Shown: in pieces, positions 1-40,894 of the stretch
Position numbering within the stretch: position 1 is the stretch's first letter
Layout of the letters: the number at the start of each line of letters is the position of its first letter
Assembly: GCA_017382015.1 (NCBI GenBank)
Contig: JAFOBC010000042.1
Location: forward strand, 1 to 40,894
Direction of reading: 5' to 3'
DNA: 40,894 nucleotides
Source of the DNA: Clostridia bacterium
GTDB lineage: Bacteria > Bacillota > Clostridia > Oscillospirales > Acutalibacteraceae
Translations under genes and position numbers: made by a program
Notes under the pieces: generated by a model
Seen by the model: the letters and a program-made list of their open reading frames with translations, nothing else
What the model was told of the DNA's origin: nothing
Database searches by the model: none

Positions 1-528
1 AAATACCGGAGGAACATCCGAAATTGCCTCAACAAAAGCATTTTTGCTCAGGATTTTTTCATTCATACCGTAAACCGCTGAACGGAAGAGAGCCATTGCG
101 CTGTCGCCGTCATCAACAATGCAGTAGAGCTTTGTGTTCTCACCGAGGAGCGCAGTAAGAACAGCAAGATTGATGCTGTCTCTGAAAGCCTTATCGGCGG
201 AAACATTGCCGCCCTGCGCAAAACTGGAATAGCAGATGCCCTTGACGTGCGAATTGATTACGTTGACCACGCTTTCGGTGTACAGACGCTCATCATTCTT
301 TGTGTACGACCTCATCGCAACAACGTAACCGTCTTTTGAAAAATAAGAAACGCTGTCGATTCCCTTTGAAATGTAGCGAGGGTTGGTCGCATATGCGGTT
401 ATTGCAGATATATATGACCCAATCCAATCACGGGTTTGTTTTTCCGGAACAACCTCAATCAGCTTATCGCCGAAATCACAGCCTGTATCCACATCGTGTG
501 TAACAGTAAACCGTACTATATTTTTCAT
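1..528 (-). CDS. hypothetical protein, C-terminus cut by window edge (176 codons visible: MKNIVRFTVTHDVDTGCDFGDKLIEVVPEK...)
   Basis: It is absent from the ORF track because no stop lies inside the window. Reading the reverse complement from the ATG at 526-528 stays open in frame to nt 1. I recognise no family motif. Confidence 0.5.
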   Translation of the reverse strand, partial: MKNIVRFTVTHDVDTGCDFGDKLIEVVPEKQTRDWIGSYISAITAYATNPRYISKGIDSVSYFSKDGYVVAMRSYTKNDERLYTESVVNVINSHVKGICYSSFAQGGNVSADKAFRDSINLAVLTALLGENTKLYCIVDDGDSAMALFRSAVYGMNEKILSKNAFVEAISDVPPVF

Positions 529-575
529 ACCCATTCTACTTTCTTTCTGTTATTCTCTCCGCTGTGCAAAACAGC

Positions 576-1496
576 TTACGGCAATATCACATCTATATCC
601 TGCTCTGAAGTATATGACTCCGGCTGCTTTACTGCTATACCGTACATATCAAGCGCAGGCTTTACGGGCGGCTCTGCCGTACGGGTGTATGCCGAGAAAT
701 ATATGTCACCCTGACCTTCGGGATTCTCCTGCTTGGGTGCATCGGGCTGAGGCCTCTGCACAGGCTCAGTTCTGCGAGGGGGCGTGTAGGAGGCAACCGG
801 AGGTCTGGCAGTCTGAATCTGGGGCTTCGAGCTCTTTTCTGATGACTTTGCATTAAGCACAATATACGCAACCAGAAAACCGATTCCCACAACAATTGCT
901 GCAATTGCCAGAATAAGCCAACCGATACCGCGGGTGTTTTTCGGCGCTTTCTGTTCTGTTTCCTCTTCGGGTTCAGCCTGAACCTCACTGGTAGTTTGCT
1001 CCGCAGGCTGAGTTGTAACCGGGCCGACAGCCACATCGTAAGCGCCGCCGAACAACTCAACATTTGCAAAGGTCATACCCTTGAGCATAAGCATATCTCT
1101 GGTTTTATCATCGCCGTCGCAGGCTGTTATAAGCTTGCCGTTTTTAATTGATACGGTGAAGAAATCGCCGTTTGTAAGAGCGTTGGATTTTCTTGAAGCA
1201 ACGTAATCCGTTTCGCTCATACTCAGAAGCTTGCCGCTGGAATCCATAATAACGAGTCGCGGATCTTTCTGATCCTCTTTGGTTACCCATATTGTGAGGT
1301 TTTCCGTTTTGCCGTTGTAGCTTGCATCAAGGGCGATAACCTTGACGTTGTACGCCTGCTCCTCACTGATAGGCTTATCACCGTTTACGGGTATGCGGTA
1401 CTCAGCCGAGGGAACCTCAGCCGCTCCTGCGCAGAAAGCCGCTGTAAGCACAACCGCAATTACACAAATCAATGCAACAAGTTTACTGTGTTTCAT
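576..1496 (-). CDS. secreted/membrane-anchored protein with C-terminal TM helix and Pro-rich tail
   Basis: 306-aa ORF. The N-terminal signal peptide is MKHSKLVALICVIAVVLTAAFCAGA and a later TM helix is WLILAIAAIVVGIGFLVAYIVL. The tail is rich in P/Q/E. A GGAGG SD sits just upstream of the ATG at 1496. Confidence 0.7.
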   Translation of the reverse strand: MKHSKLVALICVIAVVLTAAFCAGAAEVPSAEYRIPVNGDKPISEEQAYNVKVIALDASYNGKTENLTIWVTKEDQKDPRLVIMDSSGKLLSMSETDYVASRKSNALTNGDFFTVSIKNGKLITACDGDDKTRDMLMLKGMTFANVELFGGAYDVAVGPVTTQPAEQTTSEVQAEPEEETEQKAPKNTRGIGWLILAIAAIVVGIGFLVAYIVLNAKSSEKSSKPQIQTARPPVASYTPPRRTEPVQRPQPDAPKQENPEGQGDIYFSAYTRTAEPPVKPALDMYGIAVKQPESYTSEQDIDVILP

Positions 1497-1670
1497 AGTA
1501 ACCTCCGATTCCGGTCAACATATTTTAAGCTGTATCACCTTTTTACAGCGGTTTTGGCACAGCCGCAAAACGATGCGCTAAAATTAATACAATGCTAAGC
1601 AAATAGTAACACACAAACGGCTAAAAGTCTACAATTTTTGCGCATAAGCTGCCATAATTATGCGTATGCA

Positions 1671-2753
1671 TCAGTTTTTTTCAGCTTTGCCGCACATCGT
1701 TTTGAACATAAGCGCCGACACGATAACGGCACACGCGCCGCTTACCAGCTTGCCTGCGATAACAGCCCAGAGAAAGCGGCTGTCAAACGACATTGTGAAT
1801 GCAAGATGATCGCCGAAAACAAACGAGGCTGAAACGGCAAAAGCCATATTCATCATTCTGCCCTTGGCGTTCATTTTATCCGCCATTTCAATAGTGGGAA
1901 TACTGTTTGCAAGGGAAGAAATCAGACCGAGCACGCTTGTTTCGTCAATGCCGATTTTTTTGCCTGCGGCTGCAAAAATTTTGCTGAATATTTTTGAGAT
2001 AACCTTGATAAGCGGAAACACACCTGCAAGAATTATCGCAACATCCGCAACGATTGAAAAGGCATCCTTAATCGGGCTCATATGGGGAATAAGGGTTTTA
2101 CCCGTAAGGTGGCTGAAAATGCCTGCAGCCAGGCCGACGGTGATTACCGCCACAACAACCGTGCCGATAAAGCCGAAAATTTTTCGGCACAAATCGGGCT
2201 TTACCGCAAGACCGATACAGGTGATAACCGAAACAACAAGCACGGGCAGAAGGTTGAGCATAAGATTGCCGAAGCCTATGCCGAGCATCAGACCCGAAAC
2301 AATACAGCCTACGGGCATTGTTGCAATGCCGCAGAGTATGCCGCTGAGCACCTCCTTGTGGTACTCCTTTTTAATCATCTTAAGTGCAACGGGCACCGTA
2401 AAGCAAACCGTTGCGCCAAGCATCGAGGCAACGACGAGTCCGTTGTAGCCGCCGAGAGTTTCATCACCTGCAAGCGCCTGCGAAATCGCCGCGCCGCCCA
2501 TATCGTTGGCAATAAAGCTGCCGATAAACGACATATCGATGCCCGTAAAAGCCGAAACGGGAGCAAACACAGGCTCAAGCAGCTTTGCAATTGACGGCGC
2601 AATGCAAATCATACCGACCATCGCAAGAGAAAGCGTGCCTGAAGCGACTATTCCTTTTTCAAACTCTTCGCCGATTTTCAGGCGGTTGCCGATGATTCTG
2701 TCAACAGCACCGAGCACGGCAAAAATCGCAAATATCCACTGTAAAACTTCCAT
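1671..2753 (-). CDS. eutH: EutH-family (ethanolamine utilisation protein H-like) membrane permease
   Basis: 360-aa polytopic ORF. Blocks align by eye with E. coli EutH: AVDRI near the N-terminus, LAMVGM, ANDMGG, FTVPVAL, IPVLVV, SLANSIPT and AFAVSASFVFGDHLAFT. Confidence 0.8.
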   Translation of the reverse strand: MEVLQWIFAIFAVLGAVDRIIGNRLKIGEEFEKGIVASGTLSLAMVGMICIAPSIAKLLEPVFAPVSAFTGIDMSFIGSFIANDMGGAAISQALAGDETLGGYNGLVVASMLGATVCFTVPVALKMIKKEYHKEVLSGILCGIATMPVGCIVSGLMLGIGFGNLMLNLLPVLVVSVITCIGLAVKPDLCRKIFGFIGTVVVAVITVGLAAGIFSHLTGKTLIPHMSPIKDAFSIVADVAIILAGVFPLIKVISKIFSKIFAAAGKKIGIDETSVLGLISSLANSIPTIEMADKMNAKGRMMNMAFAVSASFVFGDHLAFTMSFDSRFLWAVIAGKLVSGACAVIVSALMFKTMCGKAEKN

Positions 2754-2769
2754 TTTTTACTCCGGTTTC

Positions 2770-4872
2770 TTACTTTATTCGCACCGTAACTTCAGACGGG
2801 TGCGTTATTATCGGCTCTTTTCCTTCGCTGAGCTGAACGGTTACGTCACCGTAAGGTGTGGGCAACTCAACCTTTGCATAATCAAGACCCATAAGCGAGG
2901 GCGAAAGCGAAATTTCTTCAAAAGCAGGTCTGACCATCTCAAAGCCGATAAGCGCCTTGGGAAGCGACCAGAGCGGAGTACCGCCCCAGGCGTGGCTGTG
3001 GTCAAAGCTGTATGTAGGCTCAGGCGCAATAAAGCCCTCAACAAGACCCTTCGGGCACTCTGCAACAGGCGCTTTCCAACGCTCAATTACCTTGAGCGTA
3101 TATTCATCGCGCATACCGTTGGAGTAAATTGCCTCCAGAAGATAATGAGCAAAATACGGCTGATAATCGCCTGGGCATTCGTCGCTCATAATCTTGCGCA
3201 GTAACTCACGGGCGGTTGCCTTATCGCAAACGCCGACGTAAGCGGCAAGAATGTTTGACTGCTTAAGATAATATCTCTTATCAACGTTTTCAACCATCCA
3301 TTTCCAGTCGCTGAAATCGCCCTCACTCGGTGTGTTGAGGCCTTCAAAATACAAGCCCTTTTCGCTGTCGAAAAGCTGTGAATTTATCGCTGTGCGCAGA
3401 ACTTCTCTCTTTGCAAGGCAATCCTCAGCCATAGCTGATTCGCCAAGAACAGAATAAACCTCCGCGGCAAAGCCGAGAGCACCGAAATAATAAAGATTAA
3501 GGCAGGTCTGTCCGAGAGCTTTTGGCGGATGGTGCATAGAGATGCCGTCGATATAAATCCAATCGACAAACATAAAATCGGGCGGCGTTTCAATCAAGCC
3601 GTTTTCACCGACATAGCCTGCAAAACGGTTGAGCAGCATCACAAGTGCATCCTCACACTCTTCAAGCAGTTTTTTATCGCCCGTAAATTTATAAACGTCA
3701 AGCAGCATCCTCACCCAGATAAGGCTGTACGTTGTGTGGAACATTCTGCCGTGGTTGTTGCGGATGAGCTCTGCGGTGCGGATTACGTCGAACGCGGCAA
3801 GACGCATATCGCCGAATGAAAACGCAGTCATCAGCGTTTCAATATAGTAGTCACCCGTACAGGCAAGCGGCTCGCAATGCTTGGGGCTGTCCAGATGAAG
3901 AGTCTGGCGGCAATATTTAAGCGTGTGCCTGCAGGTGTCGAGCACCTGATTCAGAGCCTCATCACTTGTGAGCGTAACAGCCTCTTTTTCAACGGGATAG
4001 CAGGTTGATATAAATCCTATTTCTATCTCACATTCCTCATCGGAAAGATTGGCAATCTCGGCAAGCAACTCACCTGCGCTGTGCATATAAAAGCCTCTGT
4101 ATTCATCTGCCCCTGCAAAGCGCACAGACTCTTTACTGCCCTGCTCATCTTTCTCACGGCAGATTATTTCAGCCTCGGTTTTTCCGCTGGATTTTGCATA
4201 GACATAGCCTGCATAGATTTTGTCAAGCTCGAGTATAACGTTGCGCTTTTCATCGGGAGAAAGCGTATAGACGCGGCTGTGCTTCTGCTCTGTCATAACA
4301 GGTATCGGCGCTGTTTTTGTGTGCCAGATATTGTCAATCTCCTGCGCAAAATTATACTCATCTGCGGCAAAGAAAGAATCAAATCTGCGGGAGGCAGCAT
4401 AAGCGCCGTTAAGGCGGACAAGCCACGAAGAATCGGTGCAGATTATTTCCTTACTGCCGTCGGCAAAGGTAAGCTCACCGCTGAGCATAAAGCCGCCGCG
4501 ACCCACAGAAAACTCAAAGCCTCTGTCAGGCTTCATCCTCACGCGTGCAAAAAAGCTGAGCTCATCGCAATCCGGCTCAAGCGTTAATTCGGAAGAATAG
4601 AAGTTACTCCTTGCCCTGTCGTTGCTGAGAAAATCGCCACCCGGCGAAACAGCACCCGTTGCGCGGATTTCGCCGTTGATAAACAGCTGAAGCGCCGTAT
4701 CTGCGCTGAATCTCAGGCTGGCTTTTGCAATTTTTTTGCCGAAATTATACTCTTTTTTAAACTCGGCAACAGTAAACAAACCCGATTTCTCTTCGGTCAG
4801 GTCGCTGTAACAGCAAAACTGACGGTCAGGGTATTCACGCTCGGACAACCATATCCATTTTTCACAAAGCAT
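2770..4872 (-). CDS. six-hairpin glycoside hydrolase, GH78 alpha-L-rhamnosidase-like
   Basis: The track ORF is 2770-4899. I prefer the ATG at 4872 (MLCEKWIW...) because AAGGAG lies 10 nt upstream, whereas 4899 has no SD. DSPKHCEPLACTGDYY resembles the DCPxRE..GWTGD block of bacterial rhamnosidases, and HSHAWGGTPLW lies near the C-terminus. It ends 16 nt from eutH. Confidence 0.55.
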   Translation of the reverse strand: MLCEKWIWLSEREYPDRQFCCYSDLTEEKSGLFTVAEFKKEYNFGKKIAKASLRFSADTALQLFINGEIRATGAVSPGGDFLSNDRARSNFYSSELTLEPDCDELSFFARVRMKPDRGFEFSVGRGGFMLSGELTFADGSKEIICTDSSWLVRLNGAYAASRRFDSFFAADEYNFAQEIDNIWHTKTAPIPVMTEQKHSRVYTLSPDEKRNVILELDKIYAGYVYAKSSGKTEAEIICREKDEQGSKESVRFAGADEYRGFYMHSAGELLAEIANLSDEECEIEIGFISTCYPVEKEAVTLTSDEALNQVLDTCRHTLKYCRQTLHLDSPKHCEPLACTGDYYIETLMTAFSFGDMRLAAFDVIRTAELIRNNHGRMFHTTYSLIWVRMLLDVYKFTGDKKLLEECEDALVMLLNRFAGYVGENGLIETPPDFMFVDWIYIDGISMHHPPKALGQTCLNLYYFGALGFAAEVYSVLGESAMAEDCLAKREVLRTAINSQLFDSEKGLYFEGLNTPSEGDFSDWKWMVENVDKRYYLKQSNILAAYVGVCDKATARELLRKIMSDECPGDYQPYFAHYLLEAIYSNGMRDEYTLKVIERWKAPVAECPKGLVEGFIAPEPTYSFDHSHAWGGTPLWSLPKALIGFEMVRPAFEEISLSPSLMGLDYAKVELPTPYGDVTVQLSEGKEPIITHPSEVTVRIK

Positions 4873-4988
4873 AGCTCGTCGCTCCTTTGGTAACTGCATT
4901 CAAATCATACAGAATTTTATAGTTAATAATGCTGATTGCATTTTTATTTACGTTGTGTTACAATTAGTTTACGAACAAAATACGGGGA

Positions 4989-5660
4989 GTGATTACGATT
5001 TACAGCAAGATAAAATCATTTTTGTCCAACGACAGGCACTACAGAAACCTGCACATCGCAACCGTAATCGCATTTGCATTCCTCATTGTCGAAAAGCTAA
5101 TAAGCTCCGTAACCTTTGCCGACAACAGCGGCGAAATTTACTTCAACTTCGCGCTCAGAATCGCTGATATAGTATACCTTGGTATTTACATCGCAGTTAC
5201 ACTGCTACTGCTTGTAAAGGCAAAGTACAAATACGTGTTGATTCCCGATTCCGTGCTATTTGCTATGAAGCTGTATATGCTTCTCGCCTCTGCCGCAACG
5301 CTCATATCATACGAGCGCATCAACCTGCTCTCAGAGCTGAACCTTATTGAGCAGATGACTGAGGGCTTTGCCTTTGCGCTTTTCCTTACCGTATTCTTTT
5401 GCGGCAAGCTGTCGCACAGCAAAAAAGCCAAACGTCTCTGCCCTGTAATCTGCCTCGCAGTGCTCACATTCTGTTTCCCCGCAACGGTAGTGTTCGAGGC
5501 GGTGAAGGTGTTCATTGAAGAGAACGTTTACCATATGTCCCTGCGTATGGAAATACTCTACTTCATAAAAGGTGTTGCAAACGAAATGTTCCTCGACCTG
5601 CCCTATGCCCTGCTTGTGCTGCTCACTTTTTTTGAGCCGGAGCAAACCGCCGAGGTTTAA
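4989..5660 (+). CDS. polytopic membrane protein, unknown function
   Basis: 223-aa ORF with about 6 hydrophobic helices. The start is uncertain because the GTG at 4989 overlaps the GGGGAG SD at 4984-4989. No family is recognised. Confidence 0.5.
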   Translation: MITIYSKIKSFLSNDRHYRNLHIATVIAFAFLIVEKLISSVTFADNSGEIYFNFALRIADIVYLGIYIAVTLLLLVKAKYKYVLIPDSVLFAMKLYMLLASAATLISYERINLLSELNLIEQMTEGFAFALFLTVFFCGKLSHSKKAKRLCPVICLAVLTFCFPATVVFEAVKVFIEENVYHMSLRMEILYFIKGVANEMFLDLPYALLVLLTFFEPEQTAEV

Positions 5661-5795
5661 AACTAAATACGTTTTTAGTCTACCAAAAACAGCAATAATT
5701 TTCAACATCAAACGCGCAAACCGCCCCTGATTTCGGGGCATAAAAACAAAAAAACAGGCAATAAAAATATTTTTTAAAAAATTTTGATTTTTCTA

Positions 5796-5824
5796 TTGAC
5801 TTATACGTTTTTATGTGATATATT
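5796..5824 (+). promoter_or_regulatory. sigma-A-type promoter for the tRNA pair
   Basis: TTGACT (5796-5801), a 17-nt spacer, then TATATT (5819-5824) preceded by TGa (extended -10). An A/T-rich UP-like tract lies upstream. It sits 18 nt before tRNA-Thr. Confidence 0.55.
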
Positions 5825-5841
5825 GTTTTAGCGTTCAGTTC

Positions 5842-5917
5842 GCTGGTGTAGCTCAGTTGGTAGAGCAGCTGATTTGTAATCAGCAGGTCGGGGGTTCGAG
5901 TCCGTCCACCAGCTCCA
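5842..5917 (+). tRNA. tRNA-Thr (anticodon UGU), CCA encoded
   Basis: 76-nt cloverleaf folded by hand. The acceptor stem is GCTGGTG/CACCAGC and the anticodon arm is GCTGA-TTTGTAA-TCAGC. The T-loop is TTCGAGT, with one G.G mismatch in the T stem. It ends in a 3' TCCA. Confidence 0.85.
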
Positions 5918-5943
5918 ACGCTTTTTTATTTAAAAGTGAATAT

Positions 5944-6025
<82 letters not shown>

Positions 6026-6028
<3 letters not shown>

Positions 6029-6075
6029 AATTAAGAATCACACATCCGTGTGGTTCTTAATTTTTTTGCAAAAAA
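6026..6075 (+). repeat. direct repeat DR-A copy 1 (last nt of tRNA-Tyr plus its terminator)
   Basis: The sequence ccaaattaagaatcacacatccgtgtggttcttaatttttttgcaaaaa recurs at 7151-7201 with a single extra T. Confidence 0.9.
6031..6067 (+). terminator. rho-independent terminator of the tRNA operon
   Basis: 13-bp stem ttaagaatcacac/gtgtggttcttaa (one G.U pair), loop atcc, followed by T7. Confidence 0.8.
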
Positions 6076-6204
6076 CGGGGTGGATTCGAAAGCCCGTTAA
6101 GAAAACAGTCCTGTGGACTGTTTTTAGGGCGTGGGACTGATGCACGTTTATTTGACAAAACAGCCGTGCCGGGCGGGGTAACACGTAAACTATACTATCA
6201 ACCA

Positions 6205-6220
6205 CCACCCCTGCCACCCA
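6205..6220 (+). other. relic of a tRNA-Tyr 3' end (T-stem/acceptor fragment)
   Basis: ccacccctgccaccca compares with ccacccctgcccacca at 6013-6028. A T-arm-like ggtggattcgaa lies at 6079-6090. There is no intact cloverleaf. Confidence 0.45.
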
Positions 6221-6252
6221 AAACCGACAAGCACTTGTTTGTCGGTTTTTTA
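6221..6252 (+). terminator. terminator-like hairpin following the tRNA relic
   Basis: 10-bp stem aaaccgacaa/ttgtcggttt followed by a T-run. Confidence 0.5.
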
Positions 6253-6580
6253 TTTGTGTCCGCAGGACACAACATCAGTTTGCAACTTTAGTTGCAAACT
6301 TCATTTCAAATTTATTTGAACTTCATTCCGCTTGCGGACATAAAATGAAGTTGCCTTACGGCAAATGATGTGGCGTTGCCATTGAAGTGCTTACGCAACG
6401 AGGTGTGCCTGACGGCAACGGAGTTACATTTATGACAAACGAGTTTAATTTGTAGGAAAAACGGTGTAATATCAACCAGCAAGGATAGTAACAATCCAAA
6501 CAATACCTTTTATTTTTTCACCTACTTATGTATAATTAAACCAGCAGAAAACTTAATGTAAGAATTTAGAAAGGAAAGAT

Positions 6581-6988
6581 ATGAAAATGAAAATCAGCAT
6601 CGGTGAAAGAATTGCCTACCATAGAAAAATGAATGCAATGACACAGGAGGAACTTGCCGGGAAGTTGAATGTTTCTACTCAAGCCGTTTCAAAATGGGAA
6701 CAAAAACTTTCTTCTCCTGATATTACTCTTTTGCCGGAAATTGCAAGTGTTTTTTCTATTAGTATTGATGAATTATTCGGAAAGAAAGTTGATAGGGAAC
6801 CCGTGTTTAATTTAGTTGATAATGTTCCGTGGGACGATGACAGAAAGATACGAATTGCGGTTTATCATGGCAAAAAACTTATGCAACAATCAGCACATCA
6901 ACTTCAAAAAGGAACAAATAAAATAAATGTTCATTTTGACTATGGTGAAGTTTATAAAATACATGGTGTTTGTAATTTGAATTTATAA
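6581..6988 (+). CDS. XRE-family helix-turn-helix transcriptional regulator
   Basis: 135 aa. The N-terminus IGERIAYHRKMNAMTQEELAGKLNVSTQAVSKWEQKLSSPDITLLPEIASVFSISIDELFG is a textbook HTH_3 (Cro/C1) domain. An AAAGGAAAG SD lies upstream of the ATG. Confidence 0.85.
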   Translation: MKMKISIGERIAYHRKMNAMTQEELAGKLNVSTQAVSKWEQKLSSPDITLLPEIASVFSISIDELFGKKVDREPVFNLVDNVPWDDDRKIRIAVYHGKKLMQQSAHQLQKGTNKINVHFDYGEVYKIHGVCNLNL

Positions 6989-7150
6989 AAATTCTTTCAT
7001 ATTGAACAAAAAGTTATTAAAAATTTGTTAGTAGTACAAAACCCTCGAAGAGATGGTATCAAAATTACAGGAAAAGCAAAACGAGCTTTTACGGCTTATT
7101 GATTTTGCAAAAGACTAATTTTAAGTGAGCATCTAAATTGTTCGCAACAG

Positions 7151-7201
7151 CCAAATTAAGAATCACACATCCGTGTGGTTCTTAATTTTTTTTGCAAAAA
7201 G
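7151..7201 (+). repeat. direct repeat DR-A copy 2 (includes a second copy of the terminator hairpin)
   Basis: It is identical to 6026-6075 apart from T8 in place of T7. It lies 160 nt downstream of the XRE gene. Confidence 0.9.
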
Positions 7202-7293
7202 CGGATGAAAATATTACGCAATATAAAAATCTCGCTCACGACGTTCATTTTTACAAATAGTTTAAAACTTCACCTTGCTGTTACAATGATTTG

Positions 7294-7322
7294 TTGATTT
7301 ATTTCCATTTTATTGTTATAAT
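7294..7322 (+). promoter_or_regulatory. sigma-A-type promoter of the repeat-protein gene
   Basis: TTGATT (7294-7299), a 17-nt spacer, then TGtTATAAT (extended -10, TATAAT at 7317-7322). It lies 82 nt upstream of the ATG, and an AAAGGAG SD is at 7388-7394. Confidence 0.6.
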
Positions 7323-7403
7323 TTGGTTGCTTGATCAAGAGGTGGTGAGTTCACTCGCGCGCCTTTTAATAAAAGTGCAGATTAAGAAAGGAGTTTTCCA
7401 AAA

Positions 7404-8669
7404 ATGAAGTTTTTTTCACTCATCATGTCATTCTTTTTATCCATCTTCGGTGTTGCGCCGCCTGCTCAGTCTGTCGATGCATACACTCAGGCAGAGTGGT
7501 ATACTCTTGTTGCTGAGGAGTTCGACCTCGCATACAGCCTTGAGGATAATGACAACTACGACATCGCTGCAGACGACGAATATTTCGCAGCTGTTCAGGC
7601 TTGCCACGACAACAACGTAATCGTTGGCGAATACGATGCAGATGCATACGTAACCAACGTTCTTGTTGCAAAGTCACTTGCAGTTGCCGTAGGACTCGAG
7701 GGTGTAGAAACCCCCGACGAAGTTGCTCTTGACGTTGCTGTTGATGCAGGCTTTGTTAAGGTTTCTGTAAACCTTTTCGGTAAGGCTAAAGAGGTTGTAA
7801 TTACAAAGGCAGAGGCTGATGCAGCCCTTGAAGCAGCCAGCGTTGTATACCTCAACAAAATACAGGCATACACACAGGCTGAGTGGTACGCACTTGTTGC
7901 AAAAGAGTTTGACCTTGCATACGACCTTGAAGACGAAGACAACTACGACATCGCTGCAGACGACGAATATTTCGCAGCTGTTCAGGCTTGCTATGACAAC
8001 AACGTAATTGTTGATGAGTATGTCGCAGATGCACAGATAACCAACATTCTTGTTGCAAAGTCACTTATCGTTGCAGTAGGCCTCAAACTCCCCGGAGTTT
8101 CCGATGAAGTTGCCGTTAACGTTGCTGTTAATGCAGGCTTTGTCGACGCTTCTGTAAATATCAACGGTGAGGTTGAAGAAGTTGTAATGCCCAAGGCTGA
8201 GGCTAACGCAGCTCTTAAAGCAGCAGGCCTTGTATACCTCAACACAAAGGTACCGACTGCACAGCCTTCTTACGTATACACACAGGCTGAGTGGTACGCG
8301 CTTGTTGCAAAAGAGTTTGACCTTGCATACGACCTCAATGACAACGATAACTACGACATCGCTGCAGACGACGAATATTTCGCAGCTGTTCAGGCTTGCC
8401 ACGATAACAACGTAATCGTTGGCGAATACAATGCAGATGCATATGTAACCAACGTTCTTGTTGCAAAGTCACTTGCAGTTGCTGCAGGTCTTGAAGGCGC
8501 AGAAATTCCCGACGAAGGCGCTCTTGACGTTGCTGTTGATGCAGGCTTTGTTAAAATCTCCTTCACCATTTTCGGTAAAGTTAAAGAGGTTTTGATTACA
8601 AAGGCAGAAGCTAACGTTGCTCTTAAGGCAGCAGGCCTTGTATACCTTAACAACAACAGCCTTATCTGA
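7404..8669 (+). CDS. secreted protein made of three ~130-aa tandem domains (unknown family)
   Basis: 421 aa. The signal peptide is MKFFSLIMSFFLSIFGVAPPAQSVDA. Each repeat opens with YTQAEWY(A/T)LVA(K/E)EFDLAY...DNYDIAADDEYFAAVQAC(H/Y)DNNVIV. It has a strong SD and promoter and is followed by a terminator. Confidence 0.8.
   Translation: MKFFSLIMSFFLSIFGVAPPAQSVDAYTQAEWYTLVAEEFDLAYSLEDNDNYDIAADDEYFAAVQACHDNNVIVGEYDADAYVTNVLVAKSLAVAVGLEGVETPDEVALDVAVDAGFVKVSVNLFGKAKEVVITKAEADAALEAASVVYLNKIQAYTQAEWYALVAKEFDLAYDLEDEDNYDIAADDEYFAAVQACYDNNVIVDEYVADAQITNILVAKSLIVAVGLKLPGVSDEVAVNVAVNAGFVDASVNINGEVEEVVMPKAEANAALKAAGLVYLNTKVPTAQPSYVYTQAEWYALVAKEFDLAYDLNDNDNYDIAADDEYFAAVQACHDNNVIVGEYNADAYVTNVLVAKSLAVAAGLEGAEIPDEGALDVAVDAGFVKISFTIFGKVKEVLITKAEANVALKAAGLVYLNNNSLI
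7482..8666 (+). repeat. three in-frame tandem coding repeats (7482-7868, 7869-8276, 8277-8666)
   Basis: Boundaries were read from the recurring TAC ACx CAG GCx GAG TGG TA (YTQAEWY) codons. Copies 1 and 3 resemble each other more closely than either resembles copy 2. Confidence 0.85.
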
Positions 8670-8684
8670 AACCGACGTTTCAGA

Positions 8685-8711
8685 TAATCCGTTATAATCA
8701 TTCACACCAGA
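8685..8711 (+). repeat. direct repeat DR-B copy 1
   Basis: taatccgttataatcattcacaccaga recurs at 12486-12512 with one C/T difference. Both copies are followed by a similar aaacaga... terminator hairpin. Confidence 0.8.
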
Positions 8712-8742
8712 AACAGACAAGCAATAGCTTGTCTGTTTTTTT
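8711..8742 (+). terminator. rho-independent terminator of the repeat-protein gene
   Basis: 12-bp stem aaacagacaagc/gcttgtctgttt, loop aata, then a T-run. Confidence 0.75.
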
Positions 8743-8782
8743 ATGCATTTTTATGCATTAATGAATTATACTATCAAAACAT

Positions 8783-8816
8783 AAAAAAGACTCTGAATTT
8801 TTTCAGAGTCTTTTTT
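8783..8816. terminator. bidirectional terminator between convergent genes
   Basis: aaaaaagactctgaa-tttt-ttcagagtctttttt has an A-run and a T-run flanking a 10-bp stem. It lies 4 nt from the GH3 stop. Confidence 0.75.
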
Positions 8817-8819
8817 GAA

Positions 8820-11009
8820 TTATTTGTCTGTGATAATTAAGCCATTTCGAATTCTGACTTCAAACGTTTTTTTGATGTCATTACTCGAAGTGCCTGCTGA
8901 AATTGTATAGTCGCCGTTATGCATACCGTATTTCAGCTGTCGGTTATAATAGAAAAATGCATCATCAGGTATTTCAACAGTAATATCAAGTAATTCTTCC
9001 TTGTTAAGTCTGAAGCGCTTGTATGCTTTCAGTTCTTTTAAAGGCATAACAACATCGCAGTTTCTTCCTGAAAAATAAATCTGAATTACCTCTTCGCCGT
9101 CAAAATCACCTGTGTTTTTTACTGAAAAGCTTATCTTCAGCTTATTCTCTGTATTATTAAGAATGAAGTTATCAAACTCAAAGGTTGTGTAACTCAATCC
9201 GTATCCGAAGGGATAAAGAGGTGAGCCGTCATTGTCAACATAGCCGTAACCTCTGCCTGATGGCTTCATTGAATAGAACAAGGGAAGCTGACCTACGCTT
9301 CTCGGAAAAGTTATCGGAAGCTTACCAGATGGATTTGTTTGACCGAAAATTATTTCTGTTATTGCCTGCGCCCCCTGCTCACCGGGATACCAGGCCTCAA
9401 TAATTGCAGGACAGTTTTCAATCCATGCTGACATATCAACAGGTGAACCATTAAGCAGAATAACTGCAGAATTTTTATTTGACCTGCACATTTTACAAAT
9501 ACTTTCTTCCTGGTCTGTTTTAAGGTCAAATTCATTGGTTCCGACTATTATTGCATTTTCATTTTTTTGTTTTGCTTTGGTAACACCCGGCAATCTGATA
9601 TCCGAGCGATCCATTCCTTCACCCTCTATAAGTGAAGTGAAATATAAAGCGGCATCACAAATGGGAGCTATACTTTCAATTTTATCGTCATCGGCGAAGA
9701 TAACTTCAGAATATCCGTCAAGATATTCTTTAATGTACTGCAACGGTGTTTTTGCATCGTCGGCAGTCCATTTTACTCTGAATGGGCCTGAATAATTTTC
9801 ACCTACAGGCAAAAGCGTTGCTCCGAGTCCGAAAACTGCAATTTTTCTGATTTGGTTTTTGCTCAAAGGCAGAACGTTTTCATTTTTAAGAAGTACAATT
9901 GATTTTCTTGCAGCGTCAAGCGCCATTCTTTGGTGTTCGGCGCATCTTACAACCTCGGAAGCTTTCTTACTGTCTCCGTAAGGATTTTCCAGTATTCCTG
10001 CTTTAAATTTTGCCGTGAGCACTCTCAGAGCGGCATTATCTATATCCGATTCCTCTATATAGCCGTTATCAAGAGCCTCTTTTATATTATCGAATGAATT
10101 ATGCGGGAAGTTAATATCCAGACCTGCTTTGAGGCTTTCTGCCTGCGCTTTTGCTGAAGAATCGAAAAGTCTGTGAGCATAACATATGTTATCAACTCCG
10201 CCGTAATCGGAAACAACAAAGCCGTCAAAGCCCCATTCCTTGCGAAGAATGTCAGTAAGCAGATATTTATTACACGAACAAGGAACTCCGTCCCAGCTAT
10301 TGTATGCTGCCATTACGGACATCGCTCCGCCTTCTTTTATACATTTTTCAAAGGGACGGAGATAGACTTCACGCATAGTGCGTTCACTTGTGTCGGATAC
10401 GTTGGAATCTCTTCCTCCGTAAGAATAGTTGTCTGCAAAATGCTTTGGGGTTGCTATTACACCGTTTTTCTGCAATCCTCTGCAGACTGCGGCGCCCATA
10501 TCAGCGTTGAGAAGTACATCCTCTCCGAATGTTTCTACAGTTCTGCCCCAACGGCAGTCACGCACTACATTGACAACAGGAGTAAGAGCTTGTCTGACAC
10601 CTGCAACAGCACATTCCTTTCCGATAACCTCAGCTATTTTTTCAACTGCTTCACTGTCGAACATTGAAGCCATTGCTATAGGCTGAGGGAAACAGGTCGC
10701 CATGCCCCACTGAGCTCCATGCAGAGCTTCACCGTGTTCAAGCGGTGGGATAGAGTGGGAATTGCCTTCAGCTACACACCTGATTTCATTATTGATAGCC
10801 TCGGTAACCTCCTCGGGTGATAAAGGCTTACCCTTGCTTTCATGCAGGAAATGACCGATATTACGGCAGTTTCCGACCTTATAGTTTCTTTTTGAATAAT
10901 AATCATCTCTGATGGGATACACCATCTGACAGCAAATCTGATATATCTTTTCATCAAGTGATAAGTCTGACAATAATTCTCTTGCTTTGATTTCTGCCGT
11001 TTTTATCAT
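8820..11009 (-). CDS. glycoside hydrolase family 3 beta-glucosidase/beta-xylosidase-like enzyme
   Basis: 729 aa. GH3 hallmarks include KHFADNYS, the nucleophile block GFDGFVVSDYGG, and the C-terminal GYGLSYTTFEF with an Fn3-like end (IQIYFS...LKAYKRF). Confidence 0.85.
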   Translation of the reverse strand: MIKTAEIKARELLSDLSLDEKIYQICCQMVYPIRDDYYSKRNYKVGNCRNIGHFLHESKGKPLSPEEVTEAINNEIRCVAEGNSHSIPPLEHGEALHGAQWGMATCFPQPIAMASMFDSEAVEKIAEVIGKECAVAGVRQALTPVVNVVRDCRWGRTVETFGEDVLLNADMGAAVCRGLQKNGVIATPKHFADNYSYGGRDSNVSDTSERTMREVYLRPFEKCIKEGGAMSVMAAYNSWDGVPCSCNKYLLTDILRKEWGFDGFVVSDYGGVDNICYAHRLFDSSAKAQAESLKAGLDINFPHNSFDNIKEALDNGYIEESDIDNAALRVLTAKFKAGILENPYGDSKKASEVVRCAEHQRMALDAARKSIVLLKNENVLPLSKNQIRKIAVFGLGATLLPVGENYSGPFRVKWTADDAKTPLQYIKEYLDGYSEVIFADDDKIESIAPICDAALYFTSLIEGEGMDRSDIRLPGVTKAKQKNENAIIVGTNEFDLKTDQEESICKMCRSNKNSAVILLNGSPVDMSAWIENCPAIIEAWYPGEQGAQAITEIIFGQTNPSGKLPITFPRSVGQLPLFYSMKPSGRGYGYVDNDGSPLYPFGYGLSYTTFEFDNFILNNTENKLKISFSVKNTGDFDGEEVIQIYFSGRNCDVVMPLKELKAYKRFRLNKEELLDITVEIPDDAFFYYNRQLKYGMHNGDYTISAGTSSNDIKKTFEVRIRNGLIITDK

Positions 11010-11118
11010 ATACTCACTTCCGTAAATACGCTTACATCCGAATTATAGCATTACTGCAATCTATTTTCAATAAAAAACCACACAGTAAAACTGCACGGTA
11101 AATAATAAAGTTTTGTAA

Positions 11119-11358
11119 TGCAATCATGATAGTCTAGATTGGAAATTGCTTTCCGTTGACGAAATGTATAATCGTGTAACAAGCAAAATACAAAACGGTT
11201 CAATACTTTTGTTTCATAATGGTGTTGAAAATACTCCCGAAACACTTGATAAAATCCTCACAAAATTAGAAAAAGACGGCTACGAATTCGTAACCGTCAG
11301 TGAATTGATTTATTGGGATGATTATGAAACAGACCATATGAGAAGACAGTGGAAATAA
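11119..11358 (+). pseudogene. 3' remnant of a CE4 polysaccharide deacetylase gene
   Basis: The frame is open only from 11119. It encodes ..HDSLDWKLLSVDEMYNRV...GSILLFHNGVENTPETLDKILTKLEKDGYEFVTVSELI, which is the C-terminal third of PdaA/NodB-type deacetylases. The catalytic N-terminal part is absent and there is no SD. Confidence 0.6.
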
Positions 11359-11452
11359 AAGACAGTGCAGTGCAGCACCGTCTTGTTTCATATTTTTTAA
11401 AGGCACAGAAGCATACCTGTGTATTTTGTTAATGTTTTGCCAATTCATATAA

Positions 11453-12292
11453 TTAATCAGACATCAATGTTATTGTTCCTGTAGCCCTTGTAGAGGTTAT
11501 ATTTTTAGCATACCGTGTTATATATCCGGTTGTTTCGTCGCCACCGCCCCAACAACCGCCGGAAAAGTAACAACCGTCATAATAATTATTATCATTATCA
11601 GTAAAATTGCATATAAAAGTTCGTTTTTCAGCAAAATAACTTTGTTCACCTGTCAATGTATAGTTTCCGGTTGAGCTGTCATAAGTGTAAGATTCAACAT
11701 AATCATCGTAAGACAATTCTATGGAAACATCAATAGATGCAAGTTTTTCAATATACTTCTCTTTTAAAAATAATTTAAATGCAATGCTAAAATCCTGCGG
11801 AGTACCATAATCACCAAAACTATTTTTTTTAGCATTGTTGATAATTTTCACTTCAAAGTATTGTTCCCAATTTTCAGTGGTAATTGTTATTTGTTGGGTC
11901 TTTGCTTTTAAATTACAATTTAAACAAACACCTTTAACAAAGTTATGACCCAAAGCAGAGCCATTGGTTTCACCACAAGAGCATTTTGCAGGTTCAGTAC
12001 AGGTAGCCGCTGAATACCTGTGGGTGTGGGAAGTCTCTATTATGGGTGGTGTGGTAGTAAAAGGCATTGTAACAGCCGATTCGGTGCTCTCAGTGTATTC
12101 TTCGCCTGTGGTAATCTCGGCAATACCCTGTGTGTTATCCTCTGAACCATCCGTAGCGTTAACGGTACTATCTGTTGGGATTGTTGTTACTTCTGTAATT
12201 TCACCTGTGGAGGTACTTTCGTTATCTCCACCGCAAGCATTCAATACAAAGAGCATACATATAACTAGGAGCACTGCAATTATTTTCTTCAT
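11453..12292 (-). CDS. lipoprotein, unknown function
   Basis: 279 aa. The lipobox is MKKIIAVLLVICMLFVLNAC-GG, followed by a T/E/S-rich linker and a Cys-rich segment (CTEPAKCSCGETNGSALGHNFVKGVCLNC). Confidence 0.7.
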   Translation of the reverse strand: MKKIIAVLLVICMLFVLNACGGDNESTSTGEITEVTTIPTDSTVNATDGSEDNTQGIAEITTGEEYTESTESAVTMPFTTTPPIIETSHTHRYSAATCTEPAKCSCGETNGSALGHNFVKGVCLNCNLKAKTQQITITTENWEQYFEVKIINNAKKNSFGDYGTPQDFSIAFKLFLKEKYIEKLASIDVSIELSYDDYVESYTYDSSTGNYTLTGEQSYFAEKRTFICNFTDNDNNYYDGCYFSGGCWGGGDETTGYITRYAKNITSTRATGTITLMSD

Positions 12293-12485
12293 TTTCTCTT
12301 TCCTCCTAAATTTTAAAAAATATGATATTAAATACTATAACATCTATTACATAAACTTACAAGAAAAATACAATTATGACATAAAAATAATTTTCTATTG
12401 TATCAAATGATGAAAATCTCAAATGAATAGGTGTTTTTGGTATGAAAAAATGTGTATGATGGTGCCGTGAAAAATATGTTTTAGG

Positions 12486-12512
12486 TAATCCGTTATAATC
12501 ATTCATACCAGA
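12486..12512 (+). repeat. direct repeat DR-B copy 2
   Basis: It matches 8685-8711 (26/27). No plus-strand gene precedes this copy. Confidence 0.8.
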
Positions 12513-12514
12513 TA

Positions 12515-12550
12515 AAACAGATACTCAGCCGAGTGTCTGTTTTATTTTTT
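12515..12550 (+). terminator. orphan terminator hairpin attached to DR-B copy 2
   Basis: 12-bp stem aaacagatactc/gagtgtctgttt (one G.U pair) followed by a T-rich run. No plus-strand CDS lies upstream. Confidence 0.5.
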
Positions 12551-12563
12551 ATAAATTACAATG

Positions 12564-12606
12564 AAAAAACACTTCTGAAACCCAACCGGCGACAGAAGTG
12601 TTTTTT
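12564..12606. terminator. bidirectional terminator ending the minus-strand toxin/immunity operon
   Basis: aaaaaacacttctg...cagaagtgtttttt is read on the minus strand as stem plus T6, 82 nt after the stop at 12688. Confidence 0.7.
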
Positions 12607-12687
12607 GTTAAACATCTTAACTTAAATCAATCAAAGGCTAATAATTATCACAAAAAGATAACCTTGATAACATTCATCAACACAGAG

Positions 12688-13323
12688 TTAATTTTCAAGA
12701 AAATCCAAAGCTTTTTTGTACTTTTCAAGACGAGCAAAATCCGCTTCACCGGGATTTTTGATTCTTGAGATATCCATATTGTGTTTGATATCAGCCATTT
12801 TTACATGCCATGCGTTGCTATCCATCTTTACTGTTTTCAGATAATCCTCATATGAAACACCGTCAGTCTTTGTGAGTATACGTATAGAATTTACGATTCT
12901 GTATGTAAAACCCATTTCAATAAGCTCTTCCGGCGTAACATCAGTATCCTCAATCACATCATGCAAATACGCAACAATTTTGTGTTCGGTGCTCTCAAGC
13001 GAAGCCGCTACTGCCTGCGGATGCAAAAAATAAGGGTTGCCGCCTTTATCATATTGCCCCTCATGAGATACTGCCGAAACCTTAATCGCCAAACCAAGGA
13101 GACGGTTTAACAAAAGCCGTCTTTCCTCGAGTAATACCATAGCTTCATCTTCGGATATAATAACATATTGATCAAACTTAACATCATCAGGCCACATATA
13201 ACGCGCCATTATGCCGCTGCGCACCCATTTTTCTGCACCAAAATGATATACATATCGTTTTCCGTCATCATCTTTGACAACCTCATTCGCATTAAGCTTA
13301 TCCGTTAACTTATAGTAAATCAT
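12688..13323 (-). CDS. HD-domain small alarmone hydrolase (SpoT/Mesh1-type), probable immunity/antitoxin to the upstream RSH toxin
   Basis: 211 aa. NPYFLHPQAVAASLESTEHKIVAYLHDVIEDTDVTPEELIEMGF matches the H..HD..ED(T) hydrolase motifs of RelA/SpoT HD domains. An extra N-terminal domain of about 85 aa is present. Its start overlaps the upstream stop (ATGA at 13320-13323). Confidence 0.75.
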   Translation of the reverse strand: MIYYKLTDKLNANEVVKDDDGKRYVYHFGAEKWVRSGIMARYMWPDDVKFDQYVIISEDEAMVLLEERRLLLNRLLGLAIKVSAVSHEGQYDKGGNPYFLHPQAVAASLESTEHKIVAYLHDVIEDTDVTPEELIEMGFTYRIVNSIRILTKTDGVSYEDYLKTVKMDSNAWHVKMADIKHNMDISRIKNPGEADFARLEKYKKALDFLEN

Positions 13324-14249
13324 CTGTTTCGCACCTTCTCTATACCTTTCGGTCTTTCCATCTTTGATGAAAGTTCTGCCATTTTTTCGTCAAGCTCTAT
13401 TGCTTTGGGATTATCATCTGCCATTGTTCGACGTTGCTCGTACAGCGCATGTAATTCTCCGTTTTTTAAATCAAAGCTCTCTTGCGTATGAAACTGAACC
13501 TCAAAAGATTGCCCTTCAGGATTGGTGAGAACCGCATTTATACCACGGTAAGTTGCATTCTCGTTATCCCATGTGTTTTTCACTCTGTCTACTGTATACC
13601 CTCTTGACTCAAAATCACTAAGACAAGCATTGGTTCCGTCTGCAAGTTCATCCGGAGAATAAACCGCCGTATAGCGTATAACATCATTCATATCCTGAAC
13701 ATCAACATGCTCGCCGGAACCACGGTCATACATTTTTTCATATGTAGAAGACGGTGTTTTCACCCTATATTCAAGACCCTGAAGTTCCGCCATATTTTTT
13801 TCTGCTACATTTTTAACATCATTGGTAATTGCCGGCTCCCTTTCAATGATATCAAAGTAGGAGTTCTTTTCATCGGCGGACATTTTACCAAGCGCTTCAA
13901 CTTGTTTGGCTTTTGATTCATCTGACATTTTATCAAAGCACGCCGGCAATTCATGTTTCGAAGAAATCTCACTTTCTTTTGCAGTTCCTCCCTCAACAGC
14001 ACCGTCAGTTTTTTCTCCATACGAAAAAGCTTTCTGACGCTCAGCATTTTGAGCAGGATTCTCACGAGAAGAACTCATCAATTCAGTTTCATATTCACTT
14101 GCGCCGCCTCTGAAATCGCACAATTCCCGGCTAGCTTCATTCGAACAAAGCTCGGTATTGGCGTCCGAAGTTTCAACAGCTTCGCTTCCGCTTTCTCCGC
14201 CCGCATCAACACTTGTTGATGAAGAATCGCCGTCTCGTAAATCAGACAT
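13320..14249 (-). CDS. RelA/SpoT-homologue synthetase-fold toxin (toxSAS-like) with acidic N-terminal leader
   Basis: 309 aa. Synthetase-fold motifs appear in order: YRVKTPSSTYEK (R.K..S...K), NDVIRYTAV (D..G.R-like), TYRGINAVL (GYR..H-like), FEVQFHTQES (E.Q..T) and HALYE. The first ~120 aa are acidic and low-complexity. The SD is GAGGTGG. Confidence 0.7.
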   Translation of the reverse strand: MSDLRDGDSSSTSVDAGGESGSEAVETSDANTELCSNEASRELCDFRGGASEYETELMSSSRENPAQNAERQKAFSYGEKTDGAVEGGTAKESEISSKHELPACFDKMSDESKAKQVEALGKMSADEKNSYFDIIEREPAITNDVKNVAEKNMAELQGLEYRVKTPSSTYEKMYDRGSGEHVDVQDMNDVIRYTAVYSPDELADGTNACLSDFESRGYTVDRVKNTWDNENATYRGINAVLTNPEGQSFEVQFHTQESFDLKNGELHALYEQRRTMADDNPKAIELDEKMAELSSKMERPKGIEKVRNR

Positions 14250-14268
14250 AATATAACCACCTCAAAAT

Positions 14269-14673
14269 TTATGCTCCCAAAAAGCGTTGTAAAACGTAAC
14301 CGAATAAGTCGATATTCAAGGGGACAATATCATTATTACCTGCAACAAACCTATAAACAAGGTCATTTGAATCAACCAGATAAAAATCGCCGTCGCCCTG
14401 ATCTTCAACTGCAATTAAATTTCTTGTTTTATCAAAACTGCTATGAAGCCACAGGGTTTTGACAACCATATCGGAATTAACACCTTGACCATTATTTATA
14501 CCAAACAGCTCTATATGTTTATATCCCAAATAACCATATTCCAAAACGTACTTTTTCAGCTGTTCGCCAAAAGTTACCCCTGTTTTGGACTCCATCTCAG
14601 AAATCCTGTCTGCAGATATTCTGTTAAACGTGTAATCAACGTCATTGTTTTTTACAAACTCAATTAACATCAT
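14269..14673 (-). CDS. SMI1/KNR4 (SUKH-1) family immunity protein
   Basis: 134 aa. It has the typical SUKH layout: I.E.E...GV.F.EQLKKYVLEYGYLGY...ELFGIN, then a later acidic block with DGDFYLVD. It starts 6 nt after the nuclease-toxin gene, behind an AAGGAGG SD. Confidence 0.7.
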   Translation of the reverse strand: MMLIEFVKNNDVDYTFNRISADRISEMESKTGVTFGEQLKKYVLEYGYLGYKHIELFGINNGQGVNSDMVVKTLWLHSSFDKTRNLIAVEDQGDGDFYLVDSNDLVYRFVAGNNDIVPLNIDLFGYVLQRFLGA

Positions 14674-14679
14674 TACAAA

Positions 14680-15393
14680 TCAACCTCCTTTGGCTCTTGA
14701 TTTCCAGTGTTCAGGTCTTTCAACATTGTTATAATGATTACTCTTCTGCGAGTCGTTTCTCCAGCTTTCACCATCTTTTGTATGCAAGGATGAATAACAG
14801 TTTCCGTGTTCGCTGTCCGCCGTAAGTTCGGCTAAAGGAGAATCATAATCTTGACCTATATGATGCAATTCTATTCTTTCACCGGTTTTAGCATCATACG
14901 GAGCGCGGCCTTTTTCCATCAATTCTCTGTTTGTCATACCGGATTTAGGATCAACATAATCCATATCAATTTTATCTCTCACAAGGCAAACTCTGCCATC
15001 GACATTTTCTTCCCTCAGGTTTGCTTTCTGATAAACTTCAAGCTCTTCAACCGATGAAATATGTTCATTTACTTCATCTGAATAGTTACTTTTTTCGTTT
15101 ATTTCCGCTCTTATTTCCTCAGGGCTTTTTTCACCCTCCACAGAGGGCTGTTCGGCAGCCTCTTCGTTTGTTGAATCGGGTTTTGCAGTTTCTTTGGTAT
15201 TCTGTTTTTCGCCTTCAACCAACTCTGCATTTTCTGATTTTTCCGCTCCGGCAACCAACTCTTGATTGGCTTCTTCGCCTTCTTTGCCGCTATAGAGCTC
15301 AGTTGCAGCATCATTAGCTTCAACAGACGATTCGTTTGCCGAATCCGAAGAACCGCTGCTTACCGATACATCTGAACCGTCTTCTGAACACAT
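14680..15393 (-). CDS. HNH/EndoVII-fold nuclease toxin of the LHH type with acidic N-terminal leader
   Basis: 237 aa. The C-terminal ~90 aa contain GERIELHHIGQDYDSPLAELTADSEHGN...LH, with the LHH codons at 14860-14868. The N-terminal ~120 aa are S/E-rich. The SD is AAGGAGG. Confidence 0.7.
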   Translation of the reverse strand: MCSEDGSDVSVSSGSSDSANESSVEANDAATELYSGKEGEEANQELVAGAEKSENAELVEGEKQNTKETAKPDSTNEEAAEQPSVEGEKSPEEIRAEINEKSNYSDEVNEHISSVEELEVYQKANLREENVDGRVCLVRDKIDMDYVDPKSGMTNRELMEKGRAPYDAKTGERIELHHIGQDYDSPLAELTADSEHGNCYSSLHTKDGESWRNDSQKSNHYNNVERPEHWKSRAKGG

Positions 15394-15407
15394 AACAACA
15401 ATCCTCC

Positions 15408-18098
15408 TTACTTTCCGATAATTTCATTAATATAAATGCGCTCAATTTCACTGAAAAGCGCTTTGTCTTTCTTCCTGATATCCCATTGCTCAATCAAACA
15501 ATTCATTAAACAGTTTTTGCTGTTCAACACATTGGATGATCTGAGTGACGGATTAGAATTTATAAAATTCTCCAAGCTTGTATTGACATCACATATTTTA
15601 CATGTCTGAGTTACCAAGGGGTTTATGCTTCTGGAAAACCTTATAAATAGACCGGGGTCGGCCAATAAATTCAGAACATCTTCAGGTATACACTCACAAA
15701 AGCACTTGCAAGCTCTGCAAATAGCGCTCCTTTTATTTGTTAATACCTCATATCCCTTATCGCTTCTTATATCAATACAATTGTGTTGCGTTGCACAAAT
15801 AACATCCTGCCTGGAAATATATTTTCTGCTGTCGAGCATAAAACTGTTGGCATAGACGGGCTTGACCAGCTTAGGTCTGTTATCGCCTTCGGAATAAACC
15901 GCCGCAACACCTTGCTTGAGCGTGGAGAGTGCCGCTATCTGTTCATCTGTCATGTTCATAGCGCCACCCATCAATGTTCTCTCATCCTCAGCTACTGTTC
16001 GATGGACGATCTTTAAATTAGTGTTTTTTATCAGATCCGGTGCCAATTTCGACGGAATCTGATCGGCAACAACAAAGCCCTGTCCTTTGCTTCGCATCTC
16101 CGCAAGCATATTGCAGAAAAACTCAACAGCCGCACCCCTTGGGTCAGCATTTTCACCTGTTCCGCTTTGGACATTTTTCAAAAGCCTGTGTGCTTCTTCT
16201 ATGAGTAAAAGATGTCTGATTTCAAGCTGGCAATCCTCTTGTTGACGTCTGTACTCCAAAACCTTGATGAGCAAAAGACTGATGATAAATGCTTTTACAT
16301 CATCATCGCCAATATCCTCAATTTCAATTATAGTATTATTTTCAAGCAAATGCTCCATCGGGAAAGATTTTTTCACATTAAGCGCAGAGCCTTTGCTACC
16401 TATACGCAATGAATTTATGCGTGCCTGTAACGAGCCAATCAGGTCGTTACGCATTTTTGAATCGTAACCCATCTCCGTAACAATTTGCGGTATTTTGAAG
16501 TACAAATCCTCAATTGTCGGGTAAACTTCAACACCGTTACGATTCACATTATTGTCTATATCCCAGCCGTAATCCTCATAAATGCTGTATATGGCTTTTT
16601 CAAGCACATACGGCATAGGTGTATACATAATAAAGCTCGCTTTAAATGCAGCATAAACAAAATCTATATGAGTCTGAATAGAAACCGATTTCACGTTTCC
16701 GTTAACGTCCTTGTATGAAACGCGTTCGAAAGGATTGATGCATAACCTGCTGGCATTAGGTTCACTGGAACCCACGCTGTATATACGCAAATCATCAAAT
16801 CCGAGTTTATAAAGCTCCCAATATTCTTTTTTGGCGGGTTCTATAATTAAAAACGGCTTTCTTTTTGAGTTGTTTTTTCCTACGCTGCATATCAAACTCT
16901 TTAAAGTATTTGTCTTACCTGAACCGGTTAATCCAATTACCAGGCAATGCCTGTTAAACTCGTTTATATCAATCAGATATTCATTGTTGGTAGGATTACC
17001 GTTTTCAAGTATATGACCAACAGATAAATCTCCTTGAATTTCTCTGTTAACATCAAAAGCAACATAATCTTTTACACCGAATCCAGCCGTATCAACAACA
17101 GGCGGCGCAGAATACACAGCCAACTCCTTACTGCTCAGCAATGTACCGTAAACCGGATAATCAGACTTACAGAAATTATTATGTGTATACTTTCCGGCAT
17201 CAATCAGTCTGTGATAACAACCAGGCCGATGATAAACCGGATGAACAGGCTCAGGAATTGACTCTTCGCCCAGATAAGCAGACGAAAGCAAACCGCCAAG
17301 AAGTCCGGCATCGTCATTACTGGTAGCTGCAAAATTTATAACCGTACTCCACTCACCAACAGCAATGCTTTCTTCCAACTTTTCAACAAAAGCCTGGATT
17401 TTTTTGTTGTATTGTTCACTATGAAAATAGCTCTTTTTGTATGAAGTGGTTTCTACATTATCACTATCCGTATATGTCACATCGGAAAGCTGACTGCATT
17501 CCGTAGCAAGAGTCAACCACATATGCTGTCTTACTATAGATTCACTCTTGCTGACAGGAGTTGCAAAAATAGAAATTTGCCACTTTTTGTTTTTCATTCC
17601 GCGTACTACTTTCTCAAGTTGATTTGAGAATTTAAAATTTTCAGAACCGGTCGAATTGCCTTTTAAAAATCCGCCATTGCTCCAATTCTGATTGTTTAAT
17701 ACAGTAGCAGAATCAAAAACTGCATCGTTATCAGATTCGTTTCTTGAAAACTGTATCTGAGGAAAAATTCCGGAATATGTATTTTTGATCACTTCAAGAT
17801 ATTGTATCGGGCCACCTATAAACACATCTATTTTATTTCCGTCACAATTAATAACAGTAGATACGTTAATCTTAAGAGAATGTAAACTCACAAAAACTTC
17901 TGTCAGAATATTCCATAACGGTCTTTCTTCTACATCCCATAAATTGCTGATTTCGGTAATTTTTAAATATGCATATGAACCGACAGCATAATCTTCAGAT
18001 ATTCCATCGGTAACTCTGCTTGAATTCATAGCGTCAAGCATTACCACATACCTATCTATAATACGTTTACTTTTCTCCTCGAATTCGATTCTTTTCAT
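15408..18098 (-). CDS. HerA/FtsK-superfamily (DUF87-like) P-loop ATPase with Cys-rich C-terminal region
   Basis: The track ORF runs to 18143. I prefer the ATG at 18098 (MKRIEFEE...), which has GGAG about 10 nt upstream. Walker A GLTGSGKT is at 16911-16934. Walker B HLLLIEEAH, typical of HerA/DUF87, is at 16188-16214, and ADQIPSKL follows. The C-terminus holds CRACKCFCEC...CKIC...CLMNC. Confidence 0.75.
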   Translation of the reverse strand: MKRIEFEEKSKRIIDRYVVMLDAMNSSRVTDGISEDYAVGSYAYLKITEISNLWDVEERPLWNILTEVFVSLHSLKINVSTVINCDGNKIDVFIGGPIQYLEVIKNTYSGIFPQIQFSRNESDNDAVFDSATVLNNQNWSNGGFLKGNSTGSENFKFSNQLEKVVRGMKNKKWQISIFATPVSKSESIVRQHMWLTLATECSQLSDVTYTDSDNVETTSYKKSYFHSEQYNKKIQAFVEKLEESIAVGEWSTVINFAATSNDDAGLLGGLLSSAYLGEESIPEPVHPVYHRPGCYHRLIDAGKYTHNNFCKSDYPVYGTLLSSKELAVYSAPPVVDTAGFGVKDYVAFDVNREIQGDLSVGHILENGNPTNNEYLIDINEFNRHCLVIGLTGSGKTNTLKSLICSVGKNNSKRKPFLIIEPAKKEYWELYKLGFDDLRIYSVGSSEPNASRLCINPFERVSYKDVNGNVKSVSIQTHIDFVYAAFKASFIMYTPMPYVLEKAIYSIYEDYGWDIDNNVNRNGVEVYPTIEDLYFKIPQIVTEMGYDSKMRNDLIGSLQARINSLRIGSKGSALNVKKSFPMEHLLENNTIIEIEDIGDDDVKAFIISLLLIKVLEYRRQQEDCQLEIRHLLLIEEAHRLLKNVQSGTGENADPRGAAVEFFCNMLAEMRSKGQGFVVADQIPSKLAPDLIKNTNLKIVHRTVAEDERTLMGGAMNMTDEQIAALSTLKQGVAAVYSEGDNRPKLVKPVYANSFMLDSRKYISRQDVICATQHNCIDIRSDKGYEVLTNKRSAICRACKCFCECIPEDVLNLLADPGLFIRFSRSINPLVTQTCKICDVNTSLENFINSNPSLRSSNVLNSKNCLMNCLIEQWDIRKKDKALFSEIERIYINEIIGK

Positions 18099-18184
18099 AA
18101 TAAAGATTACTCCGTTTCTTGTATATACCGCAAACAATATCACCGCTAAAAAGCGGATTTCAAAGCGACTGATATTTTCAGTAA

Positions 18185-19300
18185 TTAAAACAAGCTTTTA
18201 ATCATAAAAAATATCGCTACTATGATTATAACTATTGGCACTATTGAATATATCCATCCTGAAAGGTAAGAACCAAAACCCGCAAACGAACCGAACGCGC
18301 TGACAAACAGAAACGCCAAAGCTAACGATACCAATAAAATGCCAAATATCGGAAAACTGCGTTTCTTTTTTGAAAACATTCTTGACAGTATACCTATAGT
18401 TGTCAACTGTGTCAACAAATACAAAACCGACAGAACAGCCGCTGTGATTAGCCAGACTGTACAAAACTCTTTTATGCTTGCAAAAAAGTTACCGTCTGAT
18501 GTTGCCGCAACAAAGCAAACGAAAAAGAACATAAGCGCTGACAGAATACCGTATACAATCGCTTTTACAGAGCGCTGAAAGCCAACCTTGCTTTCGTACC
18601 CATTGCTGATTACATGGATTTCATCAGCCATCAAAACGCCATTTTTACGATATTTACCATGAACTTCTACTTCAGCATTATCAACAAGCTGCAAACCTCC
18701 GGATATAGTGCCATGAATATTTACAGGAATATCGTTATACTGCTGATAACCTAATTCATCTTCATCGTGTTCAACGCGGACAACAAATCTGTGCAAAACA
18801 TCCTCGAGCCTTTGTCTGTATACAATGGCATCGTAAATTTTCTGCGGTAAAAATCTTCTGTATTCACCATCTTCTTTACCGGAACTGGTGTACTGCGAAA
18901 CTTTACCGCGAATTGTTCGCTGATTAAGAAAAATTCCATTATTCACAGTTGACTGTGTGCTTGTGCTTTTTGTAGTTAAAAGCTGGGGACTGACCGTGTC
19001 AGGAAAGCTCGGTTTGAGATTACTGTTGTTGCCGCTTTCATCCGAAGGAGATCCCCAGGGATCAAATTTAGGCTGCATATCGGTTTGATTACTTTTGTCA
19101 AAACCACTACTGCCTGCGCCCGTCGGAAAATCGCCGAACGCAAAATCGTTTTTTTCGCCAGGCAACATGCATCTTCCAAAAAGATCGCCTTTTTCTACCG
19201 ACTCCACTTGCAAGGCTGCACCGCACACCGGGCAAGCCAATGCGTTTAAATCTTCGGTATATGGTCTTCCCGGACAATTATTACAATATTTAACTATCAT
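18185..19300 (-). CDS. zinc-ribbon membrane protein (N-terminal CxxC..CxxC, central beta-rich domain, 4 C-terminal TM helices)
   Basis: 371 aa. The N-terminus is YCNNCPGRPY...ACPVCGAAL. A low-complexity linker and a soluble domain follow. The hydrophobic C-terminus is IVYGILSALMFFFVCFVAA ... IVPIVIIIVAIFFMI. Confidence 0.65.
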   Translation of the reverse strand: MIVKYCNNCPGRPYTEDLNALACPVCGAALQVESVEKGDLFGRCMLPGEKNDFAFGDFPTGAGSSGFDKSNQTDMQPKFDPWGSPSDESGNNSNLKPSFPDTVSPQLLTTKSTSTQSTVNNGIFLNQRTIRGKVSQYTSSGKEDGEYRRFLPQKIYDAIVYRQRLEDVLHRFVVRVEHDEDELGYQQYNDIPVNIHGTISGGLQLVDNAEVEVHGKYRKNGVLMADEIHVISNGYESKVGFQRSVKAIVYGILSALMFFFVCFVAATSDGNFFASIKEFCTVWLITAAVLSVLYLLTQLTTIGILSRMFSKKKRSFPIFGILLVSLALAFLFVSAFGSFAGFGSYLSGWIYSIVPIVIIIVAIFFMIKSLF

Positions 19301-19345
19301 TTTTACTCTCCGAATATAAGTTGAATTTCTCTTAAAGGTTGGTTA

Positions 19346-20860
19346 TTAACCAAACGGATTATTTGTGGAGGAATTATCCGTAAAAATATTGCCGGCATTA
19401 TTTCCAAACGGATTACCGGCTCCGTTTCCAATCTGAGAGGAGGAAGAATTTTGTCCACCAAGAGGATTTTGAACAAAACTGCTACCCGAATTGCCTCCGG
19501 ACACAGCACTGCTGTTTCCCAATGGATTATAAGAAAACGGATCAGATGCGGGATTAGTCTCTTTAGTTGTACCATCAAAAACTAAACTTTTAAAGGGATC
19601 ATTCTTCTCTTTTTCAGATTGTAGTTTCTTTTGTTCATCTTCTGCATCACTGACAAAACCGGGCACCGGCATGCCTTTCGTTTCGGCATACTTAGCGGCT
19701 GAACCCTTTTTTGCAGAGCCAAACTCACCATATGTAATTGCCCACAGCACACAGAAAATCAACCTCAAGTATTCTATATCAATAAACGATCCGGCAAAGA
19801 ATTCCAAGATTAATACTGCAGCTACACAGCATATAATAGAGAAAAGCAAGCTCTTCTTTAATATCTTGTTTGAGTCATGGCAGAAATACATCTTTCCAAT
19901 CGACCAGGCTACACCCAGCATGCACAAAAATATAATTCTCAAAAATGCATACAGGGCATCATTCTTATAAACAAACCTTGTGGAAAGAAGATTTCTGTCT
20001 GTGTTAAAGCCTTTCGCCTGCTCCAGACTCTCTGCCAACTGAGAAACATCCTCGCATCTTACAAACACGCCTCCTGTACTGTCTGCAAGCTTCTTGAGGA
20101 AACTTTCATTACAACCATCTATGCCGATTGTGCTTACACTTATTAAGTTTTTCTTGCATAATCTCGCTACACTTCCAGTTCCAAATGAACTGCTGTGTCC
20201 ATCACTTACCAAAAGTATTTTAGGCGAAACTCCCGCTCCGGCTAATTTACCGTCGCTGAAATCTTTCACTATTGTCTTAATGCTGGTAAGAATCTCCGTT
20301 CCACCCATAGATTCAAAAGACATAAGCTGAACATCACTATCATCATATTTACCCATTGGTTTTATCAGCTCTGCATCATAAGCAAACCTGTAAACAGCAT
20401 ATGGTTCATCTACATTGTCGCTGGTCATAACATCTTTGATAGCCTGCACTCTTAAATCTTCTGTTCCGTCCATCGAACCGGAATCATCTACCAAAAAGAT
20501 ATACGATGTCGGCTCGTAATAATCTCGTCCGCCTAACTCGTATAAAAATTCAAACAAGCAGGAAAATGCAACCACAGCAGCCATAGCAATAATACCCAAA
20601 GTACAAGCCTCTTTGATATTACGCTTTTTTTCTTTGGTCGACACATCTGCTTTCACCGCCAAAATGATAAAAAGAATTATAAACATCAGCACAGCAAAAA
20701 CTAAGAAATAAACAGAAATGCCTAACGGTGTCCATATTTTCTCTGTCAAGAAAGTGAATGCCAATTCACCAATCAGCCAAAAAATAACACCTGTCAGCGC
20801 AGTTAGTATCAAATGCTTTGACACACCTTTTCCTGAAGATTTCTTCATCTTCTTTTTCAT
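19346..20860 (-). CDS. polytopic membrane protein with a vWA domain in a loop and a G/N/S-rich tail
   Basis: 504 aa. Three TM helices precede a vWA domain whose MIDAS motif DDSGS lies at 20474-20488 (IFLVDDSGSMDG; later LLVSDGHSS). Three more TM helices follow. The ~110-aa tail carries NPLG x2 and NPFG x2. Confidence 0.75.
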   Translation of the reverse strand: MKKKMKKSSGKGVSKHLILTALTGVIFWLIGELAFTFLTEKIWTPLGISVYFLVFAVLMFIILFIILAVKADVSTKEKKRNIKEACTLGIIAMAAVVAFSCLFEFLYELGGRDYYEPTSYIFLVDDSGSMDGTEDLRVQAIKDVMTSDNVDEPYAVYRFAYDAELIKPMGKYDDSDVQLMSFESMGGTEILTSIKTIVKDFSDGKLAGAGVSPKILLVSDGHSSSFGTGSVARLCKKNLISVSTIGIDGCNESFLKKLADSTGGVFVRCEDVSQLAESLEQAKGFNTDRNLLSTRFVYKNDALYAFLRIIFLCMLGVAWSIGKMYFCHDSNKILKKSLLFSIICCVAAVLILEFFAGSFIDIEYLRLIFCVLWAITYGEFGSAKKGSAAKYAETKGMPVPGFVSDAEDEQKKLQSEKEKNDPFKSLVFDGTTKETNPASDPFSYNPLGNSSAVSGGNSGSSFVQNPLGGQNSSSSQIGNGAGNPFGNNAGNIFTDNSSTNNPFG

Positions 20861-20949
20861 CGCAGATCTAATCCTTTCGTCAAATAGTTTTAGAGAGTAT
20901 TAATTAAACCATTATTGATAAGCTGATGCTATAAACTTACTATCTATAT

Positions 20950-20980
20950 AACCCAAGGGTTGAGAATCAACCCTTGGGTT
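20950..20980 (-). terminator. perfect 12-bp hairpin between the tubulin-like gene and the downstream block (possible partial terminator or processing site)
   Basis: aacccaagggtt-gagaatc-aacccttgggtt lies 9 nt after the stop at 20989. There is no strong T-run on the minus strand. Confidence 0.4.
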
Positions 20981-20988
20981 CATTTGAA

Positions 20989-23900
20989 TTACAACAACAT
21001 ATATGTACGGCAATAATTAAGCTCATCAATAAATTTATTGAAATTATCAATAAGATCCTGAGCAGTAGTATATTTTTTGGGGTAGCAATATAACTCCTTG
21101 TAGTTTGAGTTAAGGTAATACGGTTCTATTGCCTGCGCCCTAGCCTGAGGATCACGAATGCGCATAAGCTCACCCGCCATAGCAACTTGCATTTCATCCA
21201 TTACATAATCCCAACTTGCATAAGCCGTGCGAGTCTGCTCCATCTCATTAAACTTATCCACAATGCCCTGAACCGCAACATCATTGCAAACCACATTTTT
21301 AACAAATGCAGAGAATACAAGATACCACTTAAAGGGAATATCAAGCTTGTCATTCTTTCTCATATAATCGTCAAAGAATTTGATGGGAGGCTCATACTGG
21401 CTATCGCTGTACTTGCAGAACCATCCGCTCTGCGGATCATACGAAAGAGCATCAACCTTAATAGCCTTAACAAACAAAGCAACGTTGTTTCTGAGAGCTG
21501 CAAGATTGTCCATAGTGTAGAAGAAATTGGCTCCTTCATAGAAGGCCTTAGCTTCTACAACAAGCTTTGCCATTCTCATATCAGCACGGACAAGTCTGTA
21601 TATGTTTTTGAGATCGAAATCATTATCCGGCCTTTCGGTCTGCTTTGCCTTCAAACCGGCATTAGCGATATTAGTATCAAGGAAAATTACTTTTGTTTTA
21701 TTAATATGCAGATCCGCCTCAATACTGTGAAGTGCATCTATCCAGGTTGCAGCGGGATTATTGGCTTTTATCTGCAGCAGGCGTGCTTCAATCTGAGCCA
21801 TAAATTCCGGTGATTTATCGGTAAGTTCAAGGAACTTACATTTGCTGTTTTCAGACCAAATATACTTATACTTAATACCATAATCAACAGCATCACGTAT
21901 AATGTCATACGCTCTTCTGTCCTGGTTTCTTACACCGTTTTCGTCAGTAGCTCTGTCGGCATCAGAAATAACCAGGTCTGTTCTACCGCGTTCAGCATAA
22001 TATGCTTCGGCATCCATACCGAAAATTTCAGGAAGGTTATTCTGCCATTTTTCTGTTACTTCATCAAGATGACGTCCTGCCTGTGCTTCCGGGCTTTTCT
22101 CTGATCTGAAGTATTCCTGGGCATAGTTGCGCATTCCGGAAACCATTGCAAGAGGAACAAAGGTTTTGGACATAGCCATTGTAATACATGTCTTATGCTC
22201 ACAAACACTTCCGTCGCCCATATATGCAACATCAACGAAGTTATCACCAAATCTACTATGAAGCTCAGAAACAATAGCAGTATTAAGATTGCGGGTCTCG
22301 TTAAGCAGAATGACCGTTGCCTTTTTGCTGAACTCATTGGCTGTGTTATGATCTACCTCAAACTTAAGCATAAGGCTATCGATAAGTGAATCAACAATAT
22401 TGGACGCTGCTGAACTCAGAGCATTATTTCTCAGATTGGTATCGTTCCAGATATTGTTTATATCAGCTATCGTAACCTGCTGGTTATTGTTGTTTCTGGC
22501 AATAATACTGTTTGCGTCGCCATAAACAATAACCATAAGCTTTTCAAGCATCTGTGAAACAAGATCTCCTGTAACAGAATTAAACAGCGATCTGATTTCA
22601 TCAGCAAGCGCGGAAGGATTTTCTGAAATATTTTTCCACTTTGCCTTTCTGTCCGGAGCAAACATACTTGCCACAAACTGCTGTTTTACGGCATCTACTT
22701 TTTCTTTATCAATGTATCCGTCAAAAATTGTGCGGAACAAATCATTCTGATTACGTGCATCGTTCAAAGCAAATGCATTAAGAGAATATATAGATGAATT
22801 ACCTTCCACACGAAGTGTGCTCTGTGCAAATGCTGTAGCGTCATTGGAAAGCATATCCATTACGCATTTTATAATCGGCACATAAATTTCGAAGGTTTCG
22901 CTATTGAATGCATTCAGTTTTGAGCGAACACCATCGATAATGTACCTCATAAATCTGCTGTAAAAGCTATACTCGAAATATGCCTCGGAATATTTCTGGC
23001 AAAGGCTTATGAACACTTCAATTTCGTCAGAGTGAGGATTTCTGTCGGAATCCAGAGTCTGCTTACCTTTTCTTAAAGCCTCCGTAGCTCTGTCCAGCTC
23101 TTGTTGCTTTTCATTTACAGCCAACGCAATATTATTGGAGTAATCAGCAAGCAGCTGAATAAAACCTTTAAGTCTTCCGTCATGACCGGAAAGCAACACA
23201 ATAGCTGCAAAAGGACCGCTGTTATACAGGAAATTCTGATCTTCAAATTTGGAAATTATGGAGCTTGCAAGTGAGTCAATAATGTTGTTGCAAACAGTCT
23301 GAGATATTGAATTGATGTTTCTGTTTACTTTTTCGGTAGCCTCAGTTACGGTATCATCCGTACCATCTACCTTAAACATTTTTTTGACAGGATATGCAGT
23401 TTCATCAGGATAAACCCTCAGCTTATCTCCGGAAATATTCAACTGAGCTGCTACAAAAGCGTAAATTTCATCTATGCTGCCGATTTTGCAGCTTGATGCT
23501 GCCTGACAAACAGACTGCTGAGTAAATTCAAACGCTTTGCTCCACTCTTTGTAAACTTCCAAAAAAGCCTCGTTGGAACAATACGCTACCATTTCATTAC
23601 GAGGGAAATAAATGGAACGAACGCCCAGTGCAGAAAAATTATAGTTCATAAAAGCAGGCAGAAGAGTGTTTTTGATTCCGCTGTTATCTGCAGGTGTTGC
23701 ATCATCTGCAACCTTACCAATGTCAAGATCCCACGTATTTCCCAACGATGTTGCATTGGAAAGCTCACTGATGAGTGATTGGGTCATATTAGCTCCGTCA
23801 GTTGCACCGTTACGGAATAAATCCATTAAACTCTGTGCAGTAGTCTCGATAATATCTTCGCATCTGTAACAGGTAGCTGTGGGAGAAACGATATAAACGT

Positions 23901-24753
23901 TACCTCTTTCAAAAAGTCTCTTGTGAGAAGTATATGTCTTGTCAAGGGTCTTTACAGAATACACAGTATCTGTAATCTGTTCATTACCGACACTCATAAA
24001 ATAGTCAAGCTCTTTAAATGCTGCGTATCCGTTTCTCTGAAGGTTTGACCATCTATCAGGGTTACCGCCAATGGCAGGAATTGACTTCTGCACATCAGGA
24101 GTATAGAAAACGCCATACATTTCTGATTTAATGCTACGATCTTCATGAAGGTCATCCAAAAGCATTCTCACCATGTAACTGATATCGATAAAAGTACCGC
24201 TGCCTGTACCACCGGACACACCAGCCACAATTACAACCTGAAGAATTTCATTGGCTCCAACCGTCAATGAGTTAATCTTGGAACTGATTCGAGCTCTGAG
24301 AGCTTCATATTTAGGTGTTGCGCAAAGCATAACTCTGCCAACAGCTCTGCGCTGTTTTGCACCATCGCCTTTAATTGGTTCAGCCGGCACATCAACGCTA
24401 AGCCATGACTCAACTACAGGGGGCCTTTTAATCAACAATCCATCCGCCGACGAATCATAAACAGGAAAAGTATCGTTCAGTGTAAGATTTCCGCCTGCCT
24501 GAACATTAAGTTCATCCATATCCCCTTGAGCAGTATCCACCGCAAGGAACTGAATACGACCTGTGTCATAAAAATCTCTGAGATAGACACCTTTGGTGGT
24601 ATTAACAGTTTTGCAACCCATACCGCCAAGACCGATAACCAAAACTTTGCCCGATGACGTAATCTCAGCTTTTGTAACTTTTTTTACAAGGCTTCCGCCG
24701 CCTGAACTTGAAAGCTCATCTAAAACTTTTCTCATTGAAATAGGATCTGGCAT
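20989..24753 (-). CDS. giant tubulin/FtsZ-superfamily GTPase-like protein (N-terminal GTPase domain plus ~1000-aa helical extension)
   Basis: 1254 aa. T1-like VLVIGLGGMGCKTV (aa 37-50), T3-like GDGAKQRRAVGR (aa 129-140) and the tubulin signature VAGVSGGTGSGTF are all present. The GGTGSG codons are at 24196-24213. An AAGGAGA SD lies 8 nt upstream. Confidence 0.75.
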   Translation of the reverse strand: MPDPISMRKVLDELSSSGGGSLVKKVTKAEITSSGKVLVIGLGGMGCKTVNTTKGVYLRDFYDTGRIQFLAVDTAQGDMDELNVQAGGNLTLNDTFPVYDSSADGLLIKRPPVVESWLSVDVPAEPIKGDGAKQRRAVGRVMLCATPKYEALRARISSKINSLTVGANEILQVVIVAGVSGGTGSGTFIDISYMVRMLLDDLHEDRSIKSEMYGVFYTPDVQKSIPAIGGNPDRWSNLQRNGYAAFKELDYFMSVGNEQITDTVYSVKTLDKTYTSHKRLFERGNVYIVSPTATCYRCEDIIETTAQSLMDLFRNGATDGANMTQSLISELSNATSLGNTWDLDIGKVADDATPADNSGIKNTLLPAFMNYNFSALGVRSIYFPRNEMVAYCSNEAFLEVYKEWSKAFEFTQQSVCQAASSCKIGSIDEIYAFVAAQLNISGDKLRVYPDETAYPVKKMFKVDGTDDTVTEATEKVNRNINSISQTVCNNIIDSLASSIISKFEDQNFLYNSGPFAAIVLLSGHDGRLKGFIQLLADYSNNIALAVNEKQQELDRATEALRKGKQTLDSDRNPHSDEIEVFISLCQKYSEAYFEYSFYSRFMRYIIDGVRSKLNAFNSETFEIYVPIIKCVMDMLSNDATAFAQSTLRVEGNSSIYSLNAFALNDARNQNDLFRTIFDGYIDKEKVDAVKQQFVASMFAPDRKAKWKNISENPSALADEIRSLFNSVTGDLVSQMLEKLMVIVYGDANSIIARNNNNQQVTIADINNIWNDTNLRNNALSSAASNIVDSLIDSLMLKFEVDHNTANEFSKKATVILLNETRNLNTAIVSELHSRFGDNFVDVAYMGDGSVCEHKTCITMAMSKTFVPLAMVSGMRNYAQEYFRSEKSPEAQAGRHLDEVTEKWQNNLPEIFGMDAEAYYAERGRTDLVISDADRATDENGVRNQDRRAYDIIRDAVDYGIKYKYIWSENSKCKFLELTDKSPEFMAQIEARLLQIKANNPAATWIDALHSIEADLHINKTKVIFLDTNIANAGLKAKQTERPDNDFDLKNIYRLVRADMRMAKLVVEAKAFYEGANFFYTMDNLAALRNNVALFVKAIKVDALSYDPQSGWFCKYSDSQYEPPIKFFDDYMRKNDKLDIPFKWYLVFSAFVKNVVCNDVAVQGIVDKFNEMEQTRTAYASWDYVMDEMQVAMAGELMRIRDPQARAQAIEPYYLNSNYKELYCYPKKYTTAQDLIDNFNKFIDELNYCRTYMLL

Positions 24754-24779
24754 AATAGTATTCTCCTTTTTAAATTAAG

Positions 24780-27410
24780 TTATTGTTTGGAATATTCAAT
24801 TTCAATATGAGCACAAGGAACAGAACCGTCTGAGTTCTTTTCACCGCTCAAAACTGAAACTGATAACATAGCACGCTTATTGTTGGGATTAACCGCAGCT
24901 TTATTTTTAATAAGCTTCGGCGAATGGAAAACAACCTGCTTCGCTATGCTTTTTTCAACACTGATAACAATACCGTTTTTACCGTAGAGTGTACCCAATA
25001 AATGCACCCTTGCAAACGTAGGTATCAGATTTACTTCAGCAAAATCTTTTACACTTTTTACCTTTTTGCTGTTTTGAATAGTGGTAGCCATAAAATCACT
25101 GTAAAACTTGACAAACAAACTTACTACTGTTGCCATGTCACTGTTTCTTACCTTTGAGCCACCGATAAAGTATCTCTCATCAAACTCGTTGCTGCGCATT
25201 TCTTCTTCGCGAGGAATTACAGTGCCACCTTGCATCGGATCAGAAAACTGTCCCCAGACGTCATTGCCTGATGCTTGTGCAGGAGTATCTGCACTTGCTG
25301 GCGGGAAAGTAAACGAACCGCTGTTGGAAGCAGAACTGCCGCCGGCCATCGGGTTAACGTCACCAAAAGGAGTGGAATTTGCTGAAGTACCCGCCATCGG
25401 GTTAACGTCACCGAAAGGAGTGGAATTTGCTGAAGTACCCGCCATCGGGTTAAATACGTAACCTGCTCCCCCGGGATTAAATATCGGGTCACCTGCTCCC
25501 GGGTTGAAATTCGGCAAACCGCCGGGCACCGTATTTACTACAGAGGTGTCGTGATCAATATTAGGGTTAGAGTAAACAATCTTAGTGTTTCTATATGTGC
25601 CGGATGCATCGATAATACCCTCTGCAATGCTTACAACTCGCATTTTACCCTTAACCTTGTTAGAGGCCTTCTTGGCAAAATATGAGAAAAGAATAAGCGC
25701 AACAATCAACAGCAGAATAGTGATAATTATCATTGCAACTGCTACGGGATCGTGAACTTTGATTTTGAAAGTTGTTTCAACAACATTTCCTTGTGCATCT
25801 TCAAAGGCAACTGTTGCCAAGGTTGAACTCCACTTTTTACCGCTTACAACAAGCTGGTCGCCGTTAAGAGTTACATCCGCTACATCTGCCGAACCTATCG
25901 ATGAAACAGAGCCTGTAATCTTATCGTTTTCGGAATCTGCCACATACTGATAAACATCGTCAACTGTAACAGTCTTATTCTTATTTACTTTTATCTCAGG
26001 GATATCACCCACTATGTAGAGCGGTTTATTGCTGGACTTTACCTCCAAGGTATCTTCTCGATAAACAGTATCCCAGTCCAGGCGAATTGTAATATCGTAG
26101 AAGCAATCCTCTGGAATAATAAAACTGCCAACAAAAGAGAAACCGTCTCTTACAAGCGTTATCTCTTTCTTGTTTTCGGGGTTTGCTCTGGGAACACAAA
26201 TCGCTTTGGCTGATTTTACTGCCGCATAAATAGCCTCGTCATTAATATCAACACCATCGTAAGCAAGCCACGTTTTGATGCCAATCTCATCGTTGCTGTA
26301 TGCAATGCCACTCGGATTACCGGTCGGCAAAGTAATTTTGCTTGTAAGATTCATTTTAAAATGCTCTAACAAGCCAACGTGTATATCTTCACCCTTTATT
26401 CCCTCAACAACCAGAAGCCATTTTCCGGTCTTCGGCATTGTTACCTTGATGCTTGCGGCTCTTGCATCAACATCAAACCTGACATTACCTGAGTTTCTCA
26501 ACTCAATTTCGTTACCGTCAGGGTCAAACAGCTTTATTTTTCCGTTAGCTATTGAATTTTCATCGCCGCCTGCGATTCTTATGTTGGCTTCCACAACGCT
26601 GGGGCTTACGTTAATCGAACACTCGTGTTTACCTCCGTCACCCGGAATAGTGGCAACGGTTGTGTAATTCAGGTCACATACATCAGCAAGAAACTCAATA
26701 AGCAGCTGTTCAATCTCTTTGATGCTGCTGATCGATTTAAACTTACCGTTAGTTGTTTCCGAAATATTCTTAAGCTTCTTAAGGCCCTCACCGTTAGAAC
26801 CCATGGAATTTGTACCGTCAGATTTCAGATAGTCGTAACCTACAGTATAAATCGGGCAATTATTCTTCTTAGCCCAAAGCAATGCAGAAGCTTCATTTTC
26901 TTCACATCTTGATAAAGCCAACGAATCATTATCGAAGTCATTGACACCATCTGTGAAAAGAATTACCGCCTGCTGCCTTTCATCGGTCTTATTTGCCTTC
27001 AGGAGCTCCGTTGCCTTGAATACCGCATTACCTATGCCCGTACCACCGTTAAAGACAATATCAGAAACGTTCTTTTTGATGGTAGCTATATCAGTAAGGC
27101 TCTCCAGGCTGAGAAGAGCATCATTTCCCTTGGCATCTTTTGTTAACACAGTTGCCGTTTTATTAAAGCCGACAACACCAACCTTGCTGCCTTCTACCGG
27201 CATCATATTTATCAGCATTCTGACTGCGGCCAAAGCTGTTCTTGTCTTGTCAGATTCTTTCATAGAACCACTGCTGTCTATAACAACAACCAAGTCAAGA
27301 GGTTTATATTCTCTTTCTTTTTCGATGTCGGCTGCACTTCCCGAAACAAAAAGCGAAGAAAGCACGACAATCAGGCAAAGAACAACACCTAAGATTTTTT
27401 TAATTCTCAT
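24780..27410 (-). CDS. secreted vWA-domain protein with Ig-like middle region, single TM helix and cytoplasmic repeat-bearing tail/domain
   Basis: 876 aa. It has a signal peptide, then the MIDAS motif DSSGS in LVVVIDSSGSM (about 27264-27278), then FTDGVND. A beta-rich region of ~300 aa follows. The TM helix VAVAMIIITILLLIVALILFSYF is at about 25680-25748. The tail carries FNPG x2 and NPMAG x3, followed by a ~140-aa C-terminal domain. Confidence 0.75.
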   Translation of the reverse strand: MRIKKILGVVLCLIVVLSSLFVSGSAADIEKEREYKPLDLVVVIDSSGSMKESDKTRTALAAVRMLINMMPVEGSKVGVVGFNKTATVLTKDAKGNDALLSLESLTDIATIKKNVSDIVFNGGTGIGNAVFKATELLKANKTDERQQAVILFTDGVNDFDNDSLALSRCEENEASALLWAKKNNCPIYTVGYDYLKSDGTNSMGSNGEGLKKLKNISETTNGKFKSISSIKEIEQLLIEFLADVCDLNYTTVATIPGDGGKHECSINVSPSVVEANIRIAGGDENSIANGKIKLFDPDGNEIELRNSGNVRFDVDARAASIKVTMPKTGKWLLVVEGIKGEDIHVGLLEHFKMNLTSKITLPTGNPSGIAYSNDEIGIKTWLAYDGVDINDEAIYAAVKSAKAICVPRANPENKKEITLVRDGFSFVGSFIIPEDCFYDITIRLDWDTVYREDTLEVKSSNKPLYIVGDIPEIKVNKNKTVTVDDVYQYVADSENDKITGSVSSIGSADVADVTLNGDQLVVSGKKWSSTLATVAFEDAQGNVVETTFKIKVHDPVAVAMIIITILLLIVALILFSYFAKKASNKVKGKMRVVSIAEGIIDASGTYRNTKIVYSNPNIDHDTSVVNTVPGGLPNFNPGAGDPIFNPGGAGYVFNPMAGTSANSTPFGDVNPMAGTSANSTPFGDVNPMAGGSSASNSGSFTFPPASADTPAQASGNDVWGQFSDPMQGGTVIPREEEMRSNEFDERYFIGGSKVRNSDMATVVSLFVKFYSDFMATTIQNSKKVKSVKDFAEVNLIPTFARVHLLGTLYGKNGIVISVEKSIAKQVVFHSPKLIKNKAAVNPNNKRAMLSVSVLSGEKNSDGSVPCAHIEIEYSKQ
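25345..25453 (-). repeat. 48-bp in-frame tandem repeat (2.3 copies) encoding NPMAGTSANSTPFGDV
   Basis: Units start at 25345, 25393 and 25441. Copies 1 and 2 differ at a single position. Confidence 0.9.
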
Positions 27411-27532
27411 ACGTTTTTACCACCCTATCTTTCTTAAAAAACCTACATTTGTTTTTAATTTTTATAGTAAGTTGTGCTAGCCAAACCAAAGTAAAAGCCT
27501 AAACTTTCACACGGTAAAGCATATTATTTTAT

Positions 27533-27560
27533 ATTATAGCATACCAACTTAATTATACAA
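27533..27560 (-). promoter_or_regulatory. candidate sigma-A promoter for the vWA/tubulin-like block
   Basis: On the minus strand it reads TTGTAT (27560-27555), a 16-nt spacer, then TATAAT (27538-27533). It lies inside the AT-rich 317-nt gap, about 120 nt upstream of the ATG at 27410. Confidence 0.35.
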
Positions 27561-27727
27561 GTGGGAAATTAGATTTTGGTATTGGTTTTACATTTTTTGT
27601 TGAAAACACAAAAAAACGAAAACAATTTTTGTGCATAGAGCGAAATGCTCTAAGTATATGATTACTCTTGTAAAGAAAAAAGCACCCGAACAGCAATGAA
27701 AAACTAACGATTTAGCAAGAGATTACA

Positions 27728-28834
27728 TCAGATGTTATCCTGACTGTAGTGGTTTATATAGAGAAGATAATGGCTCACCCTCAATTCAGAATACTCGCGT
27801 GCATCCTTCTCTATGGGCTGCCCATAATATCCCCAGTAATCGGACGAGGAGCTGATATAGTTCTCGCTGTTTTCTTTCCATTCACGCGCCCTCTTGTAAA
27901 AATAAGAGTTCTTCACCTGAGGTGAACCGAAATCGAGTGAATTTATAGTATCGTAAACAAATGCGTGATGCATTTCATGAAGAACTGTTACCAGCACATC
28001 TTCAAGCTCGCCCTCATTAAGATGCTGATAATTAATAACGATTTGGTTTGAATCATCGAGATAGTAGCCGTAAGTGGTTGTTTGCATCTTATCTGTATAG
28101 ACTCTTATTTCAACATTACTGTCGATACCAAGGTGTTCCTTCTCAATCATAGCTACTGCTCTTACTACGCGCTCTTTTTCTTCCGCAGAAATCGAATCCC
28201 ATTCGAGCAAACCTTTGATTTTGTCTGCGTAAGGAAATATTTTGTCAAAGTCTGATTCATCATCAGCTGAGCTGTCTTGTTCATACCACTCAACAAAATC
28301 GTCCCAATTTTCACTCGAACGAAAATCTTTTTCATACTCCTCACAATAACCCAGAAATGCCGGAACAGCCAGCACAATGCAGAGTCCGTAGGCTACAAGT
28401 GAAGATGAACGATGCCAGCACCAGAAAGCCAGCTCTTTTGTCATCTTCTCAGTTTTTTTGTTTTCCAGAAAGATGTGGCGGGTAAGAAGGAACAATCCGA
28501 CAACAGCGCCGACAATCAGCACGGCTGCAACCCAGAAATGATACTGCGCGAACAGATAAAAGCACATAAACTCAAGTGTAAGAACCGTTTCGATAAACAC
28601 GCCCATTCCGCCTCTGAAACGCGGATTTGTTTCTACCAGCAAAGGTATGGCGATAGCCGTAGCCATGCCCAGAAGCAAGCTCTCAACCCTGTTTAAACTA
28701 AAATCGAAATCAGCAAAATACAGAGAGTATCCTTTTGTAAAATACAGCGAAAAGAAAGCCATTAATACGACCGCTTCCTGAAAAGCAACTCTGAAAAAGC
28801 CGTAGCTTTCAACATATTTTGCTATTGATTTCAT
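27728..28834 (-). CDS. polytopic membrane protein with C-terminal HExxH zinc-metallopeptidase-like domain
   Basis: 368 aa. About 5-6 TM helices occupy the first 165 aa. The soluble domain contains LVTVLHEMHHAF, with the HEMHH codons at 27965-27979. The SD is AAGGGAG. Confidence 0.6.
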   Translation of the reverse strand: MKSIAKYVESYGFFRVAFQEAVVLMAFFSLYFTKGYSLYFADFDFSLNRVESLLLGMATAIAIPLLVETNPRFRGGMGVFIETVLTLEFMCFYLFAQYHFWVAAVLIVGAVVGLFLLTRHIFLENKKTEKMTKELAFWCWHRSSSLVAYGLCIVLAVPAFLGYCEEYEKDFRSSENWDDFVEWYEQDSSADDESDFDKIFPYADKIKGLLEWDSISAEEKERVVRAVAMIEKEHLGIDSNVEIRVYTDKMQTTTYGYYLDDSNQIVINYQHLNEGELEDVLVTVLHEMHHAFVYDTINSLDFGSPQVKNSYFYKRAREWKENSENYISSSSDYWGYYGQPIEKDAREYSELRVSHYLLYINHYSQDNI

Positions 28835-28986
28835 ACATACAACTCCCTTTTATCTTTTATACAGCGATTATAAACTACAGTTTTTAACAACTTTTTTAGG
28901 GATACCCCTTATTTTGACTTAAAGCTATACAACACCAATCCCCTGTCATATTTGCAGACCGCAATTTTATACATTAAAAAGGAAAC

Positions 28987-29033
28987 ACAAAAAAGCTCTC
29001 AACCTTCGCAAAAAGATTGAGAGCTTTTTATTT
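28987..29033. terminator. bidirectional rho-independent terminator ending the kinase/PP2C block
   Basis: The 12-bp stem aaaagctctcaa/ttgagagctttt has A/T runs on both sides. On the minus strand the stem is followed by TTTTTTGTGTTT, about 20 nt after the stop at 29047. Confidence 0.75.
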
Positions 29034-29046
29034 TATATTATGTCAG

Positions 29047-29502
29047 TTAACTGCTGTATTCTGCCAGCAAGTCGAACAGGCAGCCGCAATGCAGGCTATT
29101 CTCTTTATCGTAAACAAACTCAAAAAGAACAGCTGTGGCAAGCTTTTTATCGGCACGGTATTTCAGCAGCCGGTAAAGTTCTCTCTGCGTTTCGGTTTTG
29201 CCCAGGTAGAACTGAAATCCGCTGAGCACCAAAACCTTGCAGTCTTTATACTCGTCAAAAAACGCATCTGTTCCGCCATCGAAAATAATGTAATCAACCA
29301 ACTCGTCCACAAGAGACTTCACGTCGGTCACAACAGCATCATCGCCGCCAAAAGCTTTGAAAAAGCGTGTGTAATCCTCTGCTTTCTGATCATCGATACC
29401 ATCAGCAAAAACAAAACACGCATCACCGTTGCAAACGCTTCGTAAATTTTCCAGAAGACGAGCATCCTGCGGATATTTTTCTTTCAACTCATCAAACATC
29501 AT
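29047..29502 (-). CDS. small acidic hypothetical protein
   Basis: The track ORF starts at a GTG at 29508. The ATG at 29502 (MMFDELKEK...) lies 5 nt after GAGGAG. It is translationally coupled to the upstream gene (stop at 29512). No family is recognised. Confidence 0.55.
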   Translation of the reverse strand: MMFDELKEKYPQDARLLENLRSVCNGDACFVFADGIDDQKAEDYTRFFKAFGGDDAVVTDVKSLVDELVDYIIFDGGTDAFFDEYKDCKVLVLSGFQFYLGKTETQRELYRLLKYRADKKLATAVLFEFVYDKENSLHCGCLFDLLAEYSS

Positions 29503-29511
29503 ACACACTCC

Positions 29512-29985
29512 TCACACTAAGTTATACGTTTCATTGAACTCAGCTTGCTGTATGCCGTAGACATCATCGTAGGTTTCGTCGAAAACAATGTATCCGCCTG
29601 CAGCAATATTCATTATTTCGCCCCAAGGAGCAACAAACGATATGCTTTCATCAATTTGCACAGCCGTAATCGGGTACCAAGCAGGCCTGTAACCATCCTG
29701 CGTGCCCTCGATTTTTTCGTACTTCTTGCGGAAAACCTCATCCTTGACGATATACTGCTCACCCGTCGGATTTGTTACAACCCAACCGGGATTTCCGTTT
29801 TCATCGCAGACGACCGTGTTTTTCGTCTCCTCAAGGCCGTTTGACATAACCGTGACTATTTCCTCACCGACAACACCCTGCCTTGCACGGATTTCCCCCT
29901 TCTTCTGGTAGCGCCTGGCCTCAAAATCACCGCCCAGAAGGTATCCCTTCATATTTTCAATCATTCTGAATTTTGCGTTTTCCAT
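29512..29985 (-). CDS. small hypothetical protein with an internally duplicated G..Y(I/V)V....F...Y motif
   Basis: The track start is a GTG at 29994 that overlaps the SD. The ATG at 29985 (MENAKF...) lies 8 nt after AGGGAG. The duplicated motif appears as GWVVTNPTGEQYIVKDEVFRKKYE and GGYIVFDETYDDVYGIQQAEFNETY. Confidence 0.55.
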   Translation of the reverse strand: MENAKFRMIENMKGYLLGGDFEARRYQKKGEIRARQGVVGEEIVTVMSNGLEETKNTVVCDENGNPGWVVTNPTGEQYIVKDEVFRKKYEKIEGTQDGYRPAWYPITAVQIDESISFVAPWGEIMNIAAGGYIVFDETYDDVYGIQQAEFNETYNLV

Positions 29986-30112
29986 AACCGTCACTCCCTT
30001 CTGTTACGTTAACTACAGTATATGTTATACAAACCCGAAAATCTTCGGGGGATATATATAATTTTGAGAACAACTTAACATCCGCGTGCAGGGCCTCTGC
30101 GCCTTATGATAT

Positions 30113-33100
30113 TCAATCCGCCTCGTCAATAATCTGTGATACGGCTTCATCAAGCTGACAATCCCGACAGATAACCGTCTTAACGCCGTACGCAGCCTCA
30201 CCGTGCTTTATAACTGCCTCATTGTCCGCATCACGATAACTGTCACCGACAAGAGCAATCAGCACAAGCTTCTTATTGATGCCAAAGCGATTTCCGACAT
30301 CTCTGAGCTTGGCATAAAAATCCGTTATAAGACGGTTACAGCATTTCACCTCAATCAACTGCATGGAAAAGTCTTTGATTGCAACTATATCAAAACCTTG
30401 TGTTGCAACGTACTCATCACCGTTATTCTTATGGCATTGAACCTCTACGGAAATACCCGCATCATCGCAGAAGCTGCTTTCCTTTATTTTATAGTACGTG
30501 TAGAGCTCGGCAAGCTGACCTTCTGTGGATAACAAGGATTTAACTGATTCGGATGCAAAGCAAAAATCAAAGCAGATTCCGCTCAATGGCGCACCGTTGC
30601 CGATACTGTTGTACGGGGTTTCGCTCATATCAACAATGTATCCTTTTTCGATAAGGTAGCTGAAAATATTCCGTACGTTGCCGTAAAGTTCTCTTTGTTT
30701 ATCATCAGCTTCACCTGCGGTTGTGCCGAGGGCATTCCACACGCTGATATCAAAATTGAAATTCTCAACAACCAAAGAATCTACGCTTATCTGCACAGAG
30801 TTTTTGATACGGACGGTACGGATTTTCGATTCATCAGCCAACGCATAAATGTTTTTTGACAGAAGTCTGACAAACGCATTTTTAACCGCAACATCTGACG
30901 TAAACTTAACGCGAAACATTGTTGAATTATGGTCTTTAATCTCCCAGCTGTCAACCATACCTATTGCTTCATCAGATAAGAACGCGAGTATTTTTTTGAC
31001 AGAAGCACGGCAGAAACCGGGCAGAAAATGCTCTGTCACAGCAGTTGCTCTTACCGCTGATTTGTTTTCATTTATCAAAAGGCTGAAAAGCTTATCGCTT
31101 ACATTAACCTTATCTCCGATAGCTTTGCAAAGCGTATTCCAGCTCTCTGTCATACGGTATTGGCAGCAACAGCTATCCCAGATATCATAATAATCGTTAT
31201 GAAGCTCCGGCTCACAATAAACGCCGGGGCGGTCGTGCGCTATAAACGCATCTTCGACATTAAGGTGAATGTCAAAGGGAATATCGTTATACCGACAGTA
31301 ACCGTTTGTGTTCATCGCACAAAACTGCATTGCAACCGAATCAAACTTATATGACGGAATATCAACTTCTTTCAGCGCAGAAGAAACCGCATCGCTGATT
31401 TCGTCCGACCCAAGCTCAACAGCCGAAAACCTCAAAGGAGAATCCTGATTGGCGATAAAGGTGTTTGCTATCTTCTGTGACAGATCTGAGCGCTCATTCA
31501 GCTCAACAAAATCGACTCGGTCTATACGCGGCGAAACCGCACCGAGCGCCGCTTTTGCCTGTGCGCAAGCATCATTGCTGAGCGGTTTATCAGACATGTC
31601 TACGTAAAAAATAAAGTTTATGCCGGTTTGAAGGTTACGGTTATCCATCAGCTTTGTAATGTGCGACATAACCTTCAGCATCGACGGCGTTACAATATCT
31701 GACCCACCGTCAGCACAAACAATATATGTAACCTTTTCAGGGTTTATAACAAGGGCAGATGCCACGTTATCAAACCATCTATTCTCTGTTTCGTCAACTA
31801 TCAAGGGCATACATATTCTCTGCCGTGCCGTATAATTCAGAATAAACGGCAAAGAAGCCAGAATACGGTAGTCAACCTCTTTGTAGTCTGTGTAACTGTA
31901 TGCTTCTTTTACAGGTGCGAACAGCTCACAGATTTCGTTAAACTTTTTCTTTATATCTTCCTTGCCGGGCGGATTGATTGCCTCAAGCTTATTCAGGAAG
32001 ACAGTTTCACAATGGCTGAGATTTTTTATTACGTTGCTTCTTTTTGTTTTACGCGTCTTAACTGCGTTCATTGCAACCATACACGAATTGAACGCAACCA
32101 ACAGCCCGTGGTTTGCCCCTATGTATTTCCTTAAAATTTCAGCTTCTTTTTTCAGCGCATGCATATCAAATGCCACGGCCTTCGCCATATAATGCCGATG
32201 AAGCTGTACGGACATCCTGTCGAGAGGGTCGAGATTTCCGAGGGCGCTGTCATCCGGATAATCCCAGGCCGATAATGATTCTGTCCACTCTTCGCCGCCC
32301 AATGCCCATTCGTTGCCGCCGGGAACGATACGCACATGCTTGCGCTCAGCCTTGTTTTTGCTGCCGCTGTTCAGATGCTTGAACTCTTCCTCAGGCAACA
32401 ACCTGTAAGATGAGCAAATCATATTTACGTTCCAGCGTGCGTGCTCATACATCGTAAGCTCATCAAGACATTTTTGCTGCTCTTCTGTTCTTGCCGCTGC
32501 GCTGATGCCCGTTTTTTCGCGGTAAGCACAGGAAAGCTCAAGCATTTTCTTCCGTCTGTCAGCAACAGTTTCAGCTCTGACCTCTTCAAGGCTCAGACCG
32601 ATACTGTGAAGCTTATATTTCAAAGAAATCGCCATGGACATTGATGCCGTGTAGTTATACGGATTCATAAATGCTTCGCGCGCACAATTCATATCAAGGC
32701 TCAGATTGTTCTTTCGCAGAATGTAGCAGTTAAAGCCTGCATCGTGCAGGAAATTACAATCCCTGTGTCGGGCAATAAGCGACTGTGTTATGTGCACGGG
32801 GTTTATTACATCCCCGACAGCTTTTTTGTTTCGGGCGTTTTCTTGGCCCATATTCTTATAAGTAACAAAGTTGACTACGGACTTCTTGCTTTTAAGCAGA
32901 CCCGTCTTTGTTAAATCGCTTGCTATTCTCCTGTTCAGCCTCTCATCAGACAAGCTGACAAACACATAGCCGAATTTTTCATCCGAACCAAGAGTTTCTT
33001 TAAGAATGGCTATGTTATCTTCGGAATCCGCGGCAAGCTCCGACCTTATCTGCACAAAACTCACTCTGCCGTAATCACAGTATACCGAGCTGCCGTATTT

Positions 33101-34654
33101 TCCGAGGTAGGCAGGTTTCTCCCCGTTTACCCAAAAATAATTCCTGATCTCGGGGCGCGATTCAAGATAGCGCCGCTCATCGCTTTCCTTATCCTTTGAT
33201 GCAACAACAACGTTCAGGTAGCAGCCCTTTATCTGGCTCATTTCAAGCGCAATATCCAGAAACTTCTGACCAAAAACACCGGCACCCAGAACAAGAACGT
33301 TCAGCTTGCCATCCTGCACGTAATCATACAGAGGACGGTCATACAGCAAGCATTGCATTGCCGAAATTGCGCCGCCGATTTTTTCAATTTCTTTGCCGTA
33401 GTATTCCTCTTTGTCGGCCATTTTTACTATAGCCTTTTTGCCTGTAGCGGCCTCTGCCTTGCCGATTGCAATTATATTTTTTACTTTTTCATCAACCGCT
33501 TCAATGGCATCGATAAATTCATCAACACTTTCAAAGTTGGTTAAGCCATGTGCATAGTCACGCGGACATCTGGCAAGAGAACGCTTCAGAATGTTGACGA
33601 TACCGTCCGCAATTTCAACACCGGACGTATATTCGGAATATTCAAACAACCAGGAATGGCGCAAACGGCCCGTTATTTCGCCGAAGTTTTTCACCTCATA
33701 GAGACCCCTGCCATCCTTGCCTAAAACAATTGAATTATACAGCGTTGCACCGAGAGAAAATATATCGGTTTTACAGCCGACTTTCATAGTCGCTATATCA
33801 CCCGTGAGCTCGGGAGCCGCAAAATATTTTGTGCCCATAAACCTGATTTCGCCGGCACCGGCACGGGAATGCAGGCTGTTAATATCAAACATTGCAACAG
33901 AAACGTTATCGCCGCTCTTATCGCCAAGGTCTCTTACACCGAAGTTGGACGGCTTGATATCAAGGTGAAGCATAAACTTCTCATGAATAATCAGAATGCC
34001 CTTGGCAAGCGCCCTGACAGCCTGAAGGATAAAGTGAAGCTCATTTGCAAGGTATAAGTTAAGGTTGCCGCCGGGTGAATCTATTTCGTGGGCAACACGC
34101 TTGTACATATCGTTCAGGTGATCTTCAAAGCTTACAAGACTTCTGTCGCCCGAAGTCCAGATATAAACAGTATGGTTGCTGTCATCATCCTTTGAAATGC
34201 CTTGGTAAATCTCAAAATTCTGAAAATAGCTGTCGCTGCAGGAGCTGTTTTCAATCAGCTCCAGAACCTTATAATGAGATTCGCAAAACTCTTTTCTGGC
34301 TTCTTCAAATTTTGCTTTTGTTGATTCCCCGGAATAAAGCTGGTTTGCAACAAGGCGTTCATCTATATCGTAACGCTTGAGATGAAACGCGTGCGCGCCC
34401 TTATCTCTCGAGCCGTCATCCATATCCATAGGATAAAACTCTTTGAGTATACCCTGCTTGCGCATACCGTTTGCAAGAATTTTTTCGGCGCTGTAACAGA
34501 TACAGCTGCCGCCGGCATTTACTACTCCTTTAATGAGAAAATCCACGCCGACGCGGTCTCTGTCCGACGTTACATACTGAAGCCTTATGCTTCCGGAAAG
34601 AGGGATTCTTCCCTGCATTCTTTTTTTAAGTTTTTCACCCTCTAAAAAGCCCAA
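30113..34654 (-). CDS. 1513-aa multidomain protein: N-terminal Ser/Thr protein kinase-like domain, Rossmann-like GxGxxG module, long middle region, C-terminal PD-(D/E)xK (Card1/NERD-like) nuclease-fold domain
   Basis: Kinase motifs: G-loop-like VNAGGSCICY, the lysine in GILKEF, the catalytic loop HLDIKPSN (33944-33967), VAMFDINS in place of DFG, and YFAAPEL. A Rossmann-like LNVLVLGAGVFGQKF lies at aa 451-465. The C-terminus has GFDIVAIKDFSMQLIEVKC (D..E.K at 30344-30391). The start is TTG, 3 nt after the PP2C stop. Confidence 0.7.
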   Translation of the reverse strand: MGFLEGEKLKKRMQGRIPLSGSIRLQYVTSDRDRVGVDFLIKGVVNAGGSCICYSAEKILANGMRKQGILKEFYPMDMDDGSRDKGAHAFHLKRYDIDERLVANQLYSGESTKAKFEEARKEFCESHYKVLELIENSSCSDSYFQNFEIYQGISKDDDSNHTVYIWTSGDRSLVSFEDHLNDMYKRVAHEIDSPGGNLNLYLANELHFILQAVRALAKGILIIHEKFMLHLDIKPSNFGVRDLGDKSGDNVSVAMFDINSLHSRAGAGEIRFMGTKYFAAPELTGDIATMKVGCKTDIFSLGATLYNSIVLGKDGRGLYEVKNFGEITGRLRHSWLFEYSEYTSGVEIADGIVNILKRSLARCPRDYAHGLTNFESVDEFIDAIEAVDEKVKNIIAIGKAEAATGKKAIVKMADKEEYYGKEIEKIGGAISAMQCLLYDRPLYDYVQDGKLNVLVLGAGVFGQKFLDIALEMSQIKGCYLNVVVASKDKESDERRYLESRPEIRNYFWVNGEKPAYLGKYGSSVYCDYGRVSFVQIRSELAADSEDNIAILKETLGSDEKFGYVFVSLSDERLNRRIASDLTKTGLLKSKKSVVNFVTYKNMGQENARNKKAVGDVINPVHITQSLIARHRDCNFLHDAGFNCYILRKNNLSLDMNCAREAFMNPYNYTASMSMAISLKYKLHSIGLSLEEVRAETVADRRKKMLELSCAYREKTGISAAARTEEQQKCLDELTMYEHARWNVNMICSSYRLLPEEEFKHLNSGSKNKAERKHVRIVPGGNEWALGGEEWTESLSAWDYPDDSALGNLDPLDRMSVQLHRHYMAKAVAFDMHALKKEAEILRKYIGANHGLLVAFNSCMVAMNAVKTRKTKRSNVIKNLSHCETVFLNKLEAINPPGKEDIKKKFNEICELFAPVKEAYSYTDYKEVDYRILASLPFILNYTARQRICMPLIVDETENRWFDNVASALVINPEKVTYIVCADGGSDIVTPSMLKVMSHITKLMDNRNLQTGINFIFYVDMSDKPLSNDACAQAKAALGAVSPRIDRVDFVELNERSDLSQKIANTFIANQDSPLRFSAVELGSDEISDAVSSALKEVDIPSYKFDSVAMQFCAMNTNGYCRYNDIPFDIHLNVEDAFIAHDRPGVYCEPELHNDYYDIWDSCCCQYRMTESWNTLCKAIGDKVNVSDKLFSLLINENKSAVRATAVTEHFLPGFCRASVKKILAFLSDEAIGMVDSWEIKDHNSTMFRVKFTSDVAVKNAFVRLLSKNIYALADESKIRTVRIKNSVQISVDSLVVENFNFDISVWNALGTTAGEADDKQRELYGNVRNIFSYLIEKGYIVDMSETPYNSIGNGAPLSGICFDFCFASESVKSLLSTEGQLAELYTYYKIKESSFCDDAGISVEVQCHKNNGDEYVATQGFDIVAIKDFSMQLIEVKCCNRLITDFYAKLRDVGNRFGINKKLVLIALVGDSYRDADNEAVIKHGEAAYGVKTVICRDCQLDEAVSQIIDEAD

Positions 34655-34657
34655 CTC

Positions 34658-35356
34658 TTATACCCCTTTCGGTATATCCATCATAATGACACTGCAATCA
34701 TCCGCACAGCGCTGATTTTCAAGATAACCTGCAATATCGTTTTCTTTCACTGCCTGCAGCATCTCAAACGACAGCGAGCCGCTGTCACCCGAATAAAAGG
34801 TTTTCCATGCGCCGTCTGTCGCCAGCAAAAATTTTACGTCGCTTTTTTGGCTGATTTTGATATCAACGACATCCGCGACATTTTTTGTGGTTGTTGTGTA
34901 TGTCATGCCGTCGTATGAAACACGCGGCGCACCGCACAGAGTCATACTGCCTTGCTCAACCAGATATATAAGGCTGTCGCCAAGAACAAAGGTCATAACC
35001 TCGCCGCTGAGTTTATTATAGCACACAAAGCTCAGGGTTGATGCATAAGACTCGAGACGGTTATTATATATCGCTGCTTCTTCTGCCAGCTTTTGGCGAA
35101 TATATGAAGACAAAAGATTTGTCACTTTCCCCTCTGATGCCGAAAACATATACTCTGTTTCATCAAGCATCACTCTGCTTGCAGATTCGCAGGCAATTTC
35201 GGCGCCTCTTTTTCCGTTTTCGCAGGCAGAAACGCCGTCAGCAATCGCACAAATCTTTGCCGTATTACTCTCTGCCTGCCAAACCACATCCTGGCTCTGC
35301 AAGCCGTTTAACAAATGATAACTTCCGGTCTTCCGGTATACAGGTACGTTATTCAA
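34658..35356 (-). CDS. PP2C-family Ser/Thr protein phosphatase
   Basis: 232 aa. CAIADGVSACENGKRGAEIA (the DG.G metal-binding block), LLATDGAW and C-terminal DDCSVIMMD are the canonical PP2C motifs. The start is TTG, 3 nt after the upstream stop. Confidence 0.75.
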   Translation of the reverse strand: MNNVPVYRKTGSYHLLNGLQSQDVVWQAESNTAKICAIADGVSACENGKRGAEIACESASRVMLDETEYMFSASEGKVTNLLSSYIRQKLAEEAAIYNNRLESYASTLSFVCYNKLSGEVMTFVLGDSLIYLVEQGSMTLCGAPRVSYDGMTYTTTTKNVADVVDIKISQKSDVKFLLATDGAWKTFYSGDSGSLSFEMLQAVKENDIAGYLENQRCADDCSVIMMDIPKGV

Positions 35357-35359
35357 GAA

Positions 35360-38300
35360 TCACTTTTCTCCTATCTCCCGCTCTGTTCTTTTAAATTGGT
35401 CATAAAGCTTTTGGTATTGGTCTACAAAGCTGTCTACAGGGTCTGTATACAGCGGCAGGAAATTATCGCGGTAAGCAATATAGATTACATAAATATCAAA
35501 AATATTCTTGCTGTTTACCGGCGCATAGCCTGCCTCTTCAAGCATTTTATCTGCTCCCTTGTAGCTGATTGTTTCCGACATCGGCAGCTCAGAGCATTCA
35601 TCGTACGAATAATCCATATCATCCAACTCAACGTTGAAAATATCGCCGTTGACAAAAACGTCGTAAAACTTTTCAAAGTTTCCGAAGTAGGTTTCTTCGT
35701 CAGCTGACCTTTTCAGCCAGTTGATTAAAACAAACTGATAAAAACAAACCGCCATAACCGTGCTTCTGCTTACGTTTTTAAAGCGGATTTCTTCACCCAT
35801 TTCAACAGTAAGCCTTTTCTGGATTCTGTTCAGCAGCAGCTTTAACGAAGCATAGCTTTCCGTGCACAGATCGTTTACCCTTGAAAAGCTTGCCTCAAAC
35901 CTTTCCTTGGGTGTATCAAACTGCCTGCCCTTCAACCTCATAAACTTTGCTTTCAGCTGCTCTTTTTCCTTCGCAGTCTGTCCGAAATACTCAAAGCAAT
36001 CTCTGCAGTTTTCAAAAACAATTTTTCCCAGACCGTCTTCCGAATCGAGATTTGTTTCGAAAGGCTCAAAATATTCTTTGCAGTAAGGGAAAATGTCTGT
36101 GCTGTGCTTGGGGCAGTTGCGGCATCTGCGGCTTGTCAGGTAGTGGTATTCATAAAAGAAATCTTCCAGCTCATACGACATCAAAGCAAGCTCCAGTTTA
36201 TCTGTGGTTACGTCAGACAGTTCTTTTACCTTCACAACCTTGTACAGCAAGCTGTTGACAACTGCCTCCTGCTCCCTGATAACACGCGCAGCCGTACGCT
36301 GCTCATCATTTATCTGCATTATTCCGGAATCGTTTGATTTGCAGGGATAGTTTTTTGTCAGATAACTCTTAAACTTTTCTTCCGTGAGAGACATTGTGCC
36401 TGCAAAGCCCTCTTTGTATCGCTTTGTTATATAATCCTGCTCATCCCTGATGCTGCCGGAAAAATCATCCTGCGTTTTTCCGTATTTTTTACAGTAGGCT
36501 ATAATTTCATACGCTTTTTCAAGCCTTTGCTTCGGAGTCAGCTCCGGCTGCTCCAGACACCAGAGGAATGTAACCTCGGCAAAATTTTTATAGTTGATTC
36601 CGTAACCGTCAACCGACGTGTCTTCGCTGTCTCCCAAGCCTGCAACCAACGGCAGACGATTGACTATATTGTCTGTATAATAATCCCAGAAAAGGTTTTT
36701 TTCGATATCGCAGATTCTCAACGGGTTACCGTTTTCGACACTCCTGATATCAAAGGCAACGGCAAAAATATACAGATATTCTCTTGTTTTACCCTGCGAG
36801 GAAAACTCGGCATTTGCCAGAGAATCCGCAATCTCAAGCAGGGTATAATCGTTAAACTCACGGGCGCAAGAGGAATACAGCACTTCACGGTTATCTTTAA
36901 AATCTTCTCCGCCCTTTTTGCTGGCTGTGTTATATCTTGATCGTACCCGCTTATACAGCCTCTGTGTATATTTTTCTTTATCTTCTACAAAACGCTCTGC
37001 GTATGCAATAAATTGCTTGAGGGAATTATTGTCATTTTTCAGCACTTTACCCGTTGCGTGAAGAATTTTGTCAACAACCGAGTCATTGACAATATCAGAG
37101 AAAAACTTTGCACCGGGCACCCAGGAAATCTTAACACCGGGACAAACATCCTGTAGAAGTGCAATATTTTCGGACGTGACAGGAATAGCCTGAGCGTAAT
37201 ACTTGGCAAGCACCATCAGCCTGTATATATCGGGGTAGTTAACGTAGGTAATCGGCTCGCCCAGTGCTCTTTCCGTCTGCTCCTCATACGCCTTGCCTAT
37301 CTTGGCTGCATAATTGATTTTTTCCGCCTTCTTTGCCTCGGTGCTTTCACACAGATCAAACAGGACCTTTTCAAGCGAGTTTACCAGCTTGATATATTTT
37401 TCTTTATCTTCAGAGCTTTCAAAATCTGCATATTTTATCTTCTCCGGAGAAAAAACACTGCTCAGTTTGCATTTTTGGCCTTTGTTTTTCTCCACTTTCA
37501 AAAAAGCTTCGGGCTGCAGATTTTTAATCAAGTCTTCGTTTGATTTTTTTCTCAGCACCTGAATTTTATCTCCGAAAAACTTAAGCAGAGTATACAGACG
37601 TAACGAATAAGAAAAATCGGTATACAGGTAATAGCCTCTGCTGTGTCTTTGTCGCAGCATCTCGTTCAACTCTTCCACCGCGTCAATACTCTCAAGCGAA
37701 GAATAGTTTCTGATATGCTTAATGCCTATCTCATAATACGGCAACGAATCTGCAAAGCAATCAGAAAGCAGCACCGCCGTACCGTTAACCGCCGCCTCAG
37801 AAAGAACATCGGCTCTCATAACACGGCAAAGGCGCTCACAAATCTCTTTTGTTACATAAGTCATCGGCGCTTTGATTCTGATAGTACCGTGCAACTTTGT
37901 CAGCTCACCTATATATTTGTCGCCGAACAAAACGCCCTCTTTATCATCGCTTTTTATATCCTGCGGCTGTGAAATCAGGTCAAATATACTGTCGTCAATT
38001 TTATCAACGTCACCGTTGTATTTTTCAGCAACCACATCTTCAAGCTCTTCGCACCTGATGCCTTTACAGTCATAACCAAACTGATTTATAAACTGCTTTA
38101 AAATAAGCACCCTTGTTGTCAGACCCGCGATACTCTCATCCGTCACGTTGAAATTATAGCGAAGAAGGCGCCTTACCAGACGTGTCATATGGTCTGCTGA
38201 CGATTTGTATTCACCGTAAATTTCGTTAAGCTTCTTCAGAAATTCAGCATCAATAGTACGGTCGATTTCGTCAATGCTTCTGAGCATATATGCGTAGTCT

Positions 38301-38620
38301 TCGTATGTATCCAAAGCGTCTTCAATCTCGTCAATACCGTCAGAGCTGAAATCCGTAATCAGCCCCTTAGCGCGGCGCTCACCTGCAGCATTTTCAATAT
38401 AATGTTTTTCTGTATATTGCGGAATGGTGCCCAACAGGACAAGCAACTCATCCTGCTGATCGGAAAGCTTGGTCAGATGCTCACCGCTGTGTGCTGTGCT
38501 TCGCATTTTTTCAATGATTCGCAAAGCTTCTCCTCTGGCAATTATACAAAAAAACTCATCCAGTTTTGCCTTGGTATCTCTTGCTTGATTTGTAAAATCT
38601 GTCGGCATAAAGGTTGACAT
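35360..38620 (-). CDS. 1086-aa protein of unknown function, first gene of the kinase/PP2C block
   Basis: It is a long uninterrupted ORF with an AAGGGG SD 6 nt upstream. It looks predominantly helical and charged, and I recognise no enzymatic motif. One Cys cluster, RRCRNCPKHSTDIFPYCKEY...ENCRDCFEY (about 36000-36130), looks like a zinc ribbon. Confidence 0.7.
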   Translation of the reverse strand: MSTFMPTDFTNQARDTKAKLDEFFCIIARGEALRIIEKMRSTAHSGEHLTKLSDQQDELLVLLGTIPQYTEKHYIENAAGERRAKGLITDFSSDGIDEIEDALDTYEDYAYMLRSIDEIDRTIDAEFLKKLNEIYGEYKSSADHMTRLVRRLLRYNFNVTDESIAGLTTRVLILKQFINQFGYDCKGIRCEELEDVVAEKYNGDVDKIDDSIFDLISQPQDIKSDDKEGVLFGDKYIGELTKLHGTIRIKAPMTYVTKEICERLCRVMRADVLSEAAVNGTAVLLSDCFADSLPYYEIGIKHIRNYSSLESIDAVEELNEMLRQRHSRGYYLYTDFSYSLRLYTLLKFFGDKIQVLRKKSNEDLIKNLQPEAFLKVEKNKGQKCKLSSVFSPEKIKYADFESSEDKEKYIKLVNSLEKVLFDLCESTEAKKAEKINYAAKIGKAYEEQTERALGEPITYVNYPDIYRLMVLAKYYAQAIPVTSENIALLQDVCPGVKISWVPGAKFFSDIVNDSVVDKILHATGKVLKNDNNSLKQFIAYAERFVEDKEKYTQRLYKRVRSRYNTASKKGGEDFKDNREVLYSSCAREFNDYTLLEIADSLANAEFSSQGKTREYLYIFAVAFDIRSVENGNPLRICDIEKNLFWDYYTDNIVNRLPLVAGLGDSEDTSVDGYGINYKNFAEVTFLWCLEQPELTPKQRLEKAYEIIAYCKKYGKTQDDFSGSIRDEQDYITKRYKEGFAGTMSLTEEKFKSYLTKNYPCKSNDSGIMQINDEQRTAARVIREQEAVVNSLLYKVVKVKELSDVTTDKLELALMSYELEDFFYEYHYLTSRRCRNCPKHSTDIFPYCKEYFEPFETNLDSEDGLGKIVFENCRDCFEYFGQTAKEKEQLKAKFMRLKGRQFDTPKERFEASFSRVNDLCTESYASLKLLLNRIQKRLTVEMGEEIRFKNVSRSTVMAVCFYQFVLINWLKRSADEETYFGNFEKFYDVFVNGDIFNVELDDMDYSYDECSELPMSETISYKGADKMLEEAGYAPVNSKNIFDIYVIYIAYRDNFLPLYTDPVDSFVDQYQKLYDQFKRTEREIGEK

Positions 38621-38690
38621 ATTTATCCCCTTTCCGTGTGCGGATCTTTATTGCTCAGGCATCATTCCACGGTTGATTGTATTACAGTAA

Positions 38691-38721
38691 ACCCCCTGTG
38701 AAAATAGGGGGTGTTTTTTTT
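38691..38721 (+). terminator. orphan plus-strand intrinsic terminator in the divergent intergenic region
   Basis: 7-bp GC-rich stem accccct/agggggt with an 8-nt loop, followed by gT8. No plus-strand gene lies upstream of it. Confidence 0.5.
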
Positions 38722-38836
38722 CGATACACCGCTTATTTTTACTGTATTTATTTGATTATACTAAAGATTTTCTCCTATTTCAATATACATTGCAGTTGTA
38801 CACAGATTTTGCCCCCCTATTTTTCTGAACCGTTTT

Positions 38837-39970
38837 ATGTCGGATAATACAATCACACCAATAAAATGGAGGAGAATTTCTGTGGTTAATATCAGCATTG
38901 AAACAATAAACCTTAACCCTACCGGCGTATACTACTGCGAAGCTTCTCACAGTGCAGTTAACTCCGTATCCATCGTAATCAACAGGACTTGGAAAGAGGT
39001 AGTTAAAATCCTCATAACTCAGGCACATCTGCGAGCAACCATACCGACTAATGCAACGGTAATATCGGATATGCTCAGAGCAAGCGGGTTTAAAAAAATC
39101 CGCTCATCATCGCTCTACGACTTGCTTGAAGCTAACCCGAACAGCAGCTTTGTTATAAAGATGCATTATTCAGGCTATCATGCGCTTGTGCCGGGTAACG
39201 GCGGCTTTGTGCTGAAAACAGCTAACGCCGCACTTAAGGATATAAGGCTGTACCAAATTGAAGCGATATGGCAATTCTGCCCTGAGGCTGAAAAGGCAAC
39301 GGGCATCAGCCGAAAAAGCCATGCGCGCGACATACCTGACGATTTTGACAAATTTATAGGCAAGAACATTAACCCCGAAAACAAATTTGTCGGCGACTGC
39401 GCAATCAGAGCACTTGGCGGAACGCTGGACTGCACGTGGCACGACGCGCTGGATTACCTGGCAAAAGCGAGCAACTACACAGAGCCGATAGTCAACCTCA
39501 CATCGAACATTGACCTTACTCTCAGCGAGCTTGGACTGGTGCGACATAAACCAATCAAGCTTGGCGGCAAGCTCATCACGGGAAGCGAATTCTGCAACCT
39601 TATGTCACACACATATTTTAAAGGCGAAAGAATTTTCGCATACATAACCAAACCCAGCCACTGCGTCGCAGTTTTACCCGAAAAGCAGGCTGACGGAACT
39701 TACCTTTACAAAATCCAGGACATATGGGACAGCACAACCAAAAAGATAGGCGATTACTGGGTTTTTACACCGCAGAAGCAACCAAAGCCTGCCGCACCGC
39801 AGGTAAGCACACTGCTCGTCGGAGAGAAGATTCACCACCCGACGTACGGCGAAGGAACAATCCTCAGCATCAACCCCTGCGCCGCAACGAACATAGTTGA
39901 AGTCGATTTCATCAGCTGCGGAATCAAAAAGATTACGGAAAGCTGGCTGAAAAACAAAAGCGGCAGTTGA
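38837..39970 (+). CDS. hypothetical protein with possible Cys/His (papain-like) core and a small C-terminal beta domain
   Basis: 377-aa track ORF. An alternative GTG start at 38882 sits 7 nt after GGAGGAG. FVGDCAIRALGG followed by PSHCVAVL has the spacing of a Cys...His catalytic dyad. The C-terminal HHPTYGEGTILSIN..VEVDF..GIKKI resembles the small H.(F/Y)G.G.V domain found at helicase C-termini. Confidence 0.55.
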   Translation: MSDNTITPIKWRRISVVNISIETINLNPTGVYYCEASHSAVNSVSIVINRTWKEVVKILITQAHLRATIPTNATVISDMLRASGFKKIRSSSLYDLLEANPNSSFVIKMHYSGYHALVPGNGGFVLKTANAALKDIRLYQIEAIWQFCPEAEKATGISRKSHARDIPDDFDKFIGKNINPENKFVGDCAIRALGGTLDCTWHDALDYLAKASNYTEPIVNLTSNIDLTLSELGLVRHKPIKLGGKLITGSEFCNLMSHTYFKGERIFAYITKPSHCVAVLPEKQADGTYLYKIQDIWDSTTKKIGDYWVFTPQKQPKPAAPQVSTLLVGEKIHHPTYGEGTILSINPCAATNIVEVDFISCGIKKITESWLKNKSGS

Positions 39971-40046
39971 TGCCGTGCGCCGCTCACCCTTGCCAAACGC
40001 TTACACGATCAAAAAATTTTTAAACTAACCGAAAGGAACATAAAAA

Positions 40047-40894
40047 ATGTCATTTGTTGAAAAATTTTTAAACATAGCTTCAGAGGAATCCATACAGCAG
40101 CCAACACCGAAGAAAAAACGAACAAAAGCTACCGCATCCGAACCTGCAGAGATTATTTCAGTAAACAATCCTGCCTCGGCAACACAATCCGTCAAGGTAG
40201 CTGAGGCTGCAGCAACTGCTGAGCCTGCTGTAAACGACGAACCCGCTGAAACCGCAAAGCCAAAGACAACCAGGAAGAGAACAACCAAAGCTAAGATAAC
40301 AGAAGCCGTCGAAGCAGACGAGGCTGCAGCAACTGCTGAGCCCGCTGTAAACGACGAACCTGCTGAAACCGCAAAGCCAAAGACAACCAAAAAGAGAACA
40401 ACCAAAGCTAAAACAACAAAGACAACTGAAACACCGGAGCCCATAGCAGAGCCTATCGAAGTACCGGAATCTGTTGAGATAACTGAACCTGCTGAAACAA
40501 CAGAACCTGCTGAAGCAACTGAGCCTGCTGAAGCAACTGAACCTGCTGAAGCAACTGAGCCTGCTGAAGCAACTGAGCCTGCTGAGGCAACTGAACCCGT
40601 TGAAGCAACTGAGCCTGCTGAAGCAACTGAACCCGTTGAAACAACAGAGCCTGCTGAGGCAACTGAACCCGTTGAAGCAACTGAACCCGTTGAAGCAACA
40701 GAGCCTGCTGAAGCAACTGAACCCGTTGAAGCAACAGAGCCTGCTGAAGCAACTGAACCTGCTGAAACAACAGAACCTGCTGAAGCAACTGAACCCGTTG
40801 AAACAACAGAGCCTGCTGAGGCAACTGAACCCGTTGAAGCAACTGAACCCGTTGAAGCAACAGAGCCTGCTGAAGCAACAGAGCCTGCTGAAGC
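40047..40894 (+). CDS. acidic/basic repeat protein, C-terminus beyond window (MSFVEKFLNIASEE...; K/T/R-rich 39-aa repeats, then TEP(A/V)E(A/T) hexapeptide repeats)
   Basis: The ATG at 40047 lies about 10 nt after the GAAAGGA SD and the frame stays open to the window end. It is absent from the track because no stop is present. The listed minus-strand ORFs here are repeat shadows. Confidence 0.6.
   Translation, partial: MSFVEKFLNIASEESIQQPTPKKKRTKATASEPAEIISVNNPASATQSVKVAEAAATAEPAVNDEPAETAKPKTTRKRTTKAKITEAVEADEAAATAEPAVNDEPAETAKPKTTKKRTTKAKTTKTTETPEPIAEPIEVPESVEITEPAETTEPAEATEPAEATEPAEATEPAEATEPAEATEPVEATEPAEATEPVETTEPAEATEPVEATEPVEATEPAEATEPVEATEPAEATEPAETTEPAEATEPVETTEPAEATEPVEATEPVEATEPAEATEPAE
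40203..40411 (+). repeat. two copies of a 117-nt-period coding repeat (EAAATAEPAVNDEPAETAKPKTT(R/K)KRTTKAK)
   Basis: 40203-40294 and 40320-40411 are near-identical. Confidence 0.85.
40482..40894 (+). repeat. 18-bp in-frame tandem repeat, 22 full copies plus a partial 23rd, truncated by the window
   Basis: I counted unit by unit from 40482. The units are ac(t/a) ga(a/g) cc(t/c) g(c/t)t ga(a/g) (g/a)ca. Confidence 0.95.

Follow-up and report, generated by a model that had tools for sequence, protein, structure and literature searches.

The window analysed here (the whole stretch of 40,894 nucleotides) contains a 26-kb locus of 15 genes, g1 to g15, all on the minus strand. A previous sequence-only reading had described these genes as co-oriented, separated by gaps of 3-90 nt and each preceded by a plausible Shine-Dalgarno (SD) sequence. 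All 15 open reading frames were recovered where that reading had placed them, with the same orientation, and an SD-like sequence precedes 14 of the 15 (g7 has none). The gaps, however, are wider than claimed: intergenic spacing within blocks runs from -4 to 128 nt and the larger spacers measure 118 nt (g3-g4), 128 nt (g8-g9), 212 nt (g5-g6) and 317 nt (g6-g7), the first two already exceeding that range. The diagnostic motifs are present in the translations as had been described, namely GGTGSG at position 181 of g8, DxSxS at positions 45 of g7 and 125 of g9, GLTGSGKT and LLLIEE in g11, HLDIKPSN in g3 (together with a conserved D..ExK at the C-terminus), HEMHH in g6, ELHH in g12 and the HD residues of g15. 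A profile-HMM check (Pfam) of the 15 proteins supported almost all of the domain calls, and the conflict-type nature of the genes is upheld; below the Pfam cut-offs (given in brackets) fall RelA_SpoT in g14 with 22.7 bits (27), HD_4 in g15 with 24.3 (27.2), the SprT-like domain of g6 with 23.3 (25.6) and PGDYG in g4 with 26.6 (27).

The upstream part of the locus, module A (27728-39970), begins beyond the range covered by the earlier reading, with a divergent plus-strand gene (38837..39970) whose 377-aa product carries a PcrA/UvrD Tudor domain at its C-terminus (Pfam, 1e-5). This gene also adjoins g1 homologues in two other loci (L099 and L100, 1e-144 to 1e-155) and is a member of module A. 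The 1086-aa g1 protein (35360..38620) has a fold that was not recognised, with no match in Pfam, NCBIfam, PADLOC or the PDB; its core domain (residues ~590-780) is widespread and unannotated, with 364 representative relatives. It is followed by a PP2C phosphatase (g2, 34658..35356; PP2C_2, 4e-24) and by g3 (30113..34654), a 1513-aa Ser/Thr kinase (Pkinase, 6e-9) whose long middle part is uncharacterised and whose C-terminus bears a PD-(D/E)xK-like motif, where FDIVAIK..IEVKC is conserved and the PADLOC match to PDDEXK is weak (0.0047), giving a kinase-REase fusion. The remaining genes upstream of g7 encode a small PGDYG-like protein with a homologue in L099 (g4, 29512..29994), a 153-aa open reading frame for which no homologue was found in the related module-A loci (g5, 29047..29508) and a membrane protein (g6, 27728..28834) in which four or more transmembrane segments (TMs) at the N-terminus precede a C-terminal, SprT-like HExxH zincin domain and which accompanies module A in L099 (1e-127).

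Several transcription signals can be recognised along the locus. A promoter-like site precedes g1 (38783-38755; TTGAAA, 17 nt, TATAAT) and a weak terminator-like hairpin lies upstream of g4 (30034-30049). Both hairpins that had been reported, at 28987-29033 and 20950-20980, are present. The first is an intrinsic terminator on the minus strand (28990..29029, an 18-bp stem with a T tail), which ends the g1-g5 transcription unit, and the second, between g8 and g9, is a perfect 14-bp palindrome that has no U-tract on the coding strand and might serve in RNA processing or stability. The AT-rich gap between g6 and g7 contains a minus-strand promoter-like site, read directly from the DNA (27533..27560; TTGTAT, 16 nt, tgcTATAAT, an extended -10), which provides module B (g7-g15, 12688-27560, minus strand) with a predicted promoter of its own. 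Homology with the closest relative (L083) starts just 26 nt before the ATG of g7.

The relation between the two modules can be judged from a census of 89 tubulin loci, the window locus included, among them 59 DO-GTPase/GAP1 (GTPase-type) loci, 14 HerA-type loci (again counting the window) and just one locus carrying both kinds (L052). The module B order vWA, Tubulin_2, vWA, g10, HerA, HNH-fold toxin, SUKH is repeated in 13 other Clostridia loci, in agreement with the proposed synteny of the tubulin gene with two vWA genes, HerA and LHH/SUKH. None of these 13 loci has module A nearby, module B standing without it in L083, L001, L003, L085, L102 and L103; L083, which is 57-77% identical to g7-g13 at the amino acid level, has aldolase and acetyltransferase genes upstream. 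Module A, in turn, occurs without module B in L099, and on short contigs ending inside it in L100 and L101. Homologues of g1, g2 and g6 are missing from the other 88 tubulin loci of the census, closest relative included, and hence from the 13 HerA-type and 59 GTPase-type loci.

These results contradict the view, advanced in the sequence-only reading, that all 15 genes form a single sense-and-respond machine in which a kinase/PP2C layer regulates the tubulin/vWA/HerA layer, and we consider that view most unlikely. It draws on the adjacency and common orientation of the genes, on the frequent presence of kinases next to FtsZl1 genes in other phyla, on a HerA-type locus (L002) in which genes for a PP2C, a kinase and a 707-aa protein lie upstream of module B in divergent orientation, on a paralogous operon in which a g10-like protein and HerA are joined by FHA, PP2C and kinase genes, and on a second sample (L104) that retains the same A+B arrangement. 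The last is probably the same strain, because its tubulin protein is 100% identical, while L002 is the only other HerA-type or GTPase-type locus with a kinase gene; furthermore, the L002 and L094 kinases are not orthologues of g3, being similar only in the kinase domain (E = 5e-4 to 3e-6). Module A, on the other hand, recurs with its flanking Tudor gene where module B is not within reach. Because the modules recur separately, and because they are set apart by the strong terminator at 28990-29029 and by the separate promoter before g7, the sequence comparisons indicate two adjacent, independently inherited conflict modules, module A being a separate, rare phospho-signalling/nuclease module that adjoins module B. 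The suggested analogy with the TerY-P anti-phage system is not supported either: vWA, PP2C and kinase domain types do all occur within 26 kb, but the vWA genes encode large membrane proteins of the other module, the PP2C and kinase genes travel with g1 and no vWA gene, and the PADLOC TerY-P models have no match on the vWA proteins.

The first gene of module B, g7 (24780..27410), encodes an 876-aa type-I membrane vWA protein (VWA_2, 4e-13) with a predicted signal peptide, an extracellular MIDAS vWA domain followed by a beta-rich region, one TM (556-574) and a presumably cytoplasmic tail with NPxG repeats; synteny of the gene extends to 12 of the 13 further HerA-type loci, and most GTPase-type loci likewise have vWA genes near tubulin. 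The second vWA protein, g9 (19346..20860; 504 aa; VWA, 4e-8), is polytopic, with three predicted TMs, an extracellular MIDAS vWA domain, two clear TMs, a possible sixth TM and a disordered tail carrying NPxG/NPFG repeats, which would be cytoplasmic only if the tentative sixth TM is real. The extracytoplasmic placement of both vWA domains, already suggested from the letters, thus stands as a prediction made from hydropathy and the positive-inside rule only. Between them, g8 (20989..24753) encodes a 1254-aa tubulin-like GTPase of the FtsZl1 family (Tubulin_2, PF13809, 8e-47), with an FtsZ-like fold at the N-terminus and a C-terminal region of ~850 aa that is helical and alpha/beta. Its GGTGSG motif and T1-loop glycines do not vary down to 17% identity, and in a Foldseek search with its AF2 model (pLDDT 83.8) the top 50 matches are exclusively FtsZ, TubZ, CetZ, PhuZ and tubulin.

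Downstream, g10 (18185..19300) encodes a protein of 371 aa without a match in Pfam, which opens with a CxxC..CxxC zinc ribbon and continues through a disordered linker and a beta-rich domain to four C-terminal TMs. It is the constant partner of the HerA-type ATPase: each HerA-type tubulin locus contains both, and in operons lacking tubulin, as detected in L093-L095, HerA is again preceded by a g10-like protein. The ATPase itself, g11, most likely starts at M16, which gives a soluble protein of 896 aa (15408..18098), and is a HerA/VirB4-like P-loop ATPase of the FtsK-HerA superfamily (DUF87, 1e-12); an alpha/beta domain makes up its N-terminal 330 aa, and its C-terminus is helical and rich in Cys. 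Its Walker A and B residues are unvarying across 24 homologues, and the Foldseek matches of its AF2 model (pLDDT 84.8) include HerA (4d2i, 3e-14), VirB4 (4ag6, TMt 0.75) and SIR2-HerA. A PADLOC check returned domain-level matches only, those of g11 to the HerA and mad8 defence models, while g7-g10 match no system or candidate model.

The ATPase gene is followed by toxin and immunity genes arranged in tandem arrays. Toxin 1 (g12, 14680..15393) joins an acidic disordered leader of ~130 aa, with ELY/ELV motifs, to an LHH nuclease of the HNH/EndoVII fold (LHH, 2e-20), and g13 (14269..14673; SUKH_5, 1e-13), a cytoplasmic protein without signal peptide, is its predicted immunity protein. Toxin 2 (g14, 13320..14249) has a homologous acidic leader of ~70 aa, with three ELx motifs in register, ahead of a RelA/SpoT-like nucleotidyltransferase; g15 (12688..13323), whose start overlaps g14 by 4 nt, codes for an HD-domain protein (HD motif at residue 121) similar to a small alarmone hydrolase and presumed to be the immunity protein or antidote for g14. 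An LHH toxin directly follows HerA in 11 of the 13 loci; in L103 a WHH toxin comes first, and in L086 a toxin of unknown domain comes first and LHH second. In every module-B locus that is read beyond the nuclease toxin, the next gene is of immunity type, mostly SUKH_5 (SUKH_6/SMI1_KNR4 in L103), the 146-aa follower of the toxin in L086 not being detected as SUKH. The g14 slot is taken elsewhere by TNT toxins or by toxins with a weak Pfam match to ADP-ribosyl cyclase.

What is common to all toxins after HerA (LHH, WHH, TNT, RelA/SpoT-like and others) is the acidic disordered leader, one homologous leader being joined to at least five different toxin domains. Its motif, a repeated (S/T)-E-L-(Y/C/F/M), is found in 19 of 21 leaders, with 41 copies against 3.1 +/- 1.7 in shuffled sequences (maximum of 10 in 2000 shuffles). 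Exchange of cassettes behind this leader can be followed in comparison with L083, where DNA homology ends at the g14 start (window position 14220), protein similarity persists only in the leader (g14 residues 7-68) and TNT then replaces the RSH+HD pair. The leader also bears on an improbable alternative, in which the g7-g11 core would be a housekeeping membrane-remodelling or envelope machine and the toxin pairs merely selfish downstream cassettes. Makarova and Koonin inferred membrane remodelling or vesicle biogenesis from the tubulin+vWA core (PMC2875224), and the toxin slots are indeed exchangeable; nevertheless, wherever a HerA-type locus is read through, HerA is followed by a nuclease-immunity pair, often at a spacing of no more than ~20 nt or with overlap, the leader is specific to the system (paralogous HerA operons without tubulin did not show it), and the patchy distribution and mosaic recombination are unlike those of housekeeping genes.

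The sequence-only reading could name no described system that includes an FtsZ/tubulin GTPase, yet two have been published. In the FtsZl1 operons (Makarova & Koonin, Biol Direct 2010, PMC2875224), to whose family g8 belongs (Tubulin_2, GGTGSG, helical and globular C-terminus), the tubulin-like gene likewise accompanies MIDAS-intact vWA membrane proteins; the partners described there are kinases, a novel GTPase and OmpA proteins, and membrane remodelling was proposed. The text of that paper does not mention HerA, DUF87 or nucleases, and neither HerA nor DUF87 occurs in its supplements. The DO-GTPase/GAP1-N2 systems (Kaur, Burroughs, Iyer & Aravind, eLife 2020, PMC7159879) have in common with module B a Tubulin_2 protein with a long helical C-terminus, two vWA proteins, one of them polytopic and bearing its vWA domain outside the cell (g9 matches the multi-TM vWA protein described), occurrence in Firmicutes and a membrane-proximal layout. 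A Paenibacillus locus of our census (L030; VWA, Tubulin_2, 815-aa, VWA, 262-aa, DO-GTPase2, GAP1-N2/GAP1-M) confirms this known type. The window differs in having one tubulin gene instead of two, in the absence of Pfam matches to DO-GTPase, GAP1 and FNIII from its proteins and, in their place, in the Zn-ribbon/4TM protein, the HerA/VirB4-like ATPase and the leader-tagged toxin-immunity pairs. We found no description of such HerA-type tubulin loci in the literature, and the HerA-type module B is an undescribed variant of the predicted tubulin-like/vWA system.

As to its function, we tentatively propose, rating the idea just short of probable, that module B exports or displays the leader-tagged toxins through a membrane machine. 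In this mechanism, g7 and g9 would display their MIDAS vWA domains outside the cell, with NPxG-repeat tails turned towards the cytoplasm (in g9, given a sixth TM), and g8 would act in the cytoplasm as a presumed polymerising scaffold or switch, through GTP-dependent assembly. The membrane protein g10 would anchor a hexameric g11 at the membrane, and the substrates would be the toxins encoded directly downstream, each produced with a cytoplasmic immunity protein. The acidic leader may be read by the ATPase or by the tubulin/vWA scaffold, and ATP-driven extraction would then pull the toxin off its immunity protein and thread it to or through the membrane, where it would be released, or displayed on the vWA domains (MIDAS binds acidic side chains), against neighbouring bacteria. 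Tandem toxin-immunity arrays with one leader on varied domains have the grammar typical of exported toxins, and a motor is supported by the invariant catalytic residues of g11, by its predicted fold, which resembles HerA as well as the secretion ATPase VirB4, and by the polytopic partner that is always present in the HerA-type tubulin loci. The predicted span of the module across the envelope likewise speaks for this mechanism. Against export, the LHH/SUKH pair is mostly conserved like the machinery, whereas interbacterial toxins are typically hypervariable, no adjacent immunity gene is recognisable for some TNT toxins (L001, L083 and L102), and no channel-forming component was identified in module B, g10 having only four TMs. 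We know of no precedent for such a leader as a secretion signal.

Where HerA-clade ATPases of bacteria have been studied experimentally (SIR2-HerA, DUF4297-HerA), they act against phages together with a nuclease or NADase. Module B might accordingly be an abortive-infection or regulated-suicide system, a serious though less likely alternative, in which the extracellular vWA sensors and the tubulin-like GTPase would detect phage attack or envelope damage, HerA would strip off the SUKH and HD immunity proteins within the cell, and the leader-tagged effectors (nuclease, NADase, alarmone synthetase) would kill or arrest the infected cell. Those bacterial HerA complexes whose structures are solved belong to defence and have NADase or nuclease effectors, and PADLOC matches g11 to HerA and mad8; the conservation of LHH/SUKH like core components and the TNT effectors lacking a recognisable immunity gene fit this reading too, and some loci sit amid NACHT, TIR, DUF4062, PIN/PhD and FtsH-like AAA genes. 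The sister tubulin+vWA+DO-GTPase/GAP1 systems, moreover, were interpreted as intracellular, anti-invader conflict systems (Kaur et al. 2020, PMC7159879). Dedicated SUKH-type immunity and cassette exchange behind a common leader, on the contrary, are hallmarks of exported polymorphic toxins and not of known abortive-infection effectors, no PADLOC system or candidate model covers g7-g10, and many loci lie in housekeeping surroundings (ATP synthase, aldolase, teichoic-acid genes). A search for HerA in viral contigs found nothing, which indicates only that the system is not phage-borne. The HerA+LHH+TNT arrangement mirrors the HerA-effector pairing of defence systems, an observation at odds with export. 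Both module B and the SIR2-HerA (Nezha) and DUF4297-HerA complexes, which are among its Foldseek neighbours, place a HerA-fold ATPase beside a nuclease and/or NAD-degrading effector; module B, by comparison, has LHH, WHH, TNT and RSH domains with dedicated immunity and disordered leaders, and adds the 330-aa N-terminal domain, the membrane partner and the tubulin/vWA genes, its PADLOC match being at domain level only.

If export or display is the function of module B, it may be a new route for gut Firmicutes to deploy toxins. A parallel in layout is type VIIb secretion with its LXG polymorphic toxins (EssC/YueA, FtsK-like), likewise a Gram-positive system with an FtsK-HerA-superfamily ATPase beside toxin-immunity arrays (nucleases with SUKH immunity, NADases) and with a shared N-terminal targeting module on variable toxins. 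The components are nonetheless distinct: no WXG100 or LXG domain was found by Pfam in the 15 proteins, g11 has a single HerA/VirB4-type ATPase domain without TM or FHA (EccC matching only at E = 0.07), the usual membrane components are replaced by the unrelated Zn-ribbon/4TM protein in the g10 slot, and, where LXG toxins have a helical LXG domain, the leader here consists of disordered, acidic ELY repeats.

Fifteen consecutive open reading frames (g1 to g15) lie on the minus strand between positions 12688 and 38620, as the sequence-only reading had described, and nearly all of the domains that it had called by eye were recovered in Pfam profile searches of the 15 proteins: PP2C_2 in g2, Pkinase in g3, VWA in g7 and g9, Tubulin_2 in g8 (8e-47), DUF87/HerA in g11 (1e-12), LHH in g12 (2e-20) and SUKH_5 in g13, with matches slightly under the curated thresholds for g6 (SprT-like) and g4 (PGDYG), and others under threshold for g14 (RelA_SpoT, 22.7 bits against a cut-off of 27) and g15 (HD_4, 24.3 bits against 27.2). 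The motifs reported from the translations (GGTGSG, two DxSxS, Walker A/B, HLDIKPSN, HExxH, LHH, HD and the C-terminal D..ExK of g3, which is kept in two homologues) were found in their places. The finer layout required some correction: SD-like sequences precede 14 of the 15 genes rather than all, two gaps inside the blocks exceed the claimed range of 3-90 nt and, of the two hairpins, that at 28990-29029 is a strong minus-strand terminator and that at 20950-20980 is a perfect palindrome lacking a U-tract. The start of g11 is probably M16, giving 896 residues. PADLOC, applied to the 15 proteins and one neighbour, returned domain-level matches alone (PD-T4-6/MkoA/mad6 kinase and HerA/mad8) and no system, g7-g10 having no model, and an NCBIfam scan of g1-g8 gave nothing specific. 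The observation is confirmed, and the interpretation that accompanied it is partly supported.

That interpretation held the whole 26 kb to be a single integrated conflict system, which does not stand, since both the synteny in other genomes and the signals between the genes divide the region into two modules. In our comparison set (79 genome loci collected with the tubulin-like protein as seed, 13 metagenome loci collected with HerA as seed and the contigs of individual homologues), the order vWA (~850 residues), Tubulin_2 (~1260), vWA (~480), the Zn-ribbon/4TM protein g10 (~365), HerA (~890), HNH-fold toxin and SUKH is found in 13 loci as well as in the window, where g7 to g15 constitute module B (12688-27560). 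The closest relative, L083, has 57-77% amino-acid identity to the window across g7-g13; its DNA homology begins only 26 nt ahead of the g7 start codon, and upstream of its first vWA gene lie an acetyltransferase gene (directly adjacent) and, before that, an aldolase gene. Homologues of g1 (the 1086-aa protein), g2 and g6 occur in none of the 88 other tubulin loci of the census, among which a kinase of any sort is found in L002 alone, and this is not an orthologue of g3. The block of g1, PP2C and kinase recurs in three other loci (L099, L100 and L101) with a divergent Tudor-domain gene, whose counterpart in the window (38837-39970, divergent from g1) lies beyond the range of the original finding; PGDYG and the membrane zincin also join the block in L099, where the contig reaches that far. 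These genes form module A (27728-39970). Between the two modules, the window has a terminator 3' of g5 (a 153-aa ORF) and then, within the AT-rich gap upstream of g7, a promoter with an extended -10 element (TTGTAT, 16 nt, tgcTATAAT). Given this separate recurrence and the terminator and promoter, the kinase/PP2C/1086-aa part behaves as an independent block, whereas the vWA, tubulin, HerA and toxin genes keep together. As a general caution, conflict genes that are adjacent and co-oriented may not form one system.

Module A has the appearance of a separate nuclease module under phospho-regulation, which mobile elements may carry; its surroundings in L099 are ICE-like (TraG, ParA, ClpP). Its members are the Tudor-domain protein, g1, PP2C, the 1513-aa kinase g3, in which a C-terminal PD-(D/E)xK-like motif is conserved, PGDYG and a polytopic HExxH zincin. 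The vWA, PP2C and kinase triad of TerY-P, proposed for the region, does not exist as one contiguous conserved unit: PP2C and kinase are kept with g1, and g7 and g9 match no PADLOC model. Since no vWA gene accompanies module A, this module is not TerY-P. At high identity g1 is rare (5 clusters), and its core domain is widespread (364 representative relatives in a library-wide HMMER search). No match to g1 was found in Pfam, NCBIfam, PADLOC, the PDB or a plasmid search, and the Pfam/NCBIfam scans of 18 of the 364 relatives were also empty; in a PDB sequence search, g3 matched kinase domains only.

For module B, the claim that no described system has a tubulin-superfamily GTPase proved wrong. Pfam Tubulin_2 corresponds to FtsZl1, known from operons with MIDAS-intact vWA membrane proteins, kinases, a novel GTPase and OmpA proteins, for which a membrane-remodelling machine was proposed (Makarova & Koonin 2010, PMC2875224), and a firmicute tubulin with two vWA genes (one polytopic, with an extracellular vWA) was later placed in the GAP1-N2/DO-GTPase conflict systems (Kaur et al. 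2020, PMC7159879). The window shares with the latter the tubulin-domain protein and the two vWA proteins, one of them polytopic with an extracellular vWA (g7, g8 and g9), but none of its 15 proteins matches DO-GTPase1/2, and the GAP1-N2 + GAP1-M protein is absent. This protein is present in the Paenibacillus locus L030, on which the known GTPase type was checked (VWA, Tubulin_2, 815-aa protein, VWA, 262-aa protein, DO-GTPase2 and GAP1-N2/GAP1-M). A two-round HMM search over 89 tubulin-containing loci counted 59 of the DO-GTPase/GAP1 type, 14 (13 and the window) with g10 and HerA and neither GTPase nor GAP1, one with both kinds (L052) and 16 on contigs too short to class, while HMMs made from the GTPases of L030 and L052 had no match in HerA-type loci. 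Based on this split, the HerA type looks like a displacement variant, in which the Zn-ribbon/4TM protein, a HerA-type ATPase and explicit toxin-immunity pairs stand in place of the GTPase pair. Neither HerA nor DUF87 occurs in the portions of the text and supplements of the 2010 (PMC2875224) and 2020 (PMC7159879) papers that our search covered; in these portions LHH and SUKH are absent from the 2020 supplements and are linked to tubulin operons in neither paper. The literature searched for a tubulin/HerA/toxin system contained no matching description. Module B is then of a kind already known but so far purely predicted, and its HerA/toxin form appears to be new.

Two side observations concern these classes. 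The sole locus with both NTPase kinds (L052:7765-21179) carries vWA, Tubulin_2, 610-aa, 203-aa, DO-GTPase and GAP1-M genes and then a HerA homologue, and may stand between the GTPase-type and HerA-type systems in evolution. Additionally, some HerA-type loci have a second tubulin gene (a full 1094-aa copy in L005:6643-13783 and a 129-aa fragment in L002:9329-13843), recalling the two-tubulin arrangement described for firmicute GTPase-type systems.

The tubulin-like protein g8 is a member of Tubulin_2/FtsZl1, scoring 160.6 bits against PF13809 (cut-off 27) over residues 38-401 and profile positions 1-355 of 356, and it has the tubulin signature (T4) as SGGTGSG at 180-186; 31 homologues, with identities as low as 17%, all keep G43, G44, G46 and G181-G186. 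The best 50 PDB matches of its AF2 model (pLDDT 83.8) are all FtsZ, TubZ, CetZ, PhuZ or tubulin, with probability 1.00 and TMt of 0.25-0.48 over about 266-400 columns, and the predicted structure is that of a genuine but divergent tubulin/FtsZ fold. Beyond this fold the protein continues into long helices and alpha/beta domains, for which no relatives were detected. The T6-H7 elements are hard to identify in FtsZl1 (Makarova & Koonin 2010, PMC2875224). A PDB sequence search with the tubulin profile found no solved relative, and a plasmid search with g8 gave two distant matches only. We know of no function assigned to the FtsZl1/Tubulin_2 branch since its description in 2010.

According to the predicted topology, g7 consists of a Sec-type signal peptide, an extracellular vWA domain, a beta-rich part of ~300 residues, one transmembrane segment (TM) and a cytoplasmic part of ~300 residues. 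In g9, as predicted, a K-rich N-terminus and three TMs precede the extracellular vWA, and behind it lie two clear TMs, perhaps a third, and a disordered tail; the tail would be cytoplasmic if the possible third TM after the vWA is real. NPxG/NPF-like repeats abound in both tails and may serve as docking sites for a cytoplasmic partner. A 48-nt tandem duplication inside g7 (25342-25437) encodes NPMAGTSANSTPFGDV twice in the cytoplasmic tail. The g10 protein starts with a CxxC..CxxC ribbon and continues through a disordered linker and a beta-rich domain to four TMs; g11 is soluble, with Walker A/B residues invariant among its homologues. The AF2 model of g11 (pLDDT 84.8), built from its database homologues, matched archaeal HerA, defence HerA and VirB4, an ATPase of type IV secretion, about equally (VirB4 with a TMt of 0.75 on the ATPase core), and g11 is nearest to HerA/VirB4, EccC reaching only E = 0.07. 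Type VIIb secretion differs from the window on two counts: its EssC/YueA is a membrane-anchored multi-domain FtsK protein with FHA, whereas g11 contains a single P-loop domain and lacks both TM and FHA, and the type VIIb substrates carry WXG100/LXG, whereas the toxins g12 and g14 have no such Pfam match and begin with low-complexity, acidic leaders.

The toxin genes follow a regular plan. Directly after HerA comes an HNH-fold nuclease gene (LHH in most loci, WHH/colicin-DNase in L103) and then a SUKH immunity gene, except that in L086 the LHH toxin comes only behind an unknown-domain toxin and a 112-aa ORF; in the window, the LHH gene starts 14 nt past g11. Further toxins lie downstream in most loci, some with small genes behind them, and comprise TNT in five loci, an ADP-ribosyl-cyclase-like domain in L084 (a weak Pfam match of 23.5 bits, under the cut-off), other domains of no assigned family in L085 and L086 and, in the window, the RelA/SpoT-like g14 followed by the HD protein g15. 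Compared with toxSAS/small alarmone hydrolase pairs, g14 and g15 both score under the thresholds of the synthetase and HD families, by the margins given above. As is expected of polymorphic toxins, an immunity gene stands directly downstream, namely SUKH_5/SUKH_6 after LHH/WHH and HD after RSH; a 78-aa protein follows TNT in L003 and L010, and no clear immunity gene was seen after TNT in L001, L083 and L102. In L102, the LHH toxin is 47% identical to that of the window and the SUKH protein is undetectable by BLAST, though HerA is 77% identical.

All of these toxins begin with an acidic, Ser/Gly-rich, disordered leader (25-49 D+E and 0-12 K+R in the first 120 residues), in which the motif (S/T)-E-L-(Y/C/F/M) is repeated, with at least one copy in 19 of 21 leaders. 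The 41 motifs observed compare with 3.1 +/- 1.7 in composition-preserving shuffles (maximum 10 in 2000), the counts not being independent, as the leaders are homologous; the motif persists where the surrounding leader sequence does not, and is reiterated inside single leaders. Behind this constant N-terminus the toxin varies: one second-slot leader is found on RSH-like, TNT and cyclase-like domains and a related acidic leader on LHH and unassigned domains, the WHH toxin of L103 having a variant leader with EEY motifs. The g14 leader is in register with those of the TNT and cyclase-like toxins over ~70 residues, with E33, L34, E42, L43 and E52 invariant, after which divergence is complete. Between the window and L083, DNA homology stops ~10 codons into g14 and protein similarity extends through the leader only (g14 residues 7-68), the RSH+HD cassette of the window being TNT in L083. 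Searched for a trafficking domain or secretion signal, the toxins showed no signal peptide, LXG, WXG, RHS or PT domain, and no description of this leader type was found in the literature searched. The toxin region is written in polymorphic-toxin grammar, in which the trafficking module is constant, the toxin domains can be exchanged and cognate immunity accompanies them.

The g10-like and HerA pair also occurs apart from tubulin and vWA, in operons with ZnR-FHA, a ClpX-like AAA protein, PP2C and kinase. One such paralogous operon, seen in L087-L095 (e.g. L094:1613-12782), combines a HerA 40% identical to g11 and two membrane proteins, of which one is g10-like, with PP2C, a Ser/Thr kinase, ZnR-FHA, a ClpX-like AAA_2 ATPase and a radical-SAM-like Fer4_12 protein; no ELY-leader toxins are found after the operon. 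Viral contigs scanned with the HerA profile gave no matches.

From the composition and order of module B, its predicted topology and folds, the shared leader and the exchange of cassettes, we infer, with a confidence that falls a little short of even, a membrane machine that moves leader-tagged toxins. A g10-anchored HerA/VirB4-like hexamer, or the tubulin/vWA scaffold, would recognise the disordered leader, pull the toxin off its immunity protein and move it to or across the membrane. Assembly on the cytoplasmic vWA tails, in a regulated manner, would be the contribution of the tubulin-like GTPase. Outside the cell, the MIDAS vWA domains would contact the wall or a target cell, or hold the acidic leader; in integrin I-domains, MIDAS metal coordination is completed by a carboxylate of the ligand. 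The main rival is abortive infection: the same parts would act inside the cell, where HerA would license effectors gated by immunity proteins. We regard this reading as a serious one, if less likely than the first. The leader-plus-cassette grammar and the presence of dedicated SUKH immunity genes speak against it; for it, LHH/SUKH are usually conserved as much as the machinery, three TNT genes come without a recognisable immunity gene, and the sister GTPase-type systems were interpreted as anti-invader. In its favour too, the set of HerA, nuclease and NADase mirrors SIR2-HerA and DUF4297-HerA, in which, as in the window, a HerA-fold ATPase is encoded beside an effector; these, however, are two-gene systems with a SIR2 or DUF4297 effector, whereas the window has LHH/RSH with immunity genes in a conserved unit of at least seven genes. 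If the immunity reading were true, module B would be the first defence system known to us in which a cytoskeletal GTPase is combined with immunity-gated effectors.

The membrane-machine hypothesis can be taken further, to a reading that is possible but which we hold as doubtful: that module B is a previously unrecognised protein-export/toxin-delivery pathway of gut and rumen Clostridia, with the ELY leader as its own substrate signal. The tubulin-like GTPase, the two surface vWA proteins, the Zn-ribbon/4TM protein and the HerA/VirB4-like ATPase would be its parts, and the leader would route changeable nuclease, NADase and alarmone-synthetase toxins against competitors. This would give the FtsZl1 branch of the tubulin superfamily its first assigned function, reveal in abundant gut Firmicutes (Oscillospiraceae, Ruminococcus and Faecalibacterium-like MAGs) a secretion route and a toxin-targeting signal that are both new, and make leader-based mining for new toxins possible. 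GTPase-type operons give few functional clues because their outputs are obscure; the HerA type adds to the same tubulin and vWA core outputs that can be read (toxins of known chemistry, immunity proteins and a shared short linear motif), which makes the function of the branch directly testable.

The nearest relatives come from Ruminococcus, Faecalibacterium and Oscillospiraceae MAGs of gut and rumen samples, and the same locus is present in a second ENA sample. Compared with the window, L102, L009 and L010 retain g10 (50-61%) and g11 (61-77%), with tubulin at only 23-25% and the second vWA at 30-33%; L102 and L009 also share g7 (60-76%), L010 being cut before this gene. Module B evolves as a mosaic, with the tubulin and polytopic vWA genes apparently exchanged as a pair. 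Defence-type genes surround some module B loci (L002:1-6238; L084:1-7021 and 21457-22542), others lying in housekeeping contexts, and these neighbours include NACHT-WD40, DUF4062, PP2C + kinase, TIR-LRR, PhD/PIN, a TIR protein and FtsH-like AAA proteases; DUF4062 was reportedly recognised in 2026 as the Swarozyc NADase.

The region has a lower G+C content (0.37-0.46) than the left flank (0.46-0.51) and has in its vicinity HTH/RepA_N-like genes as well as a repeat-protein gene of recent transfer. The latter (7404-8669, plus strand) encodes a 421-aa protein with three tandem ~130-aa repeats and no Pfam family, within a unit (7071-8711) that is 97.6% identical in DNA to L099:20992-22636, against 64-69% for the neighbouring genes, which points to a recently transferred or mobile unit. 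For this reason we withdrew an assignment of module B as an insertion, in which this gene, common to the window and L099, had served as a conserved flank; module B is shown to be missing from L099 over ~2.8 kb downstream only, as the contig stops shortly beyond. A 57-nt hairpin-containing direct repeat lies in two copies (6026-6082 and 7151-7207) ahead of the 421-aa gene and also flanks the L099 copy on both sides. A 45-nt direct repeat (84% identity; 8667-8711 and 12468-12512) brackets a GH3 glycosidase gene and a 279-aa lipoprotein gene, one copy marking the border of module B a short way past g15; the 279-aa ORF, downstream of g15, was set aside as an unrelated lipoprotein with no homologue in the other loci. 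The right end of the window (40181-40880) carries, within minus-strand hexapeptide-repeat (LbH/LED-like) ORFs, a dense array of tandem repeats, with at least 17 copies of an 18-nt unit and two 117-nt units.

Follow-up and report, generated by a model that had tools for sequence, protein, structure and literature searches.

The window analysed here is a 40,894-nt stretch of DNA from a gut Clostridia bacterium, and it was compared with a set of homologous loci that carry the labels L and P below. Two minus-strand genes within it encode a toxin with a RelA/SpoT homolog (RSH) domain and an HD-domain immunity protein (Table 1), and a sequence-only reading that had described them as overlapping genes, with a first product of 309 aa, was confirmed on all of these points. 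The 4-nt overlap recurs in homologous loci, and through it the immunity gene is translationally coupled to the toxin gene. Immediately upstream lies another cassette with an LHH nuclease toxin and a SUKH immunity gene (14269..15393), which has orthologs in L011-L013, and upstream of that a HerA-type DUF87 ATPase with its membrane partner. The gaps from the ATPase gene to the toxin gene measure 14, 6 and 19 nt and are followed by the overlap. Neither a terminator nor an obvious promoter was found between the ATPase and the toxin/immunity pair by consensus scan and folding; the only terminator follows the immunity gene. Its hairpin folds at -23.7 kcal/mol (z = -5.4), none of 200 shuffled sequences was equally stable, and it escaped the consensus scan because that scan allows a loop of 3-8 nt and the central region of the hairpin is larger. 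An operon with the HerA-type ATPase at its head carries two cassettes at its 3' end, of which the RSH pair comes second. Weak evidence of transcription comes from short contigs of a bovine gut RNA-Seq run that match the upstream cassette, the toxin and its junction with the immunity gene.

Table 1. Features of the RSH cassette and its operon, in window coordinates
Feature	Position	Strand	Basis
ATPase partner, 371 aa, four C-terminal TM helices	18185-19300	-	TM scan; synteny
HerA-type DUF87 ATPase	15408-18143	-	Pfam, PADLOC, NCBIfam; synteny
LHH nuclease toxin with acidic leader	14680-15393	-	Pfam LHH, 1.9e-20
SUKH immunity gene	14269-14673	-	Pfam SUKH_5, 1.2e-13
Ribosome-binding site GAGGTGG, 7 nt 5' of the toxin ATG	14257..14263	-	read from sequence
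Toxin gene, 309 aa	13320..14249	-	ORF; Pfam RelA_SpoT at aa 162-270; SaEAS, Tas1 and Apk2 matches
Toxin leader, aa 1-98, disordered, acidic, Ser/Thr-rich	13956..14249	-	pLDDT, composition, alignment
Toxin module, aa ~99-309, three N-terminal helices and SYNTH core	13320..13955	-	pLDDT >90; conserved block in 33 homologs
ATGA overlap of toxin stop and immunity start, 4 nt	13320..13323	-	read on coding strand
Immunity gene, 211 aa	12688..13323	-	ORF; N-terminal beta domain fused to predicted Aph1-family HD (p)ppApp hydrolase
Beta domain, aa 1-57, five strands, predicted toxin-binding module	13153..13323	-	AF2 structure
HD hydrolase domain, aa 74-211	12691..13104	-	Aph1 (7SMG) match, Foldseek, signature residues
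Intrinsic terminator hairpin and U-run, operon end	12564..12606	-	folding

The window also encodes a tubulin-like protein (Tubulin_2, 8e-47; one tubulin gene, not two), two vWA proteins of 504 aa (5 TM) and 876 aa (2 TM), a Ser/Thr kinase and a PP2C phosphatase. The Firmicute theme of GAP1-N2 systems, a tubulin with two vWA proteins of which one is polytopic, is thereby present. A scan of 16 window proteins did not detect the DO-GTPase/GAP1-N2 core pair, which was detected in the sister loci L001, L002, L006 and L093; GAP1-N2, GAP1-M and DO-GTPase2 all occur in sister loci. PADLOC returned HerA and mad8 matches for the locus. For the toxin and the HD protein it returned nothing useful, and a BnzA match was disregarded as weak (2.6e-4).

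Warhead and two-domain immunity protein

The synthetase motifs that had been noted are present in the toxin as R162.K164...S168...K172, D189..R192, Y234.G236.N238, E250.Q252..T255 and H267..Y270; the first had been written one position short (R.K..S...K), its canonical form being R.K...S...K. The predicted catalytic residues are all intact, the active-site residues D121, R124, K154, N169, E182 and Q184 of SaEAS corresponding to D189, R192, K224, N238, E250 and Q252 of the toxin. Pfam RelA_SpoT by itself falls below threshold (22.7 bits against a cut-off of 27), and the synthetase assignment is far above chance. The toxin matches SaEAS (PDB 8VX3) at 3e-10 as a single sequence and at 6e-36 with the family profile, which also finds Tas1 (5e-4); Foldseek gives a TM of 0.76-0.78 to SaEAS, the C-terminus of XopAD matches at 1.7e-30, and the C-termini of phage Apk2 proteins share 36-39% identity with it (~5e-30, tblastn). 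SaEAS and Tas1 are the only PDB matches of the family profile, CapRel giving none, and by sequence the warhead is nearer to the Apk/EAS toxins than to housekeeping RSH/SAS enzymes or the tRNA-modifying CapRel. The module is acidic (net charge -14), and its boundary is confirmed by the PT-HINT junction in L008.

Characterised Apk2 enzymes make only (p)ppApp, from ATP (PMC12226406). The EAS clade includes (p)ppGpp-only and mixed-product enzymes (VpEAS, AaEAS, SaEAS; PMC12691689), so the fold does not fix the product of the warhead. Given the 36-39% identity to characterised Apk2 enzymes and the ppApp-specific partner described below, the toxin probably poisons cells by converting ATP to (p)ppApp.

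Within the immunity protein, the AF2 model of which has a pLDDT of 95 and a pTM of 0.90, the H...HD...ED motifs of the sequence-only reading were recovered as H101...H121-D122..E125-D126. They lie in a domain that matches Aph1 (PDB 7SMG) at E=1e-27 and superposes on it with a TMt of 0.95 and an rmsd of 0.9 A at 39% identity (Foldseek). The HD residues of this domain are H87, H101, H121-D122, E125-D126, D178 and N182, of which the metal and catalytic residues H101, H121-D122, E125-D126 and D178 are invariant across the family. Six residues form the ppApp signature of Aph1 (D24, R96, D116, R119, K133, Y134; PMC10083569). Five of the six are kept, as D92, D184, R187, K201 and Y202, and the one lost, R96, replaced by T164, is the sole signature position away from the active site. 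Judged by fold and residues, the domain is a predicted Aph1-family (p)ppApp hydrolase; 2 of 12 Aph homologs assayed elsewhere also cut ppGpp. The earlier suggestion that a hydrolase-type partner argues for a nucleotide-alarmone product gains weight from this Aph1-type partner with its signature residues and from a warhead that is closest to Apk2.

The single-domain architecture of Aph1 (~140 aa) is absent from the immunity protein, which is a fusion with an extra N-terminal domain of ~70 aa. That an extra domain precedes the hydrolase had been seen correctly; its length had been put at ~85 aa, and relative to Aph1 the extension measures ~68-73 aa, made up of a five-stranded beta domain (aa 2-56) and the start of a long helix. 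Stand-alone homologs of the beta domain are 66-93 aa long. One of them lies in L097, from Megasphaera, where a 188-aa RSH toxin (37% identity to the window toxin, E=1e-36) is followed, with a 14-nt overlap, by a 73-aa homolog of the beta domain (38% identity, E=3e-10), and no HD hydrolase gene was found near that pair. Since the gene for this free-standing homolog overlaps that of a related toxin and has no neighbouring hydrolase gene, the beta domain probably constitutes a further immunity module of a non-enzymatic kind, and the immunity protein seems to unite immunity by binding with immunity by enzymatic action. Searched alone, the beta domain gave no PDB sequence match, and comparison with the 69-aa gene that phage phiARI0462 carries between Apk2 and Aph gave nothing significant. 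Matches to the FG-GAP_2 propeller-repeat family were weak only and were taken as resemblance to a beta-blade, not as membership.

Apk2 is neutralised by a Tis1-like protein together with Aph1, either of which alone protects partially (PMC10083569), and the synthetases work much faster than the hydrolases (PMC12691689). A fused immunity protein bears on both reports, the partial protection given by a hydrolase alone and its slower turnover. The fusion reading is directly testable because Megasphaera holds a natural split version.

Leader, warhead exchange and the HerA-type ATPase

Over most of aa 1-98 the leader of the toxin has a pLDDT below 50, and it contains 22 D+E vs 9 K+R together with 24 S+T. 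Scans of the toxin revealed neither a known secretion domain nor a signal peptide (Pfam; no hydrophobic segment in the TM scan); in particular Pfam gave no MuF match, and the N-terminus is disordered. The first ~60 aa are common to the TNT toxins at the same slot of the orthologous loci L011-L013 (shuffle z = 15, 12 and 6.5, respectively), and DNA colinearity with L011 stops at window position 14190, 20 codons into the toxin gene. On the same leader the slot is thus occupied by RSH in the window and by TNT in L011-L013, and the C-terminal warhead is swappable. Conversely, the RSH warhead occurs on differing leaders in different ATPase subtypes. Leader types A1, A2 and B are each common to another warhead within an ATPase subtype (TNT, WHH and WHH, respectively), and for this small set of loci, with motif classes set post hoc, leader type tracks the upstream ATPase subtype and not the warhead. 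The leaders of the two window toxins (LHH and RSH) align with each other marginally (BLASTP, E=0.07); convincing leader homology is between orthologous slots, not between the two toxins of the window.

The sequence-only reading had regarded the position of the pair at the end of a much larger locus as unusual. It is instead the rule, the toxin and its HD partner following a HerA-type DUF87 ATPase in all seven of the independent loci compared; in L005 and L007 the pair is flanked by the ATPase on one side and by a transglutaminase-like gene on the other. The same reading had framed the genes as a toxSAS toxin-antitoxin pair, which was not supported, the leader shared with TNT toxins and the LHH+SUKH cassette upstream being the behaviour of polymorphic toxins. 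The immunity gene lies directly downstream of the toxin, and orphan or degraded cassettes occur elsewhere: in L008 the immunity gene is intact, and what is left of the warhead is frameshifted and linked to PT-HINT. In P0031, a distant homolog, MuF is fused to the same warhead. The ATPase linkage, the leader shared with TNT toxins, the PT-HINT remnant, the MuF fusion and the adjoining LHH+SUKH cassette together identify the pair, on comparative grounds, as a putative polymorphic-toxin effector-immunity cassette.

RSH, TNT, LHH, WHH and Gln-deamidase warheads with acidic leaders are all tied to the HerA-type ATPase in tubulin/vWA loci of gut and rumen Clostridia. The RSH warhead is rare, since none of 80 species-representative genome loci with a related ATPase carries it; other toxins fill the slot there. 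An acidic leader was found in just 14 of the 80 loci (11 Clostridia, 3 other phyla: L031, L040, L044, L061), so the link to toxins is not claimed for the whole ATPase family. The only PDB matches of the ATPase are HerA-clade proteins, including HerA scaffolds of intracellular anti-phage systems, and its sequence places it in the HerA clade, not with EssC or VirD4. As regards export, the HerA ATPase, its 4-TM partner and the TM-vWA proteins adjoin a toxin on which no known trafficking domain was found.

The pair resembles the Apk2-Tis1-Aph1 system of Bacteroides caccae and the prophage Apk2 systems of S. pneumoniae and M. haemolytica (PMC10083569, PMC12226406) in its Apk-type warhead (36-39% identity), in the Aph1-family HD gene just downstream (39-44% identity) and in a dual neutralisation logic of binding and hydrolysis, which is predicted for the window pair. 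It differs from them in having an acidic disordered leader instead of a MuF domain or phage head module, a beta domain fused to the hydrolase instead of a separate Tis1-like gene, and a HerA-ATPase/tubulin/vWA host locus. Among the EAS proteins (SaEAS, VpEAS, AaEAS; PMC12691689) and the T6SS effector Tas1/Apk1, the solved structure that matches best is SaEAS, with Tas1 next; the window toxin shares their active site and the concept of an RSH warhead on a delivery module. SaEAS and VpEAS lack an immunity gene, however, and some EAS make (p)ppGpp. Six EAS delivery modules have been published (Sec signal peptide, WXG/LXG, XopAD, MuF, DUF4157 and Rhs/PAAR; PMC12691689), none of which was found on the window toxin by Pfam or by the hydrophobic-segment scan, and the locus adds a putative delivery context that is off the published list.

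RelA/SpoT-like toxin domains were already listed among polymorphic toxin systems in 2012 (PMC3482391). The window agrees with those systems in its constant N-terminus and variable C-terminal toxin, its downstream immunity gene, its degraded cassettes, its SUKH immunity and its LHH, WHH, TNT and Gln-deamidase warheads, but in place of a folded trafficking domain it has a short, acidic, disordered leader as its constant part, and its machinery is not T5SS, T6SS, T7SS, PVC or MuF. S8-PTS is a different Gram-positive polymorphic toxin system. With the GTPase-centric GAP1-N2 conflict systems, as covered in the available text of Kaur et al. 2020 (PMC7159879), the window shares a tubulin-like protein, two TM vWA proteins and the kinase/PP2C theme; a HerA-type ATPase followed by toxin-immunity cassettes is not described in that text, and the GAP1 and DO-GTPase proteins of those systems were not detected in the window. 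The novel part is the putative ATPase/tubulin/vWA delivery context, and the locus is large and undescribed. Both the (p)ppApp synthetase toxins and the Aph hydrolases were discovered recently (2019-2025), and the locus adds to them an immunity protein apparently joining two known modes of neutralisation in one polypeptide.

Proposed function and alternatives

We consider it likely that the pair is a polymorphic effector-immunity cassette with a (p)ppApp-making warhead, a fused dual immunity protein and a leader that directs export via the HerA ATPase. The warhead would move pyrophosphate from ATP to the 3'-OH of ATP, ADP or AMP, and the resulting synthesis of (p)ppApp would drain the ATP pool until growth stops. 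In the producer, the beta domain of the immunity protein would bind and block the toxin, a role suggested by its free-standing 73-aa version being the sole partner of the homologous Megasphaera toxin. The HD domain would hydrolyse any (p)ppApp formed back to ATP or ADP, as its fold, its catalytic residues and its five of six signature residues indicate. In the least certain step, the leader would target the toxin to the HerA ATPase and the 4-TM partner in a tubulin/vWA membrane complex for export against competitors.

A more specific form of this last step is put forward tentatively, and we think it rather doubtful: the HerA-type ATPase and its 4-TM partner in tubulin/vWA (GAP1-N2-type) loci of Clostridia may be an undescribed delivery route for polymorphic toxins, with substrates recognised by short linear motifs in the disordered, polyanionic, Ser/Thr-rich leader. 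Such a leader could mimic nucleic acid for a hexamer of the DNA-pump type and be tuned by phosphorylation through the kinase and PP2C. If the machinery exports toxins, gut and rumen Clostridia would have a new antagonism system, and a concrete role could be assigned to a large class of "conflict" loci that so far lack an explanation. A HerA delivery route, if real, would be the seventh export class for alarmone-synthetase toxins, and part of the 'NTP-dependent conflict systems' would be recast as interbacterial weapons.

With the same biochemistry but no export, the toxins could be intracellular abortive-infection effectors, the HerA ATPase, tubulin, vWA proteins, kinase and PP2C forming an NTP-dependent anti-phage conflict system that frees or activates them upon invasion while the immunity proteins set the threshold. 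The sister loci with GAP1-N2, GAP1-M and DO-GTPase2, the tubulin and two-vWA theme of the conflict systems of Kaur et al. 2020, and the HerA and mad8 matches of PADLOC all speak for such a role. So do the solved relatives of the ATPase, all of them HerA and several belonging to defence complexes where HerA is the scaffold for a NADase or nuclease, and the resemblance of the warheads (NADase-type TNT, nucleases, RSH) to defence effectors; the available text of Kaur et al. also notes that most of their systems gave no hint of secretion (PMC7159879). We nevertheless judge it unlikely. Each toxin has its own downstream immunity gene of polymorphic-toxin type, such as SUKH, and the displacement of warheads on a constant leader, together with the PT-HINT- and MuF-linked copies, ties the cassette to the pool of exported toxins. 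Homologs of the two-domain immunity protein (>540) far exceed those of the toxin (33), as expected for defence against incoming toxins, and a polytopic membrane partner adjoins the ATPase.

Against an exported effector stands also the classical type II toxSAS toxin-antitoxin reading, a self-contained addiction or stress module like FaRel-ATfaRel that lies beside a large locus by chance. The bicistronic overlapping layout with a hydrolase as neutraliser fits this, PMC10083569 cites a precedent, FaRel and its SAH antitoxin, in which an RSH toxin is likewise neutralised by an adjacent small alarmone hydrolase, and lone related pairs exist (P0032 with an 85-aa gene, L094 and L097). The window pair, in contrast, is not autonomous: its ~98-aa disordered leader is common to unrelated TNT toxins, its warhead is swapped, its linkage to the HerA ATPase is obligatory (seven of seven loci, including the placement in L005 and L007), no terminator or obvious promoter separates it from the ATPase, and it is the second of two cassettes. 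An addiction module is therefore quite improbable.

Kurata et al. in 2021 reportedly found tRNA pyrophosphorylation to be reversible by small alarmone hydrolases, and the hydrolase partner alone is therefore compatible with a tRNA target. A toxin that pyrophosphorylates tRNA 3' CCA ends, as FaRel2, PhRel2 and CapRel do, with an HD partner that removes the modification, would share the RSH fold, and CapRel is among the structural matches (TMt about 0.34-0.35); it is scarcely credible here, because the family profile matches SaEAS and Tas1 in the PDB and not CapRel, the closest characterised relatives are the (p)ppApp-making Apk2 enzymes (PMC12226406), the partner bears the adenine-specific Aph1 signature, and the negative charge of the toxin module is probably unlike that of tRNA-binding toxSAS.

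The toxin gene, its partner and their transcription unit

The sequence-only reading described two overlapping genes, and both open reading frames are present on the minus strand, coupled by an ATGA overlap at 13323..13320. Intergenic gaps are short throughout, with 14 nt between the ATPase and LHH toxin genes, 6 nt to the SUKH gene, and 19 nt to the RelA/SpoT-type (RSH) toxin gene, followed by the 4-nt overlap. Gut metagenomes, bovine included, hold sequence near-identical to the window, and in a bovine gut RNA-Seq run short contigs map to the toxin, its junction with the immunity gene (13191-13353), SUKH, and LHH; these hint at co-transcription of the cassettes, although DNA carry-over could also produce them. 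In two gut metagenome runs, contigs stop or fork at 12507 and 12550 with different sequence beyond, one continuation carrying a similar terminator-like hairpin, which suggests strain-level rearrangement immediately downstream of the cassette. Just past the operon terminator, a gene (11453-12292, minus strand) encodes a lipoprotein (279 aa; signal peptide plus Cys) that has a Cys-rich region, a Thr/Glu-rich linker, and no family match.

Features of the locus (window coordinates)
Feature	Position	Strand	Remarks
Whole locus	15408-38620	-	23 kb, one strand
1086-aa protein	upstream	-	no family match
PP2C phosphatase	upstream	-	
Ser/Thr kinase	upstream	-	1513 aa
PGDYG protein	upstream	-	
153-aa protein	upstream	-	
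SprT-like protein	upstream	-	TM
Second vWA protein	upstream	-	two TM segments
Tubulin_2 protein	upstream	-	1254 aa
Polytopic vWA protein	upstream	-	5 TM
371-aa protein	upstream of toxin	-	four C-terminal TM helices
HerA-type ATPase	15408-18143	-	upstream of cassettes
First cassette: LHH (HNH/EndoVII) nuclease + SUKH_5 immunity	14269-15393	-	directly after ATPase
GAGGTGG ribosome-binding site	7 nt 5' of toxin ATG	-	read from sequence
Toxin ORF	13320..14249	-	309 aa
Partner ORF	12688..13323	-	211 aa
Terminator	12564-12606	-	first strong one of the unit; -23.7 kcal/mol, z = -5.4

The synthetase motifs reported earlier are present, but R.K..S...K was written one residue short of the canonical spacing (R162.K164...S168...K172); further motifs are D189..R192, Y234.G236.N238, E250.Q252..T255, and H267..Y270. 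Six active-site residues of the exported alarmone synthetase (EAS) SaEAS correspond to toxin D189, R192, K224, N238, E250, and Q252. The Pfam RelA_SpoT model by itself scores the toxin below threshold (22.7 bits vs 27), and the NCBIfam XopAD model covers aa 136-307 at 1.7e-30. A phmmer search of the PDB found SaEAS (8VX3) at 3e-10, and a 20-member family profile found SaEAS (6e-36) and the T6SS effector Tas1/Apk1 (5e-4), with no housekeeping RSH or CapRel matched in the PDB. The AlphaFold model (pLDDT >90 across aa 100-309 for the most part, dipping once around aa 171-180) matches SaEAS best (TM 0.76-0.78), then Tas1 (0.61), with Rel, SAS, and CapRel behind. A tblastn search of phage genomes aligned the toxin with MuF "minor head proteins" in prophages of S. 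pneumoniae, Mannheimia, and Aggregatibacter, over their C-termini, at 36-39% identity (about 5e-30). Fold, catalytic residues, and family placement decisively identify an Apk/EAS-type alarmone synthetase. The toxin would make (p)ppApp, a product that is not certain because EAS relatives can make (p)ppGpp (PMC12691689).

Residues 1-98 are predicted to be disordered and are acidic and Ser/Thr-rich (22 D+E, 9 K+R, 24 S+T). No signal peptide, TM segment, or known trafficking domain was found in them, and none of the six export modules enumerated for EAS proteins (PMC12691689) is present here. Detectable toxin homologs (33 in 5.8 billion proteins) have aa ~100-309 in common and differ in their N-termini; the leader would have a role in the proposed mechanism.

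A probable two-domain immunity protein

The predicted HD hydrolase motifs were borne out in the partner (H101, H121-D122, E125-D126), and the catalytic residues are invariant in 20 diverse two-domain homologs. Partner residues 74-210 align gap-free (E=1e-27) to Aph1 (7SMG), the founding, single-domain (p)ppApp hydrolase (PMC10083569), and the partner model (pLDDT 95, pTM 0.90) superimposes on Aph1 with a TM of 0.95, an rmsd of 0.9 A, and 39% identity, with MESH1, SpoT/Rel, and PaSAH well behind. Six residues separate ppApp from ppGpp hydrolases (Ahmad et al. 2023, PMC10083569); the partner retains the five close to the active site (D92, D184, R187, K201, Y202) and has T164 in place of the sixth, R96. 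The HD domain would hydrolyse the alarmone made by the toxin.

The extension over Aph1 measures about 68-73 aa rather than the ~85 aa first estimated, and is modelled as a five-strand beta unit (aa 2-56) followed by a long helix. It is conserved in >540 two-domain homologs. Searched alone in 1.8 billion representative proteins, it gave 69 matches, mostly from the N-terminal part of ~200-220-aa HD proteins, and including genuine stand-alone proteins (66-93 aa) and a few other fusions. Weak matches to an FG-GAP_2 propeller blade were discounted.

One of the stand-alone proteins, from Megasphaera hutchinsoni, shares 38% identity with the window domain (E=3e-10), and its gene overlaps by 14 nt the 3' end of a gene for a 188-aa protein with 37% identity to the window toxin (E=1e-36) and a SaEAS match at 1e-15. 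No HD gene is nearby in that locus. A split version of the immunity protein therefore exists, and since the homologous toxin has the N-domain alone as partner, the domain must neutralise non-hydrolytically, with binding as the simplest means; in the window the N-domain would likewise bind the toxin, and the partner looks like a fusion of binding and enzymatic immunity. Dual immunity fits reports that full protection from Apk2, a MuF-fused (p)ppApp-making toxin, needs a Tis1-like binder plus Aph1 (PMC10083569) and that hydrolase turnover lags behind that of the synthetase by orders of magnitude (PMC12691689). Phage phiARI0462 differs in encoding the two functions as separate genes, a 69-aa ORF and then a 137-aa HD protein; the 69-aa protein has no detectable similarity to the window N-domain, so the presumed binder in the window would belong to a different family. 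Just upstream of the Megasphaera pair (locus L097, 4349-5288), overlapping genes encode a 226-aa protein and a DUF7675 protein of 89 aa, perhaps a further toxin-immunity cassette of a small array.

Synteny and warhead swapping

The pair had been read as a toxSAS-style toxin-antitoxin pair, unusual in forming the terminal module of a larger locus, a view that comparison with homologous loci does not support. Seven distinct loci carry a toxin of at least 45% identity (the window, L001, the L002/L009 group, L005, L006, L007, and L093), and in all seven a DUF87 HerA-type ATPase (870-1055 aa) precedes, in the same orientation, the toxin and an HD partner of 211-213 aa. The pair stands between the ATPase and a transglutaminase-like gene in L005 and L007, and thus within the locus, not at its edge.

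At the DNA level, the window is colinear from 18917 to 14190 with its closest genome locus, L011 (Acutalibacteraceae MAG, with an ATPase of 77% identity), through the 3' end of the 371-aa protein gene, the ATPase, LHH toxin, SUKH, and the toxin's first 20 codons, after which similarity ends. TNT (NADase-type) toxins fill this slot in L011, L012, and L013, and their first ~60 residues align to the window leader (z = 15, 12, and 6.5, respectively; 0/2000 composition-preserving shuffles reached the score). Further loci have warheads of the WHH/colicin-DNase and glutamine-deamidase types. Between ATPase subtypes the same RSH warhead changes leader type, and for A1, A2, and B that leader type also occurs on another warhead, the motif classes having been defined post hoc. 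The LHH toxin also has an acidic leader (~95 aa), and its cassette is orthologous to those of L011-L013 (53-69% identity). A frameshifted toxin remnant lies behind a PT-HINT domain in L008 with the immunity gene intact, within a phage head module the same cassette is joined to MuF, and related genes also occur as short lone pairs. The pair is a polymorphic toxin cassette in its behaviour; RelA/SpoT-like warheads were already listed among polymorphic toxins in 2012 (PMC3482391).

A conserved protein of ~416-428 aa (MT/RxVEFFD...), without a Pfam match, comes after the TNT toxin in L011 (5739-6989) and, in L007 (13546-14832), downstream of the RSH pair; immunity protein and accessory component are both possible roles.

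Surrounding machinery and deployment

As an Apk/EAS toxin with Aph immunity the pair is of a known kind; the probable fusion of binder and hydrolase in its immunity protein is new, as are the leader and machinery context. The ATPase has only HerA-clade relatives in the PDB, with no EssC or VirD4 match, and matches NCBIfam 'ser_rich_anae_1 serine-rich protein' (1.2e-26) and PADLOC mad8 (1.2e-17). Its C-terminal region is Cys-rich, and a 1045-aa subtype in sister loci has a Ser/Thr-rich insertion. GAP1-N2, GAP1-M, and DO-GTPase2, markers of GTPase-centric conflict systems, are present in sister loci, whereas no GAP1 or DO-GTPase was detected in the window locus, which resembles the firmicute tubulin and two-vWA theme of GAP1-N2 systems (Kaur et al. 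2020, PMC7159879). In its accessible text, that paper describes most systems as having no secretion features and mentions neither a HerA-type ATPase nor toxin-immunity cassettes; a literature search turned up nothing later on them.

The explanation is at its weakest on deployment. Export against competitors is the probable use, favoured by dedicated immunity genes, warheads from the shared polymorphic-toxin pool, immunity homologs that outnumber toxins, and membrane partners adjoining the ATPase. Intracellular abortive-infection use, to which the HerA clade of the ATPase and the conflict-system neighbours point, is the less likely of the two though a serious contender. For export, the boldest possibility is a new delivery route for toxins, formed by the HerA ATPase together with its partners.

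In L002 (4445-4726) and L009 (962-1243), what comes after the 1045-aa ATPase is an acidic protein of 93 aa with the D.D[LF]..ELD..[YC] motif of same-locus WHH/RSH toxin leaders and then a coiled coil, conceivably an adaptor or decoy substrate. The GAP1-N2/DO-GTPase/HerA locus end in these human-gut contigs (L002 18593-20393, L009 13623-15404) adjoins genes for regulators (ImmA/IrrE-like and HTH), a polymerase of the Y family, two Xis of Tn916 type, and a tyrosine integrase, and the whole system may there ride on an integrative element.

Follow-up and report, generated by a model that had tools for sequence, protein, structure and literature searches.

Several ATPases of the FtsK-HerA superfamily that handle proteins (EssC/EccC, VirD4, and VirB4) have a role in secretion, and substrates of the Legionella Dot/Icm system carry Glu-rich, unstructured signals that are read by a coupling complex. 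In Firmicutes, the LXG polymorphic toxins of EssC-dependent type VIIb secretion join an N-terminal targeting region to C-terminal domains that vary (TNT, nucleases); immunity genes lie downstream of them, and an FtsK-HerA-superfamily ATPase is encoded beside them. HerA-effector systems, such as Sir2-HerA (Nezha) and DUF4297-HerA, place a HerA-fold hexameric ATPase next to a toxic effector. Polymorphic toxins in general have a constant N-terminus, an exchangeable toxin domain, and an adjacent immunity gene (Zhang et al. 2011/2012; LHH-SUKH of CDI etc.). Here, we analyze a locus within a 40,894-nt stretch of DNA from a Clostridia bacterium (hereafter, the window), in which two toxin-immunity cassettes follow a HerA/VirB4-like ATPase; all genes with coordinates given below are on the minus strand.

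The ATPase (15408..18098; 896 aa) is a soluble protein with a Pfam DUF87 match (E=1.4e-12) and no predicted TM segment. Its core is a RecA-like P-loop domain of HerA/VirB4 fold, which places it in the HerA/FtsK-VirB4 superfamily; its AF2 model (pLDDT 82) matches HerA 4d2i, VirB4/TrwK, Sir2-HerA, and DndH-C, and Foldseek comparisons with HerA 4d2i and VirB4 4ag5 gave a probability of 1.00 (TM-score 0.75 relative to target). The C-terminal domain is helical, contains Cys residues, and is net-positive. We found 264 homologues and 412 genome loci. Matches in phage records were just two and partial, and a phage origin was rejected; plasmid matches came from distant DUF87 proteins of actinobacteria, including one in a mobilization/T4SS region. 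The gene directly upstream (18185..19300) encodes a protein that has a zinc ribbon at its N-terminus and four TM helices in its C-terminal part (TM at residues 247-371). In 21 loci, a homologue of this gene precedes the ATPase gene; a ZnR+TM protein is found in groups A and B, and the protein is likely the membrane partner of the ATPase. A membrane partner is present in all subtypes, that of dynamin-type relatives having just a single TM segment. Further upstream are a membrane protein of several passes whose vWA domain lies between TM helices (19346..20860; Pfam VWA E=3.6e-8; conserved in 18 loci), a 1254-aa Tubulin_2 (FtsZ/tubulin-like) protein (20989..24753; Pfam E=8e-47; conserved in 17 loci), and an 876-aa vWA protein that carries a signal peptide and a single TM segment (24780..27410; Pfam VWA_2 and VWA; conserved in 12 loci), and the window's upstream genes also include a kinase and a PP2C phosphatase. 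An earlier reading of this DNA from its letters alone (the first-pass annotation) had associated the toxins with HerA-like/vWA loci; the vWA part of that association holds for one subtype only, as relatives use dynamin-like GTPases instead.

Both toxin ORFs are real, and each has a good ribosome-binding site. The first (15393-14680; 237 aa; Pfam LHH E=1.9e-20), which has more than 300 relatives, starts 14 nt past the ATPase stop. Its leader (residues 1-86; 15136..15393) begins with Met-Cys and is acidic, Ser-rich, and predicted to be disordered; its structured part (14680..15135), 87-88% identical to that at loci L081 and L082, combines a conserved pre-toxin helix region (IRAEINEKSNYSDEVNEHISSVEELEVYQ) with, behind it, an HNH/EndoVII-type LHH nuclease domain (residues 154-235 by Pfam; nt 14689-14934). 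The next gene (14269..14673) encodes a SUKH_5 (SMI1/KNR4) protein (Pfam E=1.2e-13), the predicted immunity protein for the nuclease, and a SUKH gene stands directly after LHH at every locus examined. SUKH co-varies with the LHH allele, toxin and immunity protein diverging together between close loci: between the window and locus L083, identity is 59% for LHH and 22% for SUKH. The second toxin ORF (14249-13320; 309 aa) begins with an acidic leader (residues 1-66; 14052..14249) of the same family as the leader of TNT toxins in sister loci. Its C-terminal domain (residues 136-309; 13323..13844) is a predicted SAS-like nucleotide pyrophosphokinase that matches the solved small alarmone synthetase SaSAS (8vx3; E=3.1e-10), and the protein also matches the NCBIfam XopAD C-terminal region (E=1.7e-30). 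An HD-domain hydrolase gene (12688..13323), whose start overlaps the toxin stop by 4 nt, probably encodes the immunity protein of this synthetase-fold (RSH) toxin; its product matches the solved (p)ppApp hydrolase 7smg (E=1.1e-27). The Pfam matches of this pair, RelA_SpoT (E=1.3e-4) for the toxin and HD_4 (E=3e-5) for the hydrolase, are both under curated cut-offs. With its HD pyrophosphohydrolase next to a toxin of synthetase fold, this pair has the arrangement expected of an RSH/SAS toxin with hydrolase immunity. A putative immunity gene (SUKH_5 or the HD gene) lies immediately 3' of each toxin. The locus genes are tightly packed, with no strongly scoring terminator-like site between them, and no further toxin-immunity cassette, orphan cassette, or toxin fragment was found downstream within the window. 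Pfam and structure matches agree with the first-pass annotation that the two toxins have different C-terminal domains, LHH versus SAS-like, and Pfam likewise detected none of the trafficking features that it had reported missing (signal peptide, LXG, WXG, RHS, HINT).

The acidic N-terminal region of each toxin spans about 65-86 residues and contains three E-L-hydrophobic motifs. In the LHH leader, these are ELY (15292-15300), ELV (15253-15261), and ELV (15217-15225); in the RSH leader, they are ELC (14145-14153), ELC (14118-14126), and ELM (14076-14084). The motif Leu residues are at near-identical positions (33/46/58 in LHH and 34/43/57 in RSH). The segments first singled out in this DNA were located and described correctly: nt 15289-15327 translate exactly to SVEANDAATELYS in the LHH leader and nt 14142-14180 to AVETSDANTELCS in the RSH leader. 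The claim that the two proteins share a conserved leader of ~36 residues fared less well. BLASTP aligned the two leaders with E=0.013, the best ungapped 13-mer had 8/13 identities and was equalled by 39 of 2000 shuffles (2%), extended DNA similarity between the two leader-coding regions was absent, and hhalign of the two leader families aligned 11 columns only, around TEL[YC] (P=0.007; probability 5.6%). Given these marginal results, the window leaders are not demonstrably one homologous domain, and that interpretation was rejected; what stands is that their motifs and acidity are similar above chance. For the LHH toxin leader, AF2 predicted disorder, with residues 1-86 under pLDDT 50 and devoid of secondary structure, and the leaders are best described, at the level of prediction, as intrinsically disordered, strongly acidic regions with three short linear motifs and no folded domain.

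Homologues provide clearer evidence that the leader is kept while the toxin is exchanged. Among 44 LHH-leader proteins, 90% or more keep Leu33, although whole-leader identity is just 39-46% between loci with 77-83% identical ATPases, and the E-L pair is invariant in all 10 second-position leaders. Residues 1-70 of the RSH toxin match the N-termini of TNT toxins that occupy the same position in sister loci (L081-L085, L001, and L016; BLASTP E 3e-9 to 8e-6), with 51-52% identity in the leader and 21-24% beyond it, which shows replacement of a TNT by an RSH cassette behind a retained second-position leader. Seven toxin families were found on acidic leaders (LHH, TNT, WHH/colicin-DNase, GH-E, Gln-deamidase, Endonuclease_NS_2, and SAS-like), and a Rib_hydrolase match on such a leader was sub-threshold; an immunity-type gene follows most leader-bearing toxins, and small genes follow TNT in relatives. 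A kept N-terminal region with unrelated C-terminal toxin domains, as in polymorphic toxins, is hence what we observed, and both the polymorphism proposed in the first-pass annotation (identity falling from ~52% to ~21% between RSH and TNT toxins) and the C-terminal diversity that it suggested tabulating are borne out. Direct searches with the second-position leader alignment returned less: a word-indexed search yielded two truncated proteins only and was uninformative, probably on account of low-complexity words, and a metagenome scan yielded one 1.3-kb contig with the gene order LHH-SUKH-TNT, upstream DNA being absent from it.

The leaders are also tied to the ATPase by position and by type. 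In 385 kb of related loci, taken with 10 kb on each side of the locus, 31 of 47 ORFs in the first 3 kb after the ATPase had a leader-like start, versus 1 of 188 elsewhere (Fisher p=9e-26). In a forward context test that started from LHH-family proteins only (6 look-ups), all 12 LHH-SUKH places with upstream DNA were immediately preceded by a DUF87 ATPase gene, stop and start codons overlapping in many cases. Since leaders are concentrated after the ATPase and the toxin follows it, the toxins are part of the system and are not free-standing toxin-antitoxin pairs, as had been proposed from the layout of the window and as the tight gene packing also supports; within the 10 kb on each side, leader proteins lying mostly away from HerA-like loci, the outcome that would have contradicted this proposal, were not seen; orphan leader-toxins may lie farther off. 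With regard to leader type, where the ATPase shares 45% or more identity with that of the window, 25 leader proteins carry 45 [DE]L-hydrophobic motifs, whereas [FY]xDC is absent from them; all 45 are in loci with an ATPase at least 51% identical, and six loci at 45-49% have neither motif. By contrast, an ATPase clade at 35-38% identity has 23 [FY]xDC motifs and one [DE]L motif, and the N-termini of dynamin-type relatives are non-acidic and separately conserved. On these counts, leader motif type co-varies with ATPase clade, which lends indirect support to the earlier suggestion that the leader is a recognition handle for the machinery of the locus.

Starting from the gene order, leader conservation and predicted disorder, cassette replacement, and clade-dependent leader types described above, we propose, with about even confidence, that the leader is a tag that couples swappable toxin-immunity cassettes to the ATPase machine, representing polymorphic-toxin export with a new trafficking module. 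In the window, the cassettes would be the LHH nuclease with SUKH_5 and the (p)ppApp-synthetase-like toxin with the HD hydrolase, and the machine would comprise the soluble HerA/VirB4-like ATPase and its zinc-ribbon/4-TM partner, beside the vWA membrane proteins and the tubulin-like GTPase. The motifs may be recognized by the ATPase complex, with the net-positive ATPase C-terminal domain as a candidate dock; the unfolded acidic N-terminus could then be threaded or passed to the membrane complex; and the toxin would be exported against competing bacteria, with the cognate immunity proteins shielding producer and kin. We infer that the ATPase complex physically recognizes the leader and that the toxin is bound for export. 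The ATPase C-terminal domain, a weak lead, is the only part that is consistently net positive; a basic docking surface on the zinc-ribbon protein was considered and rejected, as the cytoplasmic portion of this protein is not consistently positive. More tentatively, the locus could represent a previously unrecognized Gram-positive export pathway in which a HerA/VirB4-like ATPase, a small membrane partner, and a cytoskeletal or membrane-remodelling GTPase (tubulin-like with vWA, or dynamin-like) use clade-specific disordered N-terminal signals to deliver toxins to competitors; under such a pathway, the polyanionic E-L-hydrophobic leaders possibly mimic nucleic acid for a DNA-pump-like motor. Several observations run against export. 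There is no obvious channel except the 4-TM partner, and the toxins are small and have no recognizable receptor-binding or translocation domain. Relatives adjoin WYL regulators and defence-type and ICE genes, a context that suits anti-phage systems, and the structural neighbours of the ATPase include not only VirB4 but also the HerA proteins of two defence systems, Sir2-HerA and DUF4297-HerA.

The strongest competing explanation, which we consider unlikely but well worth weighing, is an intracellular conflict or anti-phage role, in which the toxins are effectors that are held by their immunity proteins and act in the producer's own cytoplasm. A trigger would arrive via the vWA, tubulin, kinase, or dynamin modules, and the HerA-like ATPase would grip the leader and either strip the toxin from its immunity protein or assemble with it, leading to abortive infection. 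The structural proximity of the ATPase to those defence HerA proteins, together with weak PADLOC matches to HerA and mad8, is consistent with this role, as are the absence of entry domains from the toxins, the Mrr and TOTE neighbours that dynamin-type relatives have along with WYL regulators (or their location on an ICE-like element), a TIR-Tubulin_2 fusion at one locus, recurrent Card1-like genes nearby, and the resemblance of the upstream kinase, PP2C phosphatase, and vWA proteins to tubulin/vWA conflict systems (Kaur et al. 2020, PMC7159879). However, most cassettes have a dedicated immunity gene, from families typical of interbacterial toxins (SUKH), whereas known HerA-effector defence systems have none; toxin and immunity protein co-diversify between close strains; several cassettes are stacked; and no PADLOC system model was reached, with weak ATPase and kinase matches only. 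Dedicated immunity genes, co-diversification, and stacking form a signature of kin-discriminating antagonism.

It is also conceivable, but improbable, that the acidic N-termini have nothing to do with the ATPase and are solubility or auto-inhibitory tails acting in cis, for example a DNA-mimicking mask over a basic toxin domain, their similarity being due to low complexity. The marginal similarity of the leaders within the window fits such a coincidence, as do their rapid evolution (39-52% identity) and the finding that a profile of the second-position leader matches only 12 clusters among 1.84 billion representatives. Yet motif positions are conserved amid otherwise hypervariable sequence, and the E-L-hydrophobic motif was observed 45 times in 23 leaders versus 5.2 expected from shuffles, an 8.7-fold enrichment. 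Moreover, toxins of unlike fold and charge, namely nucleases, NADases, a deamidase, and a nucleotide pyrophosphokinase, carry the same leader type, and the leaders are placed strictly after the ATPase, with a type that follows its clade. Finally, the first-pass option that the shared leader is mainly DNA homology for swapping cassettes by homologous recombination, although it agrees with the classical polymorphic-toxin model (Zhang et al. 2012, PMC3482391) and with TNT-to-RSH replacement exactly behind the second-position leader, is very hard to credit, as leader-coding DNA is ~58% identical between nearest relatives (versus 73% for SUKH DNA), far too low for homologous recombination, and the window has neither extended DNA similarity between its leaders nor orphan cassettes downstream.

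In the literature searched, with subscription-only papers outside it, an arrangement of HerA/DUF87 with polymorphic toxins, tubulin, dynamin, or SUKH was undescribed, and the ATPase machine in gut Clostridia apparently is as well. If the leader is an export signal, the locus would represent new antibacterial toxin delivery in abundant gut and rumen Clostridia (Oscillospiraceae, Ruminococcus, and Lachnospiraceae) and some Bacilli, carriers in which mechanisms of antagonism are poorly known. Export would provide a delivery route without any T7SS hallmark, add one more to the few HerA/FtsK/VirB4-superfamily motors that handle protein substrates, and connect the tubulin- and dynamin-like proteins of bacteria with the trafficking of toxins. 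Should it instead serve intracellular defence, the system would be an unusual one, with an ATPase acting on toxin-immunity pairs via a disordered handle. Under either reading, the short motif and the leader are a testable handle and a search key for unannotated toxins.

Compared with type VIIb secretion, the window shares its occurrence in Firmicutes, an FtsK-HerA-superfamily ATPase gene beside toxin genes, and a modular toxin layout with downstream immunity genes. It differs in having no WXG100/EsxA, LXG, EssA/EssB/EsaA, or Lap partners; its ATPase has a single P-loop and no FHA or TM region and is nearer HerA/VirB4, its leader is disordered and acidic rather than a helical bundle, and tubulin-like/vWA or dynamin-like proteins accompany it. 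An EssC-type ATPase would have FHA, TM helices, and three FtsK domains; T7SS membership was rejected, given a single DUF87/FtsK-like P-loop, no TM segment, and no WXG/LXG domain in locus proteins. With type IV secretion, the window shares the VirB4-like structure of its ATPase, a distant homologue of which is in a plasmid mobilization/T4SS region. The unstructured acidic signal is common to the window leaders and to the Glu-rich Dot/Icm signals, but is N-terminal here rather than C-terminal, and no VirB6, VirB8, VirD4, or relaxase genes are present in the window. With the HerA-effector systems, it shares the HerA-fold ATPase next to a toxic effector and the location of some relatives on mobile elements and near defence genes; by contrast, the window effectors have immunity genes and N-terminal leaders, and the ATPase is extended by additional N- and C-terminal domains and comes with a membrane partner. 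Neither Sir2 nor DUF4297 is present, and the likeness is one of fold only. Assignment to HerA-effector anti-phage systems was rejected (PADLOC HerA, 16-43 bits; NCBIfam HerA_antiphage, 31 bits versus a cut-off of 800), as was assignment to any known defence system, since PADLOC and NCBIfam yielded weak HerA, mad8, and kinase matches only.

As in Tas1-type (p)ppApp synthetase effectors and toxSAS/hydrolase pairs, an SAS-like toxin is followed in the window by a (p)ppApp-hydrolase-like HD protein; here, however, the toxin has an acidic leader and an ATPase context, with neither a T6SS nor a free toxin-antitoxin pair. Makarova and Koonin reportedly described, in 2010, FtsZl-1/vWA membrane-remodelling systems, to which the window's Tubulin_2 and vWA set may be likened. 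GAP1-N2 systems are defined by a GAP1-N2 GTPase with zinc ribbons, an FNIII-repeat protein, a tubulin, and two vWA proteins, and their description mentions neither a HerA-like ATPase nor toxin-immunity cassettes (Kaur et al. 2020, PMC7159879). By Pfam alone, the GTPase and FNIII components were undetected in the window, which does share with these systems Tubulin_2, two vWA proteins, and a kinase and PP2C phosphatase nearby. The families are those of known polymorphic toxins (LHH, WHH, GH-E, TNT, Gln-deamidase, and SUKH), as is the plan of a constant N-terminus, an exchangeable toxin, and an adjacent immunity gene; no orphan arrays were seen, and what sets the present toxins apart is their unusually small size and an N-terminal module that falls outside the listed trafficking domains.

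The nine minus-strand genes between 27410 and 12688 form one tight series, encoding a secreted vWA protein with one transmembrane (TM) helix (27410-24780), a Tubulin_2 protein (24753-20989), a multi-TM vWA protein (20860-19346), a zinc-ribbon protein with four TM helices (19300-18185), a soluble DUF87/HerA-like ATPase (18098-15408), an LHH toxin (15393-14680), SUKH_5 (14673-14269), a RelA/SpoT-like (RSH) toxin (14249-13320), and an HD hydrolase (13323-12688). From the ATPase onward, the intergenic gaps are 14, 6, 19, and -4 nt, and no strong-scoring terminator-like site was found on this strand before 11453. The first-pass annotation had assigned the LHH and RSH-fold toxin domains correctly; as the RSH domain matches a small alarmone synthetase of solved structure (8vx3, E=3e-10) and the HD protein a (p)ppApp hydrolase (7smg, E=1e-27), both cassettes are credible toxin-immunity pairs. 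The synthetase-like domain (13323-13844) also resembles the last 180 residues of XopAD/skwp type III effectors of plant pathogens (NCBIfam NF041399, E=1.7e-30), which suggests that these effectors share this pyrophosphokinase-like domain at their C-terminus. A perfect 14-bp-stem hairpin (AACCCAAGGGTTGA…TCAACCCTTGGGTT) at 20950-20980, in the 128 nt that separate the tubulin-like and vWA-TM genes, may be an internal attenuator or RNA-processing site of the operon. The three membrane proteins on the minus strand contain low-complexity stretches that are rich in Gly, Asn, and Ser and repeat NPF, NPM, and FG-like motifs (19346-19700, C-terminal tail in the vWA-TM protein; about 25200-25700, following the TM helix in the 876-aa vWA protein; and 18900-19150, mid zinc-ribbon protein); GFGS repeats stand at the equivalent place in related locus L013. 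Further upstream (29047-38620, minus strand), genes for a 1086-aa protein without a family match, a PP2C phosphatase, a PGDYG protein, a TM protein with a SprT-like HExxH motif, and a 1513-aa protein kinase with a PD-(D/E)xK nuclease-looking C-terminal motif (…DIVAIKDFSMQLIEVKC…) resemble a kinase/PP2C/vWA triad.

The leaders, i.e., the N-terminal regions of the LHH (residues 1-86) and RSH (residues 1-66) toxins, are both extremely acidic and almost devoid of basic residues, and the motifs quoted for them in the first-pass annotation are exact translations at their positions. To call them a "conserved 36-residue leader" common to both toxins was too strong, however, because BLASTP between the N-termini gave E=0.013, the best ungapped 13-mer (8/13 identities) was matched by 39 of 2000 composition-preserving shuffles, the two leader coding DNAs displayed no extended similarity, and profile-profile comparison of first-position with second-position leaders (alignments A4 and A3) aligned just 11 columns around TEL[YC] (P=0.007, probability 5.6%). 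By themselves, the two N-termini are thus only marginally similar. Both leaders carry three Glu-Leu-hydrophobic motifs at nearly coinciding positions (ELY/ELV/ELV with Leu 33, 46, and 58 in LHH; ELC/ELC/ELM with Leu 34, 43, and 57 in RSH), and the LHH leader is predicted to be disordered, with pLDDT below 50 and no secondary structure (AF2, 44-sequence alignment).

ATPase homologues were detectable in 264 cases, and a one-genome-per-species scan with the ATPase yielded 412 loci, 80 of which were fetched, each related locus being viewed over 10 kb on each side. In loci of Oscillospiraceae, Ruminococcus, and Eubacterium MAGs with an ATPase identity of about 45% or more, an acidic N-terminus is nearly always found on the product of the gene directly 3' of the ATPase; SUKH_5 and then a second toxin with a leader usually come next. 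As to whether leader proteins follow a homologous ATPase, 47 ORFs with 150 aa or more lie within 3 kb downstream of the ATPase in these loci and 31 of them were leader-like, versus 1 of 188 elsewhere, a signal-peptide protein (p=9e-26; 385 kb). The LHH toxin has more than 300 relatives, and six context look-ups yielded 12 places with upstream DNA; at all 12, LHH directly adjoins a DUF87 ATPase gene, a forward context test that covered LHH-family proteins only. Together with the downstream position, this bears out the earlier view that the toxins belong to the ATPase system. The sole false positive of the acidic-N-terminus filter was a secreted 421-aa protein (7404-8669, plus strand) with three ~140-aa tandem repeats (…AYTQAEWYALVAKEFDLAYDLEDEDNYDIAADDEYFAAVQAC…), which is unrelated to the leader finding.

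Across the first 80 residues of 23 leader proteins, [DE]L[YCFMLVIW] was observed 45 times versus 5.2 expected, and nearly all leader leucines fall inside this motif. Leu33 reaches at least 90% conservation in a 44-protein alignment in which the rest of the LHH-type leader is hypervariable, and the E-L pairs are invariant in 10 of 10 second-position leaders. Outside the E-L motifs the leaders are fast-evolving; they are 39-46% identical to those of the nearest loci, versus 77-83% for the ATPase and up to 88% for the LHH domain. Almost all first-position leaders start with Met-Cys (MCSE, MCD, MCPE; window 15388-15393, alignment A6), and Cys and Tyr alternate in the E-L-[YC] motif, Cys being found also in the [FY]xDC motif of another clade.

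Toxin domains are exchanged behind these leaders. The RSH toxin matches TNT (NAD-glycohydrolase) toxins, its second-position counterparts in sister loci, over residues 1-70 only (E 3e-9 to 8e-6), with 51-52% identity in the leader and background identity (21-24%) beyond. When 1.84 billion representative proteins were searched exhaustively by profile, the RSH-type leader turned up in only 12 clusters: eight were TNT toxins and one, without a Pfam hit, was TNT-like by inspection (GGGKQY motif kept), the remaining matches being two leader fragments, a 160-aa protein that hit no Pfam family, and an unrelated repeat protein. The window's RSH cassette has therefore replaced TNT behind a TNT-type leader, and such a replacement is rare. 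The C-terminal diversity that the first-pass annotation had proposed to tabulate comprises several unrelated toxin families, with WHH/colicin-DNase, GH-E, Gln-amidase, Endonuclease_NS_2, and LHH domains on acidic-leader proteins behind homologous ATPases, as well as a sub-threshold Rib_hydrolase match; several large acidic-leader proteins had no Pfam match. Toxin and immunity genes co-diversify; in sister locus L083, the ATPase, LHH, and SUKH are 77%, 59%, and 22% identical, respectively, to those of the window. A ~415-440-aa protein recurs 3' of the TNT cassette (L001:5739-6989, L081:7252-8502, L086:12202-13470, L090:11346-12662) and is also found at L002:13910-15166, where the TNT toxin is absent; its L086-L090 copies match Card1_endonuc weakly, and the gene could be an additional immunity or effector component or no more than a conserved neighbour. 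L090 also encodes a third acidic-leader toxin (Endonuclea_NS_2; 7075-7962) between ATPase and LHH, for which no dedicated immunity gene is apparent.

Leader type co-varies with ATPase subtype. With ATPases at least 51% identical to that of the window, nearly all leaders carry 2-4 [DE]L-hydrophobic motifs (none in L007) and never [FY]xDC; at 45-49%, acidic leaders have neither motif; and at 35-38% (Lachnospiraceae and others), most leaders carry 2-3 [FY][DE]DC motifs and almost never [DE]L, and extra genes, including a classical AAA+ ATPase, precede the toxins. In Lachnospiraceae-type loci L024-L046 (e.g., L024:4945-14824), four conserved genes (a ~575-aa protein, a zinc-ribbon protein, a ~150-aa protein, and an AAA+ ATPase with PF00004 and AAA_lid_3) lie between the ATPase and large toxins (320-1400 aa) with repeated [FY][DE]DC motifs. 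A second system type comprises one or two dynamin-like (Dynamin_N) GTPases, a small protein with a single TM helix, an ATPase longer than that of the window (28% identity between them, E=1e-68), LHH, and SUKH_5, with a WYL regulator in front in some of the loci; the toxin N-termini are non-acidic and separately conserved (e.g., MIExL.KE..E.P.Q..KGS.D.P.FA in Bacilli). One and the same toxin cassette is thus plugged into different ATPase subtypes via different N-termini, as a system-specific handle predicts. In dynamin-type loci L091-L098 (e.g., L091:1430-11061; L095:4107-11034), the DUF87 ATPase has 1017-1175 aa and the LHH toxin a conserved, non-acidic N-terminus; L095 and L096 lie on an ICE-like element (ParA/ParB, RepA_N, TraG), and L091 adjoins Mrr and TOTE genes.

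The soluble ATPase always occurs with a membrane partner, i.e., the zinc-ribbon/4-TM protein in the window and a tail-anchored protein in dynamin-type loci, and its C-terminal helical Cys-containing domain, in which C794, C797, and C863 are invariant (alignment A2), is its sole consistently net-positive part. The ATPase gives a partial match to NCBIfam NF033849 ("serine-rich protein"), over model positions 583-1098 of 1163, and in some relatives (L036) it has an acidic N-terminal extension itself. A distant homologue (34% identity, E=1e-92) on the actinobacterial Rhodococcus opacus plasmid pRoPD630_2 (L099; NZ_CP080956.1:152251-155349) is flanked by a MobC/relaxase module on one side and a type IV coupling protein on the other, which hints at transport across the cell envelope as the wider role of the ATPase family.

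We propose that the ATPase complex would bind the leader. Protein substrates in this ATPase superfamily are known only from secretion systems. For this reason, and because cassettes are stacked and co-diversifying and LHH-SUKH, TNT, WHH, and GH-E are classical interbacterial families (Zhang et al. 2011; Zhang et al. 2012, PMC3482391), our favoured reading, held at roughly even confidence, is that the toxins are exported as antibacterial weapons. The main rival, which we consider less likely, is a defence or abortive-infection device acting inside the cell, where the ATPase works on the leader and so frees or activates the toxin; consistent with this are HerA-like structural neighbours of the ATPase from Sir2-HerA and DUF4297-HerA, dynamin-type neighbourhoods with WYL, ICE, and defence genes, a TIR-Tubulin_2 fusion directly upstream of the ATPase in L090 (2304-4397), the kinase, PP2C, and vWA context, and the small toxins without entry domains. 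The first-pass alternative that the leader is a recombination target is unlikely, given the dissimilar leader DNAs in the window and the low leader-DNA identity between nearest loci. Pure low-complexity coincidence is likewise unlikely in view of the motif excess, the position behind the ATPase, and the leader/ATPase co-variation.

Compared with known systems, the locus has the architecture that defines polymorphic toxin systems, with a putative trafficking role for its leaders but with no orphan cassettes. It lacks the defining features of T7SSb and of known HerA-effector defence systems. Kaur et al. 2020 (PMC7159879) described tubulin/vWA (GAP1-N2) systems in Firmicutes, but with neither a HerA-like ATPase nor toxin cassettes; no such trafficking mode is among those catalogued by Zhang et al. 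(PMC3482391), and a full-text literature search, outside which many subscription papers fall, did not find DUF87/HerA combined in this way with LHH/SUKH, with tubulin, or with dynamin. On this computational evidence, we therefore class the toxins of the locus as polymorphic toxins bearing a new, putatively ATPase-coupled module, the ATPase being HerA/VirB4-like, and there is a substantial chance that the locus represents a new export pathway.

Follow-up and report, generated by a model that had tools for sequence, protein, structure and literature searches.

What kind of switch is built from a giant protein that begins as a protein kinase, ends as a nuclease and is encoded directly behind a phosphatase? 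Bacterial CARF nucleases are cyclic-oligoadenylate-activated helpers of type III CRISPR, and kinase/phosphatase pairs act as separate defence or toxin-antitoxin switches. To our knowledge, the link between RyR domains and cADPR immune signalling dates only from 2026 and concerns the phage side alone. A locus in a 40,894-nucleotide contig of a Clostridia bacterium (hereafter the window, meaning this whole stretch) appears to unite these three known themes in one polypeptide, which we call KinNuc: a CARF nuclease, a kinase with a phosphatase partner and an RyR-like sensor. Full-text searches (kinase with CARF or Card1, PP2C with nuclease defence, and PGDYG) found no published description of this architecture. 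Most likely the operon, which a mobile element of gut bacteria carries, represents a novel type of switch for immunity or conflict.

Gene structure of the operon

An earlier note on this DNA had described a 1513-aa ORF translationally coupled to a PP2C phosphatase gene, both with TTG starts, and a direct reading of the coordinates and the junction bore this out. On the minus strand, the 232-aa PP2C ORF is followed by the 1513-aa ORF, with a gap of exactly 3 nt between the PP2C stop and the next TTG (34655–34657). The 1086-aa ORF upstream, an orphan that we call X, likewise stops 3 nt ahead of the PP2C TTG (Table 1). Purine-rich stretches resembling Shine-Dalgarno (SD) sequences lie 8–10 nt 5’ of each TTG (AAAGGGG and GGAGA). 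A downstream PP2C start is impossible because the Pfam match begins already at residue 10, and the alternative ATG at codon 13 of the 1513-aa ORF comes without a well-spaced SD. About 90 full-length relatives (1280–1560 aa, from gut and rumen Clostridia) show that the KinNuc gene is genuine and conserved, and that its ORF did not arise by chance. In the 3’ flank, the 153-aa ORF gave no family match and had no homologue in the other related loci compared. Promoter-like sites in the region were no more numerous in total than in shuffled sequences.

Table 1. Features of the operon and predicted domains of KinNuc, in window coordinates
Feature	Coordinates	Strand	Remarks
Promoter-like site 5’ of X	38755..38783	-	TTGAAA-17-TATAAT, 11/12; consensus match only
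Gene X	35360..38620	-	1086 aa, orphan, first cassette gene
PP2C (PPM) Ser/Thr phosphatase	34658..35356	-	232 aa, TTG start; PF13672 E=4e-24
KinNuc (giant multidomain protein)	30113..34654	-	1513 aa, TTG start
KinNuc, Hanks-type kinase domain	33470..34549	-	aa ~36-395; non-RD, D-I-N replaces DFG
KinNuc, Rossmann dinucleotide-binding-like domain	32780..33373	-	aa ~428-625; G457xGxxG462
KinNuc, putative divergent tandem RyR (R12)-like domain	32165..32767	-	aa ~630-830
KinNuc, helical bundle linker	31829..32164	-	aa ~831-942; helices in AF2 model
KinNuc, CARF-like Rossmann domain, Card1/Can2 type	31310..31828	-	aa ~943-1115; AF2 and Foldseek
KinNuc, alpha/beta insert, CARF to nuclease	30575..31309	-	aa ~1116-1360; AF2 secondary structure
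KinNuc, predicted PD-(D/E)xK nuclease domain, Card1_endonuc type	30116..30574	-	aa ~1361-1513
PGDYG-domain protein, fourth gene in the window’s clade	29512..29994	-	160 aa; PF14083 E=8e-6
153-aa ORF	29047..29508	-	probably co-transcribed; upstream of terminator-like hairpin
Terminator-like hairpin 3’ of the 153-aa ORF	28990..29029	-	18-bp stem and T-run

Domains and catalytic residues of PP2C and KinNuc

The phosphatase matches the Pfam PP2C_2 model with 85.8 bits against a cut-off of 24, and a phmmer comparison with PDB sequences gave no match. The metal-coordinating aspartates of motifs 1, 2, 8 and 11 are present, including D40-G41, D181-G182 and D219-D220, and the metal-binding positions D23, D40, D127, D181, D219 and D220 vary little or not at all among 11 orthologues. 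Judged by these residues, PP2C looks active.

KinNuc runs in the order kinase, Rossmann, RyR-like, helical linker, CARF-like, alpha/beta insert and PD-(D/E)xK nuclease. Its sequence identifies it as a Hanks-type protein kinase with intact catalytic residues. The Pfam Pkinase match (E=6e-9) reaches 36 bits against a gathering cut-off of 31.7, and PDB kinases including DAPK3 and CaMKK2 align to aa 210–323. Every motif that had been read from the sequence was found in its place: the lysine in G68-I-L-K71-E-F, the non-RD catalytic loop H230-L-D232-I-K-P-S-N237, F256-D257-I-N, in which the Asp of DFG is retained as D257, and A280-P-E282. APE is conserved, as are D297 and G302 of subdomain IX. The tetrad K71/D232/N237/D257 is intact in 85/85 relatives.

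The mid-region was modelled by AF2 with a pLDDT of 91.7. Its GxGxxG segment, suspected earlier to be Rossmann-like, reads G457-A-G-V-F-G462, and the best Foldseek matches of the model are NAD(P)-binding Rossmann enzymes (prob 0.97–1.0, E about 0.02–0.1); a weak Sacchrp_dh_NADP match falls in the same domain. GxGxxG is retained in 63/85 relatives, and 18 more carry GxGxx[S/A].

The earlier note had described what follows as an EHARW-containing helical region. The motif is there (E737-H-A-R-W741), but the surrounding segment reads instead as a divergent, putatively nucleotide-binding RyR/R12-like domain, on profile matches that are weak but specific. Searched against the PDB, the family profile gave RyR repeats in 8/9 matches (best 6uhi, E=0.0031), and it also matches the bacterial entries 3nrt, 4n05 and 6uag. 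PF02026 is matched by 14/28 family members (best 2e-4, all below the gathering cut-off), and no other family recurs. The window KinNuc sequence by itself has no Pfam RyR match, and Foldseek with the mid-region model did not recover RyR structures, returning Rossmann enzymes only from PDB and nothing useful from BFVD. An hhalign comparison of the mid-region with one RyR protein was insignificant (prob 0.75%) and pointed to the first repeat (RMAFNxHLxW). That repeat is degenerate in the window protein (N642-Y644-R647), alone among the 85 sequences, and repeat 2 is intact (E737, H738, R740, W741, H773, D809 and D812). Repeat-2 residues H738/W741/H773/D812 correspond to the ligand residues H75/W78/H100/D117 of the phage protein RyDEP (PMC13232231), and these repeat-2 positions are kept in 74/85 relatives.

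At the C-terminus, an AF2 model (pLDDT 93.3) points to a complete Card1/Can2-like module of CARF and PD-(D/E)xK nuclease. Foldseek matched it to VC1899 (1xmx, E=3.5e-14) and Can2 (8q3y, 8q41 and 8bao, ~1e-11 to 4.6e-9) in alignments of 550–614 columns that cover both target domains (TMt 0.48–0.61); CARF-only matches, Sso2081 and Csa3, rank next. The nuclease domain shows the alpha-beta-beta-beta-alpha-beta pattern, with E1383 in helix 1, D1397, and the motif G-F-D1422-I-V-A-I-K ... L-I-E1435-V-K1437. The proposed triad D1422/E1435/K1437 is present, and the PD-(D/E)xK assignment stands; the idea of a bare nuclease domain does not, since the protein’s own CARF-like sensor precedes it and the alignment extends over the entire Can2/VC1899 fold. 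Against PDB sequences, a profile built from 6 sequences of the C-terminal half gave 0 matches, and it took a structure model to reveal the Card1/Can2 relation. For the window protein, PADLOC CARF_PDDEXK and PF09002 matched at E=0.0047 and E=0.03, and relatives reach 1.4e-9 and 4.5e-7, exceeding the PF09002 cut-off; NCBI calls some of them ‘Card1-like endonuclease domain-containing protein’. Conserved residues lie on or beside two CARF loops, F961-x-N963-V-A965 and A-x-E1080-x-N...S1087, placed by model secondary structure alone. Outside the named domains, K925, D928 and P936-F937 of the linker and W1172, C1176 and P1212 of the insert are conserved.

The C-terminal 570 aa therefore reproduce the whole two-domain fold of Card1/Can2/VC1899 (CARF4; PF09002 Card1_endonuc) together with its E...D...ExK residues. 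In contrast to those proteins, the module sits behind about 940 aa of kinase, Rossmann and RyR-like domains, carries a roughly 250-aa insert between CARF and nuclease, lacks recognisable canonical CARF sequence motifs, and is found in loci without a nearby type III CRISPR system or cOA synthase. The family has also lost the nuclease triad in about a quarter of its members: it is intact in the window protein and 64/85 relatives and degenerate in 21/85, and in one variant, P0088, an RyR domain takes the place of the nuclease module.

Conserved gene order in mobile elements and defence islands

Gene order was compared over 16 loci, the window and 15 others. A profile scan of genome contigs with the family alignment was dominated by generic kinases and yielded true members only at L009–L011. 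PP2C lies between X and the kinase gene in 13/16 loci, with gaps or overlaps of 1–4 nt, so the coupling noted earlier is largely kept; the picture of a two-gene unit is incomplete, because a homologous X adjoins the kinase gene in 16/16. X has a conserved core (aa ~590–790) and a C-terminal GYQPxNxKNIFD motif. Its family comprises 440 clusters at E<=1e-3 in an HMM search of 1.84e9 representatives, and word-index searches returned only 5 proteins. There was no match to X in Pfam, PDB, PADLOC, NCBIfam or PHROGs, and none to vWA; a short GCN5 motif-B-like PDB match (ADxxAxGxFxxQG, E about 0.1) was judged to be chance.

Downstream, PGDYG orthologues lie directly 3’ of the cassette in L001, L006, L007, L095 and L009 and 5’ of it in L096. 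At L009 the PGDYG domain is fused to a TIR domain in an ORF with a 4-nt overlap at the stop of the kinase gene. In L003, in L011 and at the P0053 locus, the gene immediately behind the kinase gene is a standalone RyR gene (93–103 aa). TIR genes occur downstream on the same strand in 9/14 related loci, L001 having several paralogues as Thoeris loci do, and the TIR domains of L001, L003, L007 and L009 share 30–46% mutual identity across divergent kinase clades. The window itself has no TIR domain or gene. Where present, TIR genes fall between the PGDYG and SprT-like genes, in a hotspot of variable cargo, and could therefore be independent defence genes.

Within an ICE backbone the position of the cassette is constant: ClpP-TraG and, further on, a Tudor-domain gene come before it, and the hotspot and then the SprT-like gene come after it. 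The cassette has diverged in step with this backbone in the window, L001, L006, L007 and L095. TraG and ClpP also adjoin the distant members L011 and L100; L002, in contrast, is flanked by housekeeping genes, and the P0053 locus belongs to a DarTG/helicase island. Besides the ICE genes TraG and ClpP, cassette neighbours include TIR-NACHT-WD40, DarT/NADAR, DEAD/MZB with SNF2, and an Apyc1-like gene. No Cas10, CD-NTase or CRISPR genes appear in the Pfam tables of the window and the 15 other loci, and the cassette has no cOA or cyclic-nucleotide synthase. Among IMG/VR viral contigs the scan found only giant-virus kinases and no family member, and tblastn against PLSDB plasmids and INPHARED phages found no relatives.

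Candidate functions of the operon

With a probability of about 0.5, we read the X-PP2C-KinNuc-PGDYG operon as a conflict system in which a ligand and phosphorylation together control the switch and the kinase and the nuclease carry out its effect. The computed results above cover the gene structure, the domain assignments, the intact catalytic residues of kinase, phosphatase and nuclease, the gene order and the ICE/defence setting; from them we infer the conflict role, the direction of regulation, the ligand and the part played by X as follows. Housed in defence islands of gut Clostridia and in a family of their conjugative elements, the operon would act against phages or mobile elements in an abortive manner, with KinNuc as receptor and effector in one. 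A nucleotide-derived signal would be recognised by the Rossmann and RyR-like module and by the CARF-like domain. The most plausible candidate is a cADPR-type product of NAD+, made by TIR proteins whose genes are found with the cassette in most relatives; 2’/3’cADPR is a ligand or a substrate of RyR domains (PMC13232231). Binding would turn on both the Hanks kinase and the Can2-like nuclease. The kinase may phosphorylate KinNuc itself, X, and cell or invader proteins, and PP2C would strip basal phosphorylation, setting the threshold and resetting the switch. X, as an obligate partner, would serve as sensor or scaffold or else be the principal substrate.

Defence already offers a precedent for a phosphatase restraining a toxic Ser/Thr kinase in a mobile-element module, the kinase-kinase-phosphatase (KKP) system of Pf prophages (PMC11341870). 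KKP serves here as the model for the role of PP2C; it has two small kinases and neither X nor sensor or nuclease domains. For single-gene kinase defences (PD-T4-6, MADS Mad6, the Mokosh MkoA kinase region and Stk2-type), the kinase models of PADLOC and NCBIfam hit the catalytic core of KinNuc with E values of 1e-9 to 1e-3, but these matches cover only aa ~200–390 at 18–21 bits against cut-offs of 450–550, which is generic Hanks similarity.

More tentatively, the operon may belong to a new Thoeris-like pathway, in which a TIR-made, NAD+-derived messenger would occupy a pocket of the RyR (R12) type, perhaps together with the CARF-like domain, and switch on the kinase and Can2-like nuclease. The off-switches would be PP2C and a small RyR ‘buffer’ protein, the latter in one clade, with X as obligate partner. 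The TIR gene or genes right after the giant gene in most relatives recall Thoeris (ThsB TIR plus a ThsA-type effector), and the putative RyR-type domain of KinNuc and that of the small companion gene recall phage RyDEP (PMC13232231), whose fold binds 2’/3’cADPR through H/W/H/D residues of the kind conserved in KinNuc. Unlike in Thoeris, the putative receptor is RyR-like or CARF-like and not SLOG or Macro, the putative outputs are kinase and nuclease, PP2C and X are added, and the window is without a TIR gene.

The earlier note had proposed a purely phosphorylation-gated nuclease, in which autophosphorylation licenses PD-(D/E)xK and PP2C reverses it, as in TerY-P; the sensor-like domains would then be structural relics. 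The tight coupling of the genes and the intact catalytic residues of kinase, PP2C and nuclease are consistent with such a gate, and TerY-P triads co-occur with separate Can2-like CARF-nuclease proteins in CoCoNuT operons (PMC11090510). We nevertheless consider it unlikely. The nuclease degenerates in 21/85 relatives or is swapped in P0088 while the kinase is kept in all, so that an output role for the kinase is no less likely than a gating one. Among the best conserved positions are the two CARF loops and the ligand residues of the RyR-like domain, and ligand sensing probably belongs to the switch. The TerY-P analogy also gave way. The triad consists of a TerY vWA protein, PP2C and a Ser/Thr kinase (Anantharaman 2012 and Gao 2020, as cited in PMC11090510), and the cassette does pair a PP2C_2-type phosphatase with a Hanks kinase bearing a C-terminal nucleic-acid-related extension in a defence context. 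However, it starts with the orphan X and has no vWA/TerY protein, and its kinase bears Rossmann, RyR-like, CARF-like and nuclease domains in place of a zinc ribbon or OB fold. Membership was rejected on this gene content, the vWA genes of the window (19346–27410) lying outside the conserved unit.

That the operon serves the conjugative element as a means of addiction or stabilisation, with a kinase/nuclease toxin, PP2C and/or X as labile antidote and phage defence as a side effect, is improbable. The co-divergence of cassette and ICE backbone fits element maintenance too, as do the fixed backbone position, the TraG and ClpP genes beside distant members and the KKP precedent. Against it stand the members outside recognisable ICE genes, such as L002 and the P0053 locus, and three sensor-type domains that are hard to fit to a simple toxin-antitoxin module.

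We give very little weight to an anti-defence factor that would use its RyR-like and CARF-like domains to mop up or break down the host’s cADPR isomers or cOA, and its kinase to disable host defence proteins during establishment of the element. Phage RyR-domain proteins are indeed anti-Thoeris sponges or glycosidases (PMC13232231), repeat 2 retains its H/W/H/D residues and the cassette adjoins transfer genes; but relatives are absent from the viral, phage and plasmid collections searched, cassette neighbours are defence genes, and an active nuclease with same-strand TIR genes typifies defence, not counter-defence. Barely credible is a housekeeping kinase regulating the membrane-remodelling vWA/FtsZl1 (Tubulin_2) cluster, rejected on gene content: protein kinases are frequent in vWA/FtsZl1 operons (Makarova & Koonin 2010; PMC2875224), and vWA, Tubulin_2 and vWA genes lie 3–6 genes downstream on the same strand in the window, but they have a counterpart in 0/15 other loci (co-occurrence 1/16), and between the two units lie a terminator-like hairpin and the SprT-like gene of the ICE backbone.

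If the Thoeris-like reading is true, bacterial immunity would have in KinNuc its first receptor with an RyR domain, and no earlier CARF nuclease would have been tied to phospho-signalling instead of CRISPR. The operon offers a testable system for the ligands of CRISPR-independent CARF nucleases, the role of bacterial RyR domains, and the joining of phosphorylation and nucleotide signalling in bacterial immunity. As the family is stable in a group of conjugative elements from Clostridia of the human and animal gut, it may influence how genes move through the microbiome.

Gene layout and conservation of the cassette

X, an orphan 1086-aa protein, is encoded by the first gene of the cassette, and its stop codon is separated by 3 nt from the TTG of a 232-aa ORF; the same spacing recurs between the stop of that ORF and the TTG that opens the giant gene (1513 aa), with purine runs resembling Shine-Dalgarno sequences 8-10 nt 5' of both TTGs. 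The two TTG-initiated products match PP2C_2 (E=4e-24) and Pkinase respectively, both above the Pfam cut-off, and no later PP2C start fits because the Pfam match begins at residue 10. An earlier note, made from the sequence by eye, had described the kinase and PP2C ORFs with this start codon and spacing; the ORF coordinates bear it out, every motif it quoted is present at the residues it gave in the 1513-aa protein, and the observation as a whole is confirmed. Recognized by consensus match alone, a promoter-like site (11 of 12 consensus positions) lies 5' of X and a hairpin resembling a terminator (18-bp stem) lies 3' of a 153-aa ORF (p153), which suggests that X, PP2C, the giant gene, PGDYG and p153 form a single transcription unit.

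Features of the window and of the giant protein
Feature	Position	Strand	Basis or remark
X, 1086 aa	35360-38620	-	ORF
PP2C, 232 aa	34658-35356	-	ORF, TTG start
Giant gene, 1513 aa	30113-34654	-	ORF, TTG start
Hanks-type kinase domain of giant protein	aa ~36-395	-	Pkinase E=6e-9
Rossmann fold of giant protein	first part of mid region aa 400-942	-	AF2 and Foldseek; carries G457xGxxG462
Predicted nuclease residues of giant protein	E1383 (first helix); D1422 (strand 2); E1435-x-K1437 (strand 3)		AF2 model
PcrA/UvrD Tudor-domain protein (C-terminal), 377 aa	38837-39970	+	divergent from X
Membrane SprT-like protein, 368 aa	27728-28834	-	opposite side of cassette
vWA, 876 aa (signal peptide and TM); Tubulin_2/FtsZl1, 1254 aa; vWA, 504 aa	19346-27410	-
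HerA/FtsK-type ATPase, 911 aa; 237-aa protein with a C-terminal LHH (HNH/EndoVII) nuclease toxin domain; SUKH-5 immunity	14269-18143	-
RelA/SpoT-like nucleotidyltransferase, 309 aa (sub-threshold); HD_4 hydrolase, 211 aa	12688-14249	-	overlapping

The giant protein has ~90 full-length relatives of 1280-1560 aa, nearly all of which come from metagenomes and MAGs of Clostridia living in the gut or rumen. Searches of PLSDB (plasmids), INPHARED (phages) and IMG/VR gave none. We counted gene order across 16 loci (the window and 15 others) and found an X homologue adjoining the kinase gene in every one. This holds even for the members that differ most (21-24% identity) and for the variant P0088, in which a canonical RyR domain replaces the CARF-nuclease module. 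PP2C sits between X and the kinase gene in 13/16, in line with the tight coupling proposed earlier; where the junction was inspected, PP2C and the kinase gene lie 1-4 nt apart or overlap by that much. The PP2C_2 match, together with metal-binding Asp residues that vary little or not at all among 11 orthologues, places the 232-aa protein in the PP2C family. The conserved unit is thus larger than the kinase and phosphatase pair first noticed, as it includes X. P0088 (locus L008) keeps the kinase, Rossmann and RyR-like parts (aa 1-813) beside an X gene that is divergent from it and lacks PP2C; in two further loci (L097 and L100) the giant gene directly follows X, again with no PP2C.

Searched by HMM against 1.84 billion representatives, X falls into a family of 440 clusters. 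No Pfam domain recurs among the 68 members scanned, and the X profile retrieved nothing credible from the PDB. The family shares a core motif, ADDLAxGxFxxxGxTR, at aa ~597-613 of the window's X. The sole hint for X is a short, sub-significant match (E ~0.1) between its profile and GCN5 acetyltransferase motif B (YADNFAIGYFKKQGF), a resemblance that is probably due to chance.

Domain architecture of the giant protein

The kinase residues named in the earlier note (the Lys, a non-RD loop, FDI and APE) are all confirmed, and the tetrad K71, D232, N237 and D257 is retained in 85/85 aligned relatives. PDB kinases align across the catalytic and activation segments, and these residues and the Pkinase score assign the domain to the Hanks family; it is non-RD, with D-I-N replacing DFG and the Asp kept. 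The relatives likewise retain APE, and D297 and G302 of subdomain IX, which identifies the domain as a protein kinase as opposed to a small-molecule kinase.

We modelled the mid region, whose Rossmann and RyR-like modules together occupy aa 428-830, with AF2 from a 67-sequence alignment (pLDDT 91.7). Foldseek top matches of its Rossmann part are NAD(P)-binding enzymes (probability up to 1.0, with weak E-values of ~0.02-0.1), and the helical part drew no identification from Foldseek. It is in this helical part that the EHARW motif singled out earlier resides; the motif stands, and the region around it can now be described through its profile matches, which are almost all RyR repeats. A profile of 28 sequences (aa 622-835) searched against the whole PDB gave nine matches, eight of them RyR repeats (best E 0.0031), among them repeat domains of RyR1 and RyR3 and three bacterial 'putative ryanodine receptors' (3nrt, 4n05, 6uag). 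PF02026 is matched individually by 14/28 family members, and no other family recurs. The mid region appears to hold two RyR-like repeats, 'RMAFNxHLxW' and 'ExEHRRW...GW...KD...HxCIV...LDxLDRMS', an assignment that looks specific, yet has sub-threshold scores. The phage RyR-domain protein RyDEP binds 3'cADPR/ADPR via H75, W78, H100 and D117 (PMC13232231), and the conserved H738, W741, H773 and D812 of the giant protein align with these four residues. Of the 85 relatives, 74 have an intact repeat 2 and 6 others have D changed to E in it, while 79 have an intact repeat 1 (N-H-W). N-Y-R in repeat 1 (aa 642-647, 32714-32731) occurs in the window protein alone among the 85, and the locus of that protein also belongs to those with no TIR gene.

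The C-terminal 571 aa, with the CARF-like module at aa 943-1115, were modelled with AF2 from 63 sequences (pLDDT 93.3, pTM 0.88); by Foldseek the model matched VC1899 best in the PDB (1xmx, E=3.5e-14), followed by Can2 of T. brockii (8q3y, 1.5e-11; 8q41, 2.4e-10) and of Dysgonamonadaceae (8bao, 1e-9). The VC1899 and Can2 alignments run over 550-614 columns and span both the CARF and the nuclease domains of the targets; CARF-only proteins (Sso2081, Csa3) come lower in the list. The model has an alpha-beta-beta-beta-alpha-beta nuclease core on which E1383, D1422, E1435 and K1437 are placed, so that fold and catalytic residues both favour the nuclease predicted earlier. Searched by itself, the window protein scores weakly (PADLOC CARF_PDDEXK E=0.0047; PF09002 E=0.03); relatives at 25-27% identity over >94% of the length reach 1e-9 to 5e-7, and NCBI labels some of them Card1-like or DUF1887. 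The nuclease triad is kept in 64/85 relatives. The C-terminus thus belongs to the Card1/Can2 fold family, but the Pfam tables of the 16 loci show none of the CRISPR or cOA-synthase association of those systems. Canonical CARF motifs are not recognizable in its sequence, although conserved residues such as E1080 and S1087 map in or near loop regions of the model.

Companion genes and mobile-element context

Directly 3' of the giant gene lies a small gene, which encodes PGDYG in the clade of the window and a 93-103-aa canonical RyR protein in the other; L011 has a five-gene version of the cassette with RyR and TIR. In one relative (L009, 12032-13693) a single 553-aa ORF, with a 4-nt overlap at the stop of the kinase gene, joins PGDYG (aa 77-161) to TIR_2 (aa 422-540), a fusion linking the uncharacterized PGDYG family with TIR signalling. 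Same-strand TIR genes follow the giant gene in 9/14 loci with enough sequence; none was found in the window. Locus L001 has four in succession, recalling Thoeris loci with their multiple thsB genes, and the TIR proteins of L003 and L011 measure 401 and 331 aa. TIR domains of L001, L003, L007 and L009 are 30-46% identical to one another, although identity between their kinase partners is only ~26%.

Five loci (the window, L001, L006, L007 and L095) share a backbone of ClpP, TraG/VirD4, three small genes and a divergent PcrA-Tudor-domain gene; next come the cassette plus PGDYG, a slot of variable content and a SprT-like membrane gene. The Tudor and SprT-like genes bracket cassette and slot. In L007 and L095 the slot is occupied by TIR genes, in the window by a single 153-aa ORF; L001 has its TIR genes 3' of PGDYG, and no SprT-like gene is reached before that locus ends. 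Cassette and backbone have diverged to a similar extent, and the distant members L011 and L100 likewise have TraG and ClpP at their flanks. The remaining neighbours are of kinds typical of defence: TIR-NACHT-WD40, DarT/NADAR, DEAD/MZB with SNF2 and DUF1016, and Apyc1-like. GC content in the window is 44-51% in the initial ~6 kb, which carries EutH and rhamnosidase-like genes, versus 33-46% from 6 to 39 kb. Positions 4989-6988 hold RepA_N-like and HTH genes, and host DNA probably gives way to the mobile element at ~6 kb.

Within the conjugative-element cargo region the window also carries vWA, FtsZl1 and vWA genes, a recognized operon type (Makarova & Koonin 2010, PMC2875224), whose Tubulin_2/FtsZl1 product has a GTPase domain at aa 38-401 and a further ~850 aa with no domain assigned. 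The HerA/FtsK, LHH and SUKH-5 set looks like polymorphic-toxin export with immunity, and the RelA/SpoT-like and HD_4 pair, whose adjacency to the cassette is not conserved elsewhere, could represent a toxin-antitoxin pair made up of a small alarmone synthetase and its hydrolase.

Proposed mechanism and alternatives

We put at about one half the probability that the cassette is a conflict system whose giant protein serves as both receptor and effector. A nucleotide-type ligand, most plausibly NAD+-derived and produced by the TIR partners, would bind the Rossmann/RyR-like and/or CARF-like pockets and activate the kinase and the Can2-like nuclease; X would be an obligate partner. PP2C would erase basal phosphorylation and so set the threshold, a role with precedent in the KKP module, where a phosphatase restrains kinase activity (PMC11341870).

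The earlier proposal, in which phosphorylation is the only gate on the nuclease, has kinase, PP2C and nuclease residues in its favour, but retention of the kinase tetrad in all 85 relatives against 64 for the nuclease triad, along with a swappable nuclease module, argues for the kinase as a primary output and not just a gate, and we regard the gate-only model as unlikely. An ICE addiction module is similarly improbable, and an anti-defence sponge or kinase is a distant candidate. Control of the FtsZl1 cluster by the kinase is scarcely credible: the vWA/Tubulin_2 genes occur in none of the 15 other loci and in the window lie beyond the SprT-like backbone gene, and for both reasons we place them outside the unit.

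The TerY-P analogy drawn earlier fails, membership being ruled out by the missing vWA component in the cassette. The closest published pairing is that of TerY-P triads with separate Can2-like proteins in CoCoNuT operons (PMC11090510), and full-text literature searches turned up no description of the kinase-CARF-nuclease fusion, X or PGDYG. What is new is the way in which known modules come together, with X as the single orphan partner.
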